Virus record (IMG/VR): IMGVR_UViG_3300021137_000001
Span: 248,001 to 312,000 of that record
Direction: 5' to 3' (one strand)
Length of the DNA stretch: 64,000 nt
How positions within the stretch are numbered: the first letter of the stretch is position 1; every line of letters begins with the position of its first letter. The notes under the pieces were generated by a model that saw nothing but the letters and a program-made list of their open reading frames with translations, was not told the DNA's origin and did no database searches. Positions 1 to 64,000 of this stretch are shown here, piece after piece. Made by a program: the position numbers and the translations under genes.

Positions 1-6
1 CAGGCA

Positions 7-1290
7 ATGGCAACAGCAACTACAACAGCAGAAAAGAAAAAAACAGTTACAGTAACTGATGCACGTATTGATGGTATAGTACGTGAAAAACTTATTACGG
101 CACGTATTGCGCTGTTACTTAAAGCGCCGTTTTTCGGTAACTTAGCGACACGTTTAAAACTTGTTAATGCTGATGAGTGGCTAGGTACTGCGGCTACAGA
201 CGGGCGTAACTTTTATTACAATAGTGAATTTGTAAACAGACTGCCGCAAAAGCAATTGGAGTTTTTGGTTGGGCATGAAGTGTTACACGTAGTTTACGAT
301 CACATGGGACGTAGACAAGATAGAGATGGGCAGTTGTATAACATTGCGGCAGATTACTGTGTTAACGCTGACTTAATTGATAGCAAGATTGGTGAGAAAA
401 TTACAGTTGTGCCTGTGTTGTATGATAGAAAATATGCGGGTATGAGTAGTGAGCAAGTGTACGATTTGCTGTTTGAAAACGCAGACAAAATTGATATGGC
501 TGAACTAATGAAACAAGTGCTTGATGAGCATTTGGATGAAGATGGTGACGGCGATGATGAAGGTGAGGGCGGCGAAGGAAACAAAGAAGGTAAAGGTGGT
601 AGCGGTCCGGACAAAATGACTAAGGAAGAACGCAAAGCATTGCGTGATGAAGTACGCGAAGCTATTTTAAATGCGGCAGAAGCGGCAGGTGCAGGTGGCG
701 TTCCGGCTGGTGTTAAACGTTTGATTAAAGACTTAACAAACCCACAATTAAACTGGCGTGAGTTGATTAGACAACAAGTGCAAAGTTTAGTTAAAAGTGA
801 CTTTACTTGGGCACGTCCAAATCGCAAGGGTCAACACATGGATGCAATTTTGCCGGGCAATAGCTTTGCAGAAACAATTGACGTTAGCGTTAGTATTGAT
901 GCGTCGGGTAGTATGAGTAGCGAAATGTTACATGATATCTTAAGTGAAGTTAAAGGTATTATGGAAGCGTTTGATGACTTTAAACTTGATGTATGGACAT
1001 TTGATACTAAAGTATACGGTTACGAAAAGTACACTCCAGATAACATTGATGATATCGATGATTATGAATTACAAGGTGGTGGCGGTACAGACTTTGAATG
1101 TAATTGGGACTTTATGCGTGAAAATGAACTTACGCCAAAATTGTTTATTATGTTTACAGATGGTTACCCGAATGGTGGTTGGGGCGATGCAGACTTTGTA
1201 GATACATTGTTTGTTATACATGGCACTACAAGTATCGAAGCTCCGTTCGGAATGACTGCTTATTATGATTTGTCTAAAGGAACTGACTAA
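7..1290 (+). CDS. DUF2201-like putative metallopeptidase fused to a C-terminal VWA domain
   Basis: HEXXH (GHEVLHVVYDH), acidic/Gly linker, MIDAS-like DASGSM, GGGTDF and MFTDG motifs. Confidence 0.85.
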   Translation: MATATTTAEKKKTVTVTDARIDGIVREKLITARIALLLKAPFFGNLATRLKLVNADEWLGTAATDGRNFYYNSEFVNRLPQKQLEFLVGHEVLHVVYDHMGRRQDRDGQLYNIAADYCVNADLIDSKIGEKITVVPVLYDRKYAGMSSEQVYDLLFENADKIDMAELMKQVLDEHLDEDGDGDDEGEGGEGNKEGKGGSGPDKMTKEERKALRDEVREAILNAAEAAGAGGVPAGVKRLIKDLTNPQLNWRELIRQQVQSLVKSDFTWARPNRKGQHMDAILPGNSFAETIDVSVSIDASGSMSSEMLHDILSEVKGIMEAFDDFKLDVWTFDTKVYGYEKYTPDNIDDIDDYELQGGGGTDFECNWDFMRENELTPKLFIMFTDGYPNGGWGDADFVDTLFVIHGTTSIEAPFGMTAYYDLSKGTD

Positions 1291-1595
1291 TGGCAATATA
1301 CGAAAGTTTTACACATACTCCGGCTGAGTATGCAGGTGCGCTAACCAATCAAACTCATGCCACACTTGATTGGTTAGTGAATAACAAGTATATCACCTCA
1401 GAACAATGGAATAAGTTAACTGGTACACTTGTAGTTACTGCGATTCAAAATAATAAAACTTGGGGCACAAAGCTATTGGAACGCTTCTTTAAAGAGGCTG
1501 AAACTAACACTTATGTATTTCCGCTTGCACAGTTAGATGAGTATGTTGCTCCGACTAAAGCCAAACCAACCAAACCAAAGTTAGAGATTGTATAA
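1290..1595 (+). CDS. hypothetical protein
   Basis: 101-aa ORF coupled to upstream stop (TAATG). Confidence 0.6.
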   Translation: MAIYESFTHTPAEYAGALTNQTHATLDWLVNNKYITSEQWNKLTGTLVVTAIQNNKTWGTKLLERFFKEAETNTYVFPLAQLDEYVAPTKAKPTKPKLEIV

Positions 1596-1753
1596 TGATT
1601 AGACTATTTGAATTTTTATGGCATGGTTGTTGGCATCGCTGGGAAGAAACAAAACAATATAAAGTTGTAGACAATGATGGCATTGATATTGGATTTGCAA
1701 TGATTCAACAATGTACAAAGTGTGGGTATGCTAAACGTACTGATTTATATTAG
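1595..1753 (+). CDS. small hypothetical protein (52 aa, CTKC motif)
   Basis: Read by hand: MIRLFEFLWHGCWHRWEE...CTKCGYAKRTDLY*; TAATG coupling to upstream gene; not in ORF track. Confidence 0.5.
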   Translation: MIRLFEFLWHGCWHRWEETKQYKVVDNDGIDIGFAMIQQCTKCGYAKRTDLY

Positions 1754-1782
1754 TTGACTTTTAGTTAAAGTTCATGTATAAT
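1754..1782 (+). promoter_or_regulatory. sigma70-type (early) promoter
   Basis: TTGACT (1754-59), 17-bp spacer, TATAAT (1777-82). Confidence 0.8.
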
Positions 1783-1810
1783 AGCTATATTGAAATTAGG
1801 AAAGCTGTAT

Positions 1811-2161
1811 ATGACAATTAACGCTTACATTTTTGCATGGGACAATACGGGCATTGACAGCATTATCCCAATTACGCAATATGAGCAACATGACCGCGAT
1901 AACACAATGCGCATACTAAACGATGAGCCAGTTGTACGTAATCCGTTGAATAGTATTGTGCAAGGGGTAATGCTTCGCGCTCGTTACAATGCACAACGTT
2001 GTTACGAGATTTACAGCGTAGATTGTTCAGTTGAGATGGACGAGGCTTGGTGGAGAGAACAGTGGGACAATGATCCGCAAGGGTGCGCTGATTTAGTGCG
2101 CGAACGTGGGAACAAACTGTACAGCGACCGTGCTAATAAAAGTAAACAAGTAATTAGTTAA
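1811..2161 (+). CDS. hypothetical protein
   Basis: ORF; ATG at 1811 after AGGAAAG preferred to the TTG at 1790. Confidence 0.65.
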   Translation: MTINAYIFAWDNTGIDSIIPITQYEQHDRDNTMRILNDEPVVRNPLNSIVQGVMLRARYNAQRCYEIYSVDCSVEMDEAWWREQWDNDPQGCADLVRERGNKLYSDRANKSKQVIS

Positions 2162-2170
2162 GGAAACGTA

Positions 2171-2377
2171 ATGAATGAGAAAATTGCTAAACTGATTAAA
2201 GAATCTAACTTAGAAGAATGTATCGATGATGCATACCTGATGCGTGATGATTGGCAACCCTTTATCGAATACTTTGCTGAGTTGATTGTTAAAGAATCCA
2301 TTAAAGTTATGATAGAAAATGATTATCACGGTGAATGGTTAGGCAAAAAGATTAAACAACATTTTGGAATTGAATAA
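2171..2377 (+). CDS. hypothetical protein
   Basis: 68-aa ORF preceded by AAGGA. Confidence 0.55.
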   Translation: MNEKIAKLIKESNLEECIDDAYLMRDDWQPFIEYFAELIVKESIKVMIENDYHGEWLGKKIKQHFGIE

Positions 2378-2814
2378 TGGCAACGAATTGGAATAAGTTA
2401 CAGCAAATTAAACGTGTAGAAATTACTGCAAATAAGATGGGCTTTGAGTTTGCTCCTGGGCGAGATACATGGTCAGATCAAGGCGGCGAATTAATTTATC
2501 TTGTGCCGCTCGATGATAAATTTCCACATTACAGTCGCGGGGCTGAAATTTTTTGTGGCACTATTGAAGACATTGATCTTTGGCTTAAAGGTATTGAGTG
2601 GGCACGTACTTACGATATGATGCTTAGAATTAGCAGTGATAAGAAACGTGACGAACGTGAGCAAGTCGAACGTAATCGCCAACTTATGAAAATGGTCAAG
2701 ACAGGTAAGAAAGTTGATGGTTCTTATGTTAGTATTGATAATACGTATTTTGGTCTTGATAATGCGTATGATGGTGAAGACGGCGGTGTTGATTATGATG
2801 CAATCCCATTTTAG
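2377..2814 (+). CDS. hypothetical protein
   Basis: 145-aa ORF coupled to upstream stop. Confidence 0.6.
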   Translation: MATNWNKLQQIKRVEITANKMGFEFAPGRDTWSDQGGELIYLVPLDDKFPHYSRGAEIFCGTIEDIDLWLKGIEWARTYDMMLRISSDKKRDEREQVERNRQLMKMVKTGKKVDGSYVSIDNTYFGLDNAYDGEDGGVDYDAIPF

Positions 2815-2823
2815 GAGAATGAT

Positions 2824-3318
2824 ATGAATTTAAAAGATTTTATGACGGTAATTGATTACAAAATCACAGAGGGCAGTGTGTATCAGTGGTCATGCTTCGG
2901 CGATAACGCTTACTCATTGGATAGCTGGAATGGCGAGCAAGAAGGGCATACTGTTACAGCATTGTTTGACACAAAGGATCAAACAATATATCAAATGATG
3001 GCATATGATTACATTGCGAATCGTGCGTATCGCTGGATGAACCCAGAGTTTGTTGATGCGTACAAAGCAGAATGTGCGAGTAGAAATAGCAACGATGAAG
3101 CATGGGAAGGTGTTGAGTATACTGACTTAGAAGTTGAAGAAGACTTTTTAGAAAAAGCACGTGGTATTGTTACAGGGGCAGAGTACGATACACGTATTCA
3201 AATTCCGTTAGACTTTGACAAAGAAACAACATTTCAACTTATGCAACTTGCGCACGAAGCAGACTTAACGCTTAATAAGTATGTTGAGAAAATTCTACGT
3301 GATATGTTAGGAGTATAA
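2824..3318 (+). CDS. hypothetical protein with possible C-terminal HicB-like ribbon-helix-helix domain
   Basis: AGGAG SD; C-terminus ...QLMQLAHEADLTLNKYVEKILR resembles RHH/HicB pattern. Confidence 0.5.
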   Translation: MNLKDFMTVIDYKITEGSVYQWSCFGDNAYSLDSWNGEQEGHTVTALFDTKDQTIYQMMAYDYIANRAYRWMNPEFVDAYKAECASRNSNDEAWEGVEYTDLEVEEDFLEKARGIVTGAEYDTRIQIPLDFDKETTFQLMQLAHEADLTLNKYVEKILRDMLGV

Positions 3319-3319
3319 A

Positions 3320-3484
3320 ATGAATCCAGATAAAAATGAATGGGGTGTATGGAAGATTATGTACAAGCATAGCCTGACTCCGAGCTTTATCGAAATGAAG
3401 AAAGATGCTGTCGAAGAACAGCTAAAGACTAGTAACTATGTCGAAGCTAATGCTGAACTTAGTCGTATTATGAAGTTGAAATGA
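3320..3484 (+). CDS. small hypothetical protein (54 aa)
   Basis: Read by hand: MNPDKNEWGVWK...IMKLK*; AGGAG SD; fills gap and overlaps next ATG (ATGA). Confidence 0.5.
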   Translation: MNPDKNEWGVWKIMYKHSLTPSFIEMKKDAVEEQLKTSNYVEANAELSRIMKLK

Positions 3485-3699
3485 TACAAGAATATAGTTG
3501 GGACATGCACCCAACAGATCCAATGATTATATTGTTTAAGCATAACGGCAATATTGTGCAACGTGTATTTCTTGGTGAAGCAATGGAACTGGCAGGTAAA
3601 ACTGCTGTAATGAAACATGTCAATATATGTAATAATACGCCATGGCACATTACGTGGAATGATGAAATGTGGACTGCACTAAAGGAACAACATGCTTAA
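3481..3699 (+). CDS. hypothetical protein
   Basis: 72-aa ORF in a coupled series. Confidence 0.5.
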   Translation: MIQEYSWDMHPTDPMIILFKHNGNIVQRVFLGEAMELAGKTAVMKHVNICNNTPWHITWNDEMWTALKEQHA

Positions 3700-3985
3700 A
3701 CACAATGAACCTAATCCTTTAAACATACACGGGCTACGACAAGTTAATCATTGTCCGCCACACTTCACTACGGTGTATTTTGACCTTAGTGTAACTGAAA
3801 AAGACTTAACTGATTGGCTTTACGAAAACTTAGAAGGACGTTTCTATAGCGGACAGGTCGACGTTAAGCAAGAGTCAGGTAAGTATGCACGACAACAATG
3901 TATTGCGTTTGAACAGTCCTCCGAAGCGAGCTATTTCGCGCTCTTCTTACCGCAGATCAACAAGGGTGAATATTTAGAGTTTTAG
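3692..3985 (+). CDS. hypothetical protein
   Basis: 97-aa ORF with AAGGA SD. Confidence 0.6.
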   Translation: MLKHNEPNPLNIHGLRQVNHCPPHFTTVYFDLSVTEKDLTDWLYENLEGRFYSGQVDVKQESGKYARQQCIAFEQSSEASYFALFLPQINKGEYLEF

Positions 3986-4002
3986 AAAATATTTCCACCT
4001 AA

Positions 4003-4036
4003 TCTCCTCATGGTAAATAACTGTGTCCCAAGGAGA
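4003..4036 (+). promoter_or_regulatory. late promoter TAAATA inside an SD-sequestering hairpin
   Basis: TCTCCT-ca-TGG (4003-13) pairs with CCA-AGGAGA (4028-36); TAAATA at 4014-19 in the loop. Confidence 0.6.
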
Positions 4037-4044
4037 ACTTTTTA

Positions 4045-4308
4045 ATGGCTAATACAGAAACAACCGTAGTAGAAGAACCAACGACTGCTGAACAAGCAGC
4101 ACCAGAACAAACCCCACCAAGTTTAGCGTTACAAGATTTAATTCTTGTTGCACAAATCATTCAACTTACATCAGCTCGCGGTGCTTTTAAAGCCGAAGAG
4201 TTGCAGAACGTTGGTGTACTTTATAACAAATTAATTGCATTTTTAGACAGCGTTGGTGCAATTACTAAGCAAGAAGAAACTGCTGCTCCGGAGAAACAAG
4301 ATGATTAA
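4045..4308 (+). CDS. hypothetical protein
   Basis: 87-aa ORF, strong SD AGGAGA. Confidence 0.7.
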   Translation: MANTETTVVEEPTTAEQAAPEQTPPSLALQDLILVAQIIQLTSARGAFKAEELQNVGVLYNKLIAFLDSVGAITKQEETAAPEKQDD

Positions 4309-4900
4309 TGAATTTAAACCAACTTGGCTTTATATTAAACAACATAAAGTCTCTGGTTTAAAATATTTCGGAAAAACAACTCGCGATCCCATTAAATATA
4401 ATGGGTCCGGTGTATACTGGAAAAGACATTTAATCACACACGGAAGTGAAATAACCACATTGTGGAGCCAATTATTTAATAATAAAGAATCACTAATCGA
4501 ATATGCACTTAACTTTTCACAAGAAAATAACATTGTCGATTCGACTGAATGGGCTAATCTTATTATCGAAAATGGATTAGATGGCGGCAATTTTCCAGGA
4601 GTTGGAAAAGGAAGAGTAATGTCCGAAGAAACAAAACAAAAATTAAGATTGGCTAATTTAGGAAAAAAGCAATCCAAAGAATCTGGTATTGCAAAATCCA
4701 TTGCATTAACTGGTAAATCATTAACCGAGCAACATAAAGCAAAGTTACGTAAAGAAAAACCATTGCGAACTGAATTGCATTCGATTGCAATATCAACTGC
4801 TAGAAAAGGTAAGCCATGGTCAGATGCAAGGCGCAGTTCGCAAGAAAGAAGAGATGTAGATAAAAGTAACTCAAATAATTTAAAGGAAAATATAGTATGA
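4301..4900 (+). CDS. GIY-YIG-like homing endonuclease with NUMOD3-like repeats
   Basis: LYIK..KYFGKT..YNGSG..W and ANL..ENGLDGG; tail repeats MSEETKQKLR / LTEQHKAKLR; start moved to ATG 4301 after GGAG. Confidence 0.75.
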   Translation: MINEFKPTWLYIKQHKVSGLKYFGKTTRDPIKYNGSGVYWKRHLITHGSEITTLWSQLFNNKESLIEYALNFSQENNIVDSTEWANLIIENGLDGGNFPGVGKGRVMSEETKQKLRLANLGKKQSKESGIAKSIALTGKSLTEQHKAKLRKEKPLRTELHSIAISTARKGKPWSDARRSSQERRDVDKSNSNNLKENIV

Positions 4901-5601
4901 TAAAACATGTCGGCAGACACAATAACAAGAGAGTTGTTATTGCATATAAGCAAGTTCCAGATGAAGATCATATGTGTTTGGTAATTTACAGTGAATCATT
5001 ACCAATGCGTATTCATGATGAAGTAATGAAAGTATTAGAAAGCGAAGTTGGTCAGCAGGCAAATGATTTTGCTGATGCACTATTCCGTCATACTATGGCA
5101 GATGGTGTTAATTGCTTAAATGCAATTCATCGTGGTGGTTTATTATCTAAGGTACCAACTAACCAAGTTATCGTAACACCAACTTCAGCTAGTTCAGTAC
5201 GCTTAGATGAGTTAAACACAATCCTTAACGAAATGGCTAAAGGTAAAGAAGCAACTGAAAAATTAGCCAATGTTGATGCAGGTCAACGTTTCGAAGGCAG
5301 AGATTTGGGCGAGCCAGCAAAAGCGGCAAGTGTAAATACAACTTCAGCTAGTGTTAATACAGATGGTGTACTATCTGACGCAGACATTGCTAATCAACGT
5401 ACAGCTCAAGCTAACAAGTTACGTGCAGATGCACAAGGCTTACTAGCAGAAGCAACACGTTTAGATAACGAAGCAAACGCACTTGCACCTAAGGTAACTA
5501 AGGCAAAAGTAACTAAGGCAAAAGCAACTACTACAGCAACAACTACACCTGCGAAGAAAACAAATGCCAGAAAACCTGCCACCAAAAAAGCCGCGGCGTA
5601 A
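4897..5601 (+). CDS. hypothetical protein with Ala/Lys/Thr-rich C-terminal tail
   Basis: 234-aa ORF; tail KVTKAKVTKAKATT...KKAAA. Confidence 0.7.
   Translation: MIKHVGRHNNKRVVIAYKQVPDEDHMCLVIYSESLPMRIHDEVMKVLESEVGQQANDFADALFRHTMADGVNCLNAIHRGGLLSKVPTNQVIVTPTSASSVRLDELNTILNEMAKGKEATEKLANVDAGQRFEGRDLGEPAKAASVNTTSASVNTDGVLSDADIANQRTAQANKLRADAQGLLAEATRLDNEANALAPKVTKAKVTKAKATTTATTTPAKKTNARKPATKKAAA
5494..5523 (+). repeat. 15-bp tandem repeat x2 (GTAACTAAGGCAAAA), in frame
   Basis: Copies at 5494-5508 and 5509-5523 encode VTKAK twice. Confidence 0.85.
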
Positions 5602-5917
5602 GCCGACTCCCGGTAAGAAACTTAATTTAAATATTAAGAAGCGTTGGCAAGATATTGTTAGAGGTGTTGATAAAAAGGAAGTACCAGTAGATGTGTTACA
5701 ACGTATTGTTGTTAAGCTAATCGATGGTACTGACCTTAGTATTGATATTAAGCAATTACTTGCAGACGGACAGCACCCTGATGACATTGAGGATTTACTC
5801 AATTCTAAGTTTGCTGACCTCGACGAGTTTATCGAAACAGTAGACTTCTTTATTGATATCGATAAAGTAGTTAACACAGTTCAGCCTGAGACAGACAAGG
5901 TACTTAAAAACCTATGA
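5564..5917 (+). CDS. hypothetical protein
   Basis: 117-aa ORF overlapping both neighbours. Confidence 0.65.
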   Translation: MPENLPPKKPRRKPTPGKKLNLNIKKRWQDIVRGVDKKEVPVDVLQRIVVKLIDGTDLSIDIKQLLADGQHPDDIEDLLNSKFADLDEFIETVDFFIDIDKVVNTVQPETDKVLKNL

Positions 5918-6417
5918 TTATATCAATACTTGCCAGCACCAATACAGGCGGTATTGGGAATAGGGGTACCTTACCTTGGCCCAAACATTCCGAAGATATG
6001 AAGTGGTTTAAAGACCACACAGAGAATCAAATTGTTGTTATGGGTCGCAATACTTGGGATGATCCTAAAATGCCAAAGCCACTACCTAATCGCATTAATT
6101 GTGTTGTTAGTAGTAAGCACGTAGCAACTAAGTATCAACATCAAGTACGTTGGATTCCTAGTAACCCCATAGAGAATATACTACAGTTACAGAAAGATAA
6201 CCCAACTAAAGATGTTTATATCATCGGTGGTAAACAGTTATACGAAGCAACAGAAAGCATTGTTGAGAAAATTTATCTTACACGTATCAAAGGTGCATGG
6301 TTTACAGACACACGTATTCAGTTAGATAGTATGCTTGCATGCTTTCAAATTAAATCTGTCAGACCCGGTGAGAACTGTACGTACGAAACGTGGGATAGAT
6401 CCTTCTTTTTCAATTGA
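5914..6417 (+). CDS. folA: dihydrofolate reductase
   Basis: GGIG..GTLPWP..SEDMKWFK, VVMGRNTW, LPNRINCV, IIGG, IYLTRI. Confidence 0.95.
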   Translation: MIISILASTNTGGIGNRGTLPWPKHSEDMKWFKDHTENQIVVMGRNTWDDPKMPKPLPNRINCVVSSKHVATKYQHQVRWIPSNPIENILQLQKDNPTKDVYIIGGKQLYEATESIVEKIYLTRIKGAWFTDTRIQLDSMLACFQIKSVRPGENCTYETWDRSFFFN

Positions 6418-6442
6418 CCTTTTGAACTAATTATGTTATAAT
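6414..6442 (+). promoter_or_regulatory. sigma70-type promoter with extended -10
   Basis: TTGACC (6414-19), 17-bp spacer, TG-n-TATAAT (6437-42); predicted +1 = 6449. Confidence 0.8.
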
Positions 6443-6448
6443 AGTATT

Positions 6449-7297
6449 ATGAAAACCTATCTCGATTCACTCAAATTTGTACTAGACAATGGTACAGTAA
6501 GACCAGACCGCACATCAACAGGTACTATCGGTGTGTTTGGTATGCAACAACGTTATGACCTGTCACAGTCCTTTCCTGCTATTACTACTAAAAAACTAGC
6601 ATGGAAGGCTGTTGTCTCTGAACTACTTTGGTTTATCGAAGGCTCCGGTGATGAGCGCAGGCTTGCAGAAATATTGCACAGCACACGTGACGAAAGTAAA
6701 CGTACAATCTGGACAGACAATGCATCATCTCCGTACTGGATACTTAAATCTAAATTTGCAGGTGATTTAGGTCGAGTGTATGGTGTACAGTGGCGACATT
6801 GGCAAACACCAGACGGAAAGGAAGTAGATCAACTAGCAGAACTTATCCACAATATCAAAACAGACCCACACGGACGACGTCATATATTAACTGCATGGAA
6901 TCCCGGAGAATTAAACTCTATGGCCCTGCCACCGTGTCACTGTTTTGCACAGTTTTATGTCAGTGCCGACAATAAGTTGTCGTGTCAATTATACCAGCGA
7001 TCATGCGATATGTTTTTGGGAAATCCCTTTAACATAGCATCCTACAGCCTGCTAACGCATATGATTGCGCAAGTGTGCGGACTTGGGGTAGGCGAATTCG
7101 TTCACGTTCTCGGTGATGCACACGTATATTTGAATCATGTCGATCAGGTAAATGAACAACTGCAACGTGAACCTTTACCTGCACCTCAACTTATTATTAA
7201 CACTGATGTAACTGATATCAATAACTTTACTATGAAGGACTTTGCACTCAATGGCTATGAATCACTCGCAAGCATTAAAGCACCGATGGCAATCTAA
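6449..7297 (+). CDS. thyA: thymidylate synthase
   Basis: DRTSTGT, TTKK, ELLWF, LGRVYGVQWR, ALPPCH, YQRSCD, PFNIASY, GDAHVY. Confidence 0.97.
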   Translation: MKTYLDSLKFVLDNGTVRPDRTSTGTIGVFGMQQRYDLSQSFPAITTKKLAWKAVVSELLWFIEGSGDERRLAEILHSTRDESKRTIWTDNASSPYWILKSKFAGDLGRVYGVQWRHWQTPDGKEVDQLAELIHNIKTDPHGRRHILTAWNPGELNSMALPPCHCFAQFYVSADNKLSCQLYQRSCDMFLGNPFNIASYSLLTHMIAQVCGLGVGEFVHVLGDAHVYLNHVDQVNEQLQREPLPAPQLIINTDVTDINNFTMKDFALNGYESLASIKAPMAI

Positions 7298-7577
7298 AGT
7301 AGCCGACACTCATCGGGTGCGGTTTTTTACAAAAATGATGGATATGAATGACGTTGTTAACTTGCACAACAATGAGATATTTTGGAAGGTTGCAGAAGAA
7401 TTTAAACTAACTCCGCAAGCACAATGGGTCGAGGATAATGACATTAAACTTGCATTTATGGAAGATGAAATATATTATGCATGGGGCAAGATGTGTCTTA
7501 TATACGGCGATATAACAGAACGACAATATGTAGATTATAGCTTACGTTTCTTTCAACATCAGACGGACTGGAAGTGA
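7242..7577 (+). CDS. hypothetical protein (true start probably downstream)
   Basis: ORF filling the gap after thyA; start uncertain. Confidence 0.45.
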   Translation: MHSMAMNHSQALKHRWQSKVADTHRVRFFTKMMDMNDVVNLHNNEIFWKVAEEFKLTPQAQWVEDNDIKLAFMEDEIYYAWGKMCLIYGDITERQYVDYSLRFFQHQTDWK

Positions 7578-7756
7578 ACGTTACTCAAGCAGAAGCATTA
7601 ATTATAGAATCATGTATTCAATCTATCAATGAGCATGATAGACTATTAGGCATTATTTCTGGCATGAAAGGCAATGCTAAGTTTGAAAAGGCTAAAGCAA
7701 TTATCAAAGCACAACGTAAACATTTTATTATGATAAAGAGTATATTCGAATCATGA
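7574..7756 (+). CDS. hypothetical protein
   Basis: 60-aa ORF with GTGA/ATGA coupling on both sides. Confidence 0.45.
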   Translation: MNVTQAEALIIESCIQSINEHDRLLGIISGMKGNAKFEKAKAIIKAQRKHFIMIKSIFES

Positions 7757-7995
7757 GAATAATTGCTCATCAGTTTGGACTCGGTGATGTCGAAGACCCA
7801 GAAGTATATGCAGCACAGCCAATATATGAATGGGAGCAAACTGAACAAGGTCGTTGGCTACATGAACATAGTTACAAACAGATGGAATGGAAGATTGCAA
7901 TCAATTATGATACTTATGGTTACAAAGTAATAATATCAGCTTGGTTAGCAGAGAAAGACTTAACATACTATACGTTAAAGTGGAGTAGTAAATGA
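7753..7995 (+). CDS. hypothetical protein
   Basis: 80-aa ORF, coupled on both sides. Confidence 0.6.
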   Translation: MRIIAHQFGLGDVEDPEVYAAQPIYEWEQTEQGRWLHEHSYKQMEWKIAINYDTYGYKVIISAWLAEKDLTYYTLKWSSK

Positions 7996-8990
7996 TAGCA
8001 AAAGATAAATTAACAGTATTTGTTGGAGACATCGATGATGAGTTAGCAACATCTGCTAAATTACACGATTCAGCAGCATACTTGGTAGATTTTGCTAATT
8101 ATAACAAACAGCATACCGGTACTTGTTATACTAGTATAGCCGACTTGCCGGGACTTGTGGAATTTTCTGCTATATTAAGACAAGCATCTACTATAATATA
8201 TGTGCAACCAGAAAAATGGAATAATAATGAAACTAACAAATATTCATCGAAATATTGGACTGAATATTATTTAAATGTTTTTTCGTTAGATAAAACTAAA
8301 GAAGTAATTAATTTTTCCGAATCTATTAAATATCAACCAACAAATTTATCGATTATGCTAAATCTATTAGATAGCAGAAAAGATGAGCTATCTCAAATAT
8401 TATGGGTAGCTGGATGTTCTGTCACATACGGAGTTGGTGTAACTACAGAACAACGATACGGAAATTTACTAGCAAAACAATTAAATTTGCCGCTACGTAC
8501 ATTGGGGCGAGAATCATCATCAATTTCATATGCAGCTGATCAAATATTGCGGTCCGATATTAAGCAAGGGGACACAGTAGTATGGGGAATAACCAATCAA
8601 CTAAGAATAACATATTATGATCCAGCTAATCTAGAGTTAACACATATTACTACTAGTAACTATATTAAAGATCGTGCGCTCGATAAAATAATTAAATTAG
8701 ATTTCTTAGATAATCCTACCTTAATTTATTCAGCCGTAATAGCCATATACCAGGTAATTAATTTCTGTCAGAAAATTGGAGCAAAATTACTACTTGCTGG
8801 ATTATTAGTTGAACCCAAGTTAGCAGCATATTTTATAAATTTACCGGAATATATACATTTGTATAATTTTTACGGAGTAACATCATCTACATTATTCTTA
8901 GACACTGGGTCAGATAATATACATCCTGGTCCATTAACTCATCAATGGTATGCTGATAAAATATTAAACAAATTAAAGGAATTAGAATGA
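7992..8990 (+). CDS. SGNH/GDSL-like hydrolase or acyltransferase domain protein
   Basis: GCSVTYG (block I-like) and DNIHPG (DxxH block V). Confidence 0.6.
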   Translation: MIAKDKLTVFVGDIDDELATSAKLHDSAAYLVDFANYNKQHTGTCYTSIADLPGLVEFSAILRQASTIIYVQPEKWNNNETNKYSSKYWTEYYLNVFSLDKTKEVINFSESIKYQPTNLSIMLNLLDSRKDELSQILWVAGCSVTYGVGVTTEQRYGNLLAKQLNLPLRTLGRESSSISYAADQILRSDIKQGDTVVWGITNQLRITYYDPANLELTHITTSNYIKDRALDKIIKLDFLDNPTLIYSAVIAIYQVINFCQKIGAKLLLAGLLVEPKLAAYFINLPEYIHLYNFYGVTSSTLFLDTGSDNIHPGPLTHQWYADKILNKLKELE

Positions 8991-9970
8991 GAATATTAAT
9001 TACAGGTGGTGCAGGGTTTATTGGTCATAATGTAACTCGCATATTGGAAGAACAAGGACATACGTGCTTTGTTGTTGATAGCTTTACTAACTACGGATTC
9101 ATCCCACAACAAGAGATTAAATTTCTTAGTAAGGCGCGACTACAGCGTTTTAACTCGCAAGTTATAACTGCTGATATACGTGACACCACACGTATGTATA
9201 ATTTGTTTAAAGAATTACAACCAGATACTGTTATTCATCTTGCTAGTTTCCCTCGACAAAAAGTAGTAAGTGATGATCCGATTGCTGGGTCGGAAGTTAT
9301 GACTACTGGATTGATTAACTTACTGGAATGTTCAAAGCATAGTGGCGTTAAAAAGTTTGTGTACATTAGTAGCAGTATGGTCTACGGTGAATTTACTGAA
9401 GGATTGTTTGATGGCATTAACGAATATGTTGATTGCAAACCAATCGGACAGTATGGCATTATGAAGTATATGGGTGAGAAACTTGTAGCCGATTATACTC
9501 GTCGTGGTTGCTTTGCGCATACTATCATTCGCCCAAGTGCTGTATACGGACCTTGGGATGTCGAGGACAGAGTTGTTAGTAAGTTTATGCTTGCGGCAAT
9601 GCGTGATGAAGTATTAAAAGTTAAAGGTGCTAACGAAGTGCTAGACTTTACATACGTTGAAGATACTGCAATGGGCATTGCTCAAGCCGCTGTAAGTGAT
9701 AATGCAAACAATAAAATATACAATATCACACGTTCATCAGAAGCAGAATATACATTACTCGATGCCGCTAAACTTGCTATTAGTATTACAGGCAAAGGTA
9801 GCATCGATGTACAAGATAAAGACATTGCGTTTCCGTCGCGTGGTAGATTAAGTATTACAAGTGCAGTCATGGACTTTGGTTACAATCCTAAGGTCAATGT
9901 CGAGGATGGCTTTGCTCGTTATCATGAGTGGTTTAGTACAACTCCGTTTTGGATTAAAAAATTAAAATGA
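8987..9970 (+). CDS. NAD-dependent NDP-sugar epimerase/dehydratase
   Basis: TGGAGFIG, SSSMVYG, YGIMK (YxxxK), RPSAVYGP, DFTYVED. Confidence 0.93.
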   Translation: MRILITGGAGFIGHNVTRILEEQGHTCFVVDSFTNYGFIPQQEIKFLSKARLQRFNSQVITADIRDTTRMYNLFKELQPDTVIHLASFPRQKVVSDDPIAGSEVMTTGLINLLECSKHSGVKKFVYISSSMVYGEFTEGLFDGINEYVDCKPIGQYGIMKYMGEKLVADYTRRGCFAHTIIRPSAVYGPWDVEDRVVSKFMLAAMRDEVLKVKGANEVLDFTYVEDTAMGIAQAAVSDNANNKIYNITRSSEAEYTLLDAAKLAISITGKGSIDVQDKDIAFPSRGRLSITSAVMDFGYNPKVNVEDGFARYHEWFSTTPFWIKKLK

Positions 9971-11058
9971 TTCCGTTCTTTGGCATAGATAGACAATACA
10001 AAAATCTTCGCGAGGAGATACTTGATATTACTAATATTGTATATACGAGCGGGCAAGTTCTCGACGGCACATATACTAAAACGTTTGAGCAGACTATTGC
10101 TAAAATGACAGAGCGTAAGTATGCCATCGCTGTTAATAGTTGCACACAGGCGCTTATCTTTGCATTAAGAGCTATTGATCACTATTCATTATTTCGTAAA
10201 AACAAAGTACTAATCCCAGCGCAAAGTTTTGCCGCTACAGTCAATGTTGTTATTGAGGCGGGCTTTGAGCCTGTGTTCTGCGACGTTGATGCTGTTACTG
10301 GATTAATTAATCTCGATTCAATTCCAGTTGAGCCCGATGATATTGCGGCGGTTATGTACGTTAACTTGTTTGGTAATATTATCGACTACGATAAGTTACA
10401 GACTTATGTTACATTCTTTAATCAACATAAGATACCTGTAATCGAAGATGCTGCGCAATCGTTCGGTGCTTACTATCGTGGCGTTCCGAGTGGCAAGTTA
10501 GGTGACATTAGTTGTTTAAGTTTTGACCCAACAAAAAATCTTCCCAACTATGGAAGTGGCGGTATGATATTGTTAGATGACCCAGAGATTGCAATGTTAT
10601 GCTACAACTGGAGAGATAACGGAAAGATATCCGAACATAGTCTGTCTGGTACTAACAGCAAGATGAGTGAAGTTGATTGTGCGCAGATGTTAATTAAGTT
10701 AAAGTACTTTGATGAGTGGCAACAACGTCGTAAGAACATTGCAGAATACTATACAGAAGAATTAGATGGTCCGATTAAGTTAATCCCAATCGATAGTAAA
10801 GTAGAACATGCTTGGCATAAGTTTGTTATACACTATCCAGAGCGATCACGTCTATTCTCAGACTTGCAATCAATGAATATTGAAACTAAGATACATTATG
10901 TTGCACCATTACATCTAATGTCGCTAATTGGTGGGTATGAGGTATTGACTGGTGCTGAAGAATTTAGTAAGACTTGTTTAAGTTTGCCAATCTATCCTGA
11001 GATGACTGACGCAGAAGTTGAAGCAGTTGTTGATGCTATTAAAGAGTGTACTTGGTAG
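9967..11058 (+). CDS. DegT/DnrJ/EryC1/StrS PLP-dependent sugar aminotransferase
   Basis: AVNSCT, EDAAQSFG, SFDPTKNL (PLP lysine), GSGG, LSLPIYP. Confidence 0.93.
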   Translation: MIPFFGIDRQYKNLREEILDITNIVYTSGQVLDGTYTKTFEQTIAKMTERKYAIAVNSCTQALIFALRAIDHYSLFRKNKVLIPAQSFAATVNVVIEAGFEPVFCDVDAVTGLINLDSIPVEPDDIAAVMYVNLFGNIIDYDKLQTYVTFFNQHKIPVIEDAAQSFGAYYRGVPSGKLGDISCLSFDPTKNLPNYGSGGMILLDDPEIAMLCYNWRDNGKISEHSLSGTNSKMSEVDCAQMLIKLKYFDEWQQRRKNIAEYYTEELDGPIKLIPIDSKVEHAWHKFVIHYPERSRLFSDLQSMNIETKIHYVAPLHLMSLIGGYEVLTGAEEFSKTCLSLPIYPEMTDAEVEAVVDAIKECTW

Positions 11059-12367
11059 CGTAATACTGTTTTAGCCAATCCCATTCAAACGTAAGCATTA
11101 GTTTATCAGCATTACCATCAACTTCATCGTAAAATACAATTGCATCTTCTGCGCCTTTAATGCTCCATTCTGCATTTGCGCCCACTGCTTCATGTAACCA
11201 TTCATCGAGTCTGTAATCACTTTCGATATTACCAGTCTTACGCACATCATCACGTAGTTTAATACACTCTCTAAACGCAGTGCGCCATGTTAGTTCTGGT
11301 GTAGTGTTATAATGCGCTATAGCACTTACTACAGGTACTACAGCGTGTGCTTTGCTTAATGTAAAGTCAAGTCCACTGTCGTTTGTATCAAGTACTAATT
11401 GTTTGTTGTATGCAATCACACCCATGTGCCCATACTCTAATCCGTTTACTGGATTCTTACTGTGGAATATGTAATGCTTGGGCTCTTGTAAATAATCGGG
11501 TTGCCATTCCCAGTTAAAGTCAGGAACAACTTCTAACTTAGCAAACACCGCAAAGAACCACGGCGTTGTACTAAGTTCAGCAGCCGCTTTATATGCTTCG
11601 ACTCGCCCATTAACATTTTGTACACGTTTAATTCGAGTAAAGGTGCGAGCCGGATGAGTTTTGCCAAATATTGAAGTTACTAAGTGCCGATACCACTTTT
11701 CTGCGTCCGGTTCGCCGTTGCTGATATAGATAATATCAAGCAATTCTGGCTTCAAATAGTCTAATTTCTGCTTCGAAACGTGTGGATAATCGTAGATTTG
11801 AGTTACTAAATGCCCCATAATATCGCGGGGTGCTAACGATACGTTATTGCTTGCATTGAATGAGTAAAACACACGGTCTTTCCATAGTGGTGCGTCAAAT
11901 TTAGTACGTGCATTAACCCAAACGTATGGAGTATCGAAGTTATATGCTTTAAGTTCAGCAGTTATGTTCTCACTTGCACATTCTACCATGGCCCATGGTA
12001 GACGCATAACTCCATCTACATGCCAGTTAATATCCTTATACCATTCCAACATCTCAACATCTTTTTGTTTGTTAAATTCAGCAACGTTAACAAGAAATGT
12101 ATCACCAAACTCTTGTGTGCCGCTTGCCCAACAGTGTAGTTGATATGCTTCCCATGGTGCTGGCCGGTAATCAAAGTCAAAGTCATAGTAACTACAGCAA
12201 CTACTAATTACCCAAGCGTATTGTGTTCTACAACGTGTAATACAGCGTTTTAACGTGTCTAAATGATTGTTGTAGTAACGTACAACTTTTGCGTGAGGAT
12301 ATAGTGTACATAGGTTCTGCACGTTTTCATCGTGCCCGCCCATATCCATAATGAATACATCAAACAC
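11039..12367 (-). CDS. two-domain GT-A-like protein, paralog of 24498-25400 but lacking DxD
   Basis: RV.NVNG...AYKAAA, NPVNGLEYG, WRTAFRE shared with the 24498 ORF. Confidence 0.6.
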   Translation of the reverse strand: MFDVFIMDMGGHDENVQNLCTLYPHAKVVRYYNNHLDTLKRCITRCRTQYAWVISSCCSYYDFDFDYRPAPWEAYQLHCWASGTQEFGDTFLVNVAEFNKQKDVEMLEWYKDINWHVDGVMRLPWAMVECASENITAELKAYNFDTPYVWVNARTKFDAPLWKDRVFYSFNASNNVSLAPRDIMGHLVTQIYDYPHVSKQKLDYLKPELLDIIYISNGEPDAEKWYRHLVTSIFGKTHPARTFTRIKRVQNVNGRVEAYKAAAELSTTPWFFAVFAKLEVVPDFNWEWQPDYLQEPKHYIFHSKNPVNGLEYGHMGVIAYNKQLVLDTNDSGLDFTLSKAHAVVPVVSAIAHYNTTPELTWRTAFRECIKLRDDVRKTGNIESDYRLDEWLHEAVGANAEWSIKGAEDAIVFYDEVDGNADKLMLTFEWDWLKQYYATKYTL

Positions 12368-12860
12368 TAACTTTCTCTACTGTTAATCCGCACTCTACTA
12401 GAAACGCAAGCCCTATTGTATCGCGATATGATTCAGCATAGTACACTTCTGTAATGCCAGCTTGATAAATTGTTTTTGCACAAGTCAAGCAAGGGCAATG
12501 AGTAACAAAGATTGCGGCTCCTTTGCCGCCGCCATTTAGTTTTGCAAGTTTTGCCACTGCGTTCGACTCTGCGTGAAGCACAGTTGATTTTGTTTTCAAT
12601 CTGTATCTGAGTTGGTCTGCGGCAACAAATGGCCACTGTGACTCTATTTCATCTGAGTCAAGCCAACCACCAGCATCTTGTGCCATGTATTCCGGTTCTT
12701 CGCATACGTTATCCCATCCGCTGGGTTGACCGTTGTATCCAATAGAGATAATTGCATCATCTTTAACAATAATTGCGCCAACTTGTAAGCGTACAGCACT
12801 TGAACATTCAGCATAATTGTATGCTGTTTTCATGTGCGCCAATTTCATTTTATGTTTCAT
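12360..12860 (-). CDS. cd: dCMP deaminase
   Basis: VGAIIV, GYNG, HAESNA, PCLTC zinc motifs. Confidence 0.93.
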   Translation of the reverse strand: MKHKMKLAHMKTAYNYAECSSAVRLQVGAIIVKDDAIISIGYNGQPSGWDNVCEEPEYMAQDAGGWLDSDEIESQWPFVAADQLRYRLKTKSTVLHAESNAVAKLAKLNGGGKGAAIFVTHCPCLTCAKTIYQAGITEVYYAESYRDTIGLAFLVECGLTVEKVSV

Positions 12861-13263
12861 TTATATCCTTAGCAATCATATCTGCCCAACGTTCAGCATC
12901 TTGTTCTGTTACACGTATATCGTATGACTCTGGTGGTTCAAATAGTCGGTTTGTATCTTCAAATCGCCCTTCATTAATTGTGTCAACCCATATAACATAG
13001 TCGGCATCAAATATATCACGTATCTCTTGAGTAGGTGCAACAAAGTCGCATATACTATGTTGCCACCCATCGAACGCATCCATTGCTGCAAGTTGACTCA
13101 TTCTACTTGCTTGTCGCAGTCTACCTTCTATGCTAAAGTCCATATCGTTAAATTGTTTTCTTATCTCATCTGCATTGTGCCAAGTTGCATTTAATCTTTT
13201 TTGCAATGCTTCTGCTAGTGTTGTTTTACCTGCACCCGGCAAGCCCATTATTAGTATGTTCAT
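12850..13263 (-). CDS. adenylylsulfate-kinase-like P-loop kinase (short)
   Basis: GLPGAGKTT; NADEIR..F...DFS.EGR.RQ resembles CysC; 137 aa. Confidence 0.7.
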   Translation of the reverse strand: MNILIMGLPGAGKTTLAEALQKRLNATWHNADEIRKQFNDMDFSIEGRLRQASRMSQLAAMDAFDGWQHSICDFVAPTQEIRDIFDADYVIWVDTINEGRFEDTNRLFEPPESYDIRVTEQDAERWADMIAKDINET

Positions 13264-14756
13264 GATAACACTTTAACTCCGTATAGTTCTTCAAATCGAT
13301 CTGCATCAGCACGATCATTTACCATTGGTTCACCACGTACATTTAAACTTGTATTAAGCAACATCGGGCAACCTGTCCAAGTGTACCATAAGCATAATAG
13401 TTCACGTATGCCACTACCATCTCGCGGCACTGTCTGTACACGACTTGTACCATCAACATGTATTATAGCAGGAAATTCATTGGGACGCAAGCACTTTGCA
13501 GTTGTTTGCATATACGGGCTAGATTTAAATCCGTTAGGCATTTCAAAATACTCATCAGCAAACTCCTCCAGTATTATAGGAGCGAATGGGCGAAACTGTT
13601 GTCTACGTTTAATTAAGTTTACAGCATCTTTAATGTCAGTGCCACGTGGGTCAGCTAATAAACTTCTATTACCTAATGCTCTAGGACCAAACTCTGCACG
13701 TCCACTAGCAACACCAACAATCTTATTTGCCATTAACTCGGATACAACATCGGTGCAAGGATAAGGGCCAGGAATATCATGCCCAAGAAAAGCATTAGTC
13801 CAATTAAGTTTCCCACCATGCGCTAATGCTGCCGCTCCAAGGCTGCTACCAGCATCACCAGGATTAGGCATAATCCAAATGTTATCAAAGTATTCTCCTA
13901 AATCTCTATTAGCACTACAGTTAAGCGCAACACCGCCAGAGTATACTAAATTACTGTTAGGTGCGAGCATACTTGCTTTATACATTATATTATGTATTAG
14001 TTCTTCAGTAAGTGTTTGTGCTGCATTAGCAATCTCAAAGTCATTCCATTTAACTTTCATATCATTAGCGGGCAGCCCAATATGTAGATTGTGTTTTAAT
14101 GTTAGATTAAACTCATTGTTAACTAGCCAATGAGAAAGTTGATCGCTTAATCGGTGTGTTTTTTTCTTTGCCCAGCCAGCCATGCCCATTAATATGTATT
14201 CTTCATCCAGTGGACGTAAACCAACTTCTTTAGTAAATGCACTATACATCAAGCCGATACTATGCGGATATTTTTGTCCCCATACCTTATTATATTGTGC
14301 CCGACCGTTTTTGTAATATGCACTCCATATGCTTATTGTATCCCATTCACCAATTGCATCAATTACAACCACAGTTGCATCATCAAATGTACTTGTTTGA
14401 AAGCCTGCAGCCGCATGTGATAGATGATGATTGTATGTACTAATTGGGAGATGATATATCGGAGAGTTGGGTACCATCTTTTTAAGCATACCACGTACAG
14501 TCCACGGCGTTTTTAATTCACTGTATTGTCCAGCATAAAGCTGACGTGTCTTCTTAACCCACGGTCTTTCATAGTATGCAATTTGATCGGGCGAGCCGTA
14601 TGTTAATGCATCTGCTATTAGCGCACTGTTTAAGTTTGCGTCATGTTTAATCAGGCTATAGCGTTCAGCATGACCTGCAAAGACAATATCATCGCCTTTG
14701 ATTAATGTTACTGCTGCGTCATGAAACCCAGCACTAATTCCTAATATGTTGTGCAT
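13260..14756 (-). CDS. carbamoyltransferase (NodU/CmcH family)
   Basis: GFHDAA, ERYS, HHLSHA, DAIGE, GGVALN, PGDAG, EFGPRALGNRS, FRPFAP, LLNTSLN. Confidence 0.95.
   Translation of the reverse strand: MHNILGISAGFHDAAVTLIKGDDIVFAGHAERYSLIKHDANLNSALIADALTYGSPDQIAYYERPWVKKTRQLYAGQYSELKTPWTVRGMLKKMVPNSPIYHLPISTYNHHLSHAAAGFQTSTFDDATVVVIDAIGEWDTISIWSAYYKNGRAQYNKVWGQKYPHSIGLMYSAFTKEVGLRPLDEEYILMGMAGWAKKKTHRLSDQLSHWLVNNEFNLTLKHNLHIGLPANDMKVKWNDFEIANAAQTLTEELIHNIMYKASMLAPNSNLVYSGGVALNCSANRDLGEYFDNIWIMPNPGDAGSSLGAAALAHGGKLNWTNAFLGHDIPGPYPCTDVVSELMANKIVGVASGRAEFGPRALGNRSLLADPRGTDIKDAVNLIKRRQQFRPFAPIILEEFADEYFEMPNGFKSSPYMQTTAKCLRPNEFPAIIHVDGTSRVQTVPRDGSGIRELLCLWYTWTGCPMLLNTSLNVRGEPMVNDRADADRFEELYGVKVLS
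14740..14750. repeat. 11-bp direct repeat CCTAATATGTT, copy 1 (core of a ~30-bp degenerate duplication)
   Basis: Identical to 15564-15574; the two copies flank the HNH gene. Confidence 0.8.
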
Positions 14757-14785
14757 TTTGATAAATAAATTTAAAGGTGATTAAC

Positions 14786-15568
14786 ATGATATTTATTGAA
14801 AACAAATATACTAAAATTTATTATAGCATAATTGATTCTGCAAAGTCAAGAACTTTATCGCAGGAAACATACACAGAAAAACATCACACAATTCCCAAAT
14901 CACTTGGGGGCGACAATTCAACAGAAAACTTAGCGTCCTTGACTGCAAGAGAGCATTTTATATGCCATTGGTTGCTAACTAAAATGACTTCGGGCACATC
15001 AAAGCGTTCAATGGTTTTTGCACTAAGAATGTTAAAGGCTATGTCCACTAAGCACCAAAGATATGAAAGTTGTGTTACTGCCAAAGTGTATGAATCTATT
15101 AGAAAAGAGCACTCTGTATACCTTAGTAATATGCTTAAAGGGAGAATTGTTAGCGACGAAACTAGACACAAAATGTCTATTGCGGCAAAGAAAAAGACGC
15201 AAAATTCTTTTAAAGGGCATTCTCACAGTGAAGAAACAAAGGCTGCAATTGGGGATGCTAATAGGGGCAAACAAAGAACTGCCGAACAAAAAGAAAAAAT
15301 GTCGGCAGCACTTAGAGACATGTCAGTGAATCGTAGAGAAAAATTATCAGTTTATAAAAAGAATCATCCATTAACTGAGGATTCACTGAACAAAATTCGT
15401 AAATTATATGTCGTTACATTTCCAAACTGTACTACTGAGCAGACTAATAATTTAGCAGAATTTTGTAAAAACCACAAACTAAGTTTACCAGCAATGCGTG
15501 ATCAGGTTGCTAAAGGTAAACAAGAACATCACAATGGATACTGTGTTAAATCCATCCCAAAGACCTAA
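14786..15568 (+). CDS. HNH homing endonuclease (Mob-like) with NUMOD3-like repeats, antisense to the operon
   Basis: EKHHTIPKSLGG.N...NL..LTAREHFICH; repeats SDETRHKMS, HSEETKAAIG; TAAATA at 14762 and SD AAGGTG upstream. Confidence 0.88.
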   Translation: MIFIENKYTKIYYSIIDSAKSRTLSQETYTEKHHTIPKSLGGDNSTENLASLTAREHFICHWLLTKMTSGTSKRSMVFALRMLKAMSTKHQRYESCVTAKVYESIRKEHSVYLSNMLKGRIVSDETRHKMSIAAKKKTQNSFKGHSHSEETKAAIGDANRGKQRTAEQKEKMSAALRDMSVNRREKLSVYKKNHPLTEDSLNKIRKLYVVTFPNCTTEQTNNLAEFCKNHKLSLPAMRDQVAKGKQEHHNGYCVKSIPKT

Positions 15569-16184
15569 TATGTTCATAAATTTTATCCGCTACTATTGCA
15601 TGCCCTTCTTCTAAAAAATGACCGCCCGATCCCTGGGGTGTGCCGTATGTCCATTCAGCCATAGTTCCGATTGGCCACCCTATAAAGTTCGCTGAATCAA
15701 TTTGGTCTCGAATCGGTGCAAACTCGTCCGACCAACGCAGCATAATATTGTTGCCATATGCATCGAGCATAAGCAATTTCTTGCCTTGTTGTCGCACATA
15801 AGATTGTAATAAAATTATATTTGTCAGATATTGCTTATACAAATATTTGTCATTGTAATGTATTGTAATGTATTTTAATAATTCTGTTCGGTATGCAAGG
15901 TCTTTAGTAAATGTTAGTCCACGATATCCGGGCCATGTATCAAATATTCCATGCTCATCAGCAAATTCAATACGTGCAAAATGACTCCATGCAACAATTA
16001 TTAAATCATAATCTGCTGCCTGTTCAACTATTGTCCGTACCATACTAGTATTTCCCACACCGGGTTTCCCTAAATTAGTTAACTCACATGATAATTTAGT
16101 TTGTAATACATACGGCCATGCTTGCTTAACATCCGTTAGTTCGTCACCATATGTAAAGCTATCACCAACTGTTAATACTCTCAC
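15546..16184 (-). CDS. SGNH/GDSL-like protein
   Basis: GDSFTYG, G.GN, GHFLEEGH. Confidence 0.75.
   Translation of the reverse strand: MRVLTVGDSFTYGDELTDVKQAWPYVLQTKLSCELTNLGKPGVGNTSMVRTIVEQAADYDLIIVAWSHFARIEFADEHGIFDTWPGYRGLTFTKDLAYRTELLKYITIHYNDKYLYKQYLTNIILLQSYVRQQGKKLLMLDAYGNNIMLRWSDEFAPIRDQIDSANFIGWPIGTMAEWTYGTPQGSGGHFLEEGHAIVADKIYEHIRSLGWI
15564..15574. repeat. 11-bp direct repeat CCTAATATGTT, copy 2
   Basis: Identical to 14740-14750. Confidence 0.8.
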
Positions 16185-16282
16185 TTGTAAATAAATGGAT
16201 CGCGCTTACGTAACTCTTTTAATTTCTTACGATAGCGTAATTCCATCTTGACACGATTAATTATGTTTAGTAACCAATTCAT
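16181..16282 (-). CDS. 33-aa basic peptide MNWLLNIINRVKMELRYRKKLKELRKRDPFIYK
   Basis: Read by hand; fills the 72-bp gap between the two SGNH genes; its TGA overlaps the GTG start of the next gene; not in ORF track. Confidence 0.6.
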   Translation of the reverse strand: MNWLLNIINRVKMELRYRKKLKELRKRDPFIYK

Positions 16283-16955
16283 TGAACTTCTCCGTTATTA
16301 ATGTTGCTGCGATTTTGTGTGCATCGTCGAGTGGATGTAGTTGTACTCCAACTTTATACTTATTTTCAACTGCCCATCGATGGAAGCCAATTGGTGCACG
16401 AGTTTCATTTTCCTGCATACTGGCGGCAAACCAAAACCAGTTTTCCCAATTAATTTGATTATATAAGTTATCTAGACCAGCATCTCGGCGCCGGATATAG
16501 TTTTCGTGTTGGTAGAAATGATTATCAGCAGTCATAAACATATATGGTATCTTGTTTATTATACAATACTGCTGTAGAAAGACTATTTCTTTGAGTATAG
16601 AGTAAATTTCATAGTATTCACTATCACCAGCATGTTTAAAATAACTTTCACTAAATTCTTTAGCGTTAGTATGCCAACTGTTTATACTAATCCACTCATC
16701 GTTAATTCTAAATTCAGCACGTTGTGGGTAAGTCCATTCAACTAACAAAAACTTATCATCCTCTATTTTACTTAACGCATCAATTGCCATTCTACTAATT
16801 GCATTATTGGCATTGCCAGGGTGTGCCGTGCAAACATACTCCATATTAGATTGTTGTGCTAACAATGCCGGAAAAGTTTGTTTGCTATAGACGGCCCGGC
16901 AGTCTGCAAGCTCACTACCCCATATATAACTATCCCCTGCAGCTACTAAAATCAT
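16257..16955 (-). CDS. SGNH/GDSL-like protein
   Basis: GDSYIWG, PGNAN, LHPLDDAH. Confidence 0.72.
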   Translation of the reverse strand: MILVAAGDSYIWGSELADCRAVYSKQTFPALLAQQSNMEYVCTAHPGNANNAISRMAIDALSKIEDDKFLLVEWTYPQRAEFRINDEWISINSWHTNAKEFSESYFKHAGDSEYYEIYSILKEIVFLQQYCIINKIPYMFMTADNHFYQHENYIRRRDAGLDNLYNQINWENWFWFAASMQENETRAPIGFHRWAVENKYKVGVQLHPLDDAHKIAATLITEKFNELVTKHN

Positions 16956-16960
16956 AAAAT

Positions 16961-18052
16961 TCAGGCGATCTGATCAATTTGTTGATCAGCATAATCACTG
17001 TCTGACCAATCATATTCATATGTAACTGATGCATCCTTGGTTCTTATACTGTACACATTTAGATGTTCGCCTAACTGCAACCAAATATTTTTATACTTGT
17101 CGTTGCCAAAACTTTTAATTAAATCAACTTGCCCAACTTGCGGATGACCGATGGTTAATGTCTTATCATCCGGATCAAATCCATTATTCGATAACCATTG
17201 TTTAAAATCTTGCAAGGTTTTTATTTGCCATTGATATTTTCCTGGATTGTTTGACCATTCGATATCAAAATCGCCGGCGGCTTCAGTTTGTGAACGTAAT
17301 GTAGTGGTAGTCAATTCATCGATTCTATGGTTAAGGGGATTAGCAACTTCGTCACGAAATACTTCAAAATGATGTTTGCCAACTGCTTTGTTAACTCCAG
17401 CATATACACCGCCTAGCGGACGATTTAAACTTTCAATACCGAACAGTTCGAAATCATTTTCATCTAATACAAATCTCGGTGCACTTAACCAACACATTAA
17501 TTGACTGGGTCTACGCCACTCTGGGGCATGAACAGCTTTACGCATGCTCAATATAAGAGATTCATATTCATGACATAATAAGTTTAATTGTCGAATATGC
17601 CATCGAACTCGGCTGTCTGCTCGGTTATAAAATTCAGACATGCGGCCGCTAACTCCTTGTAAATCTTCAAAATATCTATGCAGATGATTCATCTTATCAT
17701 GTACTACACCACCAATTTCTTCAGTACCGTTGATTACTCCAGGAGATATAGTATTTTCCACAGTAAAATGATCGTTAATCTGATATCCAAGATTTGCTTG
17801 ATTAATTGCCGCGATTGATAGATTAATTTGATTAGTTATATATTCTGCATTTCTGTCAGATTCAATAAATCCGTGAAAGCAATAATTTTTCTCAAGATGA
17901 TAGTTTTGTTTGATTAATGTATTAAGCGCCGATAGCCATTTACGACTAAGAGAGTTATCATATACATCAATGTATATAGTAAGTATGTCGTTAGTTTTGT
18001 TATTTTTTAGATCAATTTCAATTTGATCAAGCAATGTTTTTATACCACTCAT
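16961..18052 (-). CDS. hypothetical protein in the modification cluster
   Basis: 363-aa ORF, no recognisable motif. Confidence 0.7.
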   Translation of the reverse strand: MSGIKTLLDQIEIDLKNNKTNDILTIYIDVYDNSLSRKWLSALNTLIKQNYHLEKNYCFHGFIESDRNAEYITNQINLSIAAINQANLGYQINDHFTVENTISPGVINGTEEIGGVVHDKMNHLHRYFEDLQGVSGRMSEFYNRADSRVRWHIRQLNLLCHEYESLILSMRKAVHAPEWRRPSQLMCWLSAPRFVLDENDFELFGIESLNRPLGGVYAGVNKAVGKHHFEVFRDEVANPLNHRIDELTTTTLRSQTEAAGDFDIEWSNNPGKYQWQIKTLQDFKQWLSNNGFDPDDKTLTIGHPQVGQVDLIKSFGNDKYKNIWLQLGEHLNVYSIRTKDASVTYEYDWSDSDYADQQIDQIA

Positions 18053-19316
18053 ATACTGCTGGTCTCTCTTTTAATATGTCTGCTAGTGTAAGCGTATCAT
18101 TACGTATACTTTCTAATTGTAACACACGTTGCTTACCTTTGTCAAGCTCTTTCTTATATGTATCAGGCCATTGCTCGTCAAACGTTGGTCGTGATTTTAA
18201 CTGTACAAGTACATCTTGCATAGCGCCGGAAGTCTGTGGAATTAGTTCGTCTAACCATGGATGTAGTAAGTCGCGTGGTAGAGCAAGGGGACTAAGGATA
18301 ATGTCGGGGCTAAAGCTGAAAACAACTTTAGCCAAGATGTCTACATTTTCTTCTGAAGCAAGGTTGGTAATGTTGATGATTTCGAACATACCGGGCAATG
18401 TGAGAGTGAAGTCGATTCGCATTTGTCGACGATGAGTAGCTGTTTTAATTCCTTCACGGAAGTTTTCAAGCCATTGATTATAATCAAGTCCTGTTCTAAT
18501 ATATTCTCCAATTGCTCCCGTTCCATCAAGGCTGGCACAGATTTGCCAGTCGCGTAACCCAGATAAAATATCGCTGAAGAGATTGATACCACGATAGTTG
18601 ACGCGGCTAAGATTAGTATTGTACCTTGCGTAAGCATGCTTGCCATCTCCTAAATCAATAATGCGTTTCATATAACGCCAATGTTGTTCGTACATTAGTG
18701 GTTCACCACCAACCCAATATACTTCTTCAACTTGATGATTCTCGACTGCTTGAGCAAACTCCTGTTCTATTTGACTATCTTGAAATGCTGTGATCTCTTG
18801 TTTTACTTCTGGTTTCATCCAATTATTCTTTGGGTTGTTCCAATTAATCATATTATGTTGTCGTTGTTCAGTTTCCCAAGCACTCGATAACATATCTCCG
18901 CACATGCGACACTTAAAATTACATAAGTTACTAAATCTATAGTCCCAACTTACAGGGCGCATAGTTGTGTAACCTGTTGTATCTGTTGTCTCTTGTACTT
19001 GTAAATACTTATTACCAAACATAGAATCAAAATAACTACGGTAAACTGATGTGTTCAATAGCTTGTCATTACACACTTCGCATTCAGGAAGTGTTTCCCC
19101 TGCCATCATACGCCGACGTACTGACTTCATATGCTCACTGTTCCAGTGTTCATCTAAGGTAATTGGAATGTATTTGCCTGTGCCAGCTCGAGTATCGATA
19201 TACTGTTCAAAGTTTTGCGCAGGCTCGCGACTAGCACAGCATATACGTCTTTCAGTTTGTGGTGAAAGATATGTGTGACACCATGCGGCAAGGCAAAGTG
19301 TACTAGGCTTCAACAT
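18027..19316 (-). CDS. radical SAM protein with N-terminal SPASM/twitch-like Cys cluster (rSAM-5)
   Basis: CNFKCRMC, GGEP; N-terminal C..W.H...ICC ... CEVC. Confidence 0.9.
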   Translation of the reverse strand: MLKPSTLCLAAWCHTYLSPQTERRICCASREPAQNFEQYIDTRAGTGKYIPITLDEHWNSEHMKSVRRRMMAGETLPECEVCNDKLLNTSVYRSYFDSMFGNKYLQVQETTDTTGYTTMRPVSWDYRFSNLCNFKCRMCGDMLSSAWETEQRQHNMINWNNPKNNWMKPEVKQEITAFQDSQIEQEFAQAVENHQVEEVYWVGGEPLMYEQHWRYMKRIIDLGDGKHAYARYNTNLSRVNYRGINLFSDILSGLRDWQICASLDGTGAIGEYIRTGLDYNQWLENFREGIKTATHRRQMRIDFTLTLPGMFEIINITNLASEENVDILAKVVFSFSPDIILSPLALPRDLLHPWLDELIPQTSGAMQDVLVQLKSRPTFDEQWPDTYKKELDKGKQRVLQLESIRNDTLTLADILKERPAVYEWYKNIA

Positions 19317-20502
19317 AACCCATTGCTAATGCAATTTCCTTATGTGTTGTTAGCATCGATTCTTTTCTAAATTCATCAGTCTGTTGCATTTTACGTAAGA
19401 ATTCTGTGCCATCACTGCCGTTGCCATTTTCGATAAACTTAATGATACGCATAATTTCTGCTTTGTGTTTACTGCTAAACTCATGTGTGCGCAATCTATT
19501 AATAACAAGTTCTTTTGCGGCTGGTGTCATTCTAGCAATACACATGTGCCACGGGTCGTGTAACATATTAAAGTAAACATTATCAAATGTTTGTTGCGCA
19601 ATCCAATCACATATCTCGGGTAAGTAATAAACGTTTTGTATGTTTATTGTTGTACATAAATGTATAGTTAATTTCTTACTTCTTAGTTCAATAAACTTAG
19701 CTATGTTTGCTTGTACTTCGTCCCACTTAGCAAGATAGCGTTCATATTCAAAACGTGCGCCCATATTGTCTATACTAAATGCAATCTCAACGTGCTTAAA
19801 TTCTTTCCACACATCGGCAAAATCTGGGAAGACAGTGCCGTTTGTATTGTAATGTATTTCAATATCTTTACTATAACCATGCTCTACTGCATAACGCAAT
19901 AGTTCAAAGTGTTCTTTAATTAAGAATGGCTCACCTCCCGTAAATTCAAAGTATTTAATGTTTGGTAGCAGTGCTCGTAAGTTATCCCAAAATTGTGGAT
20001 TCTCACGCGGCCATGCGCCTTGCTTAAGAAATGTATATGCTAAATGGTCTTTCTTTTTAACTTCTGGTAAGTATGCCATTTCTTCTTGTGCCCACGGACT
20101 GCTACTCCAGCTACCGCATATACGACATTTAAGATTACAAATATTGCCGAGCTTTAAGTCAATGAACCAAAGTTGATCAGGGTTAGTATTACTAAAGTCA
20201 ACTTTATCATAGTATTCTTTAAGACGTATGCGACTGTTAATGCGCTTGCTTACTCTGCCTGCCGCCTCTTCGTCCCAACATCTTTTGCATGTTGCCGGTT
20301 GCTTACCAAGTAAAAACTCTTGACGCAGGTCTTGCATATATCCACTTTGATATATTTGTGTAAGTGTGTGTTTGTTTAAATCGTACTTGACACCAGCTGC
20401 ATCTGTTATCTCATCTATAGCAAGACAACAAGGTCGACTTGTACCAATTGGACTAGTTTCAATACTAATCCAAGGTAGCATGCATATTTTACTTGACAAC
20501 AT
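19303..20502 (-). CDS. radical SAM protein with N-terminal SPASM/twitch-like Cys cluster (rSAM-4)
   Basis: CNLKCRIC, TGGEP; CMLPW...PCC ... CKRCW. Confidence 0.9.
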   Translation of the reverse strand: MLSSKICMLPWISIETSPIGTSRPCCLAIDEITDAAGVKYDLNKHTLTQIYQSGYMQDLRQEFLLGKQPATCKRCWDEEAAGRVSKRINSRIRLKEYYDKVDFSNTNPDQLWFIDLKLGNICNLKCRICGSWSSSPWAQEEMAYLPEVKKKDHLAYTFLKQGAWPRENPQFWDNLRALLPNIKYFEFTGGEPFLIKEHFELLRYAVEHGYSKDIEIHYNTNGTVFPDFADVWKEFKHVEIAFSIDNMGARFEYERYLAKWDEVQANIAKFIELRSKKLTIHLCTTINIQNVYYLPEICDWIAQQTFDNVYFNMLHDPWHMCIARMTPAAKELVINRLRTHEFSSKHKAEIMRIIKFIENGNGSDGTEFLRKMQQTDEFRKESMLTTHKEIALAMGYVEA

Positions 20503-21802
20503 ATGATTTTAAATCTATAAACTCAGGGAATACCTGTCGGAATCTTTCGTTACGATAAATGTCCATTTGTTCGTTTACTCGAAAAAATTCACTCAATAAT
20601 TCACTCTTATCATCGGCATCCATAAAGTGCAATAAACTCTGATATCCATTGGTGGCACGTTTTAAATAATCAGAAGGTGCTAACCATTGTATATGTTCTT
20701 CTATTTTTTCCCTAGCCCGATCTTTATATACCTTAGGCAATACATCAATACGGTCGCGTTCGGATCCTTGTAGAATATTAATGTTCCAATCTTGTGGTTT
20801 AATAAATCCACGCTCAACCCAATCTCTATGGAAATCTGTGATGTGTAATATATTATAGATACTAACAGTAGGACTTATATAAAAGTCTACATTAGGACAT
20901 TTTTCAATCATGCGGCGGCGATTATTTTCAATGTCTGCCCACTTAGTACCTTTGCGTATATATTCGCCTCGTTCACCCATACCATCTAAACTAGCACCTA
21001 CACTAACACTATCAAATAACTGCCAATAATCTAATACATCTTCATTTTTAAGATTAAGTCTGCTAAAGTTTGTGTTGTATACTAATTTAACATCAAAGCG
21101 TTCTTGACGCACTAACTCTTTTAATACTTTATAATGTTCTTCCATGATAAGCGGTTCGCCACCGGCAAAGTAAATCTGATCAAGATACGGAATGTGTTGT
21201 AGCATTTGCACCCACATGTCGTTTTCTGTACGACCTGCAAACATAATTTGTGGGTGATTACGTGGACCAAACAGTTTAGTTTCTTCTGTGTACCAACTAC
21301 TGCTAAACAAACTTCCACACGTTCTGCAACTAAAGTTACATAGATTACTAAAGCGTACATCATAGTAACGTAGTTTAAAGTCCTCTACTGTGCCGTTTGC
21401 TAGTGTGTTATCAACTAATGCAATGTGTTGCCCAAAGTTTTTATTTGAACTGTTGCGCATACTCATAAAGCCACTTGCTTCTTGCTCGTAGCACTTAGTA
21501 CATTCTTTACACGATTTTTCTGTAAGCATGTTTGTACGCATAGTTTTATATGCATCATCATTCCATACTTCTTCCATTGTGTTTTGTTTGAAGTTACCAA
21601 TTGGGTAATCCATTTCGCCGAGACAACAAGGATATGCTCGTCCGTCTGGGAAGCCATGCATGTGTATCCACGGGATTATGCAAAATGTATCACTATCAAC
21701 TAATCTCGCAAGTTGATCTTTACGTAAATCATCTTCGCTTATATAAACTGGCTTACGTGTATGATAGTTATGATTCTTATAATATTCTGTTTCTTTTGTC
21801 AA
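20489..21802 (-). CDS. radical SAM protein with N-terminal SPASM/twitch-like Cys cluster (rSAM-3)
   Basis: CNFSCRTC, AGGEP; CIIPW.H...PCC ... CTKCY. Confidence 0.9.
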   Translation of the reverse strand: MTKETEYYKNHNYHTRKPVYISEDDLRKDQLARLVDSDTFCIIPWIHMHGFPDGRAYPCCLGEMDYPIGNFKQNTMEEVWNDDAYKTMRTNMLTEKSCKECTKCYEQEASGFMSMRNSSNKNFGQHIALVDNTLANGTVEDFKLRYYDVRFSNLCNFSCRTCGSLFSSSWYTEETKLFGPRNHPQIMFAGRTENDMWVQMLQHIPYLDQIYFAGGEPLIMEEHYKVLKELVRQERFDVKLVYNTNFSRLNLKNEDVLDYWQLFDSVSVGASLDGMGERGEYIRKGTKWADIENNRRRMIEKCPNVDFYISPTVSIYNILHITDFHRDWVERGFIKPQDWNINILQGSERDRIDVLPKVYKDRAREKIEEHIQWLAPSDYLKRATNGYQSLLHFMDADDKSELLSEFFRVNEQMDIYRNERFRQVFPEFIDLKSYVVK

Positions 21803-23133
21803 AGTGTGTTATACCAGTTAGTTAATTGTGTAAACGTGTATTTAAAGTCTTTACCTCGGCGTTGGTCGTATTGCTGATAAAAATTCTTAAAGTCTTGTAA
21901 TAAGTTGTTGTCAACTGTTGTATCTTGTTGTAAGTAATCAATCAAACGTTTAATATGTTCAAGTTCATGCTCGTGTAATGCACTATTCTTACTATTGTTA
22001 ACTAAAAATTCACTAAGCTCTTTACTATATATTGCACGTAGCTCAGCTGGTAGTATCATCGGACTTTGAAAACTAGGGAAGCGCAGTATGTTTAATGTAA
22101 ATGACAATGCTTCGCGGCCATACTTCTCTTTAAGCTTCATCATGTTGTATAAAAATTCACTAAGGCTCGGCAAGCATAATGCGTTGATAGTACACATGAC
22201 ATGTATGCTACGCACTTTTTTACTGTTAAGTAAGAATATTAAATTGCCAACCCATTGTTTCCATTCTAGTCCATCACGTATATACTCTGCATGTGTGCCC
22301 ATTGACTCATTGCTAGTGTAGATATCAAGTTCAATACCCTGTGTGCTATCGAGCAAGCGTTCAAGTATATCACGCTTAAAGCCAAGATTACTATTAATAG
22401 CAAGACGTGTAGTACTCGCGCCTTTGTGTGCTTTAAACCAATCGATTAAGCGCCACGTGTTATCTGACATTAGTGGTTCGCCGCCTGTAATGCGTAGCTC
22501 TTTTAATGTTTTATGTAGGTCTGTTTCCCACCATTTGAAGAATGCTTCCACATACGGATTAACTTCATTGAGTTTAAATAATTGACTGCTACTATGCTCG
22601 TGAGTAAAATGATTTCTGCCGTCTGAAACCAAATTGGTGTATGCCCCGTTCTGATGTATGTCTCTAACCCAACTAGTGCTAAAAGCAGGGTTGCAGTAAG
22701 AACAAGCAAACTGGCAAGTTCTGTCAAAGGCAATTTCCAAAGTTTGTAAGTTAACATCTTCGTTTGCAGGTAAATTGTATGCATCATCTAAGTCCTTATC
22801 GTTATAAATTACAGTCTTATATACACGGTCACTAACTGCATCTGTGCTCATGTCTTCTATCTTCCAGCAGTAATCACAGCCCGCAGGTCGTTCTCCTGCT
22901 TGCATTTGTCTACGCTGTTCTTTCTTTTGCGGAGTATTATGTATTGCGCTTGGATTTGTTTTAATTGCTTCTATATCAATTGCATGAGGCAATGGGTGAT
23001 GACAACTTGTAGTTTGTCCACTTCCTAACCATATAGTAGCGTTGTACCATTTTGCCGCGCAGAAGCTAGCGGACTTAATGTCAATCACTCTACGCTTATA
23101 TGCTAAATCTGTTTCGTTATTAATTTTCGGCAT
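21799..23133 (-). CDS. radical SAM protein with N-terminal Cys/His cluster (rSAM-2)
   Basis: CQFACSYC, TGGEP; CAAKW...SCHHP ... CDYCW. Confidence 0.9.
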   Translation of the reverse strand: MPKINNETDLAYKRRVIDIKSASFCAAKWYNATIWLGSGQTTSCHHPLPHAIDIEAIKTNPSAIHNTPQKKEQRRQMQAGERPAGCDYCWKIEDMSTDAVSDRVYKTVIYNDKDLDDAYNLPANEDVNLQTLEIAFDRTCQFACSYCNPAFSTSWVRDIHQNGAYTNLVSDGRNHFTHEHSSSQLFKLNEVNPYVEAFFKWWETDLHKTLKELRITGGEPLMSDNTWRLIDWFKAHKGASTTRLAINSNLGFKRDILERLLDSTQGIELDIYTSNESMGTHAEYIRDGLEWKQWVGNLIFLLNSKKVRSIHVMCTINALCLPSLSEFLYNMMKLKEKYGREALSFTLNILRFPSFQSPMILPAELRAIYSKELSEFLVNNSKNSALHEHELEHIKRLIDYLQQDTTVDNNLLQDFKNFYQQYDQRRGKDFKYTFTQLTNWYNTL

Positions 23134-24505
23134 GGTATTTACACTCCTGCCAAAAATCTTTCATTTGTGGGAATGTGTTCAAAAAGTTTAATCCTCTACG
23201 TTTATCGTATTCATTAAAAAATCTATAGAAGTCTGCACGTTGCGTTTTTAAATAGGTCGCATCTAAGTCAGCTCCTTGTTTCATCCAATCAAGATTACGT
23301 TCCATACGTTGTATCTCATAGTCTTTAAAGCCCTCAAAGTTATCAGCACGTTCGTCTGCTTGGTTTGTTCGCATAAATGTAACAACATCTTCTAATATGC
23401 GAACATAACTTGCTGGCAGTATTTGTAAACTTTGATATGTTGGGCTACGTAACAGTGGCGTGTCAAACCATACACGTTGATACGTTGAGCTAAACTTTTT
23501 ACGCATATTTAGAATTGATTCTAACAAGCGTTGCAGGCCAAGTATGTTTAAATTGTTCATTGTAATAATAAATGTTAAACTATTGCGATATGGAATATCC
23601 GTTAGGTATCGTTGAACATACGACCCACATCTATTCCAGTCTAATCCATCCCGTATATATTCAGCATGATCGGCAATGCCCGTATCTAAACTAACATACT
23701 GCATAAAGTGTTCAATGCGCTCGCCTTCGCATAGTTGTTTAACTTTATCTAGATACTTATTAAACAACGCGGGTTCAACACTAAAGTTACTTGTAACATC
23801 AACGTGCAAATCACTTTTCGGCAAAGCAAGTATGTAATCAAACACACGATGCGTATTCTTATCCATAAGCGGTTCGCCACCAGTCATTCTAAAGTGTTTT
23901 AGTTTAGGATATAGCTCAGGCCACCAGGCCCAGAATGCATCAACATAGGGGTTAGCTTCACGTACTGGGATTGGCTTACGTCGACCTTGAAAGTGCTCAG
24001 GTGCATTGTGCGGAGTACTTGTTGGGTATGCACCCCAACGATCAATATCTTTGCCCCACTCTGTTGAATACTGTGGACTGCAATATGAACAAGCTAAGTT
24101 ACAGCCATGACTGAAGTTTACTTCAACATAACTTGGCACAACATCTTGGTCCCATGGTGCATTTACTATCGCTTCATAGTGTTCAGCCGCCCATGGTTCA
24201 CCAGAACGATAGTGTCTGTCGCTTAGTTGCTTGTTATCTTCTGCACTCCAACAGTAACTACATTCTGCTGGGCGTGTTTGCTCTAGCATAAGTTTACGTT
24301 GCTGTTTCTTGTAGTCAGTATTGTGTAGCGCACCTGGATTGAATAACAATGGCGCACTATCAATCTCGTGCAACGGAGGGTGATAACAACTGTTAGTCAT
24401 GCCAGTTGTTAAATGCAAACTTACTTGTTGCCACTTAGCCAAGCAGAGTGCAGGTCCTAACTTGTCCTTCATTTCTTCTGCAGCTGACATAAAATTGCTA
24501 CTCAC
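23120..24505 (-). CDS. radical SAM protein with N-terminal Cys/His cluster (rSAM-1)
   Basis: CNLACSYC, TGGEP; CLAKW...SCYHP ... CSYCW. Confidence 0.9.
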   Translation of the reverse strand: MSSNFMSAAEEMKDKLGPALCLAKWQQVSLHLTTGMTNSCYHPPLHEIDSAPLLFNPGALHNTDYKKQQRKLMLEQTRPAECSYCWSAEDNKQLSDRHYRSGEPWAAEHYEAIVNAPWDQDVVPSYVEVNFSHGCNLACSYCSPQYSTEWGKDIDRWGAYPTSTPHNAPEHFQGRRKPIPVREANPYVDAFWAWWPELYPKLKHFRMTGGEPLMDKNTHRVFDYILALPKSDLHVDVTSNFSVEPALFNKYLDKVKQLCEGERIEHFMQYVSLDTGIADHAEYIRDGLDWNRCGSYVQRYLTDIPYRNSLTFIITMNNLNILGLQRLLESILNMRKKFSSTYQRVWFDTPLLRSPTYQSLQILPASYVRILEDVVTFMRTNQADERADNFEGFKDYEIQRMERNLDWMKQGADLDATYLKTQRADFYRFFNEYDKRRGLNFLNTFPQMKDFWQECKYHAEN

Positions 24506-25400
24506 GTGTCATTATGCCTGTGTTCTTAAATACGCTTTTGTAATGATGCTTAAAGAATCTGCTTTGGTCTGCATTTAATTGTGGTGCAGGTAGACCCAAT
24601 CGTAAATTTAACGAAAGCGACATTTCCCCGCATTCCTCGACTAAGTTGTACACTTTATGTTGATGCCATATTCTGTTTAGTGCATCAAAGTCTTGCACTT
24701 CTCTATAATCCCAATCTGTAATCATTGTCATGTATGTACCAAGTTTAGCACCATACATTGCCCAGTCGCCATTCTCTACATCCATACCTACATTGTGCCA
24801 TATGCTTAAATGATCATAGTTGCGATTGTGTACCCGTTTCTCAAACTCTTGCAGGCTTGGCTTAGTACCTCGAGCTAAACACATTTTAACACCTTCCCTA
24901 AAGCCTGCTCGCCACGCTTGATACGGAGTTGCGTTTGGATATGTTGTGCTGTAACAATCGTTCATACTCCAATAGCGTGGATCAAAACAAAACTCAACAG
25001 CGGTATCATCGTCACCGTTACTTGCTTCGTGAGTACGCATATTGTTGACAAAGTCTTTAGTCCAACAACTCATGCCGCCATTGCCGTACATTAGTCCGTT
25101 TATTTCGTTACGTGCTTTCCAGCGAAATACCACGTCACTGTTTGTGTTATCAAGTTGTAATTGTAAATTGAAAAATGCAGGATCGGGTATATTATCGCCA
25201 TCGATAAGAATGAATCTATCTGTATCCGATATCGCTGCGGCGGCTTTGTGCGCAGCGTCACTACCTTTGACTCCATCTACACGTTTGGCCCACGGTACCA
25301 TATTTTGTATCTTAATCCAATTTTGCTCTTTGTTTGGCTCATCGTATGTTAGCATCACACAATCTAAATCTGCAATATCAATTAGTGGCATAGTATTCAA
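24498..25400 (-). CDS. GT-A-like glycosyltransferase
   Basis: FILIDGDN (DxD), RVDGVKG..AAHKAAA, NGLMYG, WRAGFRE. Confidence 0.7.
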   Translation of the reverse strand: MNTMPLIDIADLDCVMLTYDEPNKEQNWIKIQNMVPWAKRVDGVKGSDAAHKAAAAISDTDRFILIDGDNIPDPAFFNLQLQLDNTNSDVVFRWKARNEINGLMYGNGGMSCWTKDFVNNMRTHEASNGDDDTAVEFCFDPRYWSMNDCYSTTYPNATPYQAWRAGFREGVKMCLARGTKPSLQEFEKRVHNRNYDHLSIWHNVGMDVENGDWAMYGAKLGTYMTMITDWDYREVQDFDALNRIWHQHKVYNLVEECGEMSLSLNLRLGLPAPQLNADQSRFFKHHYKSVFKNTGIMTRE

Positions 25401-25728
25401 TCTCGTTATAAGTATCAGTTGGTTCTAATATTAATCCTGCGTGTTTCTTTACTACAGCATAACCCTCAGAGCTACTGATTAATTGTACATGATAACCGGG
25501 ATTGTTGTCAATCTTTTTTAGTTTACCATCTTTAATTGTGTAGCAGAAGTAGTTGTCATATTCATCTTTGCTAACAACAATATACGTTGTATCGGATGGG
25601 TGATTTATCATTGTACACATCGTAATATGCCCATCTTCATAGTGTATTCTGTATTCTTTGACTTCTTCCACAGTGGGTTGCAACATTGCAAATGCTTCAG
25701 CTAATGTATCATTTGAGTTCATCTTCAT
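25378..25728 (-). CDS. hypothetical protein
   Basis: 116-aa ORF overlapping both neighbours. Confidence 0.6.
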   Translation of the reverse strand: MKMNSNDTLAEAFAMLQPTVEEVKEYRIHYEDGHITMCTMINHPSDTTYIVVSKDEYDNYFCYTIKDGKLKKIDNNPGYHVQLISSSEGYAVVKKHAGLILEPTDTYNEIEYYATN

Positions 25729-26563
25729 ATTCCTTAACTAAAGCATCTGTTATCCAACTCTTTTCATGATAGTGAATGGGATGATATTGATTTGTATTTG
25801 CTATACGTATCATCGGTAAATCTGTTTCGCACATTACTAATTCGGGCCATGGCGTACTTGTCCACTTGTTAATAGCAGGTTTCATATGTACAAAGTTAAT
25901 AAAATCTGCGCTGGGCAATGTACAATTTTCTATGCCCAAGATCTTTGCCGCTAGTGCATACACTACATCAGTAGTCGGATTATTATCGCGACAGTTAAGT
26001 AATACCTTATCGCGAATGTGCGCCCAGTTTCTAAATAGTTGTTCTGCTAGTGTAAAAAATTGGGTTGCTTCGCGTGTGTATCTAAAATACATTAGTCCAT
26101 TGTAGGTGTCGGGCAATTCATTATCGTCAAACAACTTTCTGTATTCACGTGATCGACTTAACTCTTGTTTATAATCTCTATAGCCAGTGCTTAATACAAT
26201 GTTCTTTAATCTAAAAGCGGTCCACCAGTGTGCAATACTTCTAGTGAATACAATATCACTTTCAAGTTTAATTGTTTCTTTGAATGGTGTGAGATAAAAT
26301 GCTTGCCATTCGTTACTTAACTTCCAAGCTTCGTCTACGGCTAAGTCATTCTCAATTGTAATTACATAATCAAACACTCGACGATGCTGTTCGGTTACTC
26401 GCGCTAGTGTATTCTTATCAACTGCAACTGCGTATAAGCTATTGGGCATTGTAAGTTTAATGCTCATTGCCTGCACGTAAGCAAGACGCAAATAATCGAC
26501 ATCTGCGGTGTTTTGCGCAATTGTCATAAAGCCTTGCTGTGCTTGATGGGGTGTTATTCGCAT
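25709..26563 (-). CDS. GT-like protein (DxD changed to ESD)
   Basis: FYLTPFKETIKLESD; paralogous to 26554-27315. Confidence 0.6.
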   Translation of the reverse strand: MRITPHQAQQGFMTIAQNTADVDYLRLAYVQAMSIKLTMPNSLYAVAVDKNTLARVTEQHRRVFDYVITIENDLAVDEAWKLSNEWQAFYLTPFKETIKLESDIVFTRSIAHWWTAFRLKNIVLSTGYRDYKQELSRSREYRKLFDDNELPDTYNGLMYFRYTREATQFFTLAEQLFRNWAHIRDKVLLNCRDNNPTTDVVYALAAKILGIENCTLPSADFINFVHMKPAINKWTSTPWPELVMCETDLPMIRIANTNQYHPIHYHEKSWITDALVKEYEDELK

Positions 26564-27315
26564 AAGGTATCTACCAATTTATCAAAGTCGGCACTTAATA
26601 AGTAATCTTTATCCATTATGTGTACGTTTTGCAGGGCAATGACATGTGCTATATTTTCTTCACGTATAATCATCTTTTCACCTGTTATTTCGATGTTTTT
26701 GACTAGTTTATCTATGGTTAGCATAGTAAAAGGGATACTTTGTGATAGGTCAGTAGTGTAACCACTAATAATATTGTTAGCAATTGCAAATGCGTAATCA
26801 TTGCGAAAGTTGCGTTCTCTAATGTGATACAACTTTTGATAATAAGCATAGTTACGTTCAATTCTGCCTACTAAGTCAAACAATGCTTTCGTTTTATCAG
26901 TGCGCTTAAATGTTATAGCAGTTGCCCACACATAATCTAAACTCATTTGCCCCATGTTGCCCGACATTGACATTGTAGGACTTTGATTGTGATGCATTAA
27001 CTTGTAATCAATTGTAGTGTCAAGTATGTTTAATAAACTCGTATCAAATTGTAAATAATCGCTATCAAGTAATATAGTTTCATCATACGGACTAAGTTCA
27101 TACGCACGATATCTACCACCGTTCTTCCATTGTGTTCCACCTGCGTGACCTGTTCTAAAGTTTTTAGCAGATGTAACGCCAGTATCTGTTATAATAGTAG
27201 TTGGTAGATTTAATGTGTGCTCAATCAGTCGTGCGGCTTGCTCAGCGATTTTAATGTAATCAACTGTATCTGTGTTAACAGCAAATAATATTACGCCCTT
27301 AGACTTTTCTTGCAC
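26554..27315 (-). CDS. GT-A-like glycosyltransferase
   Basis: YELSPYDETILLDSDY (DxD), RNDYAFAIA. Confidence 0.65.
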   Translation of the reverse strand: MQEKSKGVILFAVNTDTVDYIKIAEQAARLIEHTLNLPTTIITDTGVTSAKNFRTGHAGGTQWKNGGRYRAYELSPYDETILLDSDYLQFDTSLLNILDTTIDYKLMHHNQSPTMSMSGNMGQMSLDYVWATAITFKRTDKTKALFDLVGRIERNYAYYQKLYHIRERNFRNDYAFAIANNIISGYTTDLSQSIPFTMLTIDKLVKNIEITGEKMIIREENIAHVIALQNVHIMDKDYLLSADFDKLVDTLCE

Positions 27316-27616
27316 GTTTAAGTTCTTCGTGTTGTATATGCCACAAGTTCATTGCCTGCTGATAGTGTTGTGTGCATATATCTAAAAATTCCGATCGTTG
27401 CACAAAGATTGGGTTCTCGTACGTATCTTCTAAGTATAGCGCAACACTGGGCCATGTTGAGAGAAACGCAATAAGCTCTGGTGTTACCTTAAAGAGCCCA
27501 TTGTTATATGGTACGTGCAGATCTGTTTGCACTTTCTCTTTAAGTATACGTTTGTTTGTTTGATAATCCGTTGCTTGTTTAATTTGAGCAACTAGTTGAT
27601 TGATTTCTGTTGTCAT
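27299..27616 (-). CDS. hypothetical protein
   Basis: 105-aa ORF; first gene below the 70-bp cassette. Confidence 0.65.
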   Translation of the reverse strand: MTTEINQLVAQIKQATDYQTNKRILKEKVQTDLHVPYNNGLFKVTPELIAFLSTWPSVALYLEDTYENPIFVQRSEFLDICTQHYQQAMNLWHIQHEELKRARKV

Positions 27617-27631
27617 AATAGTAATTAGCCA

Positions 27632-27662
27632 TAAAAATAGGTAAGTGTTTATTCTTACCTAT
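27632..27662 (-). terminator. hairpin plus U-tract in repeat copy 1 (terminator or operator)
   Basis: Minus strand ATAGGTAAG-8 nt-CTTACCTAT then T-run; AT-rich 9-bp stem. Confidence 0.55.
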
Positions 27663-27691
27663 AGTGTACTACATTTATACGAGTATGTCAA
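27663..27691 (-). promoter_or_regulatory. sigma70-type promoter in repeat copy 1
   Basis: Minus strand TTGACA, 17-bp spacer, TACACT. Confidence 0.7.
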
Positions 27692-27694
27692 CTA

Positions 27695-28648
27695 TTATGC
27701 AACTACCGGAGTGCCCCATTGAGATACCAAATATGTTGTTTCTGGGTAAACAATATCAACTCGATGATTAAGTGTTACACTTAACACTGCGTTAAGAGCA
27801 TGAGTTGGTGCGTTTAAATATAAGTTAAAAGAAACTACTGCACCTTTATCACCATGCGCCGATACATTTTGCGCACTTGATAGCATTTGAATTTGTGCGT
27901 AATCCGTAGTATATGCGGCAGTTGTACTTGTAACTTGTATAAGAGACACTGCGCCCGTTGTAAGTCCTTGATACCCAATTGTAGTCGAATTAGTATTAAG
28001 CGTACCCCCTGTGCCAGTACGTCCGCCATTTGATGCGTTACGGAATGCGGTCATACCACCGACATTAGTTACTAGTAATGTAGATACATCGACGCTACGT
28101 GCAGTAGCATTATTAGTCGATGATATTATAACAAGATTCAATTGCCCGCCTGCATTAAAAAAGTAACGTGCAGCATCACCACTGGCAAATGTTACTGTTC
28201 TAGTGGCAAATACTGCGGCATACGCCACACCTGTTGCTGCCGAAATTACTGGGGAAAATGTAGCACCAGTAGTAGTTGCGCCTTGTGCAGTAAATGTTGA
28301 ACTGTTGGTGTTAATTGTTGTAACTGCGGTATTTAATGCGGCGCTATATGTAGCGGTTGCGCCAGATGTAAGGGTTGGTACGGAGATAGCAGCGGCAGCC
28401 CCACTCTGATGTTGTACACATACATTAAGTGCTGTTAATAATCCGCTCCATTGTGTTGCTGTTACAATGCCTGCAGCCGATATAGTATTGAGATTAGTAA
28501 CTACTTGCCCATAGCCAACTGCTCCGGAACCAACACCGAGTACGTAGGCAATATTAACTGGCGAGGTAGTATAAGTGCCCTGTGTACCACCCCATGCTAA
28601 TGCATTAAAATCGGCTGCTTGAATTGTTCCAGTTGATGCGTATGACAT
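27695..28648 (-). CDS. virion structural / fibre-like protein, paralog B
   Basis: Thr/Ala/Ser/Gly-rich; AWGGTQGTY, AARYFFNAGG and VYPE.TYL shared with paralog A. Confidence 0.7.
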   Translation of the reverse strand: MSYASTGTIQAADFNALAWGGTQGTYTTSPVNIAYVLGVGSGAVGYGQVVTNLNTISAAGIVTATQWSGLLTALNVCVQHQSGAAAAISVPTLTSGATATYSAALNTAVTTINTNSSTFTAQGATTTGATFSPVISAATGVAYAAVFATRTVTFASGDAARYFFNAGGQLNLVIISSTNNATARSVDVSTLLVTNVGGMTAFRNASNGGRTGTGGTLNTNSTTIGYQGLTTGAVSLIQVTSTTAAYTTDYAQIQMLSSAQNVSAHGDKGAVVSFNLYLNAPTHALNAVLSVTLNHRVDIVYPETTYLVSQWGTPVVA

Positions 28649-28705
28649 TTTCTATTAATTCCTTTACTGCAATATAATAATTACTTATCTTCAATGCATT
28701 GCATT

Positions 28706-28775
28706 CATAAAAATAGGTAAGTGTTTATTCTTACCTATAGTGTACTACATTTATATTAGTATGTCAACTATTATG
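28706..28775. repeat. 70-bp direct repeat, copy 2 (same promoter plus hairpin)
   Basis: 68/70 identical to 27630-27699; -35 at 28762-67, -10 at 28739-44 (minus strand). Confidence 0.95.
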
Positions 28776-29727
28776 TAATTGACACTGTACCCCATGAGTT
28801 AGTTGTTAAGTAGGTTGATTCTGGATAAACAACATCAATCTGGAAGTTTAACGTAGCATTAATTGTGTCGTCCCATGCATGATCGGCAACTACATAGCCC
28901 AATCTAAAAGCAACACCATATCCAGCTGCACCGTTAGTAGTGTCGGGATTGAAGCCATAAACTTGTAAATATGAATAATTGGCAGTATATGCCGCAGTAG
29001 TGTCAGTTACTTGTACTAGTGTATTTGCCACGCCTTGTACATTATTTCTATATCCATATGCTGTATTATTTGTATTCTGTGTAAGGCCAGTACCGCTGCG
29101 CCCAGCATTTGTTGTTTGACGAAATTGTGTTATTCCGCCGACTGCATTAATTACACGTACAAAACTTTGGCTTGACAAAGATCCATTAAGATCAGTTGCA
29201 GAAACGCGAACATTTAAATAGCCGCCTGCATTAAAGAAGTAACGTGCAGCTTGTGCACCTGATGAAAAAGTCGCAAAGTGATCAGTATATGAGTTTACCC
29301 CTGTTGTACTACCGGCACCTATGTTTGTAGTTGCAAGCGAACCAGTAGTTGTAGCACCTTGCGCTGTATATAATGCAGAATTTGTGTTAATTGTTGTTAC
29401 AGCCGTTGCCACTGTACTAAAGTAAGTAATTTTATTACCAGCAGTAATAGTCGGGCTCACTGTTAATTGTGCGCCTGCGCCACTTTGATGACCCAACGCA
29501 GCATTTAATGTTGTTAACAACCCGCTCCACTGTACCGCAGTAACAGTACCTGCTGCTGCAACTGTGTTAATGGCAGTAACAGACTGGCCGTAGCCCACTG
29601 CGCCAGAACCAACTCCCATAACATAAGCAATGTTAGTTGGGCTTGCTGTGTAAGTACCTTGTGTACCACCCCATGCTAAGTTATTATAATCCGTTGCTTG
29701 TATTAAGCCAGCTGATGCGTATGACAT
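28771..29727 (-). CDS. virion structural / fibre-like protein, paralog A
   Basis: Aligns end to end with 27695-28648. Confidence 0.7.
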   Translation of the reverse strand: MSYASAGLIQATDYNNLAWGGTQGTYTASPTNIAYVMGVGSGAVGYGQSVTAINTVAAAGTVTAVQWSGLLTTLNAALGHQSGAGAQLTVSPTITAGNKITYFSTVATAVTTINTNSALYTAQGATTTGSLATTNIGAGSTTGVNSYTDHFATFSSGAQAARYFFNAGGYLNVRVSATDLNGSLSSQSFVRVINAVGGITQFRQTTNAGRSGTGLTQNTNNTAYGYRNNVQGVANTLVQVTDTTAAYTANYSYLQVYGFNPDTTNGAAGYGVAFRLGYVVADHAWDDTINATLNFQIDVVYPESTYLTTNSWGTVSIT

Positions 29728-29738
29728 ATTTGTTATCC

Positions 29739-31229
29739 TTAACTATTTAATTTAACTATTGCTTCAACAGTGCCTTCGCCCATTGATGTTTTATTTTCTA
29801 ACGCACGACCAATAACATTAAATGCTGTCATTTCGCTACGTGTTGCAGCTCGAGCTAAACCACGACCTGCACTTACTAACCTATCACCCTTTTTAACAGT
29901 ACCAATTACACGAACTGGCACACGACCATTGACTGCAACTGGTGGGTGAGTAACATCGTTACCTGCTCCACCGTTCATTAAGAAGCCTGCTTTCATACTT
30001 ATCACTCCAAACACTGCCTCGCTTAAATCCTGAACCACGGCAGTGATTTCTTTAAGTCCGCCAAGTTCAACAACTGTTCCTGGTGTATATGATGCGTCTG
30101 ATTCAAAGCGTTCCGCTAAGTCAGCGTATAATGAAGTAGTCGATGTACCAATTAAGTTACCGTAGAATGTAGAAGCAATTGCGTTAACTGCATATACGTT
30201 AGCAAATTTAGTACCAGTTGCACCAATGTTAATTGTATTTGGGCTGTTTGGTAAGATTGTGTTTGATGCAATAGTAATACCTTGATTTAATGTATAACCA
30301 GTTACTGTTAAGTTACCAGTAACACTTGCTGTACCTTGTGTAATAAAATTACCCGGTAATGTAACTGCTGAAGTAGTACCGTTAATACCAATTGCTTTAG
30401 TACTAACCCCACCCATCTTAACCCATAAGTTCAAGTCGCCGTTATTGAAACTGTTAGTTAAACTAACTGCTCCGCCAGTAGAAACAATAGTTAAATCACT
30501 ACTTACTACCAATCCACCATTTACTGAAAGTTGATAGTTAGTACTTGTATTTTGATCATTACGTAAGTACGAACCGCCAGTAACACCATTGACTGTTAGT
30601 GCGTTACTTGCATCGCCTGTAAATTGTGCGCCAGTAAGTGTACTTGAACTAATTAAGTTCATACCAGGTTTAACTGTTGTAAATCCTGCAATTGATGTTT
30701 GTGGAGTAAATGTACTATCTTTACTTAGAATAGCAATTACGCTATTTGAAATATAAAATTTAACAACAACGTGACTAATTGAACTACTATCTAAAATAGT
30801 TTCAACTACTGCACCACTTGTTCCCGATGTTGCAGTGTATGATGGGCCAATTGTTACCCACGCACTACCGCTCCATACTTTAAGTTGAGCATTATTAGTG
30901 TCCCACCATAAGTCACCAGTCACTGGGCTAGTCGGCGAACTGCTAGAAGCAGCAGAACTACTAATTGGTTTCCATCCTGCAGAACCACCAGCATAAACTT
31001 TCAATACATTATTAGTACTATCGTACCAAAGTTGACCAGTTAATGCAGCACTTGGTGCAGTTGTATTAGAAAAGTTTTCAAGCAACTTAATATAGTTTTC
31101 ATTTAAGAAAATACCATAACCTGCATAGTTTTTACCGATTAAAGTTAAACTAGTTGTTGTGGAATTGACTGTTCCGTCTGCTATAGTTGCGAGTGTAACA
31201 CCTGCTGTTGTAGTTATTGTATATGACAT
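29739..31229 (-). CDS. tail fibre-like protein with C-terminal peptidase G2-like intramolecular chaperone domain
   Basis: N-terminal GKNYAGYG..LNEN..KLLENF, G.LWWD repeats; C-terminal YADLAE..PGTVV..GG..GRVPVRV.G...KGD.LV. Confidence 0.7.
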   Translation of the reverse strand: MSYTITTTAGVTLATIADGTVNSTTTSLTLIGKNYAGYGIFLNENYIKLLENFSNTTAPSAALTGQLWYDSTNNVLKVYAGGSAGWKPISSSAASSSSPTSPVTGDLWWDTNNAQLKVWSGSAWVTIGPSYTATSGTSGAVVETILDSSSISHVVVKFYISNSVIAILSKDSTFTPQTSIAGFTTVKPGMNLISSSTLTGAQFTGDASNALTVNGVTGGSYLRNDQNTSTNYQLSVNGGLVVSSDLTIVSTGGAVSLTNSFNNGDLNLWVKMGGVSTKAIGINGTTSAVTLPGNFITQGTASVTGNLTVTGYTLNQGITIASNTILPNSPNTINIGATGTKFANVYAVNAIASTFYGNLIGTSTTSLYADLAERFESDASYTPGTVVELGGLKEITAVVQDLSEAVFGVISMKAGFLMNGGAGNDVTHPPVAVNGRVPVRVIGTVKKGDRLVSAGRGLARAATRSEMTAFNVIGRALENKTSMGEGTVEAIVKLNS

Positions 31230-31249
31230 TATTATTACCTATTATATGT

Positions 31250-31255
31250 TATTTA
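31250..31255 (-). promoter_or_regulatory. late promoter upstream of 31229
   Basis: TAAATA-ACA-TATAAT-AGG. Confidence 0.6.
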
Positions 31256-31261
31256 TCTGCA

Positions 31262-32659
31262 TTAAGCCGTACGTTGAAACCAAAAGTCGCCATCATGTGA
31301 ACCGCTATCGTTAACACCTGCTTGCGGAGCATCGACACTAACAATCTTAGCACTACCACCCCACCATTGTCCTGCTGTTCCTACATATTCAGTTGTTGCT
31401 ACCGCAGCATTGCCTGCACTTGTATAATCTTGTGATTGTGTCACTGCTACTGCGCCATTTCTTAAATTTAAACCGCTTGCACTTGCAGTTGCAACACTAG
31501 TGCCATCAATTACTAAATTGGCACTACCTGTATCTACATCAAGTATTTCCAAATAGCTGTTGCCTTGGTATATTTTATTCTTTAAGAATCCAGAGTTATT
31601 AACTACGTATTCTGTTGTTGCTACTGTAGTATTAACTGTGCCAGCAAGTTGTGTTGGTGCTGTTAAATCGCCTGAGTAAGAACCAGTGCCAATAACATTC
31701 AATGCACCAGTTACTGTCGCACCGGCACCTAGTAATAAGCCGCCCGATAGCGTCGCACTTAAAAGCGAAGCAGTACCAGTTGCGCCATCAATACCAAATG
31801 CCAATGTATTAACTCCACCTACTGCCGCATAAAAGTTAATATCGCCATTTGTAATATTATTTTTAACACTAACATCGCCTGCTGTGGTTGTTGTAATTTG
31901 TAAGTTACTAGTAAGTCCGACAGTAATGCCACCGTTATTAACAATAGCAAGTGTACCTGTACTACTATTGTTAATATCTGTACGTAAGTAGTTAGTTGCA
32001 ATAACGCCACCTAAGTAACTAGCATTGTTAGCAGTACCCCAAAACGTTTCGCCTGAATGTATGTTATAGCCTGTTTGAATAGTTGCGTAGCCAGCAATCG
32101 GAGTAAGTGGAGTAAATTCACTGTCTTGACTGATAATGCCAGAACGTGTTCCACCTACGTACATTGAGACAACATCATGCATAGCTGTCGTTGTATCTTC
32201 AATTCGTTCCCAAATTGCGCCTGCCTTGCCATATACTTTGCTCCATGTTGGACCAACTAATTGCCAACCAGCAAGTGCATATGGTGTAGTACCATCGTAT
32301 ACGTACAATTGATTAGCATAAGTATCCCACCAAATGTCGCCAGCAATTGTAGTTACTGGGGCACCAAGTGTACTGCTATTTTGTGCAGTTGCACTACTGA
32401 TGATTTTAAAATATGTGCCGGTATATACTTTCAATAAACTATCGGCTGTATCCCACCATAATTGTCCGCTCAGTGGATTACTTGGGGAAATGTCATACGC
32501 AAAGTTTTCAGTTAGTTTAACTAAGTCATCAGTCATTATCTGACCGTAGTTACTATAGTTACGACCAACTAATGTTAAACTAGTATGCGACGTATCCACT
32601 GTACCATCTAAAATAGTACCAAGTGTTGTTCCGTTTGTTTTTCTTATTATATACGACAT
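31262..32659 (-). CDS. tail fibre-like / structural protein, N-terminal paralog of 29739-31229
   Basis: GRNYSNYG....LVKLTENFA, GQLWWD, GDIWWD; TTEYV repeats. Confidence 0.7.
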   Translation of the reverse strand: MSYIIRKTNGTTLGTILDGTVDTSHTSLTLVGRNYSNYGQIMTDDLVKLTENFAYDISPSNPLSGQLWWDTADSLLKVYTGTYFKIISSATAQNSSTLGAPVTTIAGDIWWDTYANQLYVYDGTTPYALAGWQLVGPTWSKVYGKAGAIWERIEDTTTAMHDVVSMYVGGTRSGIISQDSEFTPLTPIAGYATIQTGYNIHSGETFWGTANNASYLGGVIATNYLRTDINNSSTGTLAIVNNGGITVGLTSNLQITTTTAGDVSVKNNITNGDINFYAAVGGVNTLAFGIDGATGTASLLSATLSGGLLLGAGATVTGALNVIGTGSYSGDLTAPTQLAGTVNTTVATTEYVVNNSGFLKNKIYQGNSYLEILDVDTGSANLVIDGTSVATASASGLNLRNGAVAVTQSQDYTSAGNAAVATTEYVGTAGQWWGGSAKIVSVDAPQAGVNDSGSHDGDFWFQRTA

Positions 32660-32672
32660 TGTCTTTTCCTAG

Positions 32673-33335
32673 TTATACTGTAGTGCTTAAATTAGTCAGT
32701 GTTTGTATGCGCACTGTGTAATCAATTTGTATTAGTCTGTTTAGCGATTTTTGCACTGGGCTAAAAATCACGTGTGTTAGTAGTTTACCGAGTCCTTCGC
32801 CTGATGCATTAAATCCTTTTAAACCCAATTCGTCAAATACAAATTGTCCGTTTAAGTCTTGACTGTTATCAAACACTGCTTGCCCATTTGGTTCGCCATA
32901 GTCTAATAGACAGCTTATAATAATATCACTATAAATTTGTCCCGGTACGTGGGTAATTGAAATTTTATTTCTTAGTGGGTCGCCGTTTGCAGCATTAGTA
33001 TCATCTACAATTTTGTAGTATTGCGGACTATATAAATCAGCATTTTGTACGTTTGTGTTTGTTGGCAAGTATGTAATAACACCAGTTGGATCAACTGTAG
33101 TTCCGCCATTACCAAAATGCATCTCAGTAATAAAATTATTACCTTTGTTGCCTAAACTTGTAGCAATTGCTTCACTCATATTTTCATAATGAATGGCATT
33201 GCGTTTGTTTACAAACACTTCTTTAGTCTCAGGGTCAAATATTTTAATATGCCCTTGCACACTGATTCCGCCGCGTTCATCGGGTTGTTTAGCTGGCTGT
33301 GGTTTAATTATTGATTCTTGCATTTTTTTATCCAT
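32673..33335 (-). CDS. virion structural protein (baseplate/tail associated)
   Basis: Position; NAIHYEN, FDELGL, LLTHVIF.PV.KSLNR.I.IDYT. Confidence 0.65.
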   Translation of the reverse strand: MDKKMQESIIKPQPAKQPDERGGISVQGHIKIFDPETKEVFVNKRNAIHYENMSEAIATSLGNKGNNFITEMHFGNGGTTVDPTGVITYLPTNTNVQNADLYSPQYYKIVDDTNAANGDPLRNKISITHVPGQIYSDIIISCLLDYGEPNGQAVFDNSQDLNGQFVFDELGLKGFNASGEGLGKLLTHVIFSPVQKSLNRLIQIDYTVRIQTLTNLSTTV

Positions 33336-33378
33336 ATACTTATTTATTTCATTCCTTTACGACTACTAACAGTTATAG

Positions 33379-33384
33379 TATTTA
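33379..33384 (-). promoter_or_regulatory. late promoter upstream of 33335
   Basis: TAAATA-C-TATAAC; further TAAATA at 33341-46. Confidence 0.6.
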
Positions 33385-33392
33385 CCGTATAT

Positions 33393-36300
33393 TTAAGGTG
33401 CAATTAATGTAGCTGTACTATTTTTTAAGAATAATACTTGCGGTGTTATTGCTCCATTAAATCCAGTTCCGTCTGTTGCTGTTGTTGCACCATGATTTTG
33501 CCATACATTTGCAGTAATTAGCGTTACATTTGCAGCAATAGTTACTGTACCCGCAGTGCCAACTAATCCAGCTTTTGTCATACTTAATGGATATACATTT
33601 CCTGTACTTGTTCCATTAATTATCAACGCAGATCCAACCGTTGGGTTAGTAGTTATAGTTACTGGGTATACTCTGCTATCAACTCCGTTAATTGCAATGT
33701 TTCCAGCGCCAGTTACTAATTTAGCCATACTATTATAGCTTACTGCTATAGTATTAATAGTTGCACTATCACGGGTTACATATAAGTTAGCGCCAGTTAA
33801 TCCCTGGGTTACGATATCACCAGTTACCACAGTAACATTGCCACTTAATTTTACATCATTTTCTAAATATCTAAATGGGTTCGTAGAATTTGATGTAACT
33901 AATACTATATTAGTTGATGTGTTGACACTAGATATTGTTGCGCTTGCACCTAATATTGATTGTGTAATAACATCACCGATATTAGCAGTAATTCTGCTTG
34001 ATAAATCAAGATAATATGACACAGTATCAGTGACCGAATATGTTGTAGTGCCTAATGTCATTGTACTGTTAGCAGTTGCATTCGGAACAAGTTGTGACGT
34101 ACTTGCATCAACTACACGCAATCCACTTACATGCATTAATGGAGTACTTGTTCCTTGTGTACCGCGACGTATTTGCCCTAATGTATTCGCAATTAAATTA
34201 ATTGTGTAATATGTTATTCGTTCACCATTGATAAACACTACGCCCGGAGTTGCACCAGCAAGATTAGGCACAGACAATAGACTTGCATTAGTTACAATAA
34301 TAGTTGTATCACCAATATGCAAATTAGCCGCAAGTGTTGTCGAATGTGCAGTCGCAATACGTAAATAACTTTCTTCACGCATCATGTTACTAAACATTCT
34401 GTATCCGATTACATCAACATTGCCATTGATTTTAGTATATACTTGCATATCTAATGTATCAAATACAATGCCCGGGACTAATTCTTCTGGAGCATGACTT
34501 GAATATGTATCAACATACGCACCACCAACAACATCAATATCTTCTGCACGTGTGCCAAGAGCTAAATCGGTGTAATTGCTTTGTATCAATGAATCAACTG
34601 TTGCGTCAGATAACATCGGCAAGCCATCTGCAGCATATTGAATGTTGTCAAACATACCATTATCAAATGGTGTTGCACCACTAAAGCCCGGAGCTTGTTC
34701 AAAACCAAGTCCTTGTACTTGTACACCCGGATAATCAATACCACGCAATAATTGTTTTAAATCTCTTGCTGGCATAGTTGCACCTGGTTCGTAGTAGCCA
34801 GTGATACGATCATTTGCATTAGTAAAGTTCGATGCATTATAAACAGTATAATCATTCGAAATAAACGTAGAACCAGTTGTTATATTTGCATTAACTGTAA
34901 ACGCTTGACGTTTTGCTCCGGCCAATGTACCGATATGAGTTATGATATCACCAGCAGTGTAAGATGTGTTTGCTGCCCATTCTTTAACTGAACTAGTGTA
35001 ACTAATTCTATCAAATTTCAGTGTTGTATCAAAGCTTCTAACTTGATTATTTTTAAGTACAGCATACGCAGTTGCTGGTGTTGTATTACTACCATTAAGA
35101 ACTACTGTTGGCGTTGTATAATATCCACTACCATTTTTAATCATATCAATTCTAATCACTGCACCGGTATCATAGTTAATAATTGCACGTGCTGTTGCAC
35201 CAGTACCAACACCAACGATAGTAACAATTGGTTCAGCAGTATAACCACTACCTGCATTTTCAACTAAAATACTCTCAACACGATGATTTCTATTTGCATA
35301 CCATTGATCGTATGGTGCAGTTTGCCATAGTGCTTCATCTTTGGCAACTTGCTCACCACTCGGACTACGGAATACTTTCATATCTGTATCATAATATGCT
35401 GGTAAATCAAAGTCAGTTACGCTACCAGCAAATTCATCTGTACTATTATAGCTAATTAAATATTCACGCAATTTAGTTGCGTACGGTTTAACTTCTGTAA
35501 TATAGTCTTGATAATAAGTTTGATTATCCTTAATATAGTTAGGGTATTGTACTAATGAACGCAATTGATGTATTACACTAATGAAACTAGTTTTAAATAT
35601 CCAATCAACATATTTTTGTTCATTGAATAGATAGTTAACCATTACAAAGAATAGTTTATTAAATTCGGCAGCTAGCTCGCCGATGAATATATCTTCTCTG
35701 AGTGCAGTAAGAATCGAACGTATTTCAATATTTGGGTTTTGGTCGAATCTCTTAGACGAAAATCCTTGATTGCCAAATCCTAATTCATTATCAGCAAAAT
35801 TGCCAATTGATGTATCTAGTTGCACAGTTCCGTTTTGTATTCCAACAACACTAAAACTAAGATTACTGTTTACAACAATTAAACTCCAGCCATGACTCCC
35901 GCCATTGCTTACTCTGACAAGTATTTCGTTGCCCGGAGCAACTGATAATTTTAATGCATCAACTAGTGTAGGTACAACATATGTAATTTGATCAGCGATG
36001 CTATATCCCGCTGCATACCAATCAACATAATGCCAGTATAAATTAGTTTTGTAACTTTGTACTCTACTAATTTCCCATGTTTTGCTCATTGATAATTCGT
36101 ACACTACCCATAAATTATCTTGTGTAGTATCTTGATCTACTAATACTTTATAACCTGTAGCCAATGTTACTGTATCGATATATGCTAGCTCTGCATCTGT
36201 TGCAATTTTTTGGTCGTATTCACCAAGTTTAGCACTAGGTTGTGGCTCTGATGAATTTAACATAGTTAAATCATATTCACGTGCAATAGGCTTAGTTATT

Positions 36301-39300
36301 AATACACTGTTAACATAATCCACTAAATTAGTTAATGCAGGCATTCTGTCAGAGAATACTGATTGACGTGGTCTAGTCCCTAGTCCAAATCTATCAGCTA
36401 AACTAAGTGTTGGGTCTGGCACCACTGCACCCATTATATCAACTCCAGCCAAACTATCAATTAATTTATTGATAATTTTAGGAGATATTATACTATCTGC
36501 ATTGCCTTTTTGTACCAATTCATATTCACTATGAATAATATTAGTATTCTTAATTGTATTGTAGTCAAGATGCAATATAGTATTTTGCGAAGATAGATAC
36601 GGACTCACATTGTATACCGCAAGTGCATTGTCCTGTATAATCGCTGCGTATGGTATGCCTTGATTTTTAGGATTAGCAATTATATCTTGTACAGCAACAA
36701 TAGGTAATTTTCTAGTAGAATTATTAGGATCTACTGTTGTTTTATTTTTAACCCAATAGTAGTACTTGATACTAATAATATTAGTAACTGGATCTACAAA
36801 AACAAGTTCAACATACGCACTATTATCTGCATATTTTGGTATGCCATCTGCACCACTAGCAACATACGCACTTGGTAATACAGTGCTTTCTACCCACTCC
36901 AATACTTCAACAGTTGAGCCCGGGAATAAACGACCCCAGTTAATACTGCGATATGTTAATGTATCTTGCTCATAATCAATATAGCTAAGTTGTGTTAAAT
37001 CCCACCACACGTTACCAAGTTGATTACTACTCCAATATATGCTGTTGTTTAAACTTACTGCACTATTAGTACCGCGATTATATACTGCTGGGTCAAATCC
37101 AGTTTTGTATGATATTTCTTGATCTGCACGTCCAAGTATTTTACCTTTTGCTGGATCGATAAATTCCAATGAAGATAAAATAGTATTTGATAAATTGCTG
37201 TATACGTATATTCTGTTAATAGCTTCTACATCTACGGTTGGTTGTTGATATCTAATTAAATTCCATCCACGTGTATGTAATGGGTTTTCAAATAGATATA
37301 CAGACCCTGCATCAGTAAGTATAGTATCGTCACTTGGTGCACTTGCTATTATATAACCACCAACAACATCAATTGCACTACCAAATTTGTCGCCTATGTT
37401 TAAATCACCGGTATTAAGTTGTTGACAGAATGCATAACGACCCGGATGAGTAAACGCATCGCGTGGGTCATCGTATAATTCATAAATGTATACGCTACCA
37501 CTACCAACAATACTATCAAATAAACTAGTAGAATTATTATCAAATGTTGTTGCATCAGTATCTATAATTGTATATGTACGTGTTGTACCGCGTTCACTTG
37601 ATATTACAAGCATATATGCATTTGATGCTAATATTACTTTGCTGCCAAAGTATTCGCCTGGGGTATGATATGGGTTAACAATAATCTGCATCTCAGCAAA
37701 TATTTTCATGCCTGCAGCAGCGTAAACACCAGTTGCTCCAGATGGTTGTCCAGATAAAATACGCAATCTATTTTTAGCAACTGTCTTATCACTTAATAAT
37801 AGTAAGTAGCCATTTTCATTTGCAGCAGTTACACCAAGCAAGTTAGCAGCGTTGATATCATATACTAACGAATCCAATGATGACATTAATACCGGCGCCA
37901 ATGTAATTGGGTCTATATGATCGACATGCAATGGTTGTACTTCGATAGAGAAGTTATCTAAACGAATTGTATTGCCCGGAGTAAACACTGGGTTGTGTAC
38001 GTAACCAATATTTGTACCGTATAATCTTCCTCTATTATGGAATTTAAATACTGCTCCGGTATTGTACGCTGTTCCACTATTATAATACGGAGCACCCACA
38101 TAAATTGCACAATTATTAGAACAGATAGTTAGTGCTGTACCAAATTGTGCTTGCGCAACTGGTGCATCACCAGTTAATACTTCAAGTAAATTAAATTGAT
38201 TTACTTCAACAAATATTATTTGCCCAACTGCTGGCGGAGTAATGAATCGAATTGTATTTGTTCCAACCACAAAATAATCAGTTGTTTCAATATTATCGAT
38301 TGTTACTCTATGTACTGGCCCGATATTACTATCAGTGATATAATCCGAAGTACCAGTACTATTAAATGCTTCAATTACTCTATCGTAAACATAAACAGCA
38401 CCTGCATTAGTTAATCCGTTACTTGAATCAAGCGGAGCACCAACGCCAAGTTGCGCACCGTCCCAGCTTGCATCTAACGCACTACCAAAGTTACTACTAG
38501 CATTACCTGTTAATGTAGTTACTCGTGTGTAGTATGGTTGTTGAACAATAGAAATATCATTTTGTACAATATTTGCCGCAAATGTAACCACGTTGCCCAA
38601 CACGGTGTAATCGATGTTTGGGATATATGTTTTATTAGACGTTGTAATTAACAATGAGTTTGCATCATCGGCAACGTCCGGTGTGAATACTGTGTTAAGT
38701 GTGTTAGTTATAGATAACGAGCTCGATGCTAGTGCATATTTTGTTGAATCAATTCCATCAACTAAAATAGTAGCAGTAATATTACCAACAATAATGTTTG
38801 TTAAGCTGCTAACTTTAAGTGCGGCCCAATTAGTAACAGATTCTAATAGTACCACACTAGCATCCGACGATGTTTGCGTAATAATCGCACCAGCATTGGC
38901 AGTAATGTTACCACTTAGTGTTAGTATGGTTTGATCGTTAACTGATATAATTGTTTGTTGTTTAGAAACAAATTTATTCAAGCCGTAAACATAAACTTTA
39001 TTATTACCCGGTGCGCCGATATATAACCATGTTCCGTGCTCGTCAAACGCAATACTTGAACCAAATCTGTCGCCTGATACTATGTTGCCTACAATGACCT
39101 GCGCTCTATTAAAGCTAGTTGTTGCTACTGGGTTGCTATAAACATAAACATAACCAGTATTACTATTTCCACCCGGTGCACCAACTGCTAATAAATTAGT
39201 TGCAAAATCTATACTATGTCCGTACTCTCGTGTGTTTGCCGCATCCGGAGATATAGTAAATTGTTGGGTGAATTCGCCAGTGTGTCCTTTGGCAAATGTA

Positions 39301-42300
39301 CTTACTGTTCCTGTTGATGCAGATAGCGGCGTACCTGTAGCTGCAATTAACCCATCTGCGCTCATTCTTACACTAGTTCCGAATCCATCATTTGCAGTAT
39401 ATTCAGTTTGACCTTTAATTAAACTTTGTTTAATATTCCATGGGTGTGTCTTTTCATATACTTTCCATGTGTTAGTCGGAGTCTCCGCAGGTTGCCCCTG
39501 ACCGATAGTTGTAGCGGCATCGTCGTCGATCCATATCTTTTCACCTACATGCCATCCGTGTGGTGGAAGATAATTACGTGAATCTTCCATATACGTAAAG
39601 CGTAAGCTATCAAGTGAAAACAATAATCCGTTACCAGAGATTGTATCTAATTTTGATGTGTTGCCTGTGTACTTAACTAATATATTGTTAAGATCGACTA
39701 CTGTATCGACTTGATAGAAGCCATCAAATGCAGCATTAAAGTTGCGAGTCATAAACACATCACCAACAACAAATGCATGCGGTAATGCTGTTGTAAATGT
39801 TATATAGCCACCAAGCGAGTTAGAAACTAATATAGTTTGATTATTGGTTTCAGTTATTCTGTATATATTCCATTGTTGTGCAAAGTCTCTTGCGCACCAG
39901 ATAGTATACCCACTGCCCATTGTACTTAATCTATCATCTAAGTTTACAAAATTAGCAAGGTCGAATATAGTAGTATTAACATCGTCGATGTTTACATATC
40001 CTGCTCCGGGAATGTCATTGCTGTAATCACTATTATCATTTCTGTTTAATGCAATCTTGCCATTAAATTGCTCAGTTGATTTATACAATTGCGACTTATT
40101 AAATATTGTAACTCCGTTGCCGTCAATACTGTCTGCACCAGCGACAAATTGTGCTGTGGCAGGGTTAACACCAAATGCTTTTTCATCAAGTGCAATTTCT
40201 AAATACGGATTAGTGTCTAATGCACCATACTCGCCTACGCGAATTGCCCACTCTTCGTAAAATGTAATTGCACTGTTTAAATTATTAAATTCTGCACTAG
40301 TTAATTGATTAATTGCATTTGCAGAACCTTTTTGCTTAATAAAGCCTTTATATAATTCAATTTGTGTTGTATCACTTAGTCCGAGATCTGCTAAGTATTG
40401 GCGCGGTTTAAAGCCAATTAAACCATGACTGTATTTGATTTGATCTGCATCTTTAAAGTTTGTATACGAATCATAGTACGCTTGAGATTTAGTTGCAATC
40501 GTAGCAAAGTTTGGCAACAAGCCTTTTTTAAGTTCACTTGCAGCAATTGTTTTCCAATATGCAAATACAAATTCAATCGATGCTACAACATTCTGTAACG
40601 CAACATAATATTGATTTTTATATTGTACTAAGTCGCCTTTTAAGTAATCTTTACTACCGACCCACGCCGGCACATTACCAGAATTATACATAAAGCCCGG
40701 TGCACTTAAACTACCATCCCAGTCTGCTGTTTTTTGTCCAATTAGTTTTAATCTAAATTGTCTATTACCTAGCTCTGGTTTGTAGATAATGTCGTTAAAC
40801 ACTGTTGTATTATCAAATACTAATACGTGTTCGTATTGTACTAAGTTTAGTTCAGCATAACCAACAACTGCATCGTTAGTTAGTGTTAGTTTAAATGCGG
40901 TTGGGCTACGTAATACATTATAATTTACGTTCTTAACTAAGTTAAAGTTTTGATCTAATACTTTTGAACCGTATTGTGTATCTGTGATACCGTCTGTAAT
41001 TGCACCAATGGTAATAGCATTTAATACATTAGCAACTGGGCTCAATACAATAATACTACCTGTTGCCCAACCTTGTTGTGCCCAGAATAAAAATTCTTTA
41101 GCTGATAGTTTAAAGTTACGTAGTTCATTTAATGTTTCGTCCGTGTCATTAAATGTAAAGCCTTGTGCAACTAAATGTCTTTCGTAGCTAATTAAGAAAT
41201 CAGCTATTTGTTGTAGACTATTAAATTCATAACCATATGATACTGTTAGTTTTAAGTTTTGATAATCCTTGAATACAGTTACTGATTGATCTAATACAGT
41301 AATTTTGTATCCATTTGAATTAACAACACTAGGAATAATAGTGAAGTACGGGTTGGCTAAGTTATATCCACGTACACTATAGCCATTACTAGTTTTTTCA
41401 ATAATAACACTACTATATACTATTTTTTGTACAGGCGTCGATTTATACAAATGTACATTATAGTTTTCATTTGGAATAATAATGCTGTCATTTGTGCTTG
41501 TTGGTGAGCTTTGTTCTGCTAATACTTGCAGATATTTTTGATCACTGAACCCAGCCATTTTATATGCAAGATTAACTTGATAATTTTTCAGTAGCGGAGT
41601 AATAACAGTAGACGGATTAATGCCTTGACTAACTAAGTAATCTGCAATCCAATTTATATAGCCCGCTGTTCTAACTAATGTACCAGATGATGCGTCGCCA
41701 TTAAACGTCAATGACGTTTGCTTAATATGATCATTTGTGTCAGTTAGATATTGATTTAATACATAATTTCTTGTATAGCGTGAGTTATCCATTAACAAGC
41801 CAAAGTATCTGGCTGGTTTGGCTAAGGCAAGGGCTTGCTGTGCCGCAAATGCATAGTCACTACTATTACGCCATGCTGTTTCAACCGGCCCAAAATTCCC
41901 CATTGCCCATGCTGTTGCGGCACGAGATGAAGTAAAGTTTGCTGTCATAATTGCAGCAGGGCTTAATAAAAAGCCATTTACATCTACAGGAATAACAGTA
42001 GACAAACCAGGACGTGCAAAGTTAGTATCTACACCCACACGTATTCCGCTTCGGACCATTCCTGCTTCTAAGTCATCCCATAGTAATTTATTTCCACCAG
42101 TATATGGCGCAGGGCCGTATTCAGCTTCCCACCATAACGGCATCGCAGTAAAGCCTAGCATTTCCCACGGTGATGTATGCGGGCGAATTGTATCGTAATA
42201 ATATTCATAACATGCCTTCCAACTGCCCGGCAATGCTTCGCCATCTAGTCTATCAACGAAACGACTATAGTTCCATGTAAACGGATCATTGCTTTGGAAT

Positions 42301-45300
42301 GTATCGTTTACTGTATAATCAATTTTGTTATTGCCAATCCATATAAGAAAGCTCTTAGATATTAATTGATTCGCTTCAGCAAGTGAGTAATAACTATTTC
42401 TAAATTTGCCCGGAACAATTTCAAAGATATCTTGGTAACTACCGACATCCGGTAATTTAATATTGTTGTATATACGTTTTTCTAATTCCAGTAAGAAACT
42501 ATCTCTATAATCTTCAAACGCTGGTGTTATACTACCATCATGTCCACGTATAACATTAATCGGTGTGCGATAGGTATCATCTAAAAAGATTTCTGGGATA
42601 TAGCGTGGGAACAATCCTAGTTTAGTAGGAGTTTCTGGAATATAACATCCGTTTGTGTCTTGATATTCCACAAATTTAACAACGTCGCCTACTAGCAAAA
42701 TAACTGCGTCAGTGAATGTTATCCCTGGACGAGTGGTATCAAAGGTATAATCATTGATGGCTATTAATTGCACATCATTTAAGTAAACAAGTACAGCTAA
42801 GTTACTTAATATATATGTGTCAAATACATTAGTGATTTCATATGATCGAACTAACGGATCAAATATTGAATAGGTAACTGTGTTTTGCAATGTGCCAAAC
42901 GGAACCATGTCACTATAATACCATGGAAATGATTTATTTTTAATTTTGTTAATTTCAGTTATAATTAAATCAACACTTGCTATCGGGTCAGTTGGTTGTA
43001 TGCCAGTTAATGTCGCACTTAATTCTAAGAATTTATTTTTAAATCTTGCGTATTCTTGTTGTGCATAACGTGTTGCATCAATAAAGTTTGTGCTATCATT
43101 TAATAGAAATAATGCGGCATTAGATACAGGAGCGGCATGTTGTAGTATGTTTCCACCTTGCGCTGTAATCTCAATATCTCGAAGATTACTTTGTCCTAGT
43201 ATATCACCCGCCACTTCTGTACTGTTTTGACTTAGTGCAACTAAGTGATTTCTAATTTGCCCAAGTGTCAATGATGTTAAGTCAATATTTTGTGCATTTA
43301 AATCTAAGTTAGTAGGGACTTGATATTGACCCAATTTACTTACTTCGTAACTGTATACTAAAATATCAATTTTATCACTAAGTGCAGGCGCAGTTACTAA
43401 TGTCAATGCTCCGTTACTAATAGACCATTGTGTTGTTTTTAAATATGTATTATTTTTATAAACTTTAACGTGTGGAATAGTTGTTTCTGGTGCAATAGCA
43501 ACATCAATCTTAAATGGACTGTTAATACCATCATAGATGTAAGTGATTAATTGATATTGAGTAGTTGGCTCAACTACGGTTGCCCAGTTATTGCGTGGCG
43601 CAAGTGTATATCTGTCTACTATTTTTTGTACAAAACCCGTTGCAACTGCTGGAGTATGTGTTACTTGATCGACTACGTAATTATACGTATCGGCATCAAA
43701 ATAGTTAGAAAATTCAATGTCGCCTTGCGCTTGAAATGTTCTGTATTTTAATGGGAATTTAAGTACTGTATCTACTACTGTACTTGTACTTGTTCTGTTA
43801 TACCCAAATAGTTTAGTACCGGCAAAAGTACTACGTGGGTAAGTTGCAAAACTAGTACCCGCTAAGTCAAGTACATCAAACAACGGGTCTTGCTGTAATG
43901 CTATTTTTTGTTGACTTTCTAACCACTGTGCGCCATCGTACCACCATTGTGTTCCTTTGTAGGCACCTTCAGTTACAACTACAGTATCATAAATTTCAAT
44001 AGCACTATCGGCGGCTAAGTTTAAATTTACATATATAGGACCAGACGGAGTACCATTGATATCAACCGCTGTTTGTACTAAACTAAGCACGTAAATTTTA
44101 TTGCGTACTAGTGGGTCTATATCATTGGCAAATATTACTCTCATACCATCAACTAGAGTAACACCAAATGCAACTGTTAACACTTGTCCTTCTAATTCAT
44201 TAAATGCATCGCGTGTTGTTGTATCAAGTATAGTAATTGGTGTTTTGCCAATTCTGCCTGCATTAAATAATTGTATGTCTGCTTCGAACTGTACAATCGG
44301 ACGTTGAGCACGATGAGTTTGATCATATGTAACTTGTACATTATTATAGTCAGCAGTTGCATTAATTACGTCACGGTGAAACCAACGATTGTTACGTGAC
44401 CATGCATTTAAATCTTTACTTGCACGATTGATTGTAATATAGTTAGCATTAGGAATATTTCCCGGTAATCCAGTAGGATAGTTTAACGCTAGTTCATCAT
44501 TGTACAGCTCAGGAGTAACTAATAAAGTTACATCAACTAAGCGTATGCCAGATGGTGCGCCAACTCCTTCAACATAATATTCTTTATTTTGATATGTTGT
44601 TGGAGTAACATCAGTGCCAAACTTTACTTTTAATCCACTTGTAAAGATTATGCCATTAGGACTAGTATACGTGGTTTTTCCTAAAATGTCAACCTCAATA
44701 TCAATGTCCCATCCTGCAATATCAACAAGTTTAATTGTTCCATAAATTGCAGGGTTAACGCCATCTTGAAAGTATAATGTATTTTGTATACTTGATATTA
44801 CAGGAACGACATGCAAGAAGTCATCGTAGTCCTTAAAGAATTCTTTATTAGCATTCATAAGACCCGACTTGATGTATACTTTTTCATTAAGCAATACATC
44901 TTGTACATGCACCAATCGTATTAGTGGATCAAATGCAGCCGCATCAGTAAATTGTACACGCCACACACCAAAGCGTTGTGCATCTGGGATTATTGTTCCG
45001 GCATCGTACCCAGGTATAACTAAACTAGTATTTGGATCGATAACTTCAGGCATTGTCCATGCTGCTTCGCCTGCGTTTGTTAATAACTCTTGATTAACAA
45101 AAATCATTGTCTTACCATCAAGTTGACCTGTAAGACCAGCATACTGTGGATATAGTGCAATAAATTGACTTAGATATTGATTTTGTATTTCTGAGTATGC
45201 GATCGGAAGCGCATATTCTACATTAGCAACTACATTCATTAATACATATCTATCTTGTGCATTTGCTTGTGGTACATTAAATGTAACTGTGCCTGCTTCT

Positions 45301-45983
45301 GCCCCATTGTTAACAACACCAAATACATCGCGTGTACTGATTGTTGGGGTTGCATTCACTAAACCATCTACTCCCGGTTCAGTTTGTATCCAAAAGCCTG
45401 CGCCCATTTGATCTACATTAAATGTGTAGCTTCCGCCACGTGCAAGTGTTAGTGTGTTTTTTACTAATCCGCCTGTTGTAAAATCATAACGTGAAGTATT
45501 CCCATTACGAACAACGTCAAATGTTCGTGTTAACTCAACTCCACCAGTATTAACATCTACTGGGTCCGGGCCATTAGCAAGCCAATAGTATTGACTAAAG
45601 TTAACAAATTTATCAAATGATATTAGTGGAGCAAAACTATAGTATTCGCCGTCAAACATTCTGTTATGATTGCTGGCTAAACCACTATAGTAATCAATTT
45701 TATTTAATACATCAATATAGCTAGCAAAGAATGTAATTTCATTTTGTTCATCACGTACAACAATGCTTGGCTCAAGTTGATACTTTTGTCTTTCGGCTGA
45801 GCTCTCGATAACATAGCTATCTTTACTCTTATATGTAGGAGCAAACGTTCTTCCGATATAACCATATATGTTTCTTAAATTAGGTTCAGTTACTAACTGA
45901 TCTAACGTAGCAGACAAAAACTTATTGTTAGTGTCTGTTTGAAATATGGTAGGAAGAAAATTGGAGGTCTTTTTTGTCGCCAT
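33393..45983 (-). CDS. giant baseplate wedge / structural protein (4196 aa) with FG-GAP propeller
   Basis: Uninterrupted 12.6-kb ORF next to gp6-like gene; seven FG-GAP-like repeats; GSGY repeats. Confidence 0.8.
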   Translation of the reverse strand: MATKKTSNFLPTIFQTDTNNKFLSATLDQLVTEPNLRNIYGYIGRTFAPTYKSKDSYVIESSAERQKYQLEPSIVVRDEQNEITFFASYIDVLNKIDYYSGLASNHNRMFDGEYYSFAPLISFDKFVNFSQYYWLANGPDPVDVNTGGVELTRTFDVVRNGNTSRYDFTTGGLVKNTLTLARGGSYTFNVDQMGAGFWIQTEPGVDGLVNATPTISTRDVFGVVNNGAEAGTVTFNVPQANAQDRYVLMNVVANVEYALPIAYSEIQNQYLSQFIALYPQYAGLTGQLDGKTMIFVNQELLTNAGEAAWTMPEVIDPNTSLVIPGYDAGTIIPDAQRFGVWRVQFTDAAAFDPLIRLVHVQDVLLNEKVYIKSGLMNANKEFFKDYDDFLHVVPVISSIQNTLYFQDGVNPAIYGTIKLVDIAGWDIDIEVDILGKTTYTSPNGIIFTSGLKVKFGTDVTPTTYQNKEYYVEGVGAPSGIRLVDVTLLVTPELYNDELALNYPTGLPGNIPNANYITINRASKDLNAWSRNNRWFHRDVINATADYNNVQVTYDQTHRAQRPIVQFEADIQLFNAGRIGKTPITILDTTTRDAFNELEGQVLTVAFGVTLVDGMRVIFANDIDPLVRNKIYVLSLVQTAVDINGTPSGPIYVNLNLAADSAIEIYDTVVVTEGAYKGTQWWYDGAQWLESQQKIALQQDPLFDVLDLAGTSFATYPRSTFAGTKLFGYNRTSTSTVVDTVLKFPLKYRTFQAQGDIEFSNYFDADTYNYVVDQVTHTPAVATGFVQKIVDRYTLAPRNNWATVVEPTTQYQLITYIYDGINSPFKIDVAIAPETTIPHVKVYKNNTYLKTTQWSISNGALTLVTAPALSDKIDILVYSYEVSKLGQYQVPTNLDLNAQNIDLTSLTLGQIRNHLVALSQNSTEVAGDILGQSNLRDIEITAQGGNILQHAAPVSNAALFLLNDSTNFIDATRYAQQEYARFKNKFLELSATLTGIQPTDPIASVDLIITEINKIKNKSFPWYYSDMVPFGTLQNTVTYSIFDPLVRSYEITNVFDTYILSNLAVLVYLNDVQLIAINDYTFDTTRPGITFTDAVILLVGDVVKFVEYQDTNGCYIPETPTKLGLFPRYIPEIFLDDTYRTPINVIRGHDGSITPAFEDYRDSFLLELEKRIYNNIKLPDVGSYQDIFEIVPGKFRNSYYSLAEANQLISKSFLIWIGNNKIDYTVNDTFQSNDPFTWNYSRFVDRLDGEALPGSWKACYEYYYDTIRPHTSPWEMLGFTAMPLWWEAEYGPAPYTGGNKLLWDDLEAGMVRSGIRVGVDTNFARPGLSTVIPVDVNGFLLSPAAIMTANFTSSRAATAWAMGNFGPVETAWRNSSDYAFAAQQALALAKPARYFGLLMDNSRYTRNYVLNQYLTDTNDHIKQTSLTFNGDASSGTLVRTAGYINWIADYLVSQGINPSTVITPLLKNYQVNLAYKMAGFSDQKYLQVLAEQSSPTSTNDSIIIPNENYNVHLYKSTPVQKIVYSSVIIEKTSNGYSVRGYNLANPYFTIIPSVVNSNGYKITVLDQSVTVFKDYQNLKLTVSYGYEFNSLQQIADFLISYERHLVAQGFTFNDTDETLNELRNFKLSAKEFLFWAQQGWATGSIIVLSPVANVLNAITIGAITDGITDTQYGSKVLDQNFNLVKNVNYNVLRSPTAFKLTLTNDAVVGYAELNLVQYEHVLVFDNTTVFNDIIYKPELGNRQFRLKLIGQKTADWDGSLSAPGFMYNSGNVPAWVGSKDYLKGDLVQYKNQYYVALQNVVASIEFVFAYWKTIAASELKKGLLPNFATIATKSQAYYDSYTNFKDADQIKYSHGLIGFKPRQYLADLGLSDTTQIELYKGFIKQKGSANAINQLTSAEFNNLNSAITFYEEWAIRVGEYGALDTNPYLEIALDEKAFGVNPATAQFVAGADSIDGNGVTIFNKSQLYKSTEQFNGKIALNRNDNSDYSNDIPGAGYVNIDDVNTTIFDLANFVNLDDRLSTMGSGYTIWCARDFAQQWNIYRITETNNQTILVSNSLGGYITFTTALPHAFVVGDVFMTRNFNAAFDGFYQVDTVVDLNNILVKYTGNTSKLDTISGNGLLFSLDSLRFTYMEDSRNYLPPHGWHVGEKIWIDDDAATTIGQGQPAETPTNTWKVYEKTHPWNIKQSLIKGQTEYTANDGFGTSVRMSADGLIAATGTPLSASTGTVSTFAKGHTGEFTQQFTISPDAANTREYGHSIDFATNLLAVGAPGGNSNTGYVYVYSNPVATTSFNRAQVIVGNIVSGDRFGSSIAFDEHGTWLYIGAPGNNKVYVYGLNKFVSKQQTIISVNDQTILTLSGNITANAGAIITQTSSDASVVLLESVTNWAALKVSSLTNIIVGNITATILVDGIDSTKYALASSSLSITNTLNTVFTPDVADDANSLLITTSNKTYIPNIDYTVLGNVVTFAANIVQNDISIVQQPYYTRVTTLTGNASSNFGSALDASWDGAQLGVGAPLDSSNGLTNAGAVYVYDRVIEAFNSTGTSDYITDSNIGPVHRVTIDNIETTDYFVVGTNTIRFITPPAVGQIIFVEVNQFNLLEVLTGDAPVAQAQFGTALTICSNNCAIYVGAPYYNSGTAYNTGAVFKFHNRGRLYGTNIGYVHNPVFTPGNTIRLDNFSIEVQPLHVDHIDPITLAPVLMSSLDSLVYDINAANLLGVTAANENGYLLLLSDKTVAKNRLRILSGQPSGATGVYAAAGMKIFAEMQIIVNPYHTPGEYFGSKVILASNAYMLVISSERGTTRTYTIIDTDATTFDNNSTSLFDSIVGSGSVYIYELYDDPRDAFTHPGRYAFCQQLNTGDLNIGDKFGSAIDVVGGYIIASAPSDDTILTDAGSVYLFENPLHTRGWNLIRYQQPTVDVEAINRIYVYSNLSNTILSSLEFIDPAKGKILGRADQEISYKTGFDPAVYNRGTNSAVSLNNSIYWSSNQLGNVWWDLTQLSYIDYEQDTLTYRSINWGRLFPGSTVEVLEWVESTVLPSAYVASGADGIPKYADNSAYVELVFVDPVTNIISIKYYYWVKNKTTVDPNNSTRKLPIVAVQDIIANPKNQGIPYAAIIQDNALAVYNVSPYLSSQNTILHLDYNTIKNTNIIHSEYELVQKGNADSIISPKIINKLIDSLAGVDIMGAVVPDPTLSLADRFGLGTRPRQSVFSDRMPALTNLVDYVNSVLITKPIAREYDLTMLNSSEPQPSAKLGEYDQKIATDAELAYIDTVTLATGYKVLVDQDTTQDNLWVVYELSMSKTWEISRVQSYKTNLYWHYVDWYAAGYSIADQITYVVPTLVDALKLSVAPGNEILVRVSNGGSHGWSLIVVNSNLSFSVVGIQNGTVQLDTSIGNFADNELGFGNQGFSSKRFDQNPNIEIRSILTALREDIFIGELAAEFNKLFFVMVNYLFNEQKYVDWIFKTSFISVIHQLRSLVQYPNYIKDNQTYYQDYITEVKPYATKLREYLISYNSTDEFAGSVTDFDLPAYYDTDMKVFRSPSGEQVAKDEALWQTAPYDQWYANRNHRVESILVENAGSGYTAEPIVTIVGVGTGATARAIINYDTGAVIRIDMIKNGSGYYTTPTVVLNGSNTTPATAYAVLKNNQVRSFDTTLKFDRISYTSSVKEWAANTSYTAGDIITHIGTLAGAKRQAFTVNANITTGSTFISNDYTVYNASNFTNANDRITGYYEPGATMPARDLKQLLRGIDYPGVQVQGLGFEQAPGFSGATPFDNGMFDNIQYAADGLPMLSDATVDSLIQSNYTDLALGTRAEDIDVVGGAYVDTYSSHAPEELVPGIVFDTLDMQVYTKINGNVDVIGYRMFSNMMREESYLRIATAHSTTLAANLHIGDTTIIVTNASLLSVPNLAGATPGVVFINGERITYYTINLIANTLGQIRRGTQGTSTPLMHVSGLRVVDASTSQLVPNATANSTMTLGTTTYSVTDTVSYYLDLSSRITANIGDVITQSILGASATISSVNTSTNIVLVTSNSTNPFRYLENDVKLSGNVTVVTGDIVTQGLTGANLYVTRDSATINTIAVSYNSMAKLVTGAGNIAINGVDSRVYPVTITTNPTVGSALIINGTSTGNVYPLSMTKAGLVGTAGTVTIAANVTLITANVWQNHGATTATDGTGFNGAITPQVLFLKNSTATLIAP

Positions 45984-46009
45984 GTTGTTATAATCTCAAG
46001 TGTTATATG

Positions 46010-46015
46010 TATTTA
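46010..46015 (-). promoter_or_regulatory. late promoter upstream of the 4196-aa gene
   Basis: TAAATA-CA-TATAAC, overlapping the gp6 stop codon. Confidence 0.6.
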
Positions 46016-49000
46016 AGCCAGAACAGTTTGGTTGATTTGTGCCGCGGTAATTGCAGTAATTATTTGCACATTATCAACAGTTGCTGCACTAACAATAATT
46101 TCATTGTATTCTGCATTAATTTGTAGCAAGCTACCAAATGTACTAGTTGCACTAAATGGTACAATAGTTATACTTGCAATGTTTGGGGCAAGTACACTAT
46201 GCAAATATGCACTTAATTCACTGAAGTAAAACGTTTCGCCAAAGTCCCAGTTTGCAACATCAAAGTAACTATTAATAGCAGCAATTACACTGGTTTTAAT
46301 ATCATTATCACTAATAACAATACTTGGATTTTTAACTACTTTAAATGTTGCTTGCAATGCTATCGGGGCTTTTGCTCCGAAGATTGGTTTAAACTTAGCA
46401 GGGTTGTAAATAATTGTATCTGTTAAACTCTTATAATTTTCCAGTGTTCCGAACTCTATACCCAATGATTCTACGCTCGGAGCAGTCGGCTCGACTATTG
46501 TATTAGTCGAATCTTGAATCCATGCTGTGTAATCAGTTGAGTATTGTTTTGTTAACAAGTATAAGTCAATAATATTATTTGGGCTAGGATCAATACGACG
46601 ATAGTTTGGACTGTTGTGTCTATACTGGAAGTAAATGTCTTGTCTACCAGTCTTAGCGGTATAATCAGTAACTAGATTTAACACGTATGCTGAACCAGTT
46701 ACAGTTAACTGATAGAATGCATTATCAGGAGCAATATAAAATAATTGCCCAGATGCATATAATGTTGCAGATATTTGTGCATCTCGCAATGTTAAATAAG
46801 TGGCATTAACAAGCGCATTACTAACTGGAGTTTGTGTTACAAAATTATCATATCCATAAGTAGCTTGAAAATATACATATTTGTTTGTTGTATCAATCGA
46901 TGGATTAACAATTAACTCAAATAGTTCTGGGTTATCCGGAATGCCATTACTATCAGCATCAGGAAATGTTATTAAAATTTTATTTGGATTTTCGTATCCA
47001 TCAACTTCGATGATATTTTTATATATGTACCATGTATAATCCAATGCAAGCGGATTAGCATCATCTGGATTAGCATTTACTTTTAATACCTTAACTTGAT
47101 CGTGTACAGTAAGTCCAGTCTTTGGATCGAATACTTTAACTGTATTGTCAAAGTAAAAATTAGTTTCTTTTACACTTTCAAATATATAGTTTAATCCTTG
47201 ATAGTAAACTGTATATGTTTGTCCTACTGTTTGGAATCGAATTAACCAGCTTGCATCTAATCCTTGACCGCTAGTATCGCCTGTGTATGCTAGACTAAAA
47301 TTCCCAGTATTTAAATCACCAGGTAAAATTAATACCCAACTTGTAGTATTAATGTCATAACGTAGTCCAAAATCTTCATATGCTTGTATATAGCCTACCA
47401 TAGAATCTACTAGAGTAATCGGAAAATCAACGTTGAACACTGCATAAACTGTAGTGGCAATTGCACCTTCTGGAACAATTTCATTTAATACAAGTGGGCC
47501 ACTTCCGTTAGACAAGTTACCTGTGCCGCCATTTGTGCCATCACCAACTAATTGTTGAACAGCCGCATAGATATAATATTTGTCGCCAGACTTGCTCGGT
47601 GTTCCAACCCGAATAATATTTCTCGCGTCGAAATAATTGCCTAGTCCTGCACTAAATTTAATAATAGCACTTTGCTTAATATATTTGTTATTGTTTTCTA
47701 CTGCACCATCTACTTGTAATATTGACCCTGCTTGATTATATAAGTAACCAGTAGATCCGTTTGCTATAGTAGTCGAATAATGCCAGTATGCATCACTAAT
47801 AGTAATCGCAGGATATTGACTATAGAAAAACTGTAGTGTTTCTTGTGCAGCCGCAACTGGTTTAACTTGATTATAAATTGCTTTGTAAATATCATTTTTT
47901 GTGTTATAATCAAACGAGAACGTATTAACGAATGGGTCGCGATATAACATACCATCTTCTGCAAAGATGTTAGTACTTGAATATTTTCCAGTTGTATCAA
48001 TAACATCTAAGTAACGACTGATACCGCTTGATGTACGATTAACTGCTTTAACTTTAAGCACATTACTAAACAACGTATAAGGAAGAATATTGTAATCTTC
48101 GCCTGTAACCATACGATCTTGTGTGTAATATTGTTGTGGTGCTTTTTGACGTATTTCCTCAAGTGTTTCACGTGAGCTAGCATTAGCAACTGTATAATGT
48201 AAACTAGCACGAACCGTTAAAGTTTCAACTCTACCAGAACGACTTGTATAGTTAATAGGCATAATAACACCCTGCATTTCATTTGGTGTAATTTTATAGT
48301 CTGCGCCGTTACTTACTCTATAATATAATCTGTAATTACCTTGTGGAATGTTAGCAAAACTGCCATCACCAAATGTTAAATCAACTTGGTCATTTGCGCG
48401 AGTATTAACTTGATACACAGTCTTGCTAGTACTCTTATTATAGATAACATTTGTGTTACCGACTGATGGAACTTGTGTCCATAATGTGTGTGGTAATCCT
48501 TGTCCGTCTAAACTATATAGCCATAGATCAGTATTATTAACATTATCTACATTAACACTATACACACGATTTGGAGTGCTTTCTTGGAAAGTAAAGTCGA
48601 GTGTCTTTAATTCGCCTTGTTTAAAGTATGTGAAGAAGCCTGTGTTTGCACTTGAATTTCCTAAATTATCATTTTTGTATAACAAATTAAATGGCTGATT
48701 TGGGCGAGGAGCGATTTCATATATATAAGTTTTACCTGCACTAGTAGGGCTAGTCATTTCAAACTTAGAAGTTGTTCCTTCTATACTGGCTGCAAAACTA
48801 TAGGTTGCAATAATACTCGAAACTAAATTAACTTGATATTCATCATTTGTAATTCCATTAATAATTTGACTATTGCTTGGTTTCCCAATCATTTGATTTG
48901 ATATTAATCCTGCATTAATTACCGCAGTGAATTGTTCCTGCCAGTTATCGTTGCCACTGTCTGCCCATGAAATTACCAAGCCTGCTAAATTAATGCCGTT

Positions 49001-49396
49001 GCTATCGTAAACAGTTTCGGTTGTACTTACACTATTAATTTTTAAAAAGCCGCTTGATGGAATATTACGTTTAGGGTTATAGCTAATTAGTTTAGCAAGT
49101 TTAAGAATACTATCACGACGTTGTGCAGTATCCATAAAGTTTTCACGTGCGTTTAAATCGCCACGGAAAGCAAGCGATTGGCCTAAGAATGCAACTAAGT
49201 CAATTAATGCAATGAACTCACTTGATTCAATAAAGTCGTTAAAATCTTCTGGGTAGTATAAGCGTAAATAATCAATCATTGACTTACGAAGTGTTTCGTA
49301 GTCATAGCTCTGAAAGTCCGCATTACGGAAGGTTTGATACAGTTTAGTCCAGTCTTCTGCAACTAGTAAACCTGTTTGTCGTGTAGTAATAGCCAT
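46013..49396 (-). CDS. baseplate wedge subunit, T4 gp6-like
   Basis: N-terminal DFQSYDY..LR..MI.YL...YPEDFND, ENF..TAQRRDS...LA; RMVTGEDY; adjacent to gp25. Confidence 0.85.
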   Translation of the reverse strand: MAITTRQTGLLVAEDWTKLYQTFRNADFQSYDYETLRKSMIDYLRLYYPEDFNDFIESSEFIALIDLVAFLGQSLAFRGDLNARENFMDTAQRRDSILKLAKLISYNPKRNIPSSGFLKINSVSTTETVYDSNGINLAGLVISWADSGNDNWQEQFTAVINAGLISNQMIGKPSNSQIINGITNDEYQVNLVSSIIATYSFAASIEGTTSKFEMTSPTSAGKTYIYEIAPRPNQPFNLLYKNDNLGNSSANTGFFTYFKQGELKTLDFTFQESTPNRVYSVNVDNVNNTDLWLYSLDGQGLPHTLWTQVPSVGNTNVIYNKSTSKTVYQVNTRANDQVDLTFGDGSFANIPQGNYRLYYRVSNGADYKITPNEMQGVIMPINYTSRSGRVETLTVRASLHYTVANASSRETLEEIRQKAPQQYYTQDRMVTGEDYNILPYTLFSNVLKVKAVNRTSSGISRYLDVIDTTGKYSSTNIFAEDGMLYRDPFVNTFSFDYNTKNDIYKAIYNQVKPVAAAQETLQFFYSQYPAITISDAYWHYSTTIANGSTGYLYNQAGSILQVDGAVENNNKYIKQSAIIKFSAGLGNYFDARNIIRVGTPSKSGDKYYIYAAVQQLVGDGTNGGTGNLSNGSGPLVLNEIVPEGAIATTVYAVFNVDFPITLVDSMVGYIQAYEDFGLRYDINTTSWVLILPGDLNTGNFSLAYTGDTSGQGLDASWLIRFQTVGQTYTVYYQGLNYIFESVKETNFYFDNTVKVFDPKTGLTVHDQVKVLKVNANPDDANPLALDYTWYIYKNIIEVDGYENPNKILITFPDADSNGIPDNPELFELIVNPSIDTTNKYVYFQATYGYDNFVTQTPVSNALVNATYLTLRDAQISATLYASGQLFYIAPDNAFYQLTVTGSAYVLNLVTDYTAKTGRQDIYFQYRHNSPNYRRIDPSPNNIIDLYLLTKQYSTDYTAWIQDSTNTIVEPTAPSVESLGIEFGTLENYKSLTDTIIYNPAKFKPIFGAKAPIALQATFKVVKNPSIVISDNDIKTSVIAAINSYFDVANWDFGETFYFSELSAYLHSVLAPNIASITIVPFSATSTFGSLLQINAEYNEIIVSAATVDNVQIITAITAAQINQTVLA

Positions 49397-49416
49397 ACTA
49401 TTTCCCTGTTATAATG

Positions 49417-49426
49417 TATTTATTTA
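49417..49426 (-). promoter_or_regulatory. late promoter (tandem TAAATA) upstream of gp6-like gene
   Basis: TAAATAAATA-CAT-TATAAC-AGGG. Confidence 0.65.
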
Positions 49427-49446
49427 AGGAAAAAGTGCGCAGTTTA

Positions 49447-49824
49447 TTAGCGGGCAGTAAGTGTTCTACTTTGATTATCGAATCGAAGATTCATTAAATT
49501 AGTTTGATTCGTTTGTAAATATCGTAATTCAAGTTCAATTTGTATACCTGTTTCAAACTCTGTAATTACAATATTATCAATAGCAACCCGTGGATCGTAA
49601 CTAGCAATTGCTTTTACATCTGCTGCAATGGCACTTCTAAGCGATTCAGTAAATGGATCGTATAATACATTCCAGATAATAGTGCCAAAATTTGGATTCA
49701 TCAATTTCTCGCCCTTGCGAATTTGAAAGTGATTCATTAAGTCTTGTTTAACTAGCTCAAAGTCAGTTAGACGAAACTTTTTGTCGCGTCCAACAGTTGA
49801 GAAACCTTTATAGAATATAGCCAT
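49447..49824 (-). CDS. baseplate wedge subunit, gp25/GpW-like
   Basis: LVKQDL.N......GEK.MNP.FG..I...L, YDPRV. Confidence 0.88.
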   Translation of the reverse strand: MAIFYKGFSTVGRDKKFRLTDFELVKQDLMNHFQIRKGEKLMNPNFGTIIWNVLYDPFTESLRSAIAADVKAIASYDPRVAIDNIVITEFETGIQIELELRYLQTNQTNLMNLRFDNQSRTLTAR

Positions 49825-49832
49825 AATAATAT

Positions 49833-51968
49833 TTATCCTGCTCTAAGTGCTGCTACTTTTGGTGCCATAACTGCAACGGCATATTTTCCTTTTTGGAAGT
49901 AACTTTCGCCGGATGTGCCATTATTAATATCTGAACCAACTCCTGTACGTGCAAATGTATTTGCTCCACCGGCGCCTAACATATGAGCTGCCATTAGTAA
50001 TCCACCAATTTCTTCATTTGATGTAGAAGTTGTAATTGCTTTTTTAGATACTAATATGTTATAGTTAGATTTAGTAAAGTTAAAAATTGCCTGCTCTTGT
50101 ATTGCTGGAGTATTAAGAAACTTATCTCGACTTAGCCCGCCTAGCCACATTGCATCATTGCCCAAACTTGCAGTGCCTTTACAGTTACTACTAACAAAGC
50201 CAGCAGTTTGTAATGCAGCATAGCCCATCTGATACTTGCCTAAGAATCCGCATTGATTAATTGCCATATACCCTGCTTGTCCATTTTGTAAGCGTGGAGA
50301 ATATGACTGTGGTACTTTACAATCTACACTCATCGGAGTTGCACCACTACTTTCACTTTTGGCAATTTGCGCTAGCAAAGCAATTACTTCATCTTTGCTT
50401 AACGGTCCTATCACACCAAGTCCATCAGCATTAATTAATTGATCTCTAACATTCGTATCAGTTAGTGTACCCGACACTCCTTTTAACTTTTTATACGCCG
50501 GAGTAAAACTAGTATCTGGTGTGCCCGGTGGAGTTGATACCGGTGCTGTTTCTTCAGTAGCCCTACCTCCACGATTAAATGGTTCGTGAGTCGGTGCTAC
50601 AGATACAATGGTTGACAATTTTTCAGATTGAGTGTATAATCCAGTACTACTAAGCGCCACATCAGTTAAACTATTTGGAGTTATTGGTGTCGGTGCAGTA
50701 ACAGGTGCACCAGCAACTGAATTTTGAAGTATTGTTCCGTTTAGTACTAGTTTACCACTTGCATTTATCGATACCGTTGCTGCATCAATATTATATGCAC
50801 CACCCGATTTAAATTCTATTCCACTTGCGCCTACACTTAGTTTGCCAGTCGATAGTAGATTAATACCCGCCGCATTAATTTGTAATTTATTGCCTGCGTT
50901 TATGTTAATATTATTAGTTGCATTAAGATTGATATTAGTATCTGAATGAATATTAACAGTACCCTCACTTCTTACATTAAATCCAGCTTTTGAATATATA
51001 TGCACTTGCCCATCATTTGATAACTCGATCCAACTTGTTCCGTCACTGTGTGCAATATATAAAGTGTTTTGTATATCGTTCATCATTATCTGATGCCCAG
51101 TCGCAGTACGTAATCTAATTAACTGATCTTCGCCTGTTACACTTCCGTCATCCATGACAAATGTGTGACCTCCTCGACGAGTTGTGTATCTATAATCATC
51201 TTCAGTAAGCGTACCTGCATTTACTTTAGCTAGAAATGCTGCAGGATTATCGGCAGGATCATCATACGGGCGACCTGGGGTACTAATACCAAATACAGTA
51301 CTTGGACTTTCGCGTTGACTACTACTAGAAATTGTGCCGCGAGCAGTATCTCTATCTAGTCCTTGCTTTTTTAATATATCATATTGTGGTTCGTGAATTG
51401 GTTTAGGATTACTAAAAAAGTTTGACTTTTGAGCAATAATAGGATCATTTTCATTAAATTCAACTACCGGAGCATTTGTTCCAGGTTGATATGATTGTTT
51501 AGTTGCATCATTTGCTCCAGATAAATCAACATTGACGCTACTTGCCAATCCTGGTAACATAGTTCTGCTTATATGTGAGTTAACACACGCAATAAAGTAT
51601 CCACGCAATGGGTCGCCGCCAATAAACATTACAATAACTTCTATACCAACATCAGGCGGAACCATCCACATACCATATGTATGTGGTACATTTCTAAATT
51701 TGTTGTCAGTATTAGGTAATTTATTTGCTGTTTTTGCAATATCTGTTGTACCCATAAATGGGCTTGCATAACTTACAGTACGCCAATTTTGCGGTTCATC
51801 AGGATTACCACCAAAGTCCGGAATCCAAACTTGAAGCCTACCGCAGCGGGTTGGGTCAAGATTATTTTTTACAACCCCTATATACGGATGTGGGTCAACT
51901 CTGGTTGCAGCAGCTTCTTCTTTACGCAACTGTTTACTAACTTTATTACCGACTCTATGATCTAACAT
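49833..51968 (-). CDS. baseplate central spike (gp5/VgrG-like OB fold) with C-terminal lysozyme-like domain
   Basis: DP...GRLQVWIP, MWMVPPDVG..V.V.F..GD, GHTFVMDDG, RLRT..GHQI; C-terminal SES.G...N..G.LGKYQ. Confidence 0.8.
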   Translation of the reverse strand: MLDHRVGNKVSKQLRKEEAAATRVDPHPYIGVVKNNLDPTRCGRLQVWIPDFGGNPDEPQNWRTVSYASPFMGTTDIAKTANKLPNTDNKFRNVPHTYGMWMVPPDVGIEVIVMFIGGDPLRGYFIACVNSHISRTMLPGLASSVNVDLSGANDATKQSYQPGTNAPVVEFNENDPIIAQKSNFFSNPKPIHEPQYDILKKQGLDRDTARGTISSSSQRESPSTVFGISTPGRPYDDPADNPAAFLAKVNAGTLTEDDYRYTTRRGGHTFVMDDGSVTGEDQLIRLRTATGHQIMMNDIQNTLYIAHSDGTSWIELSNDGQVHIYSKAGFNVRSEGTVNIHSDTNINLNATNNININAGNKLQINAAGINLLSTGKLSVGASGIEFKSGGAYNIDAATVSINASGKLVLNGTILQNSVAGAPVTAPTPITPNSLTDVALSSTGLYTQSEKLSTIVSVAPTHEPFNRGGRATEETAPVSTPPGTPDTSFTPAYKKLKGVSGTLTDTNVRDQLINADGLGVIGPLSKDEVIALLAQIAKSESSGATPMSVDCKVPQSYSPRLQNGQAGYMAINQCGFLGKYQMGYAALQTAGFVSSNCKGTASLGNDAMWLGGLSRDKFLNTPAIQEQAIFNFTKSNYNILVSKKAITTSTSNEEIGGLLMAAHMLGAGGANTFARTGVGSDINNGTSGESYFQKGKYAVAVMAPKVAALRAG

Positions 51969-51987
51969 TATTTACTTCCTTATTTTA

Positions 51988-54900
51988 TTATGCCGCTCTT
52001 GAATATGCATCTAACGCATTAACATAAGTAGTCTGCGCGGCTTTGTTGGCTGTGTCTAATGAATTAAAATTTGACTGCGCAGCGGGTAACTGGGCTTGCA
52101 TTGCTGGCAGATCAGCTTGAAGTTGTGCCAAGTTTGTTGTTGCAGTTGCTTGGAGTCCTGCATTGATATTAGGATTAGTCAATTGAGTTTGATATCTTGC
52201 AATCCTCGACTGCGTATATTCAATATTACTTTGTAGTGTATTAAGTGAGTCTAACGCAGTATTTGCCGCTGCTTGTGCAGTATTTCTATCAGCAAGGGCC
52301 TGATCTGACAGGGCTTTTAGTGATAGTTTAGCATCACTCGGTGGAACCGGACTCGGCATGGCTATTGGTTCAGTAGTAGATGTAATTGCAGTTTCGGGTG
52401 CAGTAGAATCAACTTTAGCTAGTGCCTTTTCTTCTGCGGTTTGTGTCGGTGCTTCTTTGTCTACAGTCGGATTACTACCAGGTGCTTTATCGTCACCTGT
52501 TGTTTTAGCTGGCTGTGCAGTTGGCGGCGCATTAGTAGTATCAACAGGTGCAACAGCTCCTGCGACTTCAGTTCGCTCAACACTAACTGGTTTAGGTTTA
52601 TTCACATAATCGTACATCGTTTGTCGTGGTAAGCGTACTATGTTTAAGGTTTGTGTGAATTGTCCACCAGAAAATACACTATCGACAGTCAATACTTTAT
52701 ACATACCCGTAAATACACTTTGCTGATATTTTGATTCAAACTTCATTAACCCAGTTTCTTCGTCTATGTCTGACGGGGTTCTAAATGTTATTTGTATATA
52801 TACTTCGCCAGAATCCATTTCTAAGCTACCATTTGCAATAAGTCTTGAGTCAGGACCGGTATTGTCAACTTGTTCGGATGTTACTTCCATGTTAGGTGCA
52901 CGAAATACATCATCTTGTTTAATATATTGCGGATCGCCTATAATTTTCAATGTAACCCCAATCATATCTCCACTCCAACTAGAATACAATGATTGTTCAA
53001 CATCACTTGCAGCAATTTGATGTATACTCGTGTCGCCACCAGTGGCACGTGCCGCCGAGTTAGTAGTTTCGGGACGTTCTTTTTGTTTTTGTAACGCCGT
53101 CGGGTCTGCACTAGCACTATAATTTGCTGGATTATTTACTTGATCAGACGAATCAGTGGCGCCAGCAACTACTCCCATACTCCCTTTGTATGCGGTAGTT
53201 GCATTATAATACAATGCCTTAAATTCAACATTAAAGTCAAGTATATCATCATTTTTACCAGTATACCAATAATTGTGCTCTTTAACCGGAGATTCAATTA
53301 TGCCCTGAGGAGCAATTGATAATTTAGCATTATATATTTTATATGGAATTACATTGTATGTAATTGTTCTTGCCCATGTTCCTTTTATATCATCATAATC
53401 GCCTAATATTACAGATGGAACAATCTTAAACCATTTAAGCGGTTCGTTAAGTACTTTCTTCTTAGCATCGCCCCATTTTTTCATATCGCCAGCAAAATCC
53501 TCAGGTACCACTAGCTGATCCTGAATGTAATTACTGTTACGCATAACAAAGTTGATTACTTGATCGATACTAGTCCCAGTATTAATCGAAAATATTCTCG
53601 AATTATACGACATCGCCGCTGTTTCTGCACCAATATTACCTTTTCTAATATTTGCAGTGTCACGAACATTGCCCATCTGTGTATCTTTTGGACTTAATTT
53701 TTTCTCAAGTACAAGGGTCGAATTAGCGATATCAGGATGAAAATTAAATACATACTTGTCTGCATGTGTAATTTTATTTGTGTTAACCAATTCATCATTC
53801 CATGCGTTAATTGCACTTGCGTAAGATTTTACATCATATACTGGATCGTTTGCTATCGAATTAATACCAGCGGCACTTACTTTACTCATTAACGCAAGTC
53901 CAACAACTTCGTTTGTACCACCGTTTACAGTTAATGTTCCATTTGCTGCCTGAGTGTATGCTCCTGTTGCACCAACTACTTTTTCTCGTTCTGCGGCTAC
54001 ATCAGCAAATGATGTTTCTTTTTCATTGCCTTGAAACATTGATGCAACTGTACCTGCTGCAATTTCAAAGTGGGCAGGTGTCTGCACTGTTTGTACATCA
54101 TATGCAGAATGATTATATGCAGCGGCAGTTATATTATATTCGCTTCCTTTACTGGATGCTTTAATTTCCATTGTCAGAATACGAATCGGGATATGTTTAG
54201 TTTGTCCAGGAATAGCACCTATTATTTCTCCTGCATTATTAATTGCAAAGAAATCAATTTGCAACATATACGGTTGCTCTGTATAGTTTGGTGTTTTCAT
54301 TTCATCGGATGCACACATATCAATGATACGATTCAATAATGTCATTCCATATGGTTCCATTATGGAAAATGATATTTCAACTGCATTAGTCGCACGATTG
54401 TTATCATTCATACCAATGACTGTTTTCATATTAAGCTGTTCAAAGTAAAAATCTTCATTAAAAAATGAACTACGGACAAACTGGCTCGCGCCAACTGTGT
54501 TGTTGTATCTTCCTGCACTAGCAATAATCACCCGATTCGGAACATACGATTCTGGCTTTTTAACTATATCGTTATATTCTTTTTTTGTTAACATAGCAAG
54601 GCTAAGCCCGTATGTATATGAAGGGTAATCTAATAAAGGGTTAGGAATTGGTTTACTCTGATCAACTGTCGACTTTGGAGTAGTTTTTACTGCATCTGCA
54701 GCAGTTACTTCGGATGCCTTTGAAAAGTTTGGAGCAATGTCGTAATTATTAAGAGCTACTCCTGCACCTGCGGTATTAACTTTTAGATTAGTTTGCTCAC
54801 CGGCTGACAATGTGCTGTCTTCGGCTGGTGGTGCAGGAGGTGCCACAGTATTTTGTGTAGCAACTGTTGGTTCGGCCGTTGGCGGATCGTTTGCTACTTT

Positions 54901-55188
54901 ATTTGCTGCTGTATCCGATGTCACAACCGGTGCTTCTTGTAATTGCGTATTTAAGTCTGCGATTGCCAATCCTTGTCGACGCACAATATCAGAGGAATTT
55001 GCAATTTCTACTTGTAAATCTTCAGCATCTTGAAGTAAATTTGCTCGCATACTACTATTGCCGGGCGAGTTAGCTGCTATCACTTTTGCATCATACTGAC
55101 TTTGCAAACTTGCAAGAGTAGCTTGATTAGCTGAAAGATTTTGTTGAGCTATTGATATCTGTTGCTGTAATTGTGCTGCCGTTGCCAT
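51988..55188 (-). CDS. baseplate hub-like protein (gp27/VgrG-like) with coiled-coil termini
   Basis: Position; NPL..Y.SYTY, ISFSIMEPYG..L, LKIIGDP.YI, G.YKVL.V.S.FSGG.FTQ.L. Confidence 0.65.
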   Translation of the reverse strand: MATAAQLQQQISIAQQNLSANQATLASLQSQYDAKVIAANSPGNSSMRANLLQDAEDLQVEIANSSDIVRRQGLAIADLNTQLQEAPVVTSDTAANKVANDPPTAEPTVATQNTVAPPAPPAEDSTLSAGEQTNLKVNTAGAGVALNNYDIAPNFSKASEVTAADAVKTTPKSTVDQSKPIPNPLLDYPSYTYGLSLAMLTKKEYNDIVKKPESYVPNRVIIASAGRYNNTVGASQFVRSSFFNEDFYFEQLNMKTVIGMNDNNRATNAVEISFSIMEPYGMTLLNRIIDMCASDEMKTPNYTEQPYMLQIDFFAINNAGEIIGAIPGQTKHIPIRILTMEIKASSKGSEYNITAAAYNHSAYDVQTVQTPAHFEIAAGTVASMFQGNEKETSFADVAAEREKVVGATGAYTQAANGTLTVNGGTNEVVGLALMSKVSAAGINSIANDPVYDVKSYASAINAWNDELVNTNKITHADKYVFNFHPDIANSTLVLEKKLSPKDTQMGNVRDTANIRKGNIGAETAAMSYNSRIFSINTGTSIDQVINFVMRNSNYIQDQLVVPEDFAGDMKKWGDAKKKVLNEPLKWFKIVPSVILGDYDDIKGTWARTITYNVIPYKIYNAKLSIAPQGIIESPVKEHNYWYTGKNDDILDFNVEFKALYYNATTAYKGSMGVVAGATDSSDQVNNPANYSASADPTALQKQKERPETTNSAARATGGDTSIHQIAASDVEQSLYSSWSGDMIGVTLKIIGDPQYIKQDDVFRAPNMEVTSEQVDNTGPDSRLIANGSLEMDSGEVYIQITFRTPSDIDEETGLMKFESKYQQSVFTGMYKVLTVDSVFSGGQFTQTLNIVRLPRQTMYDYVNKPKPVSVERTEVAGAVAPVDTTNAPPTAQPAKTTGDDKAPGSNPTVDKEAPTQTAEEKALAKVDSTAPETAITSTTEPIAMPSPVPPSDAKLSLKALSDQALADRNTAQAAANTALDSLNTLQSNIEYTQSRIARYQTQLTNPNINAGLQATATTNLAQLQADLPAMQAQLPAAQSNFNSLDTANKAAQTTYVNALDAYSRAA

Positions 55189-55191
55189 TTA

Positions 55192-55497
55192 TTATAATCC
55201 TAATGCTGCGGTAATAGTTGCTTTTTTAGGAATATATATTGTTGTTCCCGGAACAAAATCAAATACTGGATCTTGTATTGTATTTGGATTACGCATGGCA
55301 AATACCCACCATAATGCACTATCACCATATAAGTCAAATGATAGCAGGTCTGGACGATATTTGTATATTGCGTCAATTTGATATACTACATCAGCCGGAT
55401 CAGCTGGAATATCCCTAAATGTTGTAATATCTAAAAAGAAACTGTAAGTCGATGTATCTGAATATGGACTAGTTTTACTGTATGTTACTGCGGCCAT
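55192..55497 (-). CDS. baseplate wedge gp53/LysM-like protein
   Basis: YRPDLLSFDLYGDSALWWVFA.RN ... PGTTIYIP. Confidence 0.85.
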   Translation of the reverse strand: MAAVTYSKTSPYSDTSTYSFFLDITTFRDIPADPADVVYQIDAIYKYRPDLLSFDLYGDSALWWVFAMRNPNTIQDPVFDFVPGTTIYIPKKATITAALGL

Positions 55498-56699
55498 TAT
55501 AGGAATCCTCCATAACCCAAATCTTTATCTTGTAGCAATCTACCTGCAGCAAACGAGTCAAGATTGAATCTATCATGCAGATTTTTACGACTGTATACTG
55601 GTTTTAATGTAATCGATATTGTACTTGTTGCAGGAACACGAGTCGATGTTGTTACTGATTTATATGCTGTTTTTGTTTTGTTTGCAACACTCATAGGAGT
55701 TTCGGGTGTAACTAATGATTCTGTTAACGTTGCTGTAGTAACTGGAATTTCTATATAATCTACCTCGTTAGGCAAAGTATGCGAAAAGTTACTAATTACA
55801 CACGGAATATGTGGGAAATAATGACTACCGTATCCATCTAAGAATACAATTGGTGGTGGGTTACCTGCATTAGCACCTTGTCCAAAAAACATTTTAGTGG
55901 CCGATCTAAAAAAGTATATTGCAGCAAGCAAGTATTTGCCCTCATCAATACCTTGAACTGTAAATTCACCAGAAATAGTAATATCGCTTACTTCACTGTT
56001 ATTATAGAATTGTTGCGGATAGTTACTATGAGTTGGAGTTGCTGGAGTGTAGTTTGCTACATGCGAAGTAGTAATGCTTGGTGTATAAGGGAAAATTACA
56101 CCGTTAGTATCTTTAAGTGGTGCCATAAGACTATTTGGATTAGGGCCAGTTTCTTTATAAAATATAGTCGACAGATCAGCTAAACTTATGCGAACTCTCC
56201 AATCATCGGATGCACCGGAGCTATCTCCTCCGGTTTGAGTTTGAAATGCAACTTGTGGTGCTGTCTTGGCATCACTTGCAGCTCCGCCATCCTTAAGTCC
56301 TGAAATTGCTTTACGTGCATCTGTTGATTCGTATGAGCCTGCATCTTTTGATGGATCATATCCGCCGTTAACTGATTCTTCTTGTCCGGGAATATATCCA
56401 CCACGTGTATCATATGTTCCAGCTAATGCACTGCCAGTTGTATAATCCTGACTAATTGCAGCCTGGCCGCCAATTGAATCAGTTCCTGTTAAATATGCAC
56501 TCGGGTTACTTGCATTGTATCCGCCACCACTACTTAATGCTTGCGCACCGTTATATCCGCCGGCAAAACTTGGCGCATACGCACCGGTATAGTTTTGCGG
56601 AGCATAAGGGTCGTAGCCACCATTGGTAGAATCAACTTGTCCGGGCACGTAACCACCTCTATTATCAAATATAGGTGCGTCTGTAGGATTTAGAGCCAT
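55497..56699 (-). CDS. tail tube initiator / baseplate-tube protein (gp48/gp54-like) with GGY-rich N-terminal extension
   Basis: GVIFPYTP.I, HSNY....Y, PPIVFL.GYG, PCVI.NFS..LP..VDYI; position next to LysM gene. Confidence 0.6.
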   Translation of the reverse strand: MALNPTDAPIFDNRGGYVPGQVDSTNGGYDPYAPQNYTGAYAPSFAGGYNGAQALSSGGGYNASNPSAYLTGTDSIGGQAAISQDYTTGSALAGTYDTRGGYIPGQEESVNGGYDPSKDAGSYESTDARKAISGLKDGGAASDAKTAPQVAFQTQTGGDSSGASDDWRVRISLADLSTIFYKETGPNPNSLMAPLKDTNGVIFPYTPSITTSHVANYTPATPTHSNYPQQFYNNSEVSDITISGEFTVQGIDEGKYLLAAIYFFRSATKMFFGQGANAGNPPPIVFLDGYGSHYFPHIPCVISNFSHTLPNEVDYIEIPVTTATLTESLVTPETPMSVANKTKTAYKSVTTSTRVPATSTISITLKPVYSRKNLHDRFNLDSFAAGRLLQDKDLGYGGFL

Positions 56700-56720
56700 A
56701 GTAAAACCTCTGTTATAGTG

Positions 56721-56726
56721 TATTTA
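56721..56726 (-). promoter_or_regulatory. late promoter TAAATA heading the structural operon
   Basis: TAAATA-CAC-TATAAC-AGAGG upstream of ATG 56699. Confidence 0.7.
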
Positions 56727-56771
56727 TTGTCGGAGAAATAGTAGCAGTTAAAGAATAACCAGATAAATAGG

Positions 56772-56800
56772 TTGTATAGCGCAATACTATATGTTATAAT
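56772..56800 (+). promoter_or_regulatory. sigma70-type promoter with extended -10
   Basis: TTGTAT (56772-77), 17-bp spacer, TG-n-TATAAT (56795-800). Confidence 0.75.
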
Positions 56801-56821
56801 AATTAAAAGGAATCTATTCAC

Positions 56822-56857
56822 ATCATAATAAGTAAAGTAAATTACCTAAATAGATAA
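56822..56857 (+). pseudogene. remnant 5' end of the gp55-like gene (..ISKVNYLNR*)
   Basis: Encodes KVNYLN, matching RVNYLN at the start of 57561; follows an orphan AAGGA. Confidence 0.6.
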
Positions 56858-56879
56858 ATATATAAAAGGTAATATAAAT

Positions 56880-57557
56880 ATGACAACTTATTATGTATAT
56901 GCATATATTCGTAGCAAAACTTCGCTAACTGCTAGCATCGGCACCCCGTATTATATAGGTAAAGGAATAGGGCAACGTGCGTTTACTAAACATAATTGTC
57001 CAGTTCCGATAGATAAAACAAATATTTTGTTTATTAAAGAAAATTTAACAGAAATTGACGCACATTTATTAGAAATACAGCTCATAGAACAATATGGGAG
57101 AAAAGATTTAGGCAACGGAATATTACATAATCAAACGAATGGCGGAGAAGGCATAAGCAATCCATCTAGCACTACTAGAGAAAAAATGGCGGCTGCTAAA
57201 AGAAATGAATCCGCTGATACTAGATTAAAACGATCAATTGCAGCAAAGAATAGAATCCGCACACCACTTAGCGATGAAACAAAACGTAAGATTAGCGAGG
57301 CTAATACAGGTAAAAAAAGAACAGACGATGCTAAATTAAAGCAGTCGGTTGCTAAGAAAGGTAGAACGTGGGAAGATATTTTTGGTATCGAAGAGGCAGC
57401 TAGAAGAAGGGATATACTTGCAAGTGACGAAGTTAAGTTAAAAATGAGTATAGCTGCGTGTAACAGAAGTGACGAAGGTGCCGCCAATATAGCTGAAGCA
57501 AATAGGAAAATTGGTATATTAAGAAAAGAAGCAAATAACAAATTAAAGGGTGTATAA
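56880..57557 (+). CDS. GIY-YIG homing endonuclease with NUMOD3-like repeats
   Basis: YYVYAY...PYYIGKG..R, E..LI..YGRKD, N.TNGGEG; SDETKRKIS repeats. Confidence 0.88.
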   Translation: MTTYYVYAYIRSKTSLTASIGTPYYIGKGIGQRAFTKHNCPVPIDKTNILFIKENLTEIDAHLLEIQLIEQYGRKDLGNGILHNQTNGGEGISNPSSTTREKMAAAKRNESADTRLKRSIAAKNRIRTPLSDETKRKISEANTGKKRTDDAKLKQSVAKKGRTWEDIFGIEEAARRRDILASDEVKLKMSIAACNRSDEGAANIAEANRKIGILRKEANNKLKGV

Positions 57558-57560
57558 TAT

Positions 57561-58460
57561 ATGGCAAGACGTGTGAACTATTTGAATAATAAAGACATTT
57601 TAAAAGAAATCGCTAAAAGTAAATTAACATATTGTAGTTTCATTAATAAAGATGTAACTATGTACGATGCTATTGTATTAAACGTAAGTGCAATTACTAA
57701 AAAATCCGTAGCAGAAGCCAGAGCAACAAGAGCAACAAGGCTTGCTAAAGAAGCACAAGAAGCTGAATTATTGCTCGGTAACAAACGCAAGTTAGATGAA
57801 TTTGCAATCCCAGTAGAAAATATCCCAGTAACAGACATTGTATTCCGTGTTATGACATGGGAACATATACCAATCGACGAAGTTAAACAGAAAAAATCCG
57901 ACGCTAAAGCACAAGAAGCGTACGACGAAGATTTGTTCGAAACTGAATACGATGAGCCTGCACCAGTTGTTAAAGTCAAAGGTGCTGTTAAGTACGTTAA
58001 ACTAAACTTTCCTCCTTTCTTTCATTATTCAGTAACCGAAGACTTAACTCCAATTGTTGTTGGTAAGAGTCACTGGAAAGGCGACTTTGAAACTGGCGGT
58101 TTTGTTAAAGATCATGGTAGCATGACGGCTAAGTTAGCTCATATGTTTGTTAAACTATGTGAACGCTATGCTACACGTAGTAACTGGCGTGGTTATACAT
58201 ACAATGACGAGATGCGTAGCCAAGCATTACTTCAATTAAGTCAAATTGGGCTACAGTTTGACGAAAGTAAATCAGACAATCCATTTGCTTATTATACAGC
58301 CGCAATTACAAACAGCTTTACTCGTGTATTAAACATCGAAAAGCGCAATCAAAATATTCGTGATGACATTTTAGAGATGAACAACTACGCACCAAGCTAT
58401 ACTCGACAGAATCAAGGCGGTAACTGGGGCGGTGGTGGTGGACACGGAGCCGACGAATAA
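57561..58460 (+). CDS. 55: late-transcription sigma factor, T4 gp55-like
   Basis: VNYLNNKD.L, NWRGYTY.DEM, FDESKSDNPFAYYT...NSF.R....EK; synteny with gp47/gp46. Confidence 0.9.
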   Translation: MARRVNYLNNKDILKEIAKSKLTYCSFINKDVTMYDAIVLNVSAITKKSVAEARATRATRLAKEAQEAELLLGNKRKLDEFAIPVENIPVTDIVFRVMTWEHIPIDEVKQKKSDAKAQEAYDEDLFETEYDEPAPVVKVKGAVKYVKLNFPPFFHYSVTEDLTPIVVGKSHWKGDFETGGFVKDHGSMTAKLAHMFVKLCERYATRSNWRGYTYNDEMRSQALLQLSQIGLQFDESKSDNPFAYYTAAITNSFTRVLNIEKRNQNIRDDILEMNNYAPSYTRQNQGGNWGGGGGHGADE

Positions 58461-58473
58461 CCGCAAATTATTT

Positions 58474-58525
58474 TATCTGCCAGTCGCCCATAACTAAATA
58501 CATTTACAGGGGATTGGCAGATATG
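58474..58525 (+). promoter_or_regulatory. late promoter inside SD/ATG-sequestering hairpin
   Basis: TATCTGCCAGTC-g-CCC pairs with GGG-GATTGGCAGATA; TAAATA at 58495-500 in the loop; ATG at 58523. Confidence 0.8.
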
Positions 58526-59185
58526 AAATACAAAAAAGATTACTATGGTTATGTATATGAATGGATAAATTCCACTAATAATATGAAATATATCGGATCG
58601 CATTACGGAGCAGTCGATGATTATTATAAAGGATCCGGCAAAGATTTTATGGTAGCATATAAAAATAACCCACAACACTTTACTATGAGAGTATTAGAAT
58701 ATGTTTCTGAAAACAATAAAAAATTAGTATTAGAAACAGAAAAAAAATGGCTTGATACAGTAGTAAATATTAAAGATGATCCAACATATTATAATCTCAA
58801 TAATGATGCGACAGGCGGATTTGGGTATTTAGATGAATCTCATATCGTTAAACGAGCAGAAACATTAAAGAAGAAACACGCTATCCACGGATTAAGTACC
58901 GAAGAAATACAATCATATAAGCAAAAAATACAAACCAGACTCGATAGAATAGCAACTACTGGGTTTACCGATAAAGAAAAAGAACAACATGCAAAATACG
59001 GAATTAAATTACAAGTCACCTTACCCTCAGGAGAAGTACGAATATATAATTCCATCGGGGCTGCCGAACGTGAGTTAAAACTTAACATTAAGTATGGATT
59101 AAAAATATGTGCCAAAAAACTTGACTTCAAAGGGTACATTCTAGTAAAATTAAATGAACCACTAATCGATTGTAGGAAAAAATGA
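58523..59185 (+). CDS. GIY-YIG (Seg-like) homing endonuclease
   Basis: GYVYEW.N..N.MKYIGSH, Y.GSG, E..WL, YYNLNN.A.GG; start moved to ATG 58523. Confidence 0.85.
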   Translation: MKYKKDYYGYVYEWINSTNNMKYIGSHYGAVDDYYKGSGKDFMVAYKNNPQHFTMRVLEYVSENNKKLVLETEKKWLDTVVNIKDDPTYYNLNNDATGGFGYLDESHIVKRAETLKKKHAIHGLSTEEIQSYKQKIQTRLDRIATTGFTDKEKEQHAKYGIKLQVTLPSGEVRIYNSIGAAERELKLNIKYGLKICAKKLDFKGYILVKLNEPLIDCRKK

Positions 59186-60195
59186 ATTTATTCAAAAAAG
59201 CTGCGGTATTTACAGATTTACATCTAGGACTAAAGTCAAATAGTACACAACATAATGAAGATTGCCTTGCGTACATTAAATGGTTTATTAGTAATGCAAA
59301 AAAAGAAGGGTGCGATGTTTGCTTTTTTCTTGGAGACTATCATAATAATCGAGCGGCAATTAATGTAGTCACGTTAAACTATAGCCTAACAGCGTTAGAG
59401 TTGTTGGGCAAAGCGTTTGACCGTGTTATCTTTATTCCGGGCAATCATGATTTATATTATCGTGACAAGCGTGATATACAATCTGCACAATGGGCAAAGC
59501 ATATTCCAAACATTGAGATTATTAATGATTTCTATCAAGAGGGTGATGTAAGCATTGTTCCGTGGCTAGTAGGAGATGATCATAAAAAGATACAAAAGAT
59601 CAATGCAAAGTATATGTTCGGGCACTTTGAGTTACCGGGCTATTATATGAATGCAATGGTGCAAATGCCAGAGCACGGTGAGATTAGACGTGAGGATTTT
59701 GGGCATATTGATCATGTGTACAGTGGGCATTTTCATAAACGTCAAACAGGTAAGAATATTACATATATTGGCAATGCGTTTCCACATAATTATGCAGATG
59801 CAGGTGATGATGAACGTGGTATGATGATACTTAACTGGGGAGAAGAGCCAACGTTTCATGCATGGCCTGATCAACCCAAGTATCGTGTATACACACTAAG
59901 CGACATTTTGCAAACTCCAGATACGTTGTTACAAAAAGGTATGCACTGTCGAGTAAACATCGACGTGGATATTTCATATGAAGAAGCAACATTTATTAAA
60001 GAAACTTTTGTAGGTACATATAATTTGCGTGAGCTTACATTAATTCCAGTAAAGCACACTGATATCGGCACAGATATTATGCTAGGCAATATTCAATTCG
60101 AAAGTATTGATACAATCGTGACAAGTCAACTAACAGCTATCAACAGTGAGCATTATAATCCAGCATTGTTATTAGACATCTATAGGAATTTATAA
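59182..60195 (+). CDS. 47: recombination endonuclease subunit, gp47/Mre11/SbcD-like
   Basis: DLH, GD, GNHD, GHFE, GHFH metallophosphoesterase motifs. Confidence 0.93.
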   Translation: MNLFKKAAVFTDLHLGLKSNSTQHNEDCLAYIKWFISNAKKEGCDVCFFLGDYHNNRAAINVVTLNYSLTALELLGKAFDRVIFIPGNHDLYYRDKRDIQSAQWAKHIPNIEIINDFYQEGDVSIVPWLVGDDHKKIQKINAKYMFGHFELPGYYMNAMVQMPEHGEIRREDFGHIDHVYSGHFHKRQTGKNITYIGNAFPHNYADAGDDERGMMILNWGEEPTFHAWPDQPKYRVYTLSDILQTPDTLLQKGMHCRVNIDVDISYEEATFIKETFVGTYNLRELTLIPVKHTDIGTDIMLGNIQFESIDTIVTSQLTAINSEHYNPALLLDIYRNL

Positions 60196-60231
60196 TTGTT
60201 TAAAATAAAAAATCTTACAGTTAACAGGTAA
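60196..60231 (+). pseudogene. remnant 5' end of gp46 (TTG-FKIKNLTVNR*)
   Basis: Matches MAFRIKNLTV at 60851; 14-bp exact repeat at 60205-18 and 60863-76; AGGAA 7 nt upstream. Confidence 0.7.
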
Positions 60232-60234
60232 ATG

Positions 60235-60242
60235 TATAAATA
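60235..60242 (+). promoter_or_regulatory. T4-consensus late promoter TATAAATA
   Basis: Exact consensus upstream of AGGAG and ATG 60261. Confidence 0.75.
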
Positions 60243-60260
60243 GTTATATAGGAGTAATAT

Positions 60261-60851
60261 ATGGCTAAAAGAAGAATATTTACAGAGGACGAATTGAATT
60301 TAATCATTGATTTACAACGGTCGGTTACTGAGATATGCTTACTAGTTAGTGCATCACATCCAACAATAACTAAGATCAGAAAAGAGGTAGGTATCGTTAC
60401 TATTAGAGGTAGGAGAGGTGGGTCTGTTGTTCCGTCTCAACGAAGAACTATTTACTGTGTATGCCAGAATGCGGCGTGTAAAAAAGAATTCGAATCAATA
60501 AAATCAACTCCTCGTAAATTTTGTAGCCACACGTGCCAACAACGAGCTGCAAATGTTGCTGCAAAAGGAATCGGTTCAAGAAAAATGCGTAACCCTAACA
60601 CTCCTGTATATAAAAAATATGCTAGAATAGTACATGGGATGAGTCATAAGATATATTTGTCAAACATAGCTATTATTAACCCTAATGGATATGTTAGAAC
60701 ATTATGCGGAGTTAAAGATGGATGGCAATTAGATCATATCATTCCTATTAAGGAATGTTTTGAAAGAAATATACCCCCAGAAGAGGCAGCTAGTATTAAT
60801 AATCTTAGGATGCTTCCATGGAAAGATAATTTAATGAGACAATATAAATAA
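60261..60851 (+). CDS. HNH homing endonuclease with N-terminal HTH-like and Cys-rich DNA-binding region
   Basis: C....C..EF......KFCS..CQ; C-terminal LDHIIP........NNL..L....N. Confidence 0.8.
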   Translation: MAKRRIFTEDELNLIIDLQRSVTEICLLVSASHPTITKIRKEVGIVTIRGRRGGSVVPSQRRTIYCVCQNAACKKEFESIKSTPRKFCSHTCQQRAANVAAKGIGSRKMRNPNTPVYKKYARIVHGMSHKIYLSNIAIINPNGYVRTLCGVKDGWQLDHIIPIKECFERNIPPEEAASINNLRMLPWKDNLMRQYK

Positions 60852-62623
60852 TGGCATTCCGTATAAAAAATCTTACCGTGAAAAATTTCATGAGTGTTGG
60901 TAATGCAACGCAAGCAGTGGACTTTGATCGCAATGATCTCACGTTAGTGCTTGGTGTCAATGTTGATTTAGGTGGTGACGACAGCGGCGCACGTAACGGC
61001 ACTGGTAAAACAACTATCATCAATGCGTTAAGCTACAGTTTGTTTGGGCAAGCGTTGACTAATATTAAACGTGATAACTTAATTAATAAAACTAATGGTA
61101 AGAACATGTTAGTCACAGTTGAGTTCGAACATAACGGGCAAGATTATAAGATTGAGCGTGGACGTAAGCCAAACGTAATGAAGTTTTACGTGGGTGATGA
61201 AGAAAAAGAAATTACAGACGAATCGCAAGGTGATAGCAGAGAAACGCAAGCTGAGATTGAGCGTATGTTAAGCATGAAGCATGATATGTTTAAACACATT
61301 GTTGCTCTTAACACGTACACTGAACCGTTCCTTAGTTTAAAGTCGGGTGATCAACGTGAGATCATCGAGCAGCTACTCGGTATTACTATGCTTAGTGAAA
61401 AGGCTGAGAATTTAAAAGAGTTGACTCGTGCTACAAAGGATGCAATTCAGCAAGAAGAATACAGTATTAAGGCGATTGCAGACGCAAACGGACGCATAAA
61501 AGAACAAATTGAGAGCTTAATTCGTCGACAAAATATGTGGACTACTAAGCACACAGATGATGCAGCAAAGTTAGAAAATGCGTTAGCAGAGTTGCATAAA
61601 ATTGATATTGAACAAGAACTTGCAGCACACACTGCGCTTACTGCATATAATCAACAGCGCAAAGACTTAGATGATTTGGGTAAAGCTATATTGCGTGGTG
61701 AGGCAGATATTGCTCGCGAACAAAAAACTATAGACAAAGTTACTAAAGAAATTGCCGATTTAGAAGCGCACACTTGCTATGCTTGCGGGCAACATTTTCA
61801 TGATGATAAACATGAGTCGGTATTAGCGGCTAAACGTGTTTCACTTGAAACCGCAACAAATCAATATTTGTCAGATCAATCACAGTTGCTTGCACTTACT
61901 GGTGCTAAGGCAGAAATTGGTGCCCTTGGTGCACAACCTCGAGTATATTATGATAAAGAAGCAGATGCATTCCATCATAAAGGTTCAATTACTAGTTTAG
62001 AAACACAGTTAGCAACTAAGAGTGCGGAAGTTGACCCATATGCTGAACAGATTGAAGAAATGACGCATACTGCTATGGCAGAAACTGATTTTACTACAAT
62101 GAATGAGCTCGTTAAGTTAAAGGAACATCAAGACTTCTTGTTAAAACTATTAACTAACAAAGATAGCTTTATCCGTAAGCGTATTATTGATCAGAACTTG
62201 TCGCATCTAAACGCAAGATTAAGTCAATACTTAGATCGCATCGGATTGCCACACACAGTAACGTTCTTAAATGATTTAAGCGTTGAAATTACAGAGCTTG
62301 GGCGCGAGTTAGACTTTGATAATTTATCACGTGGTGAACGTAATCGCTTGATCTTAAGTTTAAGCTGGGCGTTCCGTGATGTGTGGGAGAGTTTATACAA
62401 TCCGATTAACTTATTGTTTATTGATGAGCTTATTGATAGTGGCATGGACAGTAGCGGAGTTGAAAGTTCACTAGGCATACTTAAAAAGATGTCGCGTGAA
62501 CATGAGAAAAGTATTTGGCTTGTTTCGCACAAAGACGAACTTGCGGGTCGTGTAAACAATATCATGACTGTAACAAAAGAGAATGGGTTTACTACATACA
62601 GCACCGACGTTGAAGTAATTTAA
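60851..62623 (+). CDS. 46: recombination ATPase subunit, gp46/Rad50/SbcC-like
   Basis: NGTGKTT, coiled coil with CYAC zinc hook, LSRGE, LFIDE, SHK. Confidence 0.95.
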   Translation: MAFRIKNLTVKNFMSVGNATQAVDFDRNDLTLVLGVNVDLGGDDSGARNGTGKTTIINALSYSLFGQALTNIKRDNLINKTNGKNMLVTVEFEHNGQDYKIERGRKPNVMKFYVGDEEKEITDESQGDSRETQAEIERMLSMKHDMFKHIVALNTYTEPFLSLKSGDQREIIEQLLGITMLSEKAENLKELTRATKDAIQQEEYSIKAIADANGRIKEQIESLIRRQNMWTTKHTDDAAKLENALAELHKIDIEQELAAHTALTAYNQQRKDLDDLGKAILRGEADIAREQKTIDKVTKEIADLEAHTCYACGQHFHDDKHESVLAAKRVSLETATNQYLSDQSQLLALTGAKAEIGALGAQPRVYYDKEADAFHHKGSITSLETQLATKSAEVDPYAEQIEEMTHTAMAETDFTTMNELVKLKEHQDFLLKLLTNKDSFIRKRIIDQNLSHLNARLSQYLDRIGLPHTVTFLNDLSVEITELGRELDFDNLSRGERNRLILSLSWAFRDVWESLYNPINLLFIDELIDSGMDSSGVESSLGILKKMSREHEKSIWLVSHKDELAGRVNNIMTVTKENGFTTYSTDVEVI

Positions 62624-62647
62624 TTTTACCATCCACTACAGGGTGGT

Positions 62648-62661
62648 TAAATACATATAAC
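62648..62661 (+). promoter_or_regulatory. late promoter TAAATA-CA-TATAAC
   Basis: Upstream of AAGGAG and ATG 62679; preceded by small hairpin 62628-47. Confidence 0.65.
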
Positions 62662-62678
62662 AACAAGGAGAAGTAAAC

Positions 62679-62864
62679 ATGGCAATTCATGATGATATTT
62701 TAGCAGCAGTAGAATTATACGTTTCAGAATCAGAAAAATTTGAAGTTAAAGGTGTTAAAGCTGCAGCGGCACGTGCTCGCGGTGCATTAGGCGATTTAGG
62801 TAAGTTAACTAAAGCTCGTCGTGCAGAAATTCAAACCAAAAAGAACGAACTGTCCGCTAAGTAA
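62679..62864 (+). CDS. histone H1-like Hc1-family small basic protein
   Basis: KG.KAAAARAR.AL..L.KL.K.RR.EIQ..K pattern. Confidence 0.7.
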   Translation: MAIHDDILAAVELYVSESEKFEVKGVKAAAARARGALGDLGKLTKARRAEIQTKKNELSAK

Positions 62865-62873
62865 TAACGGAAA

Positions 62874-62958
62874 ATGCTGACATTTTGAATAAATAGTAGT
62901 GTAGTTCGCGGGTGTAGGAACCCCAACTACTCTAACATTGTAAAGGAATGTCAGCATG
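62874..62958 (+). promoter_or_regulatory. structured leader: 11-bp outer stem, late promoter and inner hairpin
   Basis: ATGCTGACATT (62874-84) is the reverse complement of AATGTCAGCAT (62947-57); TAAATA 62890-95; GTAGTT..GGGT/ACCC..AACTAC 62901-30. Confidence 0.8.
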
Positions 62959-63534
62959 AATATTTATTACGTATACCAGTACCTTAGAGAAAAGGATTCG
63001 TCTACTGCTCTAGCAGGTACACCATACTATATAGGAAAAGGTAAGAACAACCGAGCATATATAGGACACAATAATAGAATACCTTCAAATAAAGAATATA
63101 TTCAAATTATTAAAGATAATTTAACTGAACAAGAAGCAATGGACCTTGAAATTATGCTAATTAAAAAATATGGTCGTAAAGATTTAGTAACAGGTATTTT
63201 AATAAATCTTTCAAACGGCGGCGAAGGAGCAAGCGGATCTGTTCGTTCGCAAGAGCACAAGACACGTATATCTCAAGCACAAACAGGAAAAATTGTTTCA
63301 GATTCAACAAGAGAAAAATTAAGTAAGGCATTATCAGGTAAAAAACGATCAGATATTGCTAAGTTTAATATTAGCAAAGCACACATAGGTCAAGTTCCTT
63401 GGAATAAAAACATACAAATGACAGAAGAGTGGAAGGCAAAACGCCCTTGGCATAGTTGTGATATTTGTGGTATTCAATCCCAAAACCTTACTAATATTAA
63501 AAGATTTCACAATAGCAATTGTAAAAATAAATAG
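62956..63534 (+). CDS. GIY-YIG homing endonuclease with NUMOD3-like repeats (same subfamily as 56880)
   Basis: YYVYQY...PYYIGKG..R, KYGRKD...GIL.N.SNGGEG; C-terminal CDIC..HNSNC. Confidence 0.88.
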   Translation: MNIYYVYQYLREKDSSTALAGTPYYIGKGKNNRAYIGHNNRIPSNKEYIQIIKDNLTEQEAMDLEIMLIKKYGRKDLVTGILINLSNGGEGASGSVRSQEHKTRISQAQTGKIVSDSTREKLSKALSGKKRSDIAKFNISKAHIGQVPWNKNIQMTEEWKAKRPWHSCDICGIQSQNLTNIKRFHNSNCKNK

Positions 63535-63538
63535 CATT

Positions 63539-63991
63539 ATGGCATATGATAATCCCTGGATCTATAATGGTACAACTTTTGATTCAGGGGATATCGGTGA
63601 ATACTACGGCTTCATTTATAGAATAACTAATATCACTAACGGACACGATTATGTGGGCCGCAAATATTTTAAAACTATTAAAAAAAGACCACCACTAAAA
63701 GGTAAGAAGAACAAACGTTTAGAAACAATTGAAACTGATTGGAAAGACTATTGGGGTTCATCAAATCGTTTAGTAGCAGATATACTAGCACTAGGTAAAG
63801 AACAGTTTACCCGTGAAATTATACATTTATGTAAAAGTCGCGGTGAAACTAACTATATGGAAGCGCATTATCAATTTAAAGAAGAAGTACTGTTAAGGGA
63901 AGATAACTATAATGGTATTATACAACTTAAACTAGGTAAAAACTCCGTTAAAGATGTAAAAATTAATAAATCAGTTGACCAACGACACTAA
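63539..63991 (+). CDS. stand-alone GIY-YIG catalytic-domain protein (Seg-like, no DNA-binding tail)
   Basis: GFIYRITN....YVGRK, DWKDYWGSS, F.REII.LC, Y.E...QF...VL, YN; start moved to ATG 63539. Confidence 0.8.
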   Translation: MAYDNPWIYNGTTFDSGDIGEYYGFIYRITNITNGHDYVGRKYFKTIKKRPPLKGKKNKRLETIETDWKDYWGSSNRLVADILALGKEQFTREIIHLCKSRGETNYMEAHYQFKEEVLLREDNYNGIIQLKLGKNSVKDVKINKSVDQRH

Positions 63992-64000
63992 ACGTAATAC

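What the first reader, a model, noticed from the sequence alone, without database searches (positions are those of the whole stretch)
4290..63534. General pattern: HEG cassettes that repair the 5' end of the gene they invade
Seen: three independent loci (gp55, gp46, carbamoyltransferase), involving two nuclease families (GIY-YIG, HNH) and both orientations. Each shows an old 5' fragment upstream and a restored start downstream. Known: free-standing HEGs usually occupy intergenic sites, and integrative elements often restore a disrupted gene's end. Inference: an intron-free way to colonise essential genes by supplying a replacement N-terminus, which I have not seen described as a general rule.
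Basis: inference. Interest (0 to 1): 0.75.

Follow-up and report, generated by a model that had tools for sequence, protein, structure and literature searches.

The report
Endonuclease cassettes carrying replacement gene starts
In this freshwater jumbo phage a few selfish nuclease genes sit inside the first codons of a host gene and carry a spare copy of those codons so the gene still works; this is rare but recurrent, also occurs in phage T4, and mirrors an arrangement known from fungal mitochondria.

Summary
At gp46, gp55 and the carbamoyltransferase (CT), a second partial copy of the host gene's 5' end lies on the far side of a homing-endonuclease gene (HEG). HEG-less relatives from IMG/VR show these copies are homologous, not chance.

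- At gp46, and at a fourth locus outside the window (a UDP-glucose dehydrogenase), the displaced copy is the native type. The working gene is foreign only over that same span.
- So the cassette is an HEG plus a ribosome-binding site and replacement first codons, sitting inside the gene at about +30 or +48.
- At gp55 the fragment is a fossil of another allele that travels with the cassette.
- At CT the "fragment" is the live 3' end of the upstream gene, which ancestrally overlapped CT by 38 nt. The same de-overlap exists without an HEG in two relatives.

It is not a general rule. Four of about 36 HEGs in this genome and one of 12 free-standing HEGs in T4 (mobC/nrdG) show it. That is still enriched over control genes (Fisher p = 0.003), and 3'-end duplications are not enriched.

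Close precedents are the fungal mitochondrial endonuclease elements that carry foreign gene C-termini, and the T4 MobA element. I rate it a new variant of a known kind.

The parts
56825..56868 (+). Decayed relic of a gp55 5' end. The former ATG now reads ATA, there is an in-frame stop, and there are small indels. The allele type is L011-like, not that of this genome's nearest relative.
   Evidence: Alignment A1. 37/40 identical to L011 gp55 nt 1-43 but only 33/43 to L250, while the adjoining upstream DNA is 130/132 identical to L250.
56873..56880 (+). TATAAATA (the T4 late-promoter consensus) abutting the GIY-YIG start codon.
   Evidence: One of only 3 copies in the window, where 12.1 +/- 3.3 are expected. 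All three lie at HEG cassette edges.
56880..57557 (+). GIY-YIG/NUMOD3 homing endonuclease gene upstream of gp55. Its last codons contain the RBS of gp55.
   Evidence: Pfam NUMOD3. PHROG 314 homing endonuclease, E = 3e-15. Absent from L250-L252 and from PA5oct.
57561..58460 (+). gp55-like late sigma factor, the working copy. Its first ~15-18 nt are foreign-type and the rest is native-type.
   Evidence: tblastn to PA5oct 'sigma factor for late transcription'. nt 1-18 are 12/18 identical and nt 19-300 are 274/282 identical to L250.
58523..59185 (+). SegE-like GIY-YIG HEG between gp55 and gp47. No convincing relic.
   Evidence: Pfam SegE_GIY-YIG. PHROG 314. Test scores 10/17, within the control range. 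Relatives have a 41-58 nt spacer here.
59182..60195 (+). gp47 (SbcD/Mre11-like nuclease subunit).
   Evidence: Pfam Metallophos. 49% identical to PA5oct gp47.
60196..60231 (+). Displaced native gp46 5' end: a TTG start plus 9 codons, homologous up to 60224, then 2 junction codons and a stop.
   Evidence: Alignment A4. 26/26 identical to L005/L006. Same position and TTG start as empty alleles L009/L010/L033/L034. Same junction in L013.
60235..60242 (+). TATAAATA, followed by AGGAG, upstream of the HNH gene. This is the cassette's own late-type promoter and RBS (inferred).
60261..60851 (+). HNH endonuclease gene between gp47 and gp46.
   Evidence: PHROG 1271 HNH endonuclease, E = 2.8e-6, and PHROG 5104, E = 4.7e-20. 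Weak Pfam HNH hit. The only homologue among 80 related loci is in L013, at the same junction.
60851..62623 (+). gp46 (SbcC/Rad50-like), the working copy. The first ~30 nt are foreign-type and the rest is native-type.
   Evidence: Pfam AAA_23/SMC_N. 78% identical in nt 1-36 and 97% in nt 37-72 to L005/L006. The 'TTCCGTAT' stretch is shared with the distant L011.
13260..14756 (-). Carbamoyltransferase, the working copy.
   Evidence: Pfam Carbam_trans_N and Carbam_trans_C.
14786..15568 (+). HNH/NUMOD3 homing endonuclease gene, on the strand opposite to CT. The ORF opens at GTG 14777; the probable ATG is at 14786. Its stop lies inside the 3' end of the GDSL-like gene.
   Evidence: Pfam HNH + NUMOD3. 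PHROG 655 homing endonuclease, E = 3.5e-41. A 129-nt relic of it survives in L094/L095.
15546..15577 (-). Former CT start, which is also the still-coding 3' end of the GDSL-like gene (15546-16184).
   Evidence: In many relatives the two genes overlap by 38 nt here. In the window, L084, L090 and L094 the overlap is resolved into two copies.
4298..4900 (+). GIY-YIG-like/NUMOD3 HEG with no detectable relic.
   Evidence: Test scores 7/18.
62956..63534 (+). GIY-YIG/NUMOD3 HEG inserted between orf 62679-62864 and the conserved GIY-YIG-only gene. No relic.
   Evidence: Absent at this place in relatives. Test scores 6/13.
63539..63991 (+). Stand-alone GIY-YIG domain gene, conserved in most relatives. 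Its true start is ATG 63539, not GTG 63458.
   Evidence: Pfam SegE_GIY-YIG, E = 2e-36. Relatives align from residue 28. PHROG 447.

Best explanation
A minority of the free-standing homing endonuclease genes of this T4-like jumbo phage are not intergenic. They sit inside the first 10-16 codons of a host gene.

The mobile unit has four parts:
- a displaced, non-functional 5' piece of the host gene (the relic);
- often a late-type TATAAATA promoter;
- the HEG itself;
- at its 3' end, an RBS plus a replacement copy of the displaced codons, joined in frame to the rest of the host gene.

I infer the following mechanism. The endonuclease cuts HEG-less alleles within the 5' coding region, at about the relic end. 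The founding insertion came from a donor that had the HEG just upstream of its own copy of the gene. Repair was homologous on the gene side and illegitimate on the other side, which left the recipient's own first codons stranded. From then on the relic serves as an exon-like left homology arm, and the cassette homes like an intron-borne HEG but without an intron. Its target site is split by the insert, and the part the cassette supplies is diverged, which should prevent self-cleavage.

Where the left crossover falls decides the relic's type. A crossover inside the relic leaves it native-type (gp46, UGD). A crossover upstream of it imports the relic with the cassette (gp55).

At the CT locus the same kind of event, or an earlier one, separated two genes that overlapped by 38 nt. 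Both the upstream gene's 3' end and the CT 5' end therefore had to be kept as separate copies.

Shown: the anatomy, homology to empty sites, allele types of each copy, presence/absence polymorphism, and enrichment over controls.

Inferred: the cleavage position, the founding event, self-immunity, and any role of the relic.
For: Empty-site comparison:
- PA5oct and about 35 of 71 related loci have gp47 and gp46 abutting or overlapping (ATGA, TAATG or TAA-TTG junctions).
- The window keeps such a TAA-TTG gp46 start after gp47, then the HNH cassette.

Allele typing:
- The gp46 relic is 26/26 identical to nearest relatives L005/L006.
- The working gp46 is 78% identical to them in nt 1-36 and 97% in nt 37-72.
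- At UGD the relic is 16 intact codons behind an unchanged promoter/RBS, native-type.
- The working UGD copy is 67% identical to L181 in nt 1-45 and 88-97% after that. Its first 60 nt best match distant alleles.
- At gp55 the upstream DNA is 130/132 identical to HEG-less L250. The relic is 92% identical to L011 but 77% to L250.
- The working gp55 copy is 12/18 identical to L250 in nt 1-18, then 274/282.

Age and unity:
- L013 has the same gp46 junction, although its HNH is only 49% identical and its gp46 72%.

HEG identity.

Enrichment:
- The first 45 nt of the 5'-adjacent gene were compared with 150 nt beyond the intervening gene.
- The protein score reached 29 or more in 5/32 HEG tests against 8/333 controls (Fisher p = 0.003; Mann-Whitney U (MWU) p = 0.012).
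- The top controls are tandem paralogues.
- The mirror test for 3' ends shows no enrichment.

Other support:
- In T4, mobC begins with the first 7 codons of nrdG at the nrdD stop, exactly where mobC-less T2 starts nrdG, and nrdG restarts at the mobC 3' end.
- HEG decay and loss are seen at CT: L094/L095 keep a 129-nt HNH relic.
- No group I or II intron or other Rfam family is in the window.
Against: - No biochemical evidence exists that any of these endonucleases is active or where it cuts. The equation 'relic end = cleavage site' is inference only.
- Only 4 of about 36 HEGs here and 1 of 12 in T4 show the signature, so it may be an occasional repair accident rather than a mode of life.
- The score threshold in the enrichment test was chosen after seeing the data. 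Nucleotide-level tests are not significant.
- At CT the duplication exists without an HEG (L084, L090), so duplication-first cannot be excluded there.
- At gp55 the relic is not native. The simple 'stranded own 5' end' reading fails there, and a second step (two-sided transfer of a relic-bearing cassette) must be assumed.
- The foreign tracts are short (15-45 nt) and rest on few substitutions.
- No exact donor allele was found.
Confidence: 0.65

Rival explanations
1. Duplication first, HEG second. A short tandem duplication, for instance one that un-overlaps or un-couples two adjacent genes, created a new intergenic gap. An ordinary free-standing HEG later landed in that gap. On this reading the HEG neither caused the copy nor carries it.
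For: At the CT locus, L084 and L090 have exactly the same de-overlapped GDSL 3' end followed directly by the CT ATG, with no HEG. The ancestral state there is a 38-nt overlap, so any insertion requires two copies.
Against: - At gp46 and UGD the two copies are of different allele types, and the foreign tract coincides with the relic span. A local tandem duplication does not predict that.
- No HEG-less relative shows a duplicated gp46, gp55 or UGD start among 80 loci each.
- L094/L095 show the CT-locus HEG decaying in place, so L084/L090 may be hit-and-run derivatives.
Confidence: 0.2
2. The fragments are accidental scars of single illegitimate repair events. They have no further role, are inherited vertically and are slowly decaying. 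On this reading there is no cassette that spreads with its relic and replacement start.
For: - The frequency is low: 4/36 here and 1/12 in T4.
- The gp55 relic is visibly decayed.
- One-sided, microhomology-mediated repair during T4 intron homing is documented, as summarised in PMC2988022.
Against: - The gp55 relic is of a different allele type from DNA that is 98% identical to L250 right next to it, so it moved in with the cassette.
- The same gp46 junction sits in two backgrounds only 72% identical.
- The gp46 and UGD relics are intact despite that age.
- In T4 the displaced nrdG codons are used as the mobC start.
Confidence: 0.25
3. Chance similarity. In an AT-rich genome, short matches between an intergenic stretch and a nearby gene start arise by chance or from shared translation-initiation signals.
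For: - In the crude flank-versus-flank test, HEGs do not differ from 368 control genes (MWU p = 0.15 and 0.59).
- The gp55 match is only 5 residues by self-comparison.
- Some other candidates look like chance: the SegE-like HEG start against the gp47 start, and genome 177731-178429.
Against: Each fragment aligns in register with the real gene start of HEG-less relatives, including the flanking stop codon, RBS or promoter. Examples are 26/26, 37/40 and 43/48 nt identities at the expected position.
Confidence: 0.03

Closest known systems
Fungal mitochondrial mobile endonuclease ORFs (mORFs) that create hybrid genes: Allomyces macrogynus atp6; Glomus atp6, atp9, cox2, nad3; Rhizopus atp9; Mortierella cox2
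   Same: - An endonuclease ORF is inserted within a host coding region.
- The element carries a foreign copy of the gene end it displaces, so a hybrid but intact gene results.
- The native end is left behind as an unused remnant beyond the ORF.
- The native and inserted copies differ in allele type (PMC3630166).
   Different: - There it is the 3' end (C-terminus), downstream of the gene, in organelle genomes, often with the ORF fused in phase to the host gene and mostly LAGLIDADG enzymes.
- Here it is the 5' end with its RBS, in a phage, with a separate HEG ORF of the GIY-YIG or HNH type.
- In this genome 3'-end duplications beside HEGs are not enriched.
T4 MobA / gene 39-60 element (HNH HEG plus homR plus 50-nt bypass)
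   Same: A phage HNH HEG is inserted inside a host ORF. The element encodes a region homologous to the host segment it replaces, and that region contains the nick site. The authors propose element-borne tails as a general way to keep invaded ORFs functional (bioRxiv 10.1101/2022.08.31.505936).
   Different: - MobA splits the host protein into two polypeptides, deletes the native segment rather than leaving it as a relic, and needs translational bypass.
- Here the host protein stays single and full-length, the native piece is retained upstream, and nothing suggests bypass.
Free-standing seg/mob homing endonucleases of T4 with co-conversion of flanking markers (intronless homing)
   Same: - The same enzyme families and domain make-up.
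- Sporadic distribution between conserved genes, with their own late promoters.
- Short foreign tracts next to the HEG (PMC2988022).
   Different: Textbook cases are intergenic, cut a nearby gene at a distance and leave no duplicated host sequence. The accessible review does not mention any duplication (no hit for 'duplicat'). T4 mobC/nrdG does have the signature.
Illegitimate (one-sided homology) double-strand-break repair in T4 intron homing (Parker, Belisle & Belfort 1999)
   Same: It provides the founding mechanism I invoke: homologous repair on one side and a microhomology junction on the other. It was proposed as a route to ectopic sites (as summarised in PMC2988022).
   Different: It is an experimental system with an intron.
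I-TevI autorepression operator (a homing-site-like sequence overlapping its late promoter)
   Same: A partial copy of the enzyme's target lies directly beside the HEG's late promoter. Here the gp46, gp55 and UGD relics end 4-10 nt before, or abut, TATAAATA (PMC2988022 section 10).
   Different: Binding or repression is untested here. I-TevI is intron-encoded, and its operator is not known to be a displaced gene start.

Membership tests
Free-standing homing endonuclease genes (T4 seg/mob type) | The ORF encodes a GIY-YIG or HNH nuclease domain with DNA-binding modules (NUMOD etc.). | tested here: met
   Pfam NUMOD3, SegE_GIY-YIG and HNH. PHROG homing or HNH endonuclease families for all four relic-associated genes. 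HNH46 is the weakest (PHROG 1271, E = 2.8e-6; Pfam HNH 16.9 bits).
Free-standing homing endonuclease genes (T4 seg/mob type) | Presence/absence polymorphism at the same locus among close relatives. | tested here: met
   gp46; gp55 (L250-L252); CT; UGD. In run X16, depth over the HEG segments is several-fold lower than over the host genes.
Free-standing homing endonuclease genes (T4 seg/mob type) | Not embedded in a self-splicing intron or an intein. | tested here: met
   No Rfam family at gathering score in the window. Host ORFs are continuous and full-length against relatives.
Free-standing homing endonuclease genes (T4 seg/mob type) | Site-specific cleavage of the HEG-less allele and biased inheritance in mixed infection. 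| not testable with these tools
   This needs enzyme assays or crosses. The host of this metagenomic phage is unknown.
Free-standing homing endonuclease genes (T4 seg/mob type) | Intergenic location. | tested here: not met
   Relative to empty alleles, the insertion points lie inside coding sequence: gp46 about +30, UGD +48, gp55 within the first codons. The other HEGs of the window are intergenic.
Fungal mitochondrial mORF hybrid-gene elements | The endonuclease ORF is inserted within a host gene and carries a foreign copy of the displaced gene end, which joins in frame to the rest of the gene. | tested here: met
   The foreign tract coincides with the relic span at gp46 and UGD. The first 18 nt are foreign at gp55.
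Fungal mitochondrial mORF hybrid-gene elements | The native gene end persists as an unused remnant beyond the ORF. | tested here: met
   Relics at 60196-60224, 56825-56868 and L163:2505-2552.
Fungal mitochondrial mORF hybrid-gene elements | The affected end is the 3' end (C-terminus), and the element resides in an organelle genome. | tested here: not met
   The 5' ends are affected, in a phage. The 3'-end test gave no enrichment.
T4 MobA-gene 60 type element | The host ORF is split into two polypeptides with element-encoded C- and N-terminal tails. | tested here: not met
   gp46, gp55, CT and UGD are single full-length ORFs.
T4 MobA-gene 60 type element | An element-encoded region homologous to the host segment around the cut site. 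| tested here: met
   The replacement 5' codons at the cassette's 3' end. The cut site itself is inferred.
T4 MobA-gene 60 type element | A translational bypass cassette. | not tested
   No coding gap is present in the host genes, so none is needed.

The most novel reading that the evidence does not exclude
There is a distinct, self-propagating class of phage homing cassette that lives inside its own target site within a coding sequence, without an intron or intein. The retained 5' relic acts as an exon-like left homology arm, and possibly as an operator beside the HEG's late promoter. The cassette's 3' end supplies the RBS and first codons. The class spans GIY-YIG and HNH enzymes, from T4 (mobC/nrdG) to freshwater jumbo phages. 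The relic end lets the endonuclease's cleavage site be read directly from genome sequence. As a side effect the cassette can un-overlap neighbouring genes.
Probability: 0.35. Interest if true: 0.7.

Novelty: new variant of a known kind. Interest (0 to 1): 0.55.

Why it matters
- Free-standing HEGs are taught as intergenic elements that cut at a distance. These loci show a second architecture in which the HEG occupies a site inside a gene and pays for it with a replacement gene start.
- If the relic end marks the cut, target sites of uncharacterised endonucleases could be predicted from sequence alone for roughly a tenth of phage HEGs. That includes T4 MobC, whose target is listed as unknown in the 2010 review.
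- It explains short foreign tracts and tiny orphan ORFs at the 5' ends of conserved phage genes, which can mislead annotation and phylogeny.
- It links phage HEG biology to the hybrid-gene elements of fungal mitochondria.
- It offers a route by which overlapping or translationally coupled genes become separated.
- T4 mobC/nrdG versus T2 provides a ready laboratory system to test all of this.

Tried and rejected
- Megablast of both ends of the window against the phage collection found nothing.
- The crude flank-versus-flank repeat test did not separate HEGs from controls. I replaced it with a position-specific test.
- The similarity between the SegE-like HEG start (58523) and the gp47 start is short and low-complexity, with control-range scores. 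I treated it as chance.
- The candidate at genome 177731-178429 (score 29) has no convincing alignment.
- The top-scoring controls turned out to be tandem paralogues sharing N-termini, which is a different phenomenon.
- I first read two tandem promoter-like copies upstream of gp55 (alignment A2) as traces of repeated invasion. I retracted this because HEG-less L250-L252 have the same two copies.
- Scanning 240 related loci for more independent events found only homologues of the same events.
- Laying contigs of four runs gave no clean HEG-less joint. It gave only intact junctions and lower depth over the HEGs.
- Parker et al. 1999 and Sandegren et al. 2005 could not be read. Whether the T4 mobC/nrdG duplication is already in print therefore remains unchecked.
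- I did not attempt structure or complex prediction, as it would not locate cleavage sites reliably.

Full report
WHAT THE WINDOW IS

The window is bases 248001-312000 of a 329,321-bp IMG/VR phage genome with direct terminal repeats. Runs that hold it are freshwater metagenomes. It is a T4-like jumbo phage whose nearest isolates are the PA5oct group of Pseudomonas phages (gp46 49.6% identical).

In PA5oct the gp55-like sigma factor, gp47 and gp46 are contiguous, with no endonuclease genes between them. In the window the order is different:
- a GIY-YIG gene (56880-57557);
- gp55 (57561-58460);
- a SegE-like GIY-YIG gene (58523-59185);
- gp47 (59182-60195);
- an HNH gene (60261-60851);
- gp46 (60851-62623).

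The carbamoyltransferase (CT, 13260-14756, minus strand) is preceded by an HNH/NUMOD3 gene on the opposite strand (14786-15568), and then by a GDSL-like gene (15546-16184, minus strand). The whole genome holds about 36 HEG-like ORFs. No Rfam family, and hence no recognisable group I or II intron, is in the window.

CHECK OF THE OBSERVATION, LOCUS BY LOCUS

I fetched 80 related loci each for gp46, CT, gp55 and a fourth gene from IMG/VR.

gp46
- The gp47-to-gp46 distance is bimodal. About 35 loci have the genes abutting or overlapping (ATGA, TAATG or TAA-TTG junctions). About 36 carry inserts of 0.65-4.3 kb.
- In the window the 29 nt after the gp47 stop (60196-60224) are a TTG-started gp46 5' end. 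This lies exactly as in empty alleles L009, L010, L033 and L034, and is 26/26 identical to the gp46 start of the nearest relatives L005/L006.
- Homology stops there. TATAAATA, an AGGAG and the HNH gene follow, and a complete gp46 starts at the HNH stop.
- L013, the only other locus with a homologue of this HNH (49% identical), has the same junction.

gp55
- Window 56825-56868 aligns in register with the first ~45 nt of gp55 of relatives and sits behind the conserved RBS (alignment A1). The former ATG now reads ATA, and there is an in-frame stop.

CT
- In many relatives the GDSL-like gene overlaps CT by 38 nt in another frame.
- In the window the overlap is resolved. The GDSL gene keeps its own 3' end, which still begins with the old CT ATG plus 11 identical nt (15577-15564). 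The 789-bp HNH segment lies exactly between the GDSL stop and a new CT start.

All junctions recur in independent contigs (L003, L083, L249, L164) and in assembled contigs of other runs.

HOW GENERAL IS IT

A crude test for direct repeats between the two flanks of each gene did not separate 36 HEGs from 368 controls, although the three claimed loci were the three top HEGs.

A position-specific test was more informative. It compared the first 45 nt of the gene whose 5' end abuts the intervening gene with the 150 nt on the far side.
- Protein-level scores reached 29 or more in 5 of 32 HEG tests against 8 of 333 controls (Fisher p = 0.003; Mann-Whitney U (MWU) p = 0.012). The threshold was chosen after the fact, and the nucleotide scores were not significant.
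- The best controls are tandem paralogues, which is a different phenomenon.
- The mirror test for duplicated 3' ends showed no enrichment.

The test uncovered a fourth, clearer case outside the window: a GIY-YIG HEG (genome 133584-134201) in front of a UDP-glucose dehydrogenase gene (UGD; PHROG 9148).
- Its HEG-less relatives L165-L181 start the gene with MSSQLKTVGF...
- The phage keeps that start, 16 intact codons behind an unchanged promoter/RBS.
- A second partial copy, TATAAATA, the HEG and a working gene that starts MNNVGF... then follow.

Four other HEGs in the window show nothing. In 240 related loci, no further independent events turned up.

In T4, 13 tests on the free-standing HEGs gave one hit.
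- mobC begins with the first seven codons of nrdG at the nrdD stop, exactly where mobC-less T2 begins nrdG.
- nrdG restarts inside the mobC 3' end.

So the pattern is recurrent, at roughly one HEG in ten, and is specific to 5' ends. It is not a rule.

WHICH COPY IS WHOSE

This is the key evidence for a cassette.

At gp46:
- The relic is native-type (26/26 to L005/L006).
- The working copy differs from those relatives at 8 of the first 36 nt (78% identical).
- It is then 97% identical over the next 36 nt, and shares a distinctive 8-mer with the distant L011 allele.

At UGD:
- The relic is native-type (43/48 to L181 by my count from the-60 sequences), behind an unchanged promoter/RBS.
- The working copy is 67% identical to L181 in nt 1-45 and 88-97% afterwards. 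Its first 60 nt best match alleles whose bodies are only 63-68% identical.
- The foreign tract thus has the same length as the relic. The cassette sits at one point inside the gene (about +30 for gp46, +48 for UGD) and brings everything upstream of that point.

At gp55 the picture differs.
- The nearest HEG-less relative L250 (98% protein identity) is 130/132 identical to the window right up to the start codon.
- The relic is only 77% like L250's gp55 start, but 92% like the L011 allele.
- The working copy is foreign in nt 1-18 (12/18) and 97% L250-like afterwards.
- Here the relic is a fossil from another background that came in with the cassette. Together with the shared junction in L013, this shows that the relic, the HEG and the replacement start move or persist as one unit.

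MECHANISM (INFERRED)

The founding event is best explained by double-strand-break repair with homology on one side only.
- The donor carried the HEG just upstream of its own copy of the gene.
- The break in the recipient lay in the first codons.
- The gene side was repaired homologously with a minimal conversion tract.
- The other end was joined illegitimately, which stranded the recipient's own start.
- This pathway is documented for T4 intron homing (summarised in PMC2988022).

Once formed, the relic gives homology right up to the break. The cassette can then home like an intron-borne HEG.
- A left crossover inside the relic leaves a native-type relic (gp46, UGD).
- A crossover further upstream imports the donor's relic (gp55).

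The insert splits the presumed target, and the cassette-borne half is diverged. For example, both cassette-borne gp46 starts read GTG where native alleles read GTT or GTC. That would give self-immunity.

Eight of 36 HEGs, against about 12 of 370 other genes, have TATAAATA just upstream. The window's only three copies (12 expected) all lie at cassette edges. The HEGs therefore appear to bring a late-type promoter, as in T4. In three cases the relic abuts that promoter, which recalls the I-TevI operator. That resemblance is only a lead.

THE CT LOCUS

Its 'old fragment' is functional coding sequence of the GDSL-like gene, kept under that gene's frame only.
- L084 and L090 have the identical de-overlapped arrangement with no HEG.
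- L094 and L095 have the same left junction with only a 129-nt remnant of the HNH gene.

There are two possibilities. The de-overlap may have preceded the HEG. Or the HEG caused it and has since been lost in some lineages, a hit-and-run of the kind proposed for MobA in Aeromonas phages. I cannot decide between these.

COMPARISON WITH WHAT IS KNOWN

The closest analogues are fungal mitochondrial endonuclease ORFs that carry a foreign C-terminal gene segment and leave the native one behind: Allomyces atp6; Glomus atp6, atp9, cox2 and nad3 (PMC3630166). The phage case is their mirror image, at the 5' end.

In phages, the MobA element of T4 carries a region homologous to the host segment it replaces. 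Its describers suggest element-borne tails as a general way to keep invaded ORFs working. That element, however, splits the protein and deletes the native piece.

The T4 mobile-element review and a recent survey of HEGs at recombination boundaries do not mention host-gene duplications beside free-standing HEGs. I could not read Sandegren et al. 2005 on mobC.

I therefore rate this a new variant of a known kind, not a new principle.

VERDICT AND LIMITS

The general-rule claim is rejected.

Limits:
- there is no enzymology;
- the foreign tracts are short;
- the statistical threshold was post hoc;
- the host is unknown.

Noticed in passing
T4 NC_000866 42906-43538 (L244), with T2 in L248: T4 mobC starts with the first seven codons of nrdG, at the nrdD stop where mobC-less T2 starts nrdG. 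nrdG restarts inside the mobC 3' end. The displaced host codons serve as the HEG's own start. The 2010 review lists the MobC target as unknown.
   Followed up: yes
L163:2505-2584 (genome 133504-133583), outside the window: Upstream of the UGD-locus HEG there are two successive partial copies of the gene's GxGxxG-coding start: 16 intact codons, then a 21-nt second copy that runs into TATAAATA. Counting the working gene, that makes three copies. HEG-less relatives have one.
   Followed up: partly
window 56873, 60235, 60843; genome-wide list: TATAAATA is strongly under-represented (3 in 64 kb against 12 expected). Its intergenic copies are concentrated just upstream of HEG starts: 8 of 36 HEGs against about 12 of 370 other genes.
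   Followed up: partly
gp47|gp46 junction in L004-L082: This junction is a hotspot for insertions in relatives. About half of the loci carry 0.65-4.3 kb of mostly non-HEG cargo (for example a radical-SAM-like ORF in L004). That cargo takes over the translationally coupled ATG and leaves no visible relic.
   Followed up: partly
window 63539-63991: A 150-aa protein consisting of a GIY-YIG (SegE-type) domain alone is conserved next to orf 62679-62864 in most relatives (35-96% identical). It looks resident or domesticated rather than mobile. The longest-ORF start (GTG 63458) is probably wrong.
   Followed up: partly
window 56696-56824: Two tandem promoter-like copies (a -35/-10-like region plus RBS-like motif) lie upstream of gp55. 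They are also present in HEG-less L250-L252, so they are ancestral to this subclade and unrelated to the HEG.
   Followed up: yes
window 18027-24505 (minus strand): Five consecutive ORFs of 399-461 aa with radical SAM and/or SPASM matches form a tandem array. Downstream on the same strand lie a GDSL-like gene, CT, a small P-loop kinase and a dCMP deaminase. This may be a modification pathway.
   Followed up: no
window 27695-28648 and 28771-29727 (minus strand); genome 70098/70521 and 210806/211299: Adjacent paralogous genes share nearly identical first codons (for example MSYAS...). They were the top scorers among the control genes in the duplication test.
   Followed up: partly
window 33393-45983 (minus strand): A single 4196-aa ORF, followed by ORFs of 1127, 711 and 1066 aa, in the structural region. 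Not examined.
   Followed up: no
window 57561-58460: The gp55 homologue is 299 aa with a glycine-rich acidic tail. PA5oct's is about 280 aa. From memory, T4's is 185 aa.
   Followed up: no
run X16 laid on window 56700-62690: In a lake metagenome from another study, contig depth over gp55, gp47 and gp46 is 25-64. It is 0-6 over two of the HEGs and 12 over the third. Most related strains there apparently lack these HEGs.
   Followed up: partly

Follow-up and report, generated by a model that had tools for sequence, protein, structure and literature searches.

Several described systems bear on the glycan modification of viruses. In virus-encoded virion glycosylation, as found for the capsid and tail of mycobacteriophages and for the fibril glycan clusters of chloroviruses and mimivirus, GT-A-type transferases and NDP-sugar tailoring enzymes (an SDR and a DegT-type aminotransferase) are encoded next to structural genes whose products are Ser/Thr-rich. 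None of these systems is known to include radical-SAM (rSAM) enzymes, a carbamoyltransferase, SGNH proteins, or an APS-kinase-like kinase. In the host recognition cluster of pelagimyophages and cyanomyophages, tail fiber genes are interleaved with GT8-type glycosyltransferases (GTs) and variable rSAM gene cassettes of uncharacterized function (PMC7029224); these are T4-like phages with a hypervariable cluster. In addition, a phage NodU-type enzyme makes 5-carbamoyloxymethylcytosine and co-occurs with thymidylate synthase (TS) homologs and dCMP deaminase (PMC8670742). In the biosynthesis of 2-deoxystreptamine, the twitch-domain rSAM dehydrogenase BtrN makes a keto group that a DegT-family aminotransferase (BtrS/R) then aminates.

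We analyzed a jumbo phage window of 64,000 nucleotides (positions 248,001 to 312,000 of IMG/VR record IMGVR_UViG_3300021137_000001, from a 329-kb genome). An initial annotation, made from the sequence alone, had described at positions 7992 to 27616 a large modification cluster attached to tail fiber genes, with four GT-like genes, five rSAM enzymes, three SGNH-like proteins, a NodU/CmcH carbamoyltransferase, an APS-kinase-like enzyme, an NDP-sugar epimerase, and a DegT aminotransferase. We confirmed this observation: the region contains a roughly 20-gene operon of sugar-transferring and sugar-tailoring enzymes directly after the fiber genes. The coordinates match ORF boundaries exactly, since 7992 is the start of a 332-aa ORF and 27616 is the start, on the minus strand, of a 105-aa ORF, and 11 of the 12 junctions from 27616 down to 15546 overlap or are 5 nucleotides apart. 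The initial annotation had missed a dCMP deaminase, an HNH homing endonuclease, and three conserved unknowns of 363, 116, and 105 aa.

The genes upstream of the operon (27695 to 29727, minus strand) encode two paralogous Thr/Ser/Ala/Gly-rich fiber-like proteins of 317 and 318 aa, which are the candidate acceptors. Their S+T content is 24 to 26%, their A+G content is 25%, and charged residues amount to only 4 to 6%; searches against Pfam and PHROG gave no hit. One such gene lies directly upstream of the 105-aa ORF in 42/42 related loci. The 105-aa conserved unknown (27299 to 27616, minus strand) is the first gene of the operon; it is present in 42/42 loci and has no family hit. The following genes, all on the minus strand, include three GT-like proteins. 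(i) The 253-aa GT8-like GT-A protein (26554 to 27315) has a DSD motif, is a paralog of the 284-aa protein (25% identity, 6e-08), with aligned invariant D103, H264, and K268, and was found in 42/42 loci. (ii) The AF2 model of the 284-aa protein (25709 to 26563) has a pLDDT of 89.6, and a Foldseek search against the PDB matched glycogenin (4e-09), LgtC (TM 0.55), UGGT, LH3, and LARGE1, indicating a GT8-like GT-A fold; its 1812 homologs are all unnamed. (iii) The 300-aa protein (24498 to 25400), with a D67xD69 and a YGNGG motif, has a divergent predicted GT-A fold (pLDDT 92.7). Its PDB matches were weak (TM 0.25 to 0.35) and of the GT2 type (ArnC, SunS, WrtF, RmlT, and TarP; E about 1e-3), with nucleotidyltransferases at similar scores. 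In contrast, its named matches in the viral library are nearly all glycosyltransferases, including weak matches to mycobacteriophage Che8 and giant-virus GTs, and relatives are fused to GT-B domains. A fourth GT-like protein, of 442 aa (11039 to 12367), was found in 156 IMG/VR loci; its residues 210 to 375 are a paralog of the 300-aa protein (BLASTP, 1e-13; profile hit, 3e-26) but carry F275-A276-K277 in place of DxD, conserved in at least 55, 60, and 61 of 61 orthologs, respectively. None of the four proteins hits a Pfam GT model. Between the 284-aa and 300-aa genes lies the 116-aa unknown (25378 to 25728), which is present in 39/42 loci and has no family hit.

The center of the operon (18027 to 24505, minus strand) is occupied by five paralogous rSAM enzymes with an N-terminal twitch domain, namely, rSAM1 (18027 to 19316), rSAM2 (19303 to 20502), rSAM3 (20489 to 21802), rSAM4 (21799 to 23133), and rSAM5 (23120 to 24505). 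All of them score 285 to 406 bits against NCBIfam NF033640, whose cut-off is 170, and contain an invariant CX3CX2C motif plus four N-terminal Cys. The N-terminal domain matches the twitch domain of BtrN (7e-06), and each of the five types has its own ortholog in a Bacteriovoracaceae array. rSAM1 is followed by the 363-aa unknown (16961 to 18052, minus strand), found in 60/78 loci, with invariant H125, E129, H161, and E164; it has no Pfam or PDB hit, but weak homologs were found beside bacterial N_Twi_rSAM genes. Next are two SGNH/DUF6071 proteins on the minus strand, of 232 aa (16257 to 16955) and 212 aa (15546 to 16184), with GDS motifs read from the sequence. Only the latter has a Pfam hit (DUF6071, 3.7e-07), but a profile built from its orthologs also finds the former (1.6e-31) and residues 137 to 331 of the 332-aa protein (7992 to 8990, plus strand; 2.2e-09).

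The operon is then interrupted by an HNH/NUMOD3 homing endonuclease (14777 to 15568, plus strand; NUMOD3, 8.9e-08; HNH, 5e-04), an insertion that is not part of the pathway. HNH-like genes appear in only 4/78 relatives, and not at this junction in the gene orders listed; in the relatives inspected, the SGNH and carbamoyltransferase genes overlap by 35 nucleotides. Without this insertion, the run is one overlapping operon that starts after a Thr/Ser-rich fiber gene. It continues on the minus strand with (i) a 498-aa NodU/CmcH-type O-carbamoyltransferase (13260 to 14756; Pfam C-domain, 5.9e-48, and N-domain, 7.9e-36; 66/78 loci), for which NovN, GdmN, and TobZ were the best PDB matches; (ii) a 137-aa APS-kinase-like P-loop kinase (12850 to 13263; Pfam APS_kinase, 3.3e-08; PDB 2yvu, 5.7e-04; 60/78 loci), where the Pfam match covers only profile positions 5 to 90 of 152, the N-terminal 60%; (iii) a dCMP deaminase (12360 to 12860; Pfam, 1.7e-20), which is embedded in the operon but probably belongs to nucleotide metabolism and is present at this position in 29/78 relatives; and (iv) the 442-aa protein. 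Convergent to these genes is a plus-strand unit of a DegT/DnrJ/EryC1 aminotransferase (9967 to 11058; Pfam, 5.8e-84; 69/78 loci), an NAD-dependent SDR of the NDP-sugar epimerase/dehydratase family (8987 to 9970; Pfam, 1.8e-42; 72/78 loci), and the 332-aa protein, an accessory gene present in only 5/78 relatives. The best PDB match of the aminotransferase is the Gln--scyllo-inositol transaminase 7b0d (8e-60), followed by QdtB, WbpE, and NtdA; its closest solved relatives are keto-inositol or 3-keto-sugar aminotransferases. The PDB matches of the SDR are RmlB-, GalE-, Pal-, and UXS-like, and YGIMK and SSSMVYGE motifs were read from its sequence.

Scattered genes in relatives, or a missing GT fold, had been named in advance as observations that would speak against a glycan pathway. 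We found instead that the genes are tightly linked in every relative examined. The order fiber, Thr/Ser-rich protein, 105 aa, 253 aa, 284 aa, (116 aa), 300 aa, and rSAM5 is fixed in 42/42 related IMG/VR loci, and the order rSAM, 363 aa, SGNH, carbamoyltransferase, kinase, and 442 aa, converging on DegT and the epimerase, is fixed across 78/78 loci down to 43% identity, although the number of rSAM and SGNH cassettes varies between relatives. The core order is fixed over hundreds of contigs, whereas the pelagimyophage cluster is hypervariable; a marine virus fragment gave only 28% identity. However, synteny within one phage lineage is inherited and does not by itself show shared function. Two lines of evidence do not depend on this lineage. 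(i) The cultured Ralstonia jumbo phage RsoM2USA has a reduced module of homologs of the 105-aa (35% identical), 253-aa, 284-aa, 300-aa, and rSAM proteins plus an epimerase, located among genes whose products were found in virions by mass spectrometry. (ii) Bacterial loci combine the same rSAM family with sugar-modifying and sulfation genes. A Crocinitomicaceae locus (OZ252050) has three N_Twi_rSAM genes with NodU carbamoyltransferase, epimerase, a UbiA-GT4-GDSL fusion, GDSL-like, sulfotransferase-like, CysN, CysD, and APS kinase genes, and a Saprospiraceae locus (JAWKLN010000015) has GT2, DegT, epimerase, UbiA, and three rSAM genes. Profile searches found the same SGNH family near bacterial N_Twi_rSAM genes in about 12 loci, epimerase in about 6, carbamoyltransferase in 3, and DegT in 3. 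These Bacteroidota loci of glycan or glycolipid type are also uncharacterized; they have UbiA prenyltransferase, GT2/GT4, PhyH, WelO5-like, ABC transporter, and CysDN genes and lack the GT8-like and 300-aa families of the phage.

Taken together, these data are best explained by one ancestral late operon (27616 down to 11039, now split by the homing endonuclease) and a convergent three-gene unit (7992 to 11058) that encode a soluble, cytoplasmic pathway that assembles and tailors a glycan, perhaps on the fiber proteins, a reading in which we have moderate confidence. Family membership, folds, operon structure, conservation, and the association of these families in bacteria are shown by the analyses above, whereas every reaction, the order of steps, and the acceptor are inferred. 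In this view, the SDR and the aminotransferase would convert a host NDP-hexose into an NDP-amino sugar, and the GT8-like pair and the divergent GT-A protein(s) would transfer sugars to an acceptor. The five anciently diverged rSAM enzymes would each carry out a different radical C-H activation on the sugars, by analogy with BtrN an oxidation to a keto group, or an epimerization or deoxygenation, which may feed the aminotransferase. The SGNH proteins would add or remove O-acyl groups, the NodU-type enzyme would O-carbamoylate a hydroxyl, and the small kinase would phosphorylate the product or supply PAPS. The most likely acceptor would be the Thr/Ser-rich distal fiber protein encoded immediately upstream, modified before virion assembly. 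The parallel with BtrN is a resemblance of logic only, since the twitch domain is N-terminal here and C-terminal in BtrN, the similarity in the rSAM core is generic, and no inosose synthase is present. Several data weigh against the model: no glycan, glycoprotein, or enzymatic activity has been observed, the evidence for GT activity is limited as described above, and no nucleotidyltransferase, acetyltransferase, or clear sulfotransferase was found in the region. In addition, most characterized twitch/SPASM rSAM enzymes act on peptides, Elusimicrobia copies of the family are fused to TPR repeats, and a Bacteriovoracaceae array of eight has no sugar genes beside it. The block also abuts TS, DHFR, and dCMP deaminase genes.

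The interpretation given in the initial annotation, a phage-encoded pathway building a heavily decorated glycan on the virion or host surface with DNA hypermodification as the alternative, is partly supported. The enzyme families, their linkage, the GT-A folds, the bacterial loci, and the RsoM2USA module together favor a carbohydrate pathway over DNA hypermodification, but a virion or host surface acceptor, the chemistry of the five rSAM enzymes, and a heavily decorated product are not demonstrated by these data. Its statement that no characterized phage pathway has this enzyme set appears correct, although rSAM cassettes and GT8 genes beside tail fibers have been noted, uncharacterized, in pelagimyophages (PMC7029224). 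Compared with the described virus-encoded glycosylation systems, which are not known to include rSAM enzymes, a carbamoyltransferase, SGNH proteins, or an APS-kinase-like kinase, the GT families here have no Pfam model, and no glycan has been demonstrated.

Among the alternatives, all of which we consider unlikely, the synthesis of a soluble aminoglycoside- or aminocyclitol-like or other glycosylated metabolite that acts on the host or on competitors, not of a polymer-bound glycan, ranks marginally first. The enzyme logic resembles that of aminoglycoside clusters, as seen in the solved relatives of DegT and the carbamoyltransferase, the BtrN-like twitch domain, and the presence of a small kinase and GTs, and all proteins are soluble. 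However, no cyclase, scaffold-forming enzyme, exporter, or self-resistance gene is recognizable in the operon, and its position after the fiber genes is fixed in every relative. Almost equally doubtful is a remodeling of the host O-antigen, capsule, or a glycolipid during infection, for example, to block superinfection, as proposed by the authors of PMC7029224 for the GT8 genes in the GT-rich host recognition clusters of pelagimyophages. The bacterial homologs of the rSAM, carbamoyltransferase, and SGNH set do lie in envelope-polysaccharide or glycolipid-type loci with UbiA, GT4, and ABC genes. Nevertheless, no protein of the cluster has a membrane helix, and no polyprenyl-phosphate transferase, flippase, polymerase, or ligase is present in it, which argues against the host surface as a target; furthermore, the operon directly follows structural genes, and the GT-like families of the phage are absent from the bacterial loci.

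DNA hypermodification, in which the carbamoyltransferase, kinase, GT-like proteins, PLP enzyme, and rSAM enzymes would decorate a hydroxymethyl-pyrimidine or another base, is also unlikely. The system of PMC8670742 also has a carbamoyltransferase near a TS-family gene and a dCMP deaminase; here, the carbamoyltransferase shares an operon with a dCMP deaminase and lies about 6 kb from TS and DHFR, and thymidine hypermodification pathways use P-loop kinases, PLP enzymes, and rSAM enzymes. However, the TS homolog is a canonical thymidylate synthase, with about 300 bits to bacterial ThyA, Cys-His, the Asn of PFNIASY, and the C-terminal APMAI all kept, and is paired with DHFR, so that nothing within the 64 kb visible of the 329-kb genome indicates hydroxymethyl-pyrimidine DNA. 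In addition, the deaminase is absent at this position in 49/78 relatives, RsoM2USA and the bacterial loci hold the module without nucleotide-metabolism genes, the carbamoyltransferase is embedded in a GT/rSAM/SGNH operon, and PMC8670742 itself reports carbamoyltransferases next to GTs on unmodified contigs. A direct, RiPP-like radical modification of the fiber polypeptides (epimerization, cross-links, or C-methylation-type chemistry), with or without glycosylation, is similarly improbable: although most characterized SPASM/twitch rSAM enzymes are peptide maturases (seen here as secondary NCBIfam hits), Elusimicrobia copies are fused to TPR repeats, and a Bacteriovoracaceae array of eight paralogs has no sugar genes beside it, the Thr/Ser-rich proteins have 0 to 1 Cys, which excludes thioether chemistry, the rSAM family repeatedly co-occurs with sugar-modifying enzymes in Bacteroidota, and no leader-peptide-like or RiPP recognition element was seen.

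Two further observations concern the junction of fiber genes and operon. Across 43 loci, the divergence of the Thr/Ser-rich protein tracks that of the 253-aa GT (rho 0.50) and of rSAM5 (0.55), the latter being compatible also with direct modification by the rSAM array, but not that of the fiber gene on its other side (0.17); this is a weak hint, confounded by linkage and shared ancestry. Between the fiber gene and the operon (27637 to 27691, minus strand), we found promoter-like hexamers plus an A/T-rich hairpin and a T run, of which an identical copy lies at 28713 to 28767, where no exact pair would be expected by chance.

The window is part of a jumbo myovirus and corresponds to positions 248,001-312,000 of the IMG/VR contig IMGVR_UViG_3300021137_000001 (329,321 bp). 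Its baseplate wedge protein is about 35% identical to those of Atu_ph07, SCTP-2, and the GAP32/Rak2-like phages. A DNA-level search of INPHARED retrieved no relative among deposited phage genomes, and of 50,697 phage records only Ralstonia phage RsoM2USA and, distantly, Vibrio phages K566 and K567 hold related genes. No tRNA or Rfam match was found in the window. On the minus strand, baseplate genes are followed by a single 4196-aa ORF (33393-45983), which lies between the baseplate wedge and the fiber genes and is comparable to a giant ORF of RsoM2USA (ORF361) that was reported as a virion protein. There follow two fiber genes, one with a C-terminal Peptidase_G2-type chaperone domain, two paralogous Thr/Ser/Ala/Gly-rich (T/S-rich) proteins of 317 and 318 aa, and, from 27616 downwards, a run of genes whose reading frames overlap or nearly touch. 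This run encodes, in order, a 105-aa unknown, paralogous 253-aa and 284-aa proteins, a 116-aa unknown, a 300-aa protein, five radical-SAM (rSAM) enzymes, a 363-aa unknown, two SGNH/DUF6071 proteins, an HNH/NUMOD3 endonuclease on the other strand (14777-15568), a NodU/CmcH carbamoyltransferase, a 137-aa APS-kinase-like P-loop kinase, a dCMP deaminase, and a 442-aa protein (11039-12367). Converging on this run from the plus strand are a 332-aa protein with an SGNH-like C-terminal half, an NDP-sugar SDR, and a DegT aminotransferase, upstream of which lie DHFR and a canonical ThyA-type thymidylate synthase (5914-7297). The latter order is conserved in 60-64 of 78 relatives, so the block sits at the boundary between the structural and nucleotide-metabolism modules. 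The inventory of the initial annotation is therefore correct, although it omitted the deaminase, the endonuclease, and the three conserved unknowns.

The five rSAM enzymes all belong to NCBIfam NF033640 (N_Twi_rSAM, twitch domain-containing radical SAM protein), with full-length scores of 285.5, 337.6, 406.5, 299.0, and 294.1 bits against a curated cut-off of 170 bits. The CX3CX2C cluster motif (C155, C159, and C162) and four N-terminal cysteines (C41, C59, C101, and C104), a set corresponding to one auxiliary cluster, are invariant in nine paralogs. The N-terminal domain matches the twitch domain of BtrN (7e-06), whereas the core matches generic rSAM structures. The paralogs are only 19-29% identical to each other, but each has 60-80% identical orthologs in related phages, and they are therefore old, separately conserved enzymes rather than recent copies. 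In a maximum-likelihood tree, each of the five types pairs, with strong support, with one member of an array of eight such genes in a Bacteriovoracaceae chromosome (UBA6144, DIVA01000093.1, 6055-18051). This array lies next to rplU, rpmA, and obg and has unknown ORFs of 110, 320, and 84 aa interspersed. The set of five thus exists as an ensemble in cells as well, although the tree does not resolve the direction of transfer. Four distant rSAM paralogs are also clustered in Vibrio phage K566 (8711-15447), an unrelated 255-kb phage in which the neighboring genes are annotated only as hypothetical; in the tree they sit on long branches outside the five phage types.

None of the four GT-like proteins hits a GT sequence model. 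Pfam, PHROG, and NCBIfam searches returned nothing for the 442-, 363-, 300-, 284-, 253-, 116-, and 105-aa ORFs, and none of 120 homologs of the 284-aa protein carries a Pfam domain. The predicted structure of the 284-aa protein (pLDDT 89.6) has a GT-A fold that is closest to GT8 enzymes, namely, glycogenin (E 4e-09, probability 1.0), LgtC (TM 0.55), UGGT, LH3, and LARGE1. As putative counterparts, judged from sequence alone, of the metal-binding GT8 DxD motif, the 253-aa protein has DSD and the 284-aa protein has ESD; in an alignment from which two rows were left out, D103 and H264, the latter a putative downstream His ligand, were invariant across both paralog groups. The 300-aa protein, in which D67 and D69 are nearly invariant, is also modeled with high confidence, but its fold matches to GT2 enzymes are weak (E about 1e-3, TM 0.25-0.35), and nucleotidyltransferases score similarly. 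Its named matches in the viral structure library are nearly all glycosyltransferases, whereas a sequence search of PDB gave only noise. This family has 1215 representatives at 50% clustering, and relatives give faint PF00535 hits, some being fused behind GT-B domains. Residues 210-375 of the 442-aa protein are a paralog of the 300-aa protein, but F275-A276-K277 occupies the DxD position (F275 conserved in 55, A276 in 60, and K277 in 61 of 61 orthologs), so that it is not a canonical metal-dependent transferase. The 442-aa family is nevertheless conserved in 156 IMG/VR loci; in more distant relatives, the protein is 570-600 aa long, and the N-terminal 200 residues match nothing.

The remaining enzymes were assigned with differing degrees of support. 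The carbamoyltransferase contains both the Kae1-like N domain (PF02543, 7.9e-36) and the YrdC-like C domain (PF16861, 5.9e-48) and aligns over its full length with NovN (1.7e-46), including the HHLSHA motif. The DegT/DnrJ/EryC1/StrS aminotransferase scores 282.8 bits over profile positions 4-359 of 360 and contains the SFDPTK motif that corresponds to the PLP-binding Lys. The APS-kinase-like protein scores 34.2 bits against a cut-off of 21.1, but only profile positions 5-90 of 152 are matched (PDB 2yvu, 5.7e-04). Of the SGNH-like proteins, those of 212 and 232 aa have the block I GDS motif, whereas the 332-aa protein has GCS; a block V DxxH motif can be read in the 232-aa (DDAH) and 332-aa (DNIH) proteins but not clearly in the 212-aa protein. 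Pfam GDSL hits were below the cut-off, whereas DUF6071 was above it. A profile of the 363-aa family found nothing in PDB or Pfam.

Linkage in relatives and the presence of a GT fold had been named beforehand as points on which a pathway assignment would depend. All 42 IMG/VR loci with full flanks keep the order fiber > T/S-rich > 105 > 253 > 284 > (116) > 300 > rSAM5 > rSAM4... on one strand. Seventy-eight loci centered on the 442-aa gene keep rSAMs > 363 > SGNH > carbamoyltransferase > kinase > 442, converging on DegT and the epimerase, followed by thymidylate synthase and DHFR, and this holds down to 43% identity. In the relatives inspected, which lack the HNH gene at this junction, the SGNH and carbamoyltransferase genes overlap, and the ancestral unit is therefore one operon of about 20 genes. 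What varies is the number of rSAM and SGNH cassettes, the 332-aa gene (5/78), and the dCMP deaminase (29/78). These loci all belong to one phage lineage, so fixed order alone does not prove shared function. Contigs binned as Legionellales, Polynucleobacter, Porticoccaceae, Flavobacterium, Rickettsiales, and Haliscomenobacter MAGs (loci L092-L098) carry the phage-type gene order at 50-70% identity; they are probably misbinned phage contigs and are thus unreliable as host evidence.

Independent evidence was obtained from two sources. (i) The only cultured phage with the 300-aa and 284-aa families is RsoM2USA, which has homologs of the 105-, 253-, 284-, and 300-aa proteins, one rSAM, and a second 300-like gene in a row, with an epimerase three genes upstream. 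These genes sit among ORFs whose products were identified in virions by mass spectrometry, although the published description of that phage does not mention the module. (ii) NF033640 genes occur in Bacteroidota loci that look like glycan or glycolipid clusters. One locus has three rSAMs with a NodU carbamoyltransferase, an epimerase, a UbiA-GT4-GDSL fusion, GDSL-like and sulfotransferase-like proteins, CysN, CysD, and APS kinase, and another has GT2, DegT, epimerase, UbiA, and three rSAMs. Profiles built from the phage proteins find the same SGNH family near bacterial rSAMs in about a dozen loci, and epimerase, carbamoyltransferase, DegT, and the 363-aa family in a few, but never the GT-like families of the phage. 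Other bacterial contexts, including those in Agaribacillus and Halobacteriovoraceae, were uninformative or ambiguous, and one exact-product look-up found no record. The Elusimicrobia context points elsewhere: in MAG MJ-2014_bin-0981 (L108, L117, and about 15 further contigs), dozens of N_Twi_rSAM copies occur in tandem, many of them fused to TPR repeats in ORFs of 560-1130 aa, which represents an unexplained expansion of the family in one genome.

The recurring association of this rSAM family with sugar-nucleotide and sugar-tailoring enzymes favors a carbohydrate pathway, as do the predicted GT-A folds. The closest solved relatives of DegT aminate keto-inositols or 3-keto sugars, and those of the carbamoyltransferase carbamoylate sugar hydroxyls of small molecules. 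A BtrN-like role for at least some of the rSAMs, making keto groups or otherwise activating sugar C-H bonds, is a reasonable proposal that rests on analogy. The T/S-rich fiber protein is the obvious candidate acceptor because of its invariant position. As a weak hint, its divergence tracks that of the neighboring GT and rSAM5 but not that of the fiber gene on its other side, an analysis that is confounded by linkage and shared ancestry. Family assignments, modeled folds, and gene order are results of the analysis, whereas the individual reactions, the existence of a glycan on a virion protein, and the identity of the acceptor are inferred. The proposal of the initial annotation, a glycan pathway acting on the virion or the host surface, is only partly supported. 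The dCMP deaminase was rejected as a pathway member because of its variable presence, and the HNH gene was rejected as a mobile insertion.

An action on the host envelope fits less well than a soluble acceptor, since no cluster protein has a predicted membrane helix and no initiating transferase, flippase, or polymerase is present. DNA modification was also considered, because a phage NodU-type enzyme carbamoylates 5hmC and co-occurs with thymidylate synthase homologs and dCMP deaminase (PMC8670742). The resemblance is superficial: the only thymidylate synthase homolog in the window, which covers a fifth of the 329-kb genome so that a hydroxymethylase elsewhere cannot be excluded, keeps the dUMP-specifying Asn (PFNIASY) rather than the Asp of a dCMP hydroxymethylase, together with Cys-His and the thymidylate synthase C terminus, scores about 300 bits to ThyA, and sits with DHFR; the deaminase is often absent at this position; and the module travels without nucleotide genes in RsoM2USA and in bacteria.

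Virus-encoded glycosylation of virion proteins occurs in mycobacteriophages and giant viruses, and GT8 genes and rSAM cassettes beside tail fibers have been noted, uncharacterized, in pelagimyophages. What is new here is (i) the enzyme set, with five or six twitch-domain rSAMs, a carbamoyltransferase, SGNH proteins, a kinase, and two GT-A families without sequence models; (ii) its fixed operon structure in a very abundant clade of uncultured phages; and (iii) its kinship with a bacterial rSAM ensemble. More than 595 IMG/VR stretches encode the 300-aa protein, and more than 7,500 proteins relate to one rSAM. A bolder reading, which we consider unlikely but not excluded, is that this abundant clade of environmental jumbo phages decorates its distal tail fibers with a glycan whose sugars are rebuilt by five or six dedicated twitch-domain rSAM enzymes and then aminated, acylated, carbamoylated, and phosphorylated or sulfated. 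In this view, the five-paralog toolkit is shared en bloc with predatory Bdellovibrionota, and the pathway would represent the first function for the NF033640 family and a new kind of radical carbohydrate tailoring. If the fibers carry such a glycan, it would bear on host recognition, on evasion of host or grazer recognition, and on virion stability in a very common group of uncultured jumbo phages. It would also assign chemistry to a widespread, uncharacterized rSAM family and show that phages can carry multistep radical tailoring pathways, not only simple glycosyltransferases. The minimal version in RsoM2USA, a cultured phage, makes the question accessible to testing.

Three HNH/NUMOD3 homing-endonuclease-like genes lie on the plus strand of the 64-kb window, at 7-1290, 4253-4900, and 14777-15568, the last of which sits inside the operon between the SGNH and carbamoyltransferase genes. 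On the minus strand, an identical element of about 70 nt (TTGACA-17-TACACT, then a 9-bp A/T-rich hairpin and a T run) follows both T/S-rich genes, at 27637-27691 and 28713-28767. Only these two copies exist in the window, and promoter and terminator scans were no better than shuffles. Most relatives have a single T/S-rich gene, so this looks like a recent tandem duplication of the gene plus its downstream spacer, and the hairpin may be a weak terminator between the fiber gene and the enzyme operon.

What the first reader, a model, noticed from the sequence alone, without database searches (positions are those of the whole stretch)
14721..15577. Antisense HNH insertion duplicated a dual-coded gene overlap; each copy kept one reading frame
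Seen (minus strand): upstream copy ATG AAC ATA TTA GGT CTT TGG GAT GGA TTT AAC and downstream copy (ATG CAC) AAC ATA TTA GGA ATT AGT GCT GGG TTT CAT share an 11-bp exact core and about 22/30 nt. The upstream copy now encodes the SGNH C-terminus (YEHIRSLGWI*), while its other frame reads a decayed MNILGLWDGF. The downstream copy encodes the carbamoyltransferase start (NILGISAGFH), while its SGNH frame hits TAG. The HNH stop codon lies inside the duplicated core. Inference: insertion separated an overlapping gene pair by duplication, and the two copies then specialised.
Basis: partly seen in the sequence, partly recalled or inferred. Interest (0 to 1): 0.75.

Follow-up and report, generated by a model that had tools for sequence, protein, structure and literature searches.

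The report
Homing-endonuclease cassette splitting overlapping genes
In this freshwater jumbo phage, a selfish nuclease gene sits inside what is a 35-base two-frame overlap between two genes in related phages, and it carries spare copies of both gene ends so both genes survive; this shows how a mobile element can colonise, and undo, a gene overlap.

Summary
It becomes decisive once relatives are compared.

- **Ancestral state.** At least 23 distinct related phage loci have one 35-nt dual-coded overlap, ATGAACATATTAGGCATCTCGGCTGGGTTTCATGA. It reads ..YEHIRHLGWVS* in the GDSL-like DUF6071 gene and MNILGISAGFHD in the carbamoyltransferase gene.
- **The window.** An 831-nt cassette (14733..15563) replaces the central 7 nt, CATCTCG. 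The cassette is a recoded hydrolase tail, an antisense HNH-NUMOD3 endonuclease gene, and a new carbamoyltransferase head.

The causal story needs correcting. This insertion did not make the duplication.

- **An old mobile unit.** The cassette occupies the same site in at least nine other cassette lineages. Their nucleases are 42-68% identical and come in HNH and GIY-YIG-like forms that share one DNA-binding domain.
- **Horizontal spread.** The cassette moves between backgrounds with very short conversion tracts, as filled/empty pairs show.
- **Decay.** One relative holds an internally deleted endonuclease gene.
Two HNH-less relatives have the two copies abutting (TAA|ATG).

Whether those two relatives are scars of endonuclease loss or surviving empty alleles is unresolved. 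So is whether the first event was a duplication or an insertion. This is a new variant of a known kind.

The parts
15546..16184 (-). DUF6071 / GDSL-like ('SGNH') hydrolase gene, 212 aa, ending ..ADKIYEHIRSLGWI*
   Evidence: ORF. Pfam DUF6071 E 3.7e-7 and sub-threshold GDSL hits. Orthologues lie directly upstream of the carbamoyltransferase in 16 IMG/VR loci.
15564..15577 (-). Left arm: the original carbamoyltransferase start, ATGAACATATTAGG. Here it codes only for hydrolase residues (Y)EHIR. It contains the HNH stop codon (15566..15568, plus strand).
   Evidence: Identical or near-identical to the first 14 nt of the overlap in undivided relatives. In run X1 a relative's contig joins 15564 to 14732 through CATCTCG.
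15546..15563 (-). Tail: TCTTTGGGATGGATTTAA, a recoded copy of the hydrolase end (SLGWI*, ancestral HLGWVS*). In the carbamoyltransferase frame it is decayed to LWDGF. Its antisense strand encodes most of the last HNH codons (V)KSIPK(T).
   Evidence: The same 18 nt occur in L018, L028 and L191 in different hydrolase backgrounds.
14786..15568 (+). Free-standing homing endonuclease gene, 260 aa: HNH, NUMOD3 and a C-terminal DNA-binding domain. It is antisense to both neighbours and overlaps the hydrolase 3' end by 23 nt.
   Evidence: Pfam NUMOD3 E 9e-8 and HNH E 5e-4. PHROG 655 'homing endonuclease' E 5.6e-41. Best PDB fold match is I-HmuI 1u3e. Start at ATG 14786 matches all 260-aa orthologues; the ORF listing gives GTG 14777.
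15377..15568 (+). The 3' 192 nt of the HNH gene (DNA-binding domain) is 99% identical to the 3' end of a 207-aa HNH gene of another phage (L191). The rest of the gene is unrelated at DNA level, so this is a chimeric endonuclease gene.
   Evidence: blastn; protein alignment (P0011 against P0001).
14757..14785 (.). Spacer between the endonuclease start and the new carbamoyltransferase start. It contains TTGATAAATA (14758..14767, plus strand; TATTTATCAA on the gene strand). TATTTATC is present at the left end of all ten cassettes, and TATTTATCAA in nine of them.
14733..14756 (-). Head: the new carbamoyltransferase start, ATG CAC AAC ATA TTA GGA ATT AGT (MHNILGIS). It is recoded at synonymous sites, and its hydrolase frame is closed by TAG.
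   Evidence: Heads of the same kind occur in all cassettes (MxHILG, MNSILG, MSSILG, MNILG).
13260..14756 (-). NodU/CmcH-type ('Nol-like') carbamoyltransferase gene, 498 aa
   Evidence: Pfam Carbam_trans_N and Carbam_trans_C; PHROG 1601 E 1e-95; 207 related loci in IMG/VR.
14733..15563 (.). The whole cassette (831 nt) that stands in place of the 7 nt CATCTCG of the undivided overlap
   Evidence: Comparison with undivided loci. Empty-site contig in run X1: joint 14732|CGAGATG|15564.
14820..14849 (-). Sigma-70-like promoter match (TTGACT, 18 nt, TATAAT with upstream TG; 11/12) inside the 5' end of the HNH gene, pointing at the carbamoyltransferase. This is a candidate only.
   Evidence: Consensus scan. 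Total matches in the region did not exceed shuffles, and conservation in other cassettes was not tested.

Best explanation
The repeat marks the two ends of a site-specific homing-endonuclease cassette lodged in the middle of a dual-coded gene overlap.

In the ancestral and still common arrangement, the last 35 nt of the DUF6071/GDSL-like hydrolase gene are also the first 35 nt of the carbamoyltransferase gene. Because two frames constrain it, this stretch is a roughly 40-nt island of near-invariant DNA in otherwise diverged phages. That makes it a good endonuclease target (inferred).

The cassette has three parts:
1. An 18-nt tail that re-encodes the hydrolase end.
2. An antisense endonuclease gene whose last codons are written on the opposite strand of that tail and the adjoining arm.
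3. A head that re-encodes the carbamoyltransferase start.

The cassette sits between the arms ATGAACATATTAGG and GCTGGGTTTCATGA, so both host genes stay whole and the overlap is dissolved. Each copy is now selected in one frame only and has drifted in the other (shown).

The cassette spreads between phages together with its tail and head. The likely route is cleavage of the undivided site followed by repair from a cassette-bearing genome during co-infection. The distribution pattern is shown; cleavage is inferred.

The cassette also swaps nuclease modules and decays. The window holds an intact but chimeric 260-aa HNH version. The 11-nt exact core is a local feature of this genome's head. It is either retained or restored by conversion from the upstream copy or from an undivided relative (inferred).
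For: 1. The single 35-nt overlap occurs in at least 23 distinct loci. Majority-base frequency is 0.88-0.98 across it, against 0.51-0.80 (mostly below 0.75) in the flanks.
2. Endonuclease genes occupy the same site with the same geometry in other phages. They overlap the hydrolase end antisense by 23 nt (17 nt in L222), and TATTTATC precedes the new start in all of them. These are L182-190 and L198 (260 aa, 64-68% identical), L191-194 and L222 (207 aa) and L223 (210 aa).
3. In all of them the upstream copy keeps YEHI[RK]xxGW[VIG]* but reads ..LWDG.. or similar in the other frame. The head keeps ILG[IV]SAG.
4. Filled/empty pair: L191 (with cassette) is 92.6% identical to L021 (undivided overlap) over 1135 nt. 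Identity is mostly 90-100% per 40-nt bin along the hydrolase region and falls to 78% only in the last 40 nt.
5. Same cassette in different backgrounds:
   - L191 against L028 is perfect over the 32-nt upstream copy, then 55-75%.
   - The window against L018 is perfect for 81 nt, then about 60%.
   - A 2025 run holds a contig 99.2% identical over 14655-15436 with a carbamoyltransferase body only about 82% identical, and another contig identical up to 15577 and then unlike.
6. On the carbamoyltransferase tree, the 260-aa cassettes fall in at least 4 separate places next to undivided lineages.
7. A variant with a GIY-YIG-like N-terminus and the same DNA-binding domain sits at the same point of the carbamoyltransferase gene in phages that have a different upstream gene. 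It leaves an orphan ATGAATATACTAGG.
8. Decay: the L028/L029 remnant equals the L191 gene minus nt 42-491, an in-frame deletion.
9. An undivided-site relative co-occurs with this phage in run X1.
10. The structure is found in 14 contigs, including assemblies from several different metagenome samples, so it is not an assembly artefact.
Against: - No cleavage or homing has been observed, and the recognition site is inferred only from conservation and position.
- HNH scores just under Pfam's cut-off (20.5 against 21.4 bits).
- Horizontal spread could in principle be ordinary homologous recombination between co-infecting phages without help from the nuclease.
- The two HNH-less contigs with abutting copies show that the split state does not need an endonuclease gene to persist.
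- Most cassette contexts come from metagenome contigs, some of them short (1.9-5 kb).
Confidence: 0.8

Rival explanations
1. Duplication first. A 35-nt tandem duplication of exactly the overlap separated the two genes without any endonuclease, and an endonuclease gene later settled in the neutral stop|start junction. The HNH-less abutting contigs (L002/L018, L007/L024) are survivors, or long-lived empty alleles, of that state.
For: - In those contigs the two copies are exactly 35 nt out of register with no spacer (TAA|ATG). They correspond codon for codon to a perfect duplication of ATG..TGA.
- Excising the insert from the 260-aa cassettes gives the same 35-nt period.
- This state is abundant and stable: at least 16 contigs from many samples, never with an endonuclease gene.
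- A tandem duplication is a simple one-step origin, whereas endonuclease cleavage does not produce 20-35-nt target duplications (established knowledge of HNH and GIY-YIG enzymes).
Against: - The tail of these contigs (18/18 nt in L018, 17/18 in L024) and the head (18/18 nt from AAT on) match those of present-day cassettes (window, L191), although cassettes as a whole are deeply diverged.
- Their head has the extra codon, which looks derived, because three of the 207-aa cassettes keep a start at the original position.
- Endonuclease decay is directly seen in L028.
- Trees cannot order the states; AU tests gave p 0.09-0.25.
Confidence: 0.4
2. Insertion first. One ancient insertion of an endonuclease gene into the overlap came with duplication of the overlap. 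The HNH-less abutting contigs are then scars left by complete loss of the endonuclease gene.
For: - The split state is otherwise always linked to an endonuclease gene or its remnant.
- An intermediate stage of decay exists, L028.
- The flanks of the abutting contigs are nested in cassette diversity.
- The 81-nt perfect tract between the window and L018 looks like a conversion tract.
- A 2-nt microhomology (AA) at TTTAA|...CAAA|ATG would give exactly the observed junction (read).
Against: - No known endonuclease mechanism makes such a duplication.
- An exact zero-spacer deletion must be assumed.
- On the protein tree the window pairs with one of the two abutting contigs, which would need two losses, though support is weak.
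Confidence: 0.35
3. The two stretches resemble each other by chance or because of AT-rich composition.
For: Only 22/30 identity. Such matches exist elsewhere in a 64-kb window when all pairs are considered.
Against: The local test gives about 5e-4. Both stretches align to one undivided sequence in at least 23 distinct relatives, each in the frame it still encodes.
Confidence: 0.01
4. The insert is a self-splicing intron carrying an antisense endonuclease gene. Splicing ATGAACATATTAGG to AATTAGTGC.. would restore MNILGISAG.
For: Joining the left arm to the sequence after the second core would give a perfect carbamoyltransferase start (read).
Against: - No Rfam family matches 14500..15800 at E<=1 on either strand.
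- Every cassette has its own in-frame ATG head.
- The hydrolase stop lies inside the would-be intron.
- Other cassettes lack the repeated core.
Confidence: 0.02

Closest known systems
Mobile endonuclease ORFs (mORFs) of fungal mitochondria that carry a substitute gene end (Allomyces macrogynus atp6; Glomus atp6, atp9, cox2, nad3; PMC3630166)
   Same: An endonuclease gene travels with a foreign copy of the end of the host gene it interrupts. The result is a duplicated gene end on either side of the endonuclease gene, and the two copies differ mostly at synonymous sites.
   Different: - Here the host is a phage.
- The element carries ends for two genes at once (a 3' end and a 5' end) because it sits in a dual-coded overlap.
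- The displaced native pieces do not become pseudogenes: each stays in use for the other gene.
- The endonuclease gene is antisense, and most of its last seven codons are written on the opposite strand of the carried hydrolase tail.
Free-standing HNH homing endonucleases of T4-like and SPO1-like phages (MobE, I-HmuI)
   Same: HNH plus NUMOD3 plus a C-terminal DNA-binding module, a free-standing gene between or within conserved genes, presence/absence polymorphism among related phages, and flanking markers that travel with the gene (PMC2790892 for MobE, seen only as title and abstract).
   Different: MobE-type genes are described as sitting between genes, as far as I know. No case found here involves a dual-coded overlap or carried replacement gene ends.
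mobE insertion that splits nrdA of Aeromonas phage Aeh1 into two genes (recalled from the literature; not retrieved here)
   Same: An endonuclease gene inserted inside coding sequence, with the host function kept.
   Different: In that case one gene is cut into two pieces with no duplication. Here two overlapping genes are separated by duplicating the shared segment.
Target-site duplications of transposable elements
   Same: Direct repeats of host sequence flank an inserted mobile gene.
   Different: The repeats here are not made anew at each insertion. The identical tail and head occur in different genomes and so move with the element. They are 20-35 nt long, diverged and under protein-coding selection.

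Membership tests
Free-standing HNH homing endonuclease gene (I-HmuI / MobE kind) | HNH nuclease motif | tested here: inconclusive
   Pfam HNH E 5e-4 at 20.5 bits, against a cut-off of 21.4. The motif HH..N..H is visible and conserved in orthologues. PHROG 655 'homing endonuclease' E 5.6e-41. Best PDB fold hit is I-HmuI 1u3e, E 5e-3, TM 0.21/0.30.
Free-standing HNH homing endonuclease gene (I-HmuI / MobE kind) | Modular DNA-binding region (NUMOD3 and a C-terminal helix-turn-helix-like module) | tested here: met
   NUMOD3 E 9e-8, above the cut-off. The profile of A1 matches the I-HmuI C-terminal half weakly, E 0.06.
Free-standing HNH homing endonuclease gene (I-HmuI / MobE kind) | Not inside an intron or intein | tested here: met
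   No Rfam match in 14500..15800. The gene has its own start and is antisense to both neighbours.
Free-standing HNH homing endonuclease gene (I-HmuI / MobE kind) | Present or absent at one fixed site among related genomes, with flanking markers co-inherited | tested here: met
   Filled/empty pair L191/L021. The same cassette occurs in different backgrounds, and cassettes are scattered on the carbamoyltransferase tree.
Free-standing HNH homing endonuclease gene (I-HmuI / MobE kind) | Cuts or nicks the endonuclease-less allele near the insertion site and spares its own genome | not testable with these tools
   Only indirect evidence: the empty site is a conserved 35-40-nt island, and both copies in cassette genomes differ from it in the central bases.
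Endonuclease element carrying substitute gene ends (mitochondrial mORF kind) | A duplicated host-gene end on each side of the endonuclease gene | tested here: met
   Tail against right arm, and head against left arm.
Endonuclease element carrying substitute gene ends (mitochondrial mORF kind) | The carried copy is foreign to the background and moves with the endonuclease gene | tested here: met
   Identical tail and near-identical head in unrelated hydrolase and carbamoyltransferase backgrounds. The 2025 run shows the same cassette in another background.
Endonuclease element carrying substitute gene ends (mitochondrial mORF kind) | The displaced native end is left unused and decays | tested here: not met
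   The left arm still encodes hydrolase residues and the right arm still encodes carbamoyltransferase residues. Only the unused frame of each copy decays. In the context without the hydrolase gene (L195), the 14-nt orphan start is unused.
Transposon-type target-site duplication | The repeat is generated from the recipient's own sequence at each insertion | tested here: not met
   The tail (18/18 nt) is shared by the window, L018, L028 and L191 although the adjoining hydrolase genes are only 55-75% identical.
Group I intron with endonuclease gene | Conserved intron RNA core | tested here: not met
   No Rfam hit at E<=1.

The most novel reading that the evidence does not exclude
A family of homing-endonuclease cassettes is specialised to live inside a dual-coded gene overlap. 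It brings replacement ends for both genes. When the nuclease gene later decays and is lost, it leaves the two genes permanently un-overlapped, as in the abutting TAA|ATG state of L002 and L007. Selfish nucleases would then be a mechanism that removes gene overlaps in phage genomes. This locus would also be a natural series in which one sequence can be seen before, during and after release from two-frame constraint.
Probability: 0.45. Interest if true: 0.75.

Novelty: new variant of a known kind. Interest (0 to 1): 0.62.

Why it matters
- **A paradox for selfish nucleases.** Overlapping reading frames are among the most constrained, and therefore most conserved, stretches of a phage genome. That should make them attractive targets, yet inserting there should be lethal to two genes at once.
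- **One solution.** At this locus the element carries recoded spare ends for both genes. It even writes its own last codons on the back of one of them.
- **A resolved example of frame-wise specialisation.** The ancestor (one sequence, two frames) and the descendants (two sequences, one frame each) both still exist in nature. The relaxation of each frame can be read directly.
- **A near-complete endonuclease life cycle at a single site.** The stages seen are empty, invaded, module-swapped (HNH with or without NUMOD3, and GIY-YIG-like on one DNA-binding domain), internally deleted, and possibly lost.
- **A practical lead.** The enzymes are candidates for nucleases specific to a roughly 35-bp conserved site.

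Tried and rejected
- **Phage GenBank collection.** It has no close relative of the region, only 72-76% matches of about 110 nt in the NUMOD3 part of other homing endonucleases, plus a short match of the carbamoyltransferase gene to an unannotated marine virus record.
- **IMG/VR peptide-seeded search with the HNH protein.** It found only the phage's own contig plus relatives at 48% identity or less at other sites. The orthologues at this site were reached only through the large protein collection.
- **DNA pattern scans.** Scans for the derived tail (IMG/VR, then JGI metagenomes) returned only five known contigs and the window's own 329-kb contig. A scan for the back-translated DNA-binding motif (IMG/VR) returned three of the same contigs.
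- **Ordering the abutting state and the HNH state by phylogeny.**
  - The protein tree groups the window with L018 and L024, at SH-aLRT 92 only.
  - The DNA tree is a polytomy, and AU tests do not reject any pairing (p 0.09-0.25).
  - Sliding identity on the carbamoyltransferase side is uninformative, because the first 90 nt are conserved in all lineages.
- **Filled variant of the abutting-copy phages.** Exact look-ups of their hydrolase proteins found none.
- **Simple deletion between ATGGA repeats of an L191-type cassette.** It does not reproduce the abutting junction (worked by hand).
- **Intron hypothesis.** No Rfam match.
- **GIY-YIG assignment of P0025.** It rests on visible motifs and very weak PDB sequence hits (E 0.6-1.1), and Pfam does not call it.
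- **TTGATAAATA.** It occurs once in the window, no more than chance would give. Its interest lies only in its conservation across cassettes.
- **Protein-DNA complex prediction.** Not run. I judged it unable to discriminate sequence specificity.


Full report
**1. What is in the window**

On the minus strand there are two genes. A 212-aa DUF6071/GDSL-like hydrolase gene (15546..16184) ends ..ADKIYEHIRSLGWI*. A 498-aa NodU/CmcH-type carbamoyltransferase gene (13260..14756) starts MHNILGISAGFHD. Between them, on the plus strand, lies a 260-aa ORF (ATG 14786..15568) with an HNH motif and a NUMOD3 motif.

- They share the 11-nt core AACATATTAGG and 22 of 30 aligned bases.
- The upstream one is read in the hydrolase frame. 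In the other frame it gives MNILGLWDGFN.
- The downstream one is read in the carbamoyltransferase frame. In the hydrolase frame it hits TAG.
- The HNH stop codon TAA (15566..15568) is the complement of TTA inside the upstream core.

Random pairs of 60-nt segments at the same spacing reach 22/30 in 2 of 4000 trials. Taken alone, the repeat is only suggestive.

The window is part of a complete 329,321-bp jumbo phage genome with terminal repeats. That genome carries at least seven HNH-NUMOD3 homologues in total. The same arrangement is found in 14 contigs, including assemblies from several different metagenome samples, so it is not an assembly artefact.

**2. The ancestral state**

Searches of IMG/VR with the hydrolase and the carbamoyltransferase gave 16 and 80 loci. 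In at least 23 distinct loci the two genes overlap by 35 nt: ATGAACATATTAGGCATCTCGGCTGGGTTTCATGA. This reads ..YEHIRHLGWVS* in one frame and MNILGISAGFHD in the other. Some of these hydrolases are only 32% identical to the window's.

Across these loci the majority base has a frequency of 0.88-0.98 over the overlap, against 0.51-0.80 in the flanks, mostly below 0.75. The overlap is thus an island of about 40 nearly invariant bases.

**3. Anatomy of the insert**

Laid against the undivided sequence, the window keeps the left arm ATGAACATATTAGG (15577..15564) and the right arm GCTGGGTTTCATGA.. (14732 downward). It replaces the 7 nt CATCTCG by 831 nt (14733..15563). A contig of a relative in run X1, which also holds this phage, shows the empty site directly: it joins 14732 to 15564 through CGAGATG, the complement of CATCTCG.

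The 831 nt consist of four pieces:
- **Tail**, TCTTTGGGATGGATTTAA (SLGWI*).
- **Endonuclease gene**, antisense. Most of its last seven codons are written on the opposite strand of the tail, and the final codon and the stop run into the left arm. This makes a new 23-nt antisense overlap.
- **Spacer** of 29 nt containing TATTTATCAAA.
- **Head**, ATG CAC AAC ATA TTA GGA ATT AGT.

The tail is a paralogue of the right arm and the head is a paralogue of the left arm. The order is therefore L-R'-[endonuclease]-L'-R, a duplication of the overlap with the endonuclease gene at the junction.

**4. The cassette is old, diverse and site-specific**

The large protein collection holds 260-aa orthologues that are 64-68% identical. 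Every one whose context could be read lies between the same two genes. All have the same spacing: 29 nt from the carbamoyltransferase start, a 23-nt overlap with the hydrolase end, and 836 nt between homologous points of the two copies. These are L182-190 and L198.

Shorter versions without NUMOD3 occupy the same place. They are 207-210 aa long: L191-194, L222 and L223.

A 223-aa version has a GIY-YIG-like N-terminus, NUMOD3 and the same C-terminal 65 residues. It sits at the same point of the carbamoyltransferase gene in phages whose upstream gene is a different one. It leaves an orphan ATGAATATACTAGG and brings a new head, MSSILG. The GIY-YIG call rests on visible motifs and very weak hits.

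The shared C-terminal domain resembles the DNA-binding half of I-HmuI weakly.

In all nine other hydrolase-context cassettes the upstream copy keeps YEHI[RK]xxGW[VIG]* and is scrambled in the other frame. The head keeps ILG[IV]SAG.

**5. The cassette moves with its tail and head**

- **Filled/empty pair.** L191 (207-aa endonuclease) and L021 (undivided overlap) are 92.6% identical over 1135 nt. Identity is mostly 90-100% per 40-nt bin along the hydrolase region and drops to 78% only in the last 40 nt.
- **Same cassette, different backgrounds.**
  - L191 and L028 are identical over exactly the 32-nt upstream copy and 55-75% identical beyond it.
  - The window shares 32-39 identical nt with L028 and L191, and 81 nt with L018. 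Identity then falls to about 60%.
  - In a 2025 run one contig is 99.2% identical to the window over 14655-15436, but only about 82% identical in the carbamoyltransferase body. Another contig is identical up to 15577 and unlike beyond.
- **Tree.** On the carbamoyltransferase tree the 260-aa cassettes fall in at least four places, each beside undivided lineages.
- **Chimera.** The 3' 192 nt of the window's gene are 99% identical to the L191 gene, while the rest is unrelated at DNA level.

These patterns are what homing with short co-conversion tracts gives. Cleavage itself is inferred, not shown.

**6. Decay and the HNH-less split state**

L028 and L029 hold a remnant equal to the L191 gene minus nt 42-491. 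This in-frame deletion removes the nuclease domain.

L002/L018 and L007/L024 have no endonuclease gene at all, yet both copies are there and abut..TGG ATT TAA|ATG AAA AAT ATT CTC GGA ATT AGT. This state is common in nature, with at least 16 contigs, and was never found with an endonuclease gene.

There are two readings of this state.
- **Scar of complete loss.**
  - The L018 tail is identical to that of the window and L191 (18/18 nt; L024 differs by one base).
  - The head from AAT on is identical to that of L191 (18/18 nt).
  - The extra codon looks derived.
  - Decay is seen next door in L028.
- **Surviving or empty allele of a duplication that came first.**
  - The two copies are exactly 35 nt out of register with no spacer.
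  - They match a perfect tandem duplication of the overlap codon for codon.
  - No known HNH or GIY-YIG mechanism makes duplications of this length.

Trees do not decide between these. At DNA level the window, L018, L024 and L019 form a polytomy, and AU tests give p 0.09-0.25.

**7. Rivals excluded**

Chance is excluded by the relatives. An intron is unlikely, for four reasons:
- Rfam finds no match.
- Each cassette has its own start codon.
- The hydrolase stop lies inside the would-be intron.
- Other cassettes lack the repeated core.

A transposon-type target duplication is excluded because the same tail and head occur in different genomes.

**8. Comparison with what is known**

The gene is a free-standing homing endonuclease of the I-HmuI/MobE kind by domain content and behaviour. 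Its activity is untested.

The closest described arrangement is the mitochondrial mobile endonuclease ORF that carries a substitute C-terminus of the gene it interrupts, as in Allomyces atp6 and Glomus atp6, atp9, cox2 and nad3 (PMC3630166). This case differs in four ways:
- the host is a phage;
- two gene ends are carried because the site is a dual-coded overlap;
- the displaced pieces stay in use;
- the endonuclease shares its last codons antisense with the carried tail.

Full-text searches found no report of an endonuclease cassette in a gene overlap or at a phage carbamoyltransferase gene.

**9. Verdict**

However, the duplication is an inherited part of an old mobile cassette and was not made by this insertion. 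The first step of its origin is unresolved.

Noticed in passing
window 14820..14849 (minus strand): Strong sigma-70-like promoter match (TTGACT, 18 nt, TG-n-TATAAT; 11/12) inside the 5' end of the HNH gene, pointing at the carbamoyltransferase start 64 nt downstream. The cassette may supply the transcription signal that the carbamoyltransferase lost when it was cut off from the hydrolase gene.
   Followed up: partly
window 14758..14767 (plus strand), and the left end of cassettes L182-L198 and L223: TTGATAAATA (TATTTATCAA on the gene strand) lies just upstream of the new carbamoyltransferase start in nine of the ten cassettes (L222 has TATTTATCTA). These span HNH 260, HNH 207/210 and GIY-YIG-like types, although the rest of the spacer differs. 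It resembles the T4 late-promoter box TATAAATA on the endonuclease strand. Its function is unknown.
   Followed up: partly
window 15377..15568: The DNA-binding end of the window's HNH gene is 99% identical to that of a 207-aa HNH gene (L191), while the nuclease half is unrelated at DNA level. This points to module exchange between endonuclease genes competing for one site.
   Followed up: yes
L195-L197 (ENA contigs), endonuclease at L195:644-1315: A 223-aa protein with a GIY-YIG-like N-terminus, NUMOD3 and the same C-terminal domain sits at the same point of the carbamoyltransferase gene in phages that have a different upstream gene (..RDPFIYK*). It leaves a 14-nt orphan copy of the gene start.
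   Followed up: partly
L028:4725-5010 and L029 (IMG/VR 3300042384_000288, 3300044633_000491): A 58-codon remnant ORF, equal to the L191 endonuclease gene with an in-frame loss of 150 codons. It keeps the first 13-14 and last 44 codons.
   Followed up: yes
L053-L055, L057: A variant of the undivided state. The hydrolase ends ..KHIGN* at the TAG inside GGAATTAGT, and the carbamoyltransferase starts further upstream (MKSQNILG). The GGAATTAGT of the window's head therefore also exists as a natural overlap variant.
   Followed up: no
L222:2231-2500: In the most divergent cassette, an extra stretch of about 270 nt with a 45-aa ORF lies between the endonuclease gene and the carbamoyltransferase. The latter has its own AAGGA ribosome-binding site there.
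   Followed up: no
window 16257..16955 (minus strand): The next gene upstream also starts with a GDS motif (MILVAAGDSYIWGSEL) but matches no Pfam family. It may be a second, diverged GDSL-like hydrolase in tandem.
   Followed up: no
whole genome G000 (for example C1:177731-178393, 58465-59067, 313651-314157, 323526-324035, 242351-242959, 8528-9106): At least six further HNH-NUMOD3 paralogues (38-48% identical) are scattered over the 329-kb genome, all outside the window. The phage is rich in homing endonuclease genes.
   Followed up: no
window 9967..20502: The locus lies in a cluster of sugar- or nucleotide-modification-type genes: a DegT-like aminotransferase-type ORF, dCMP deaminase, an APS-kinase-like P-loop protein, the carbamoyltransferase and two radical-SAM-like ORFs. 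The cluster is syntenic in the relatives.
   Followed up: no
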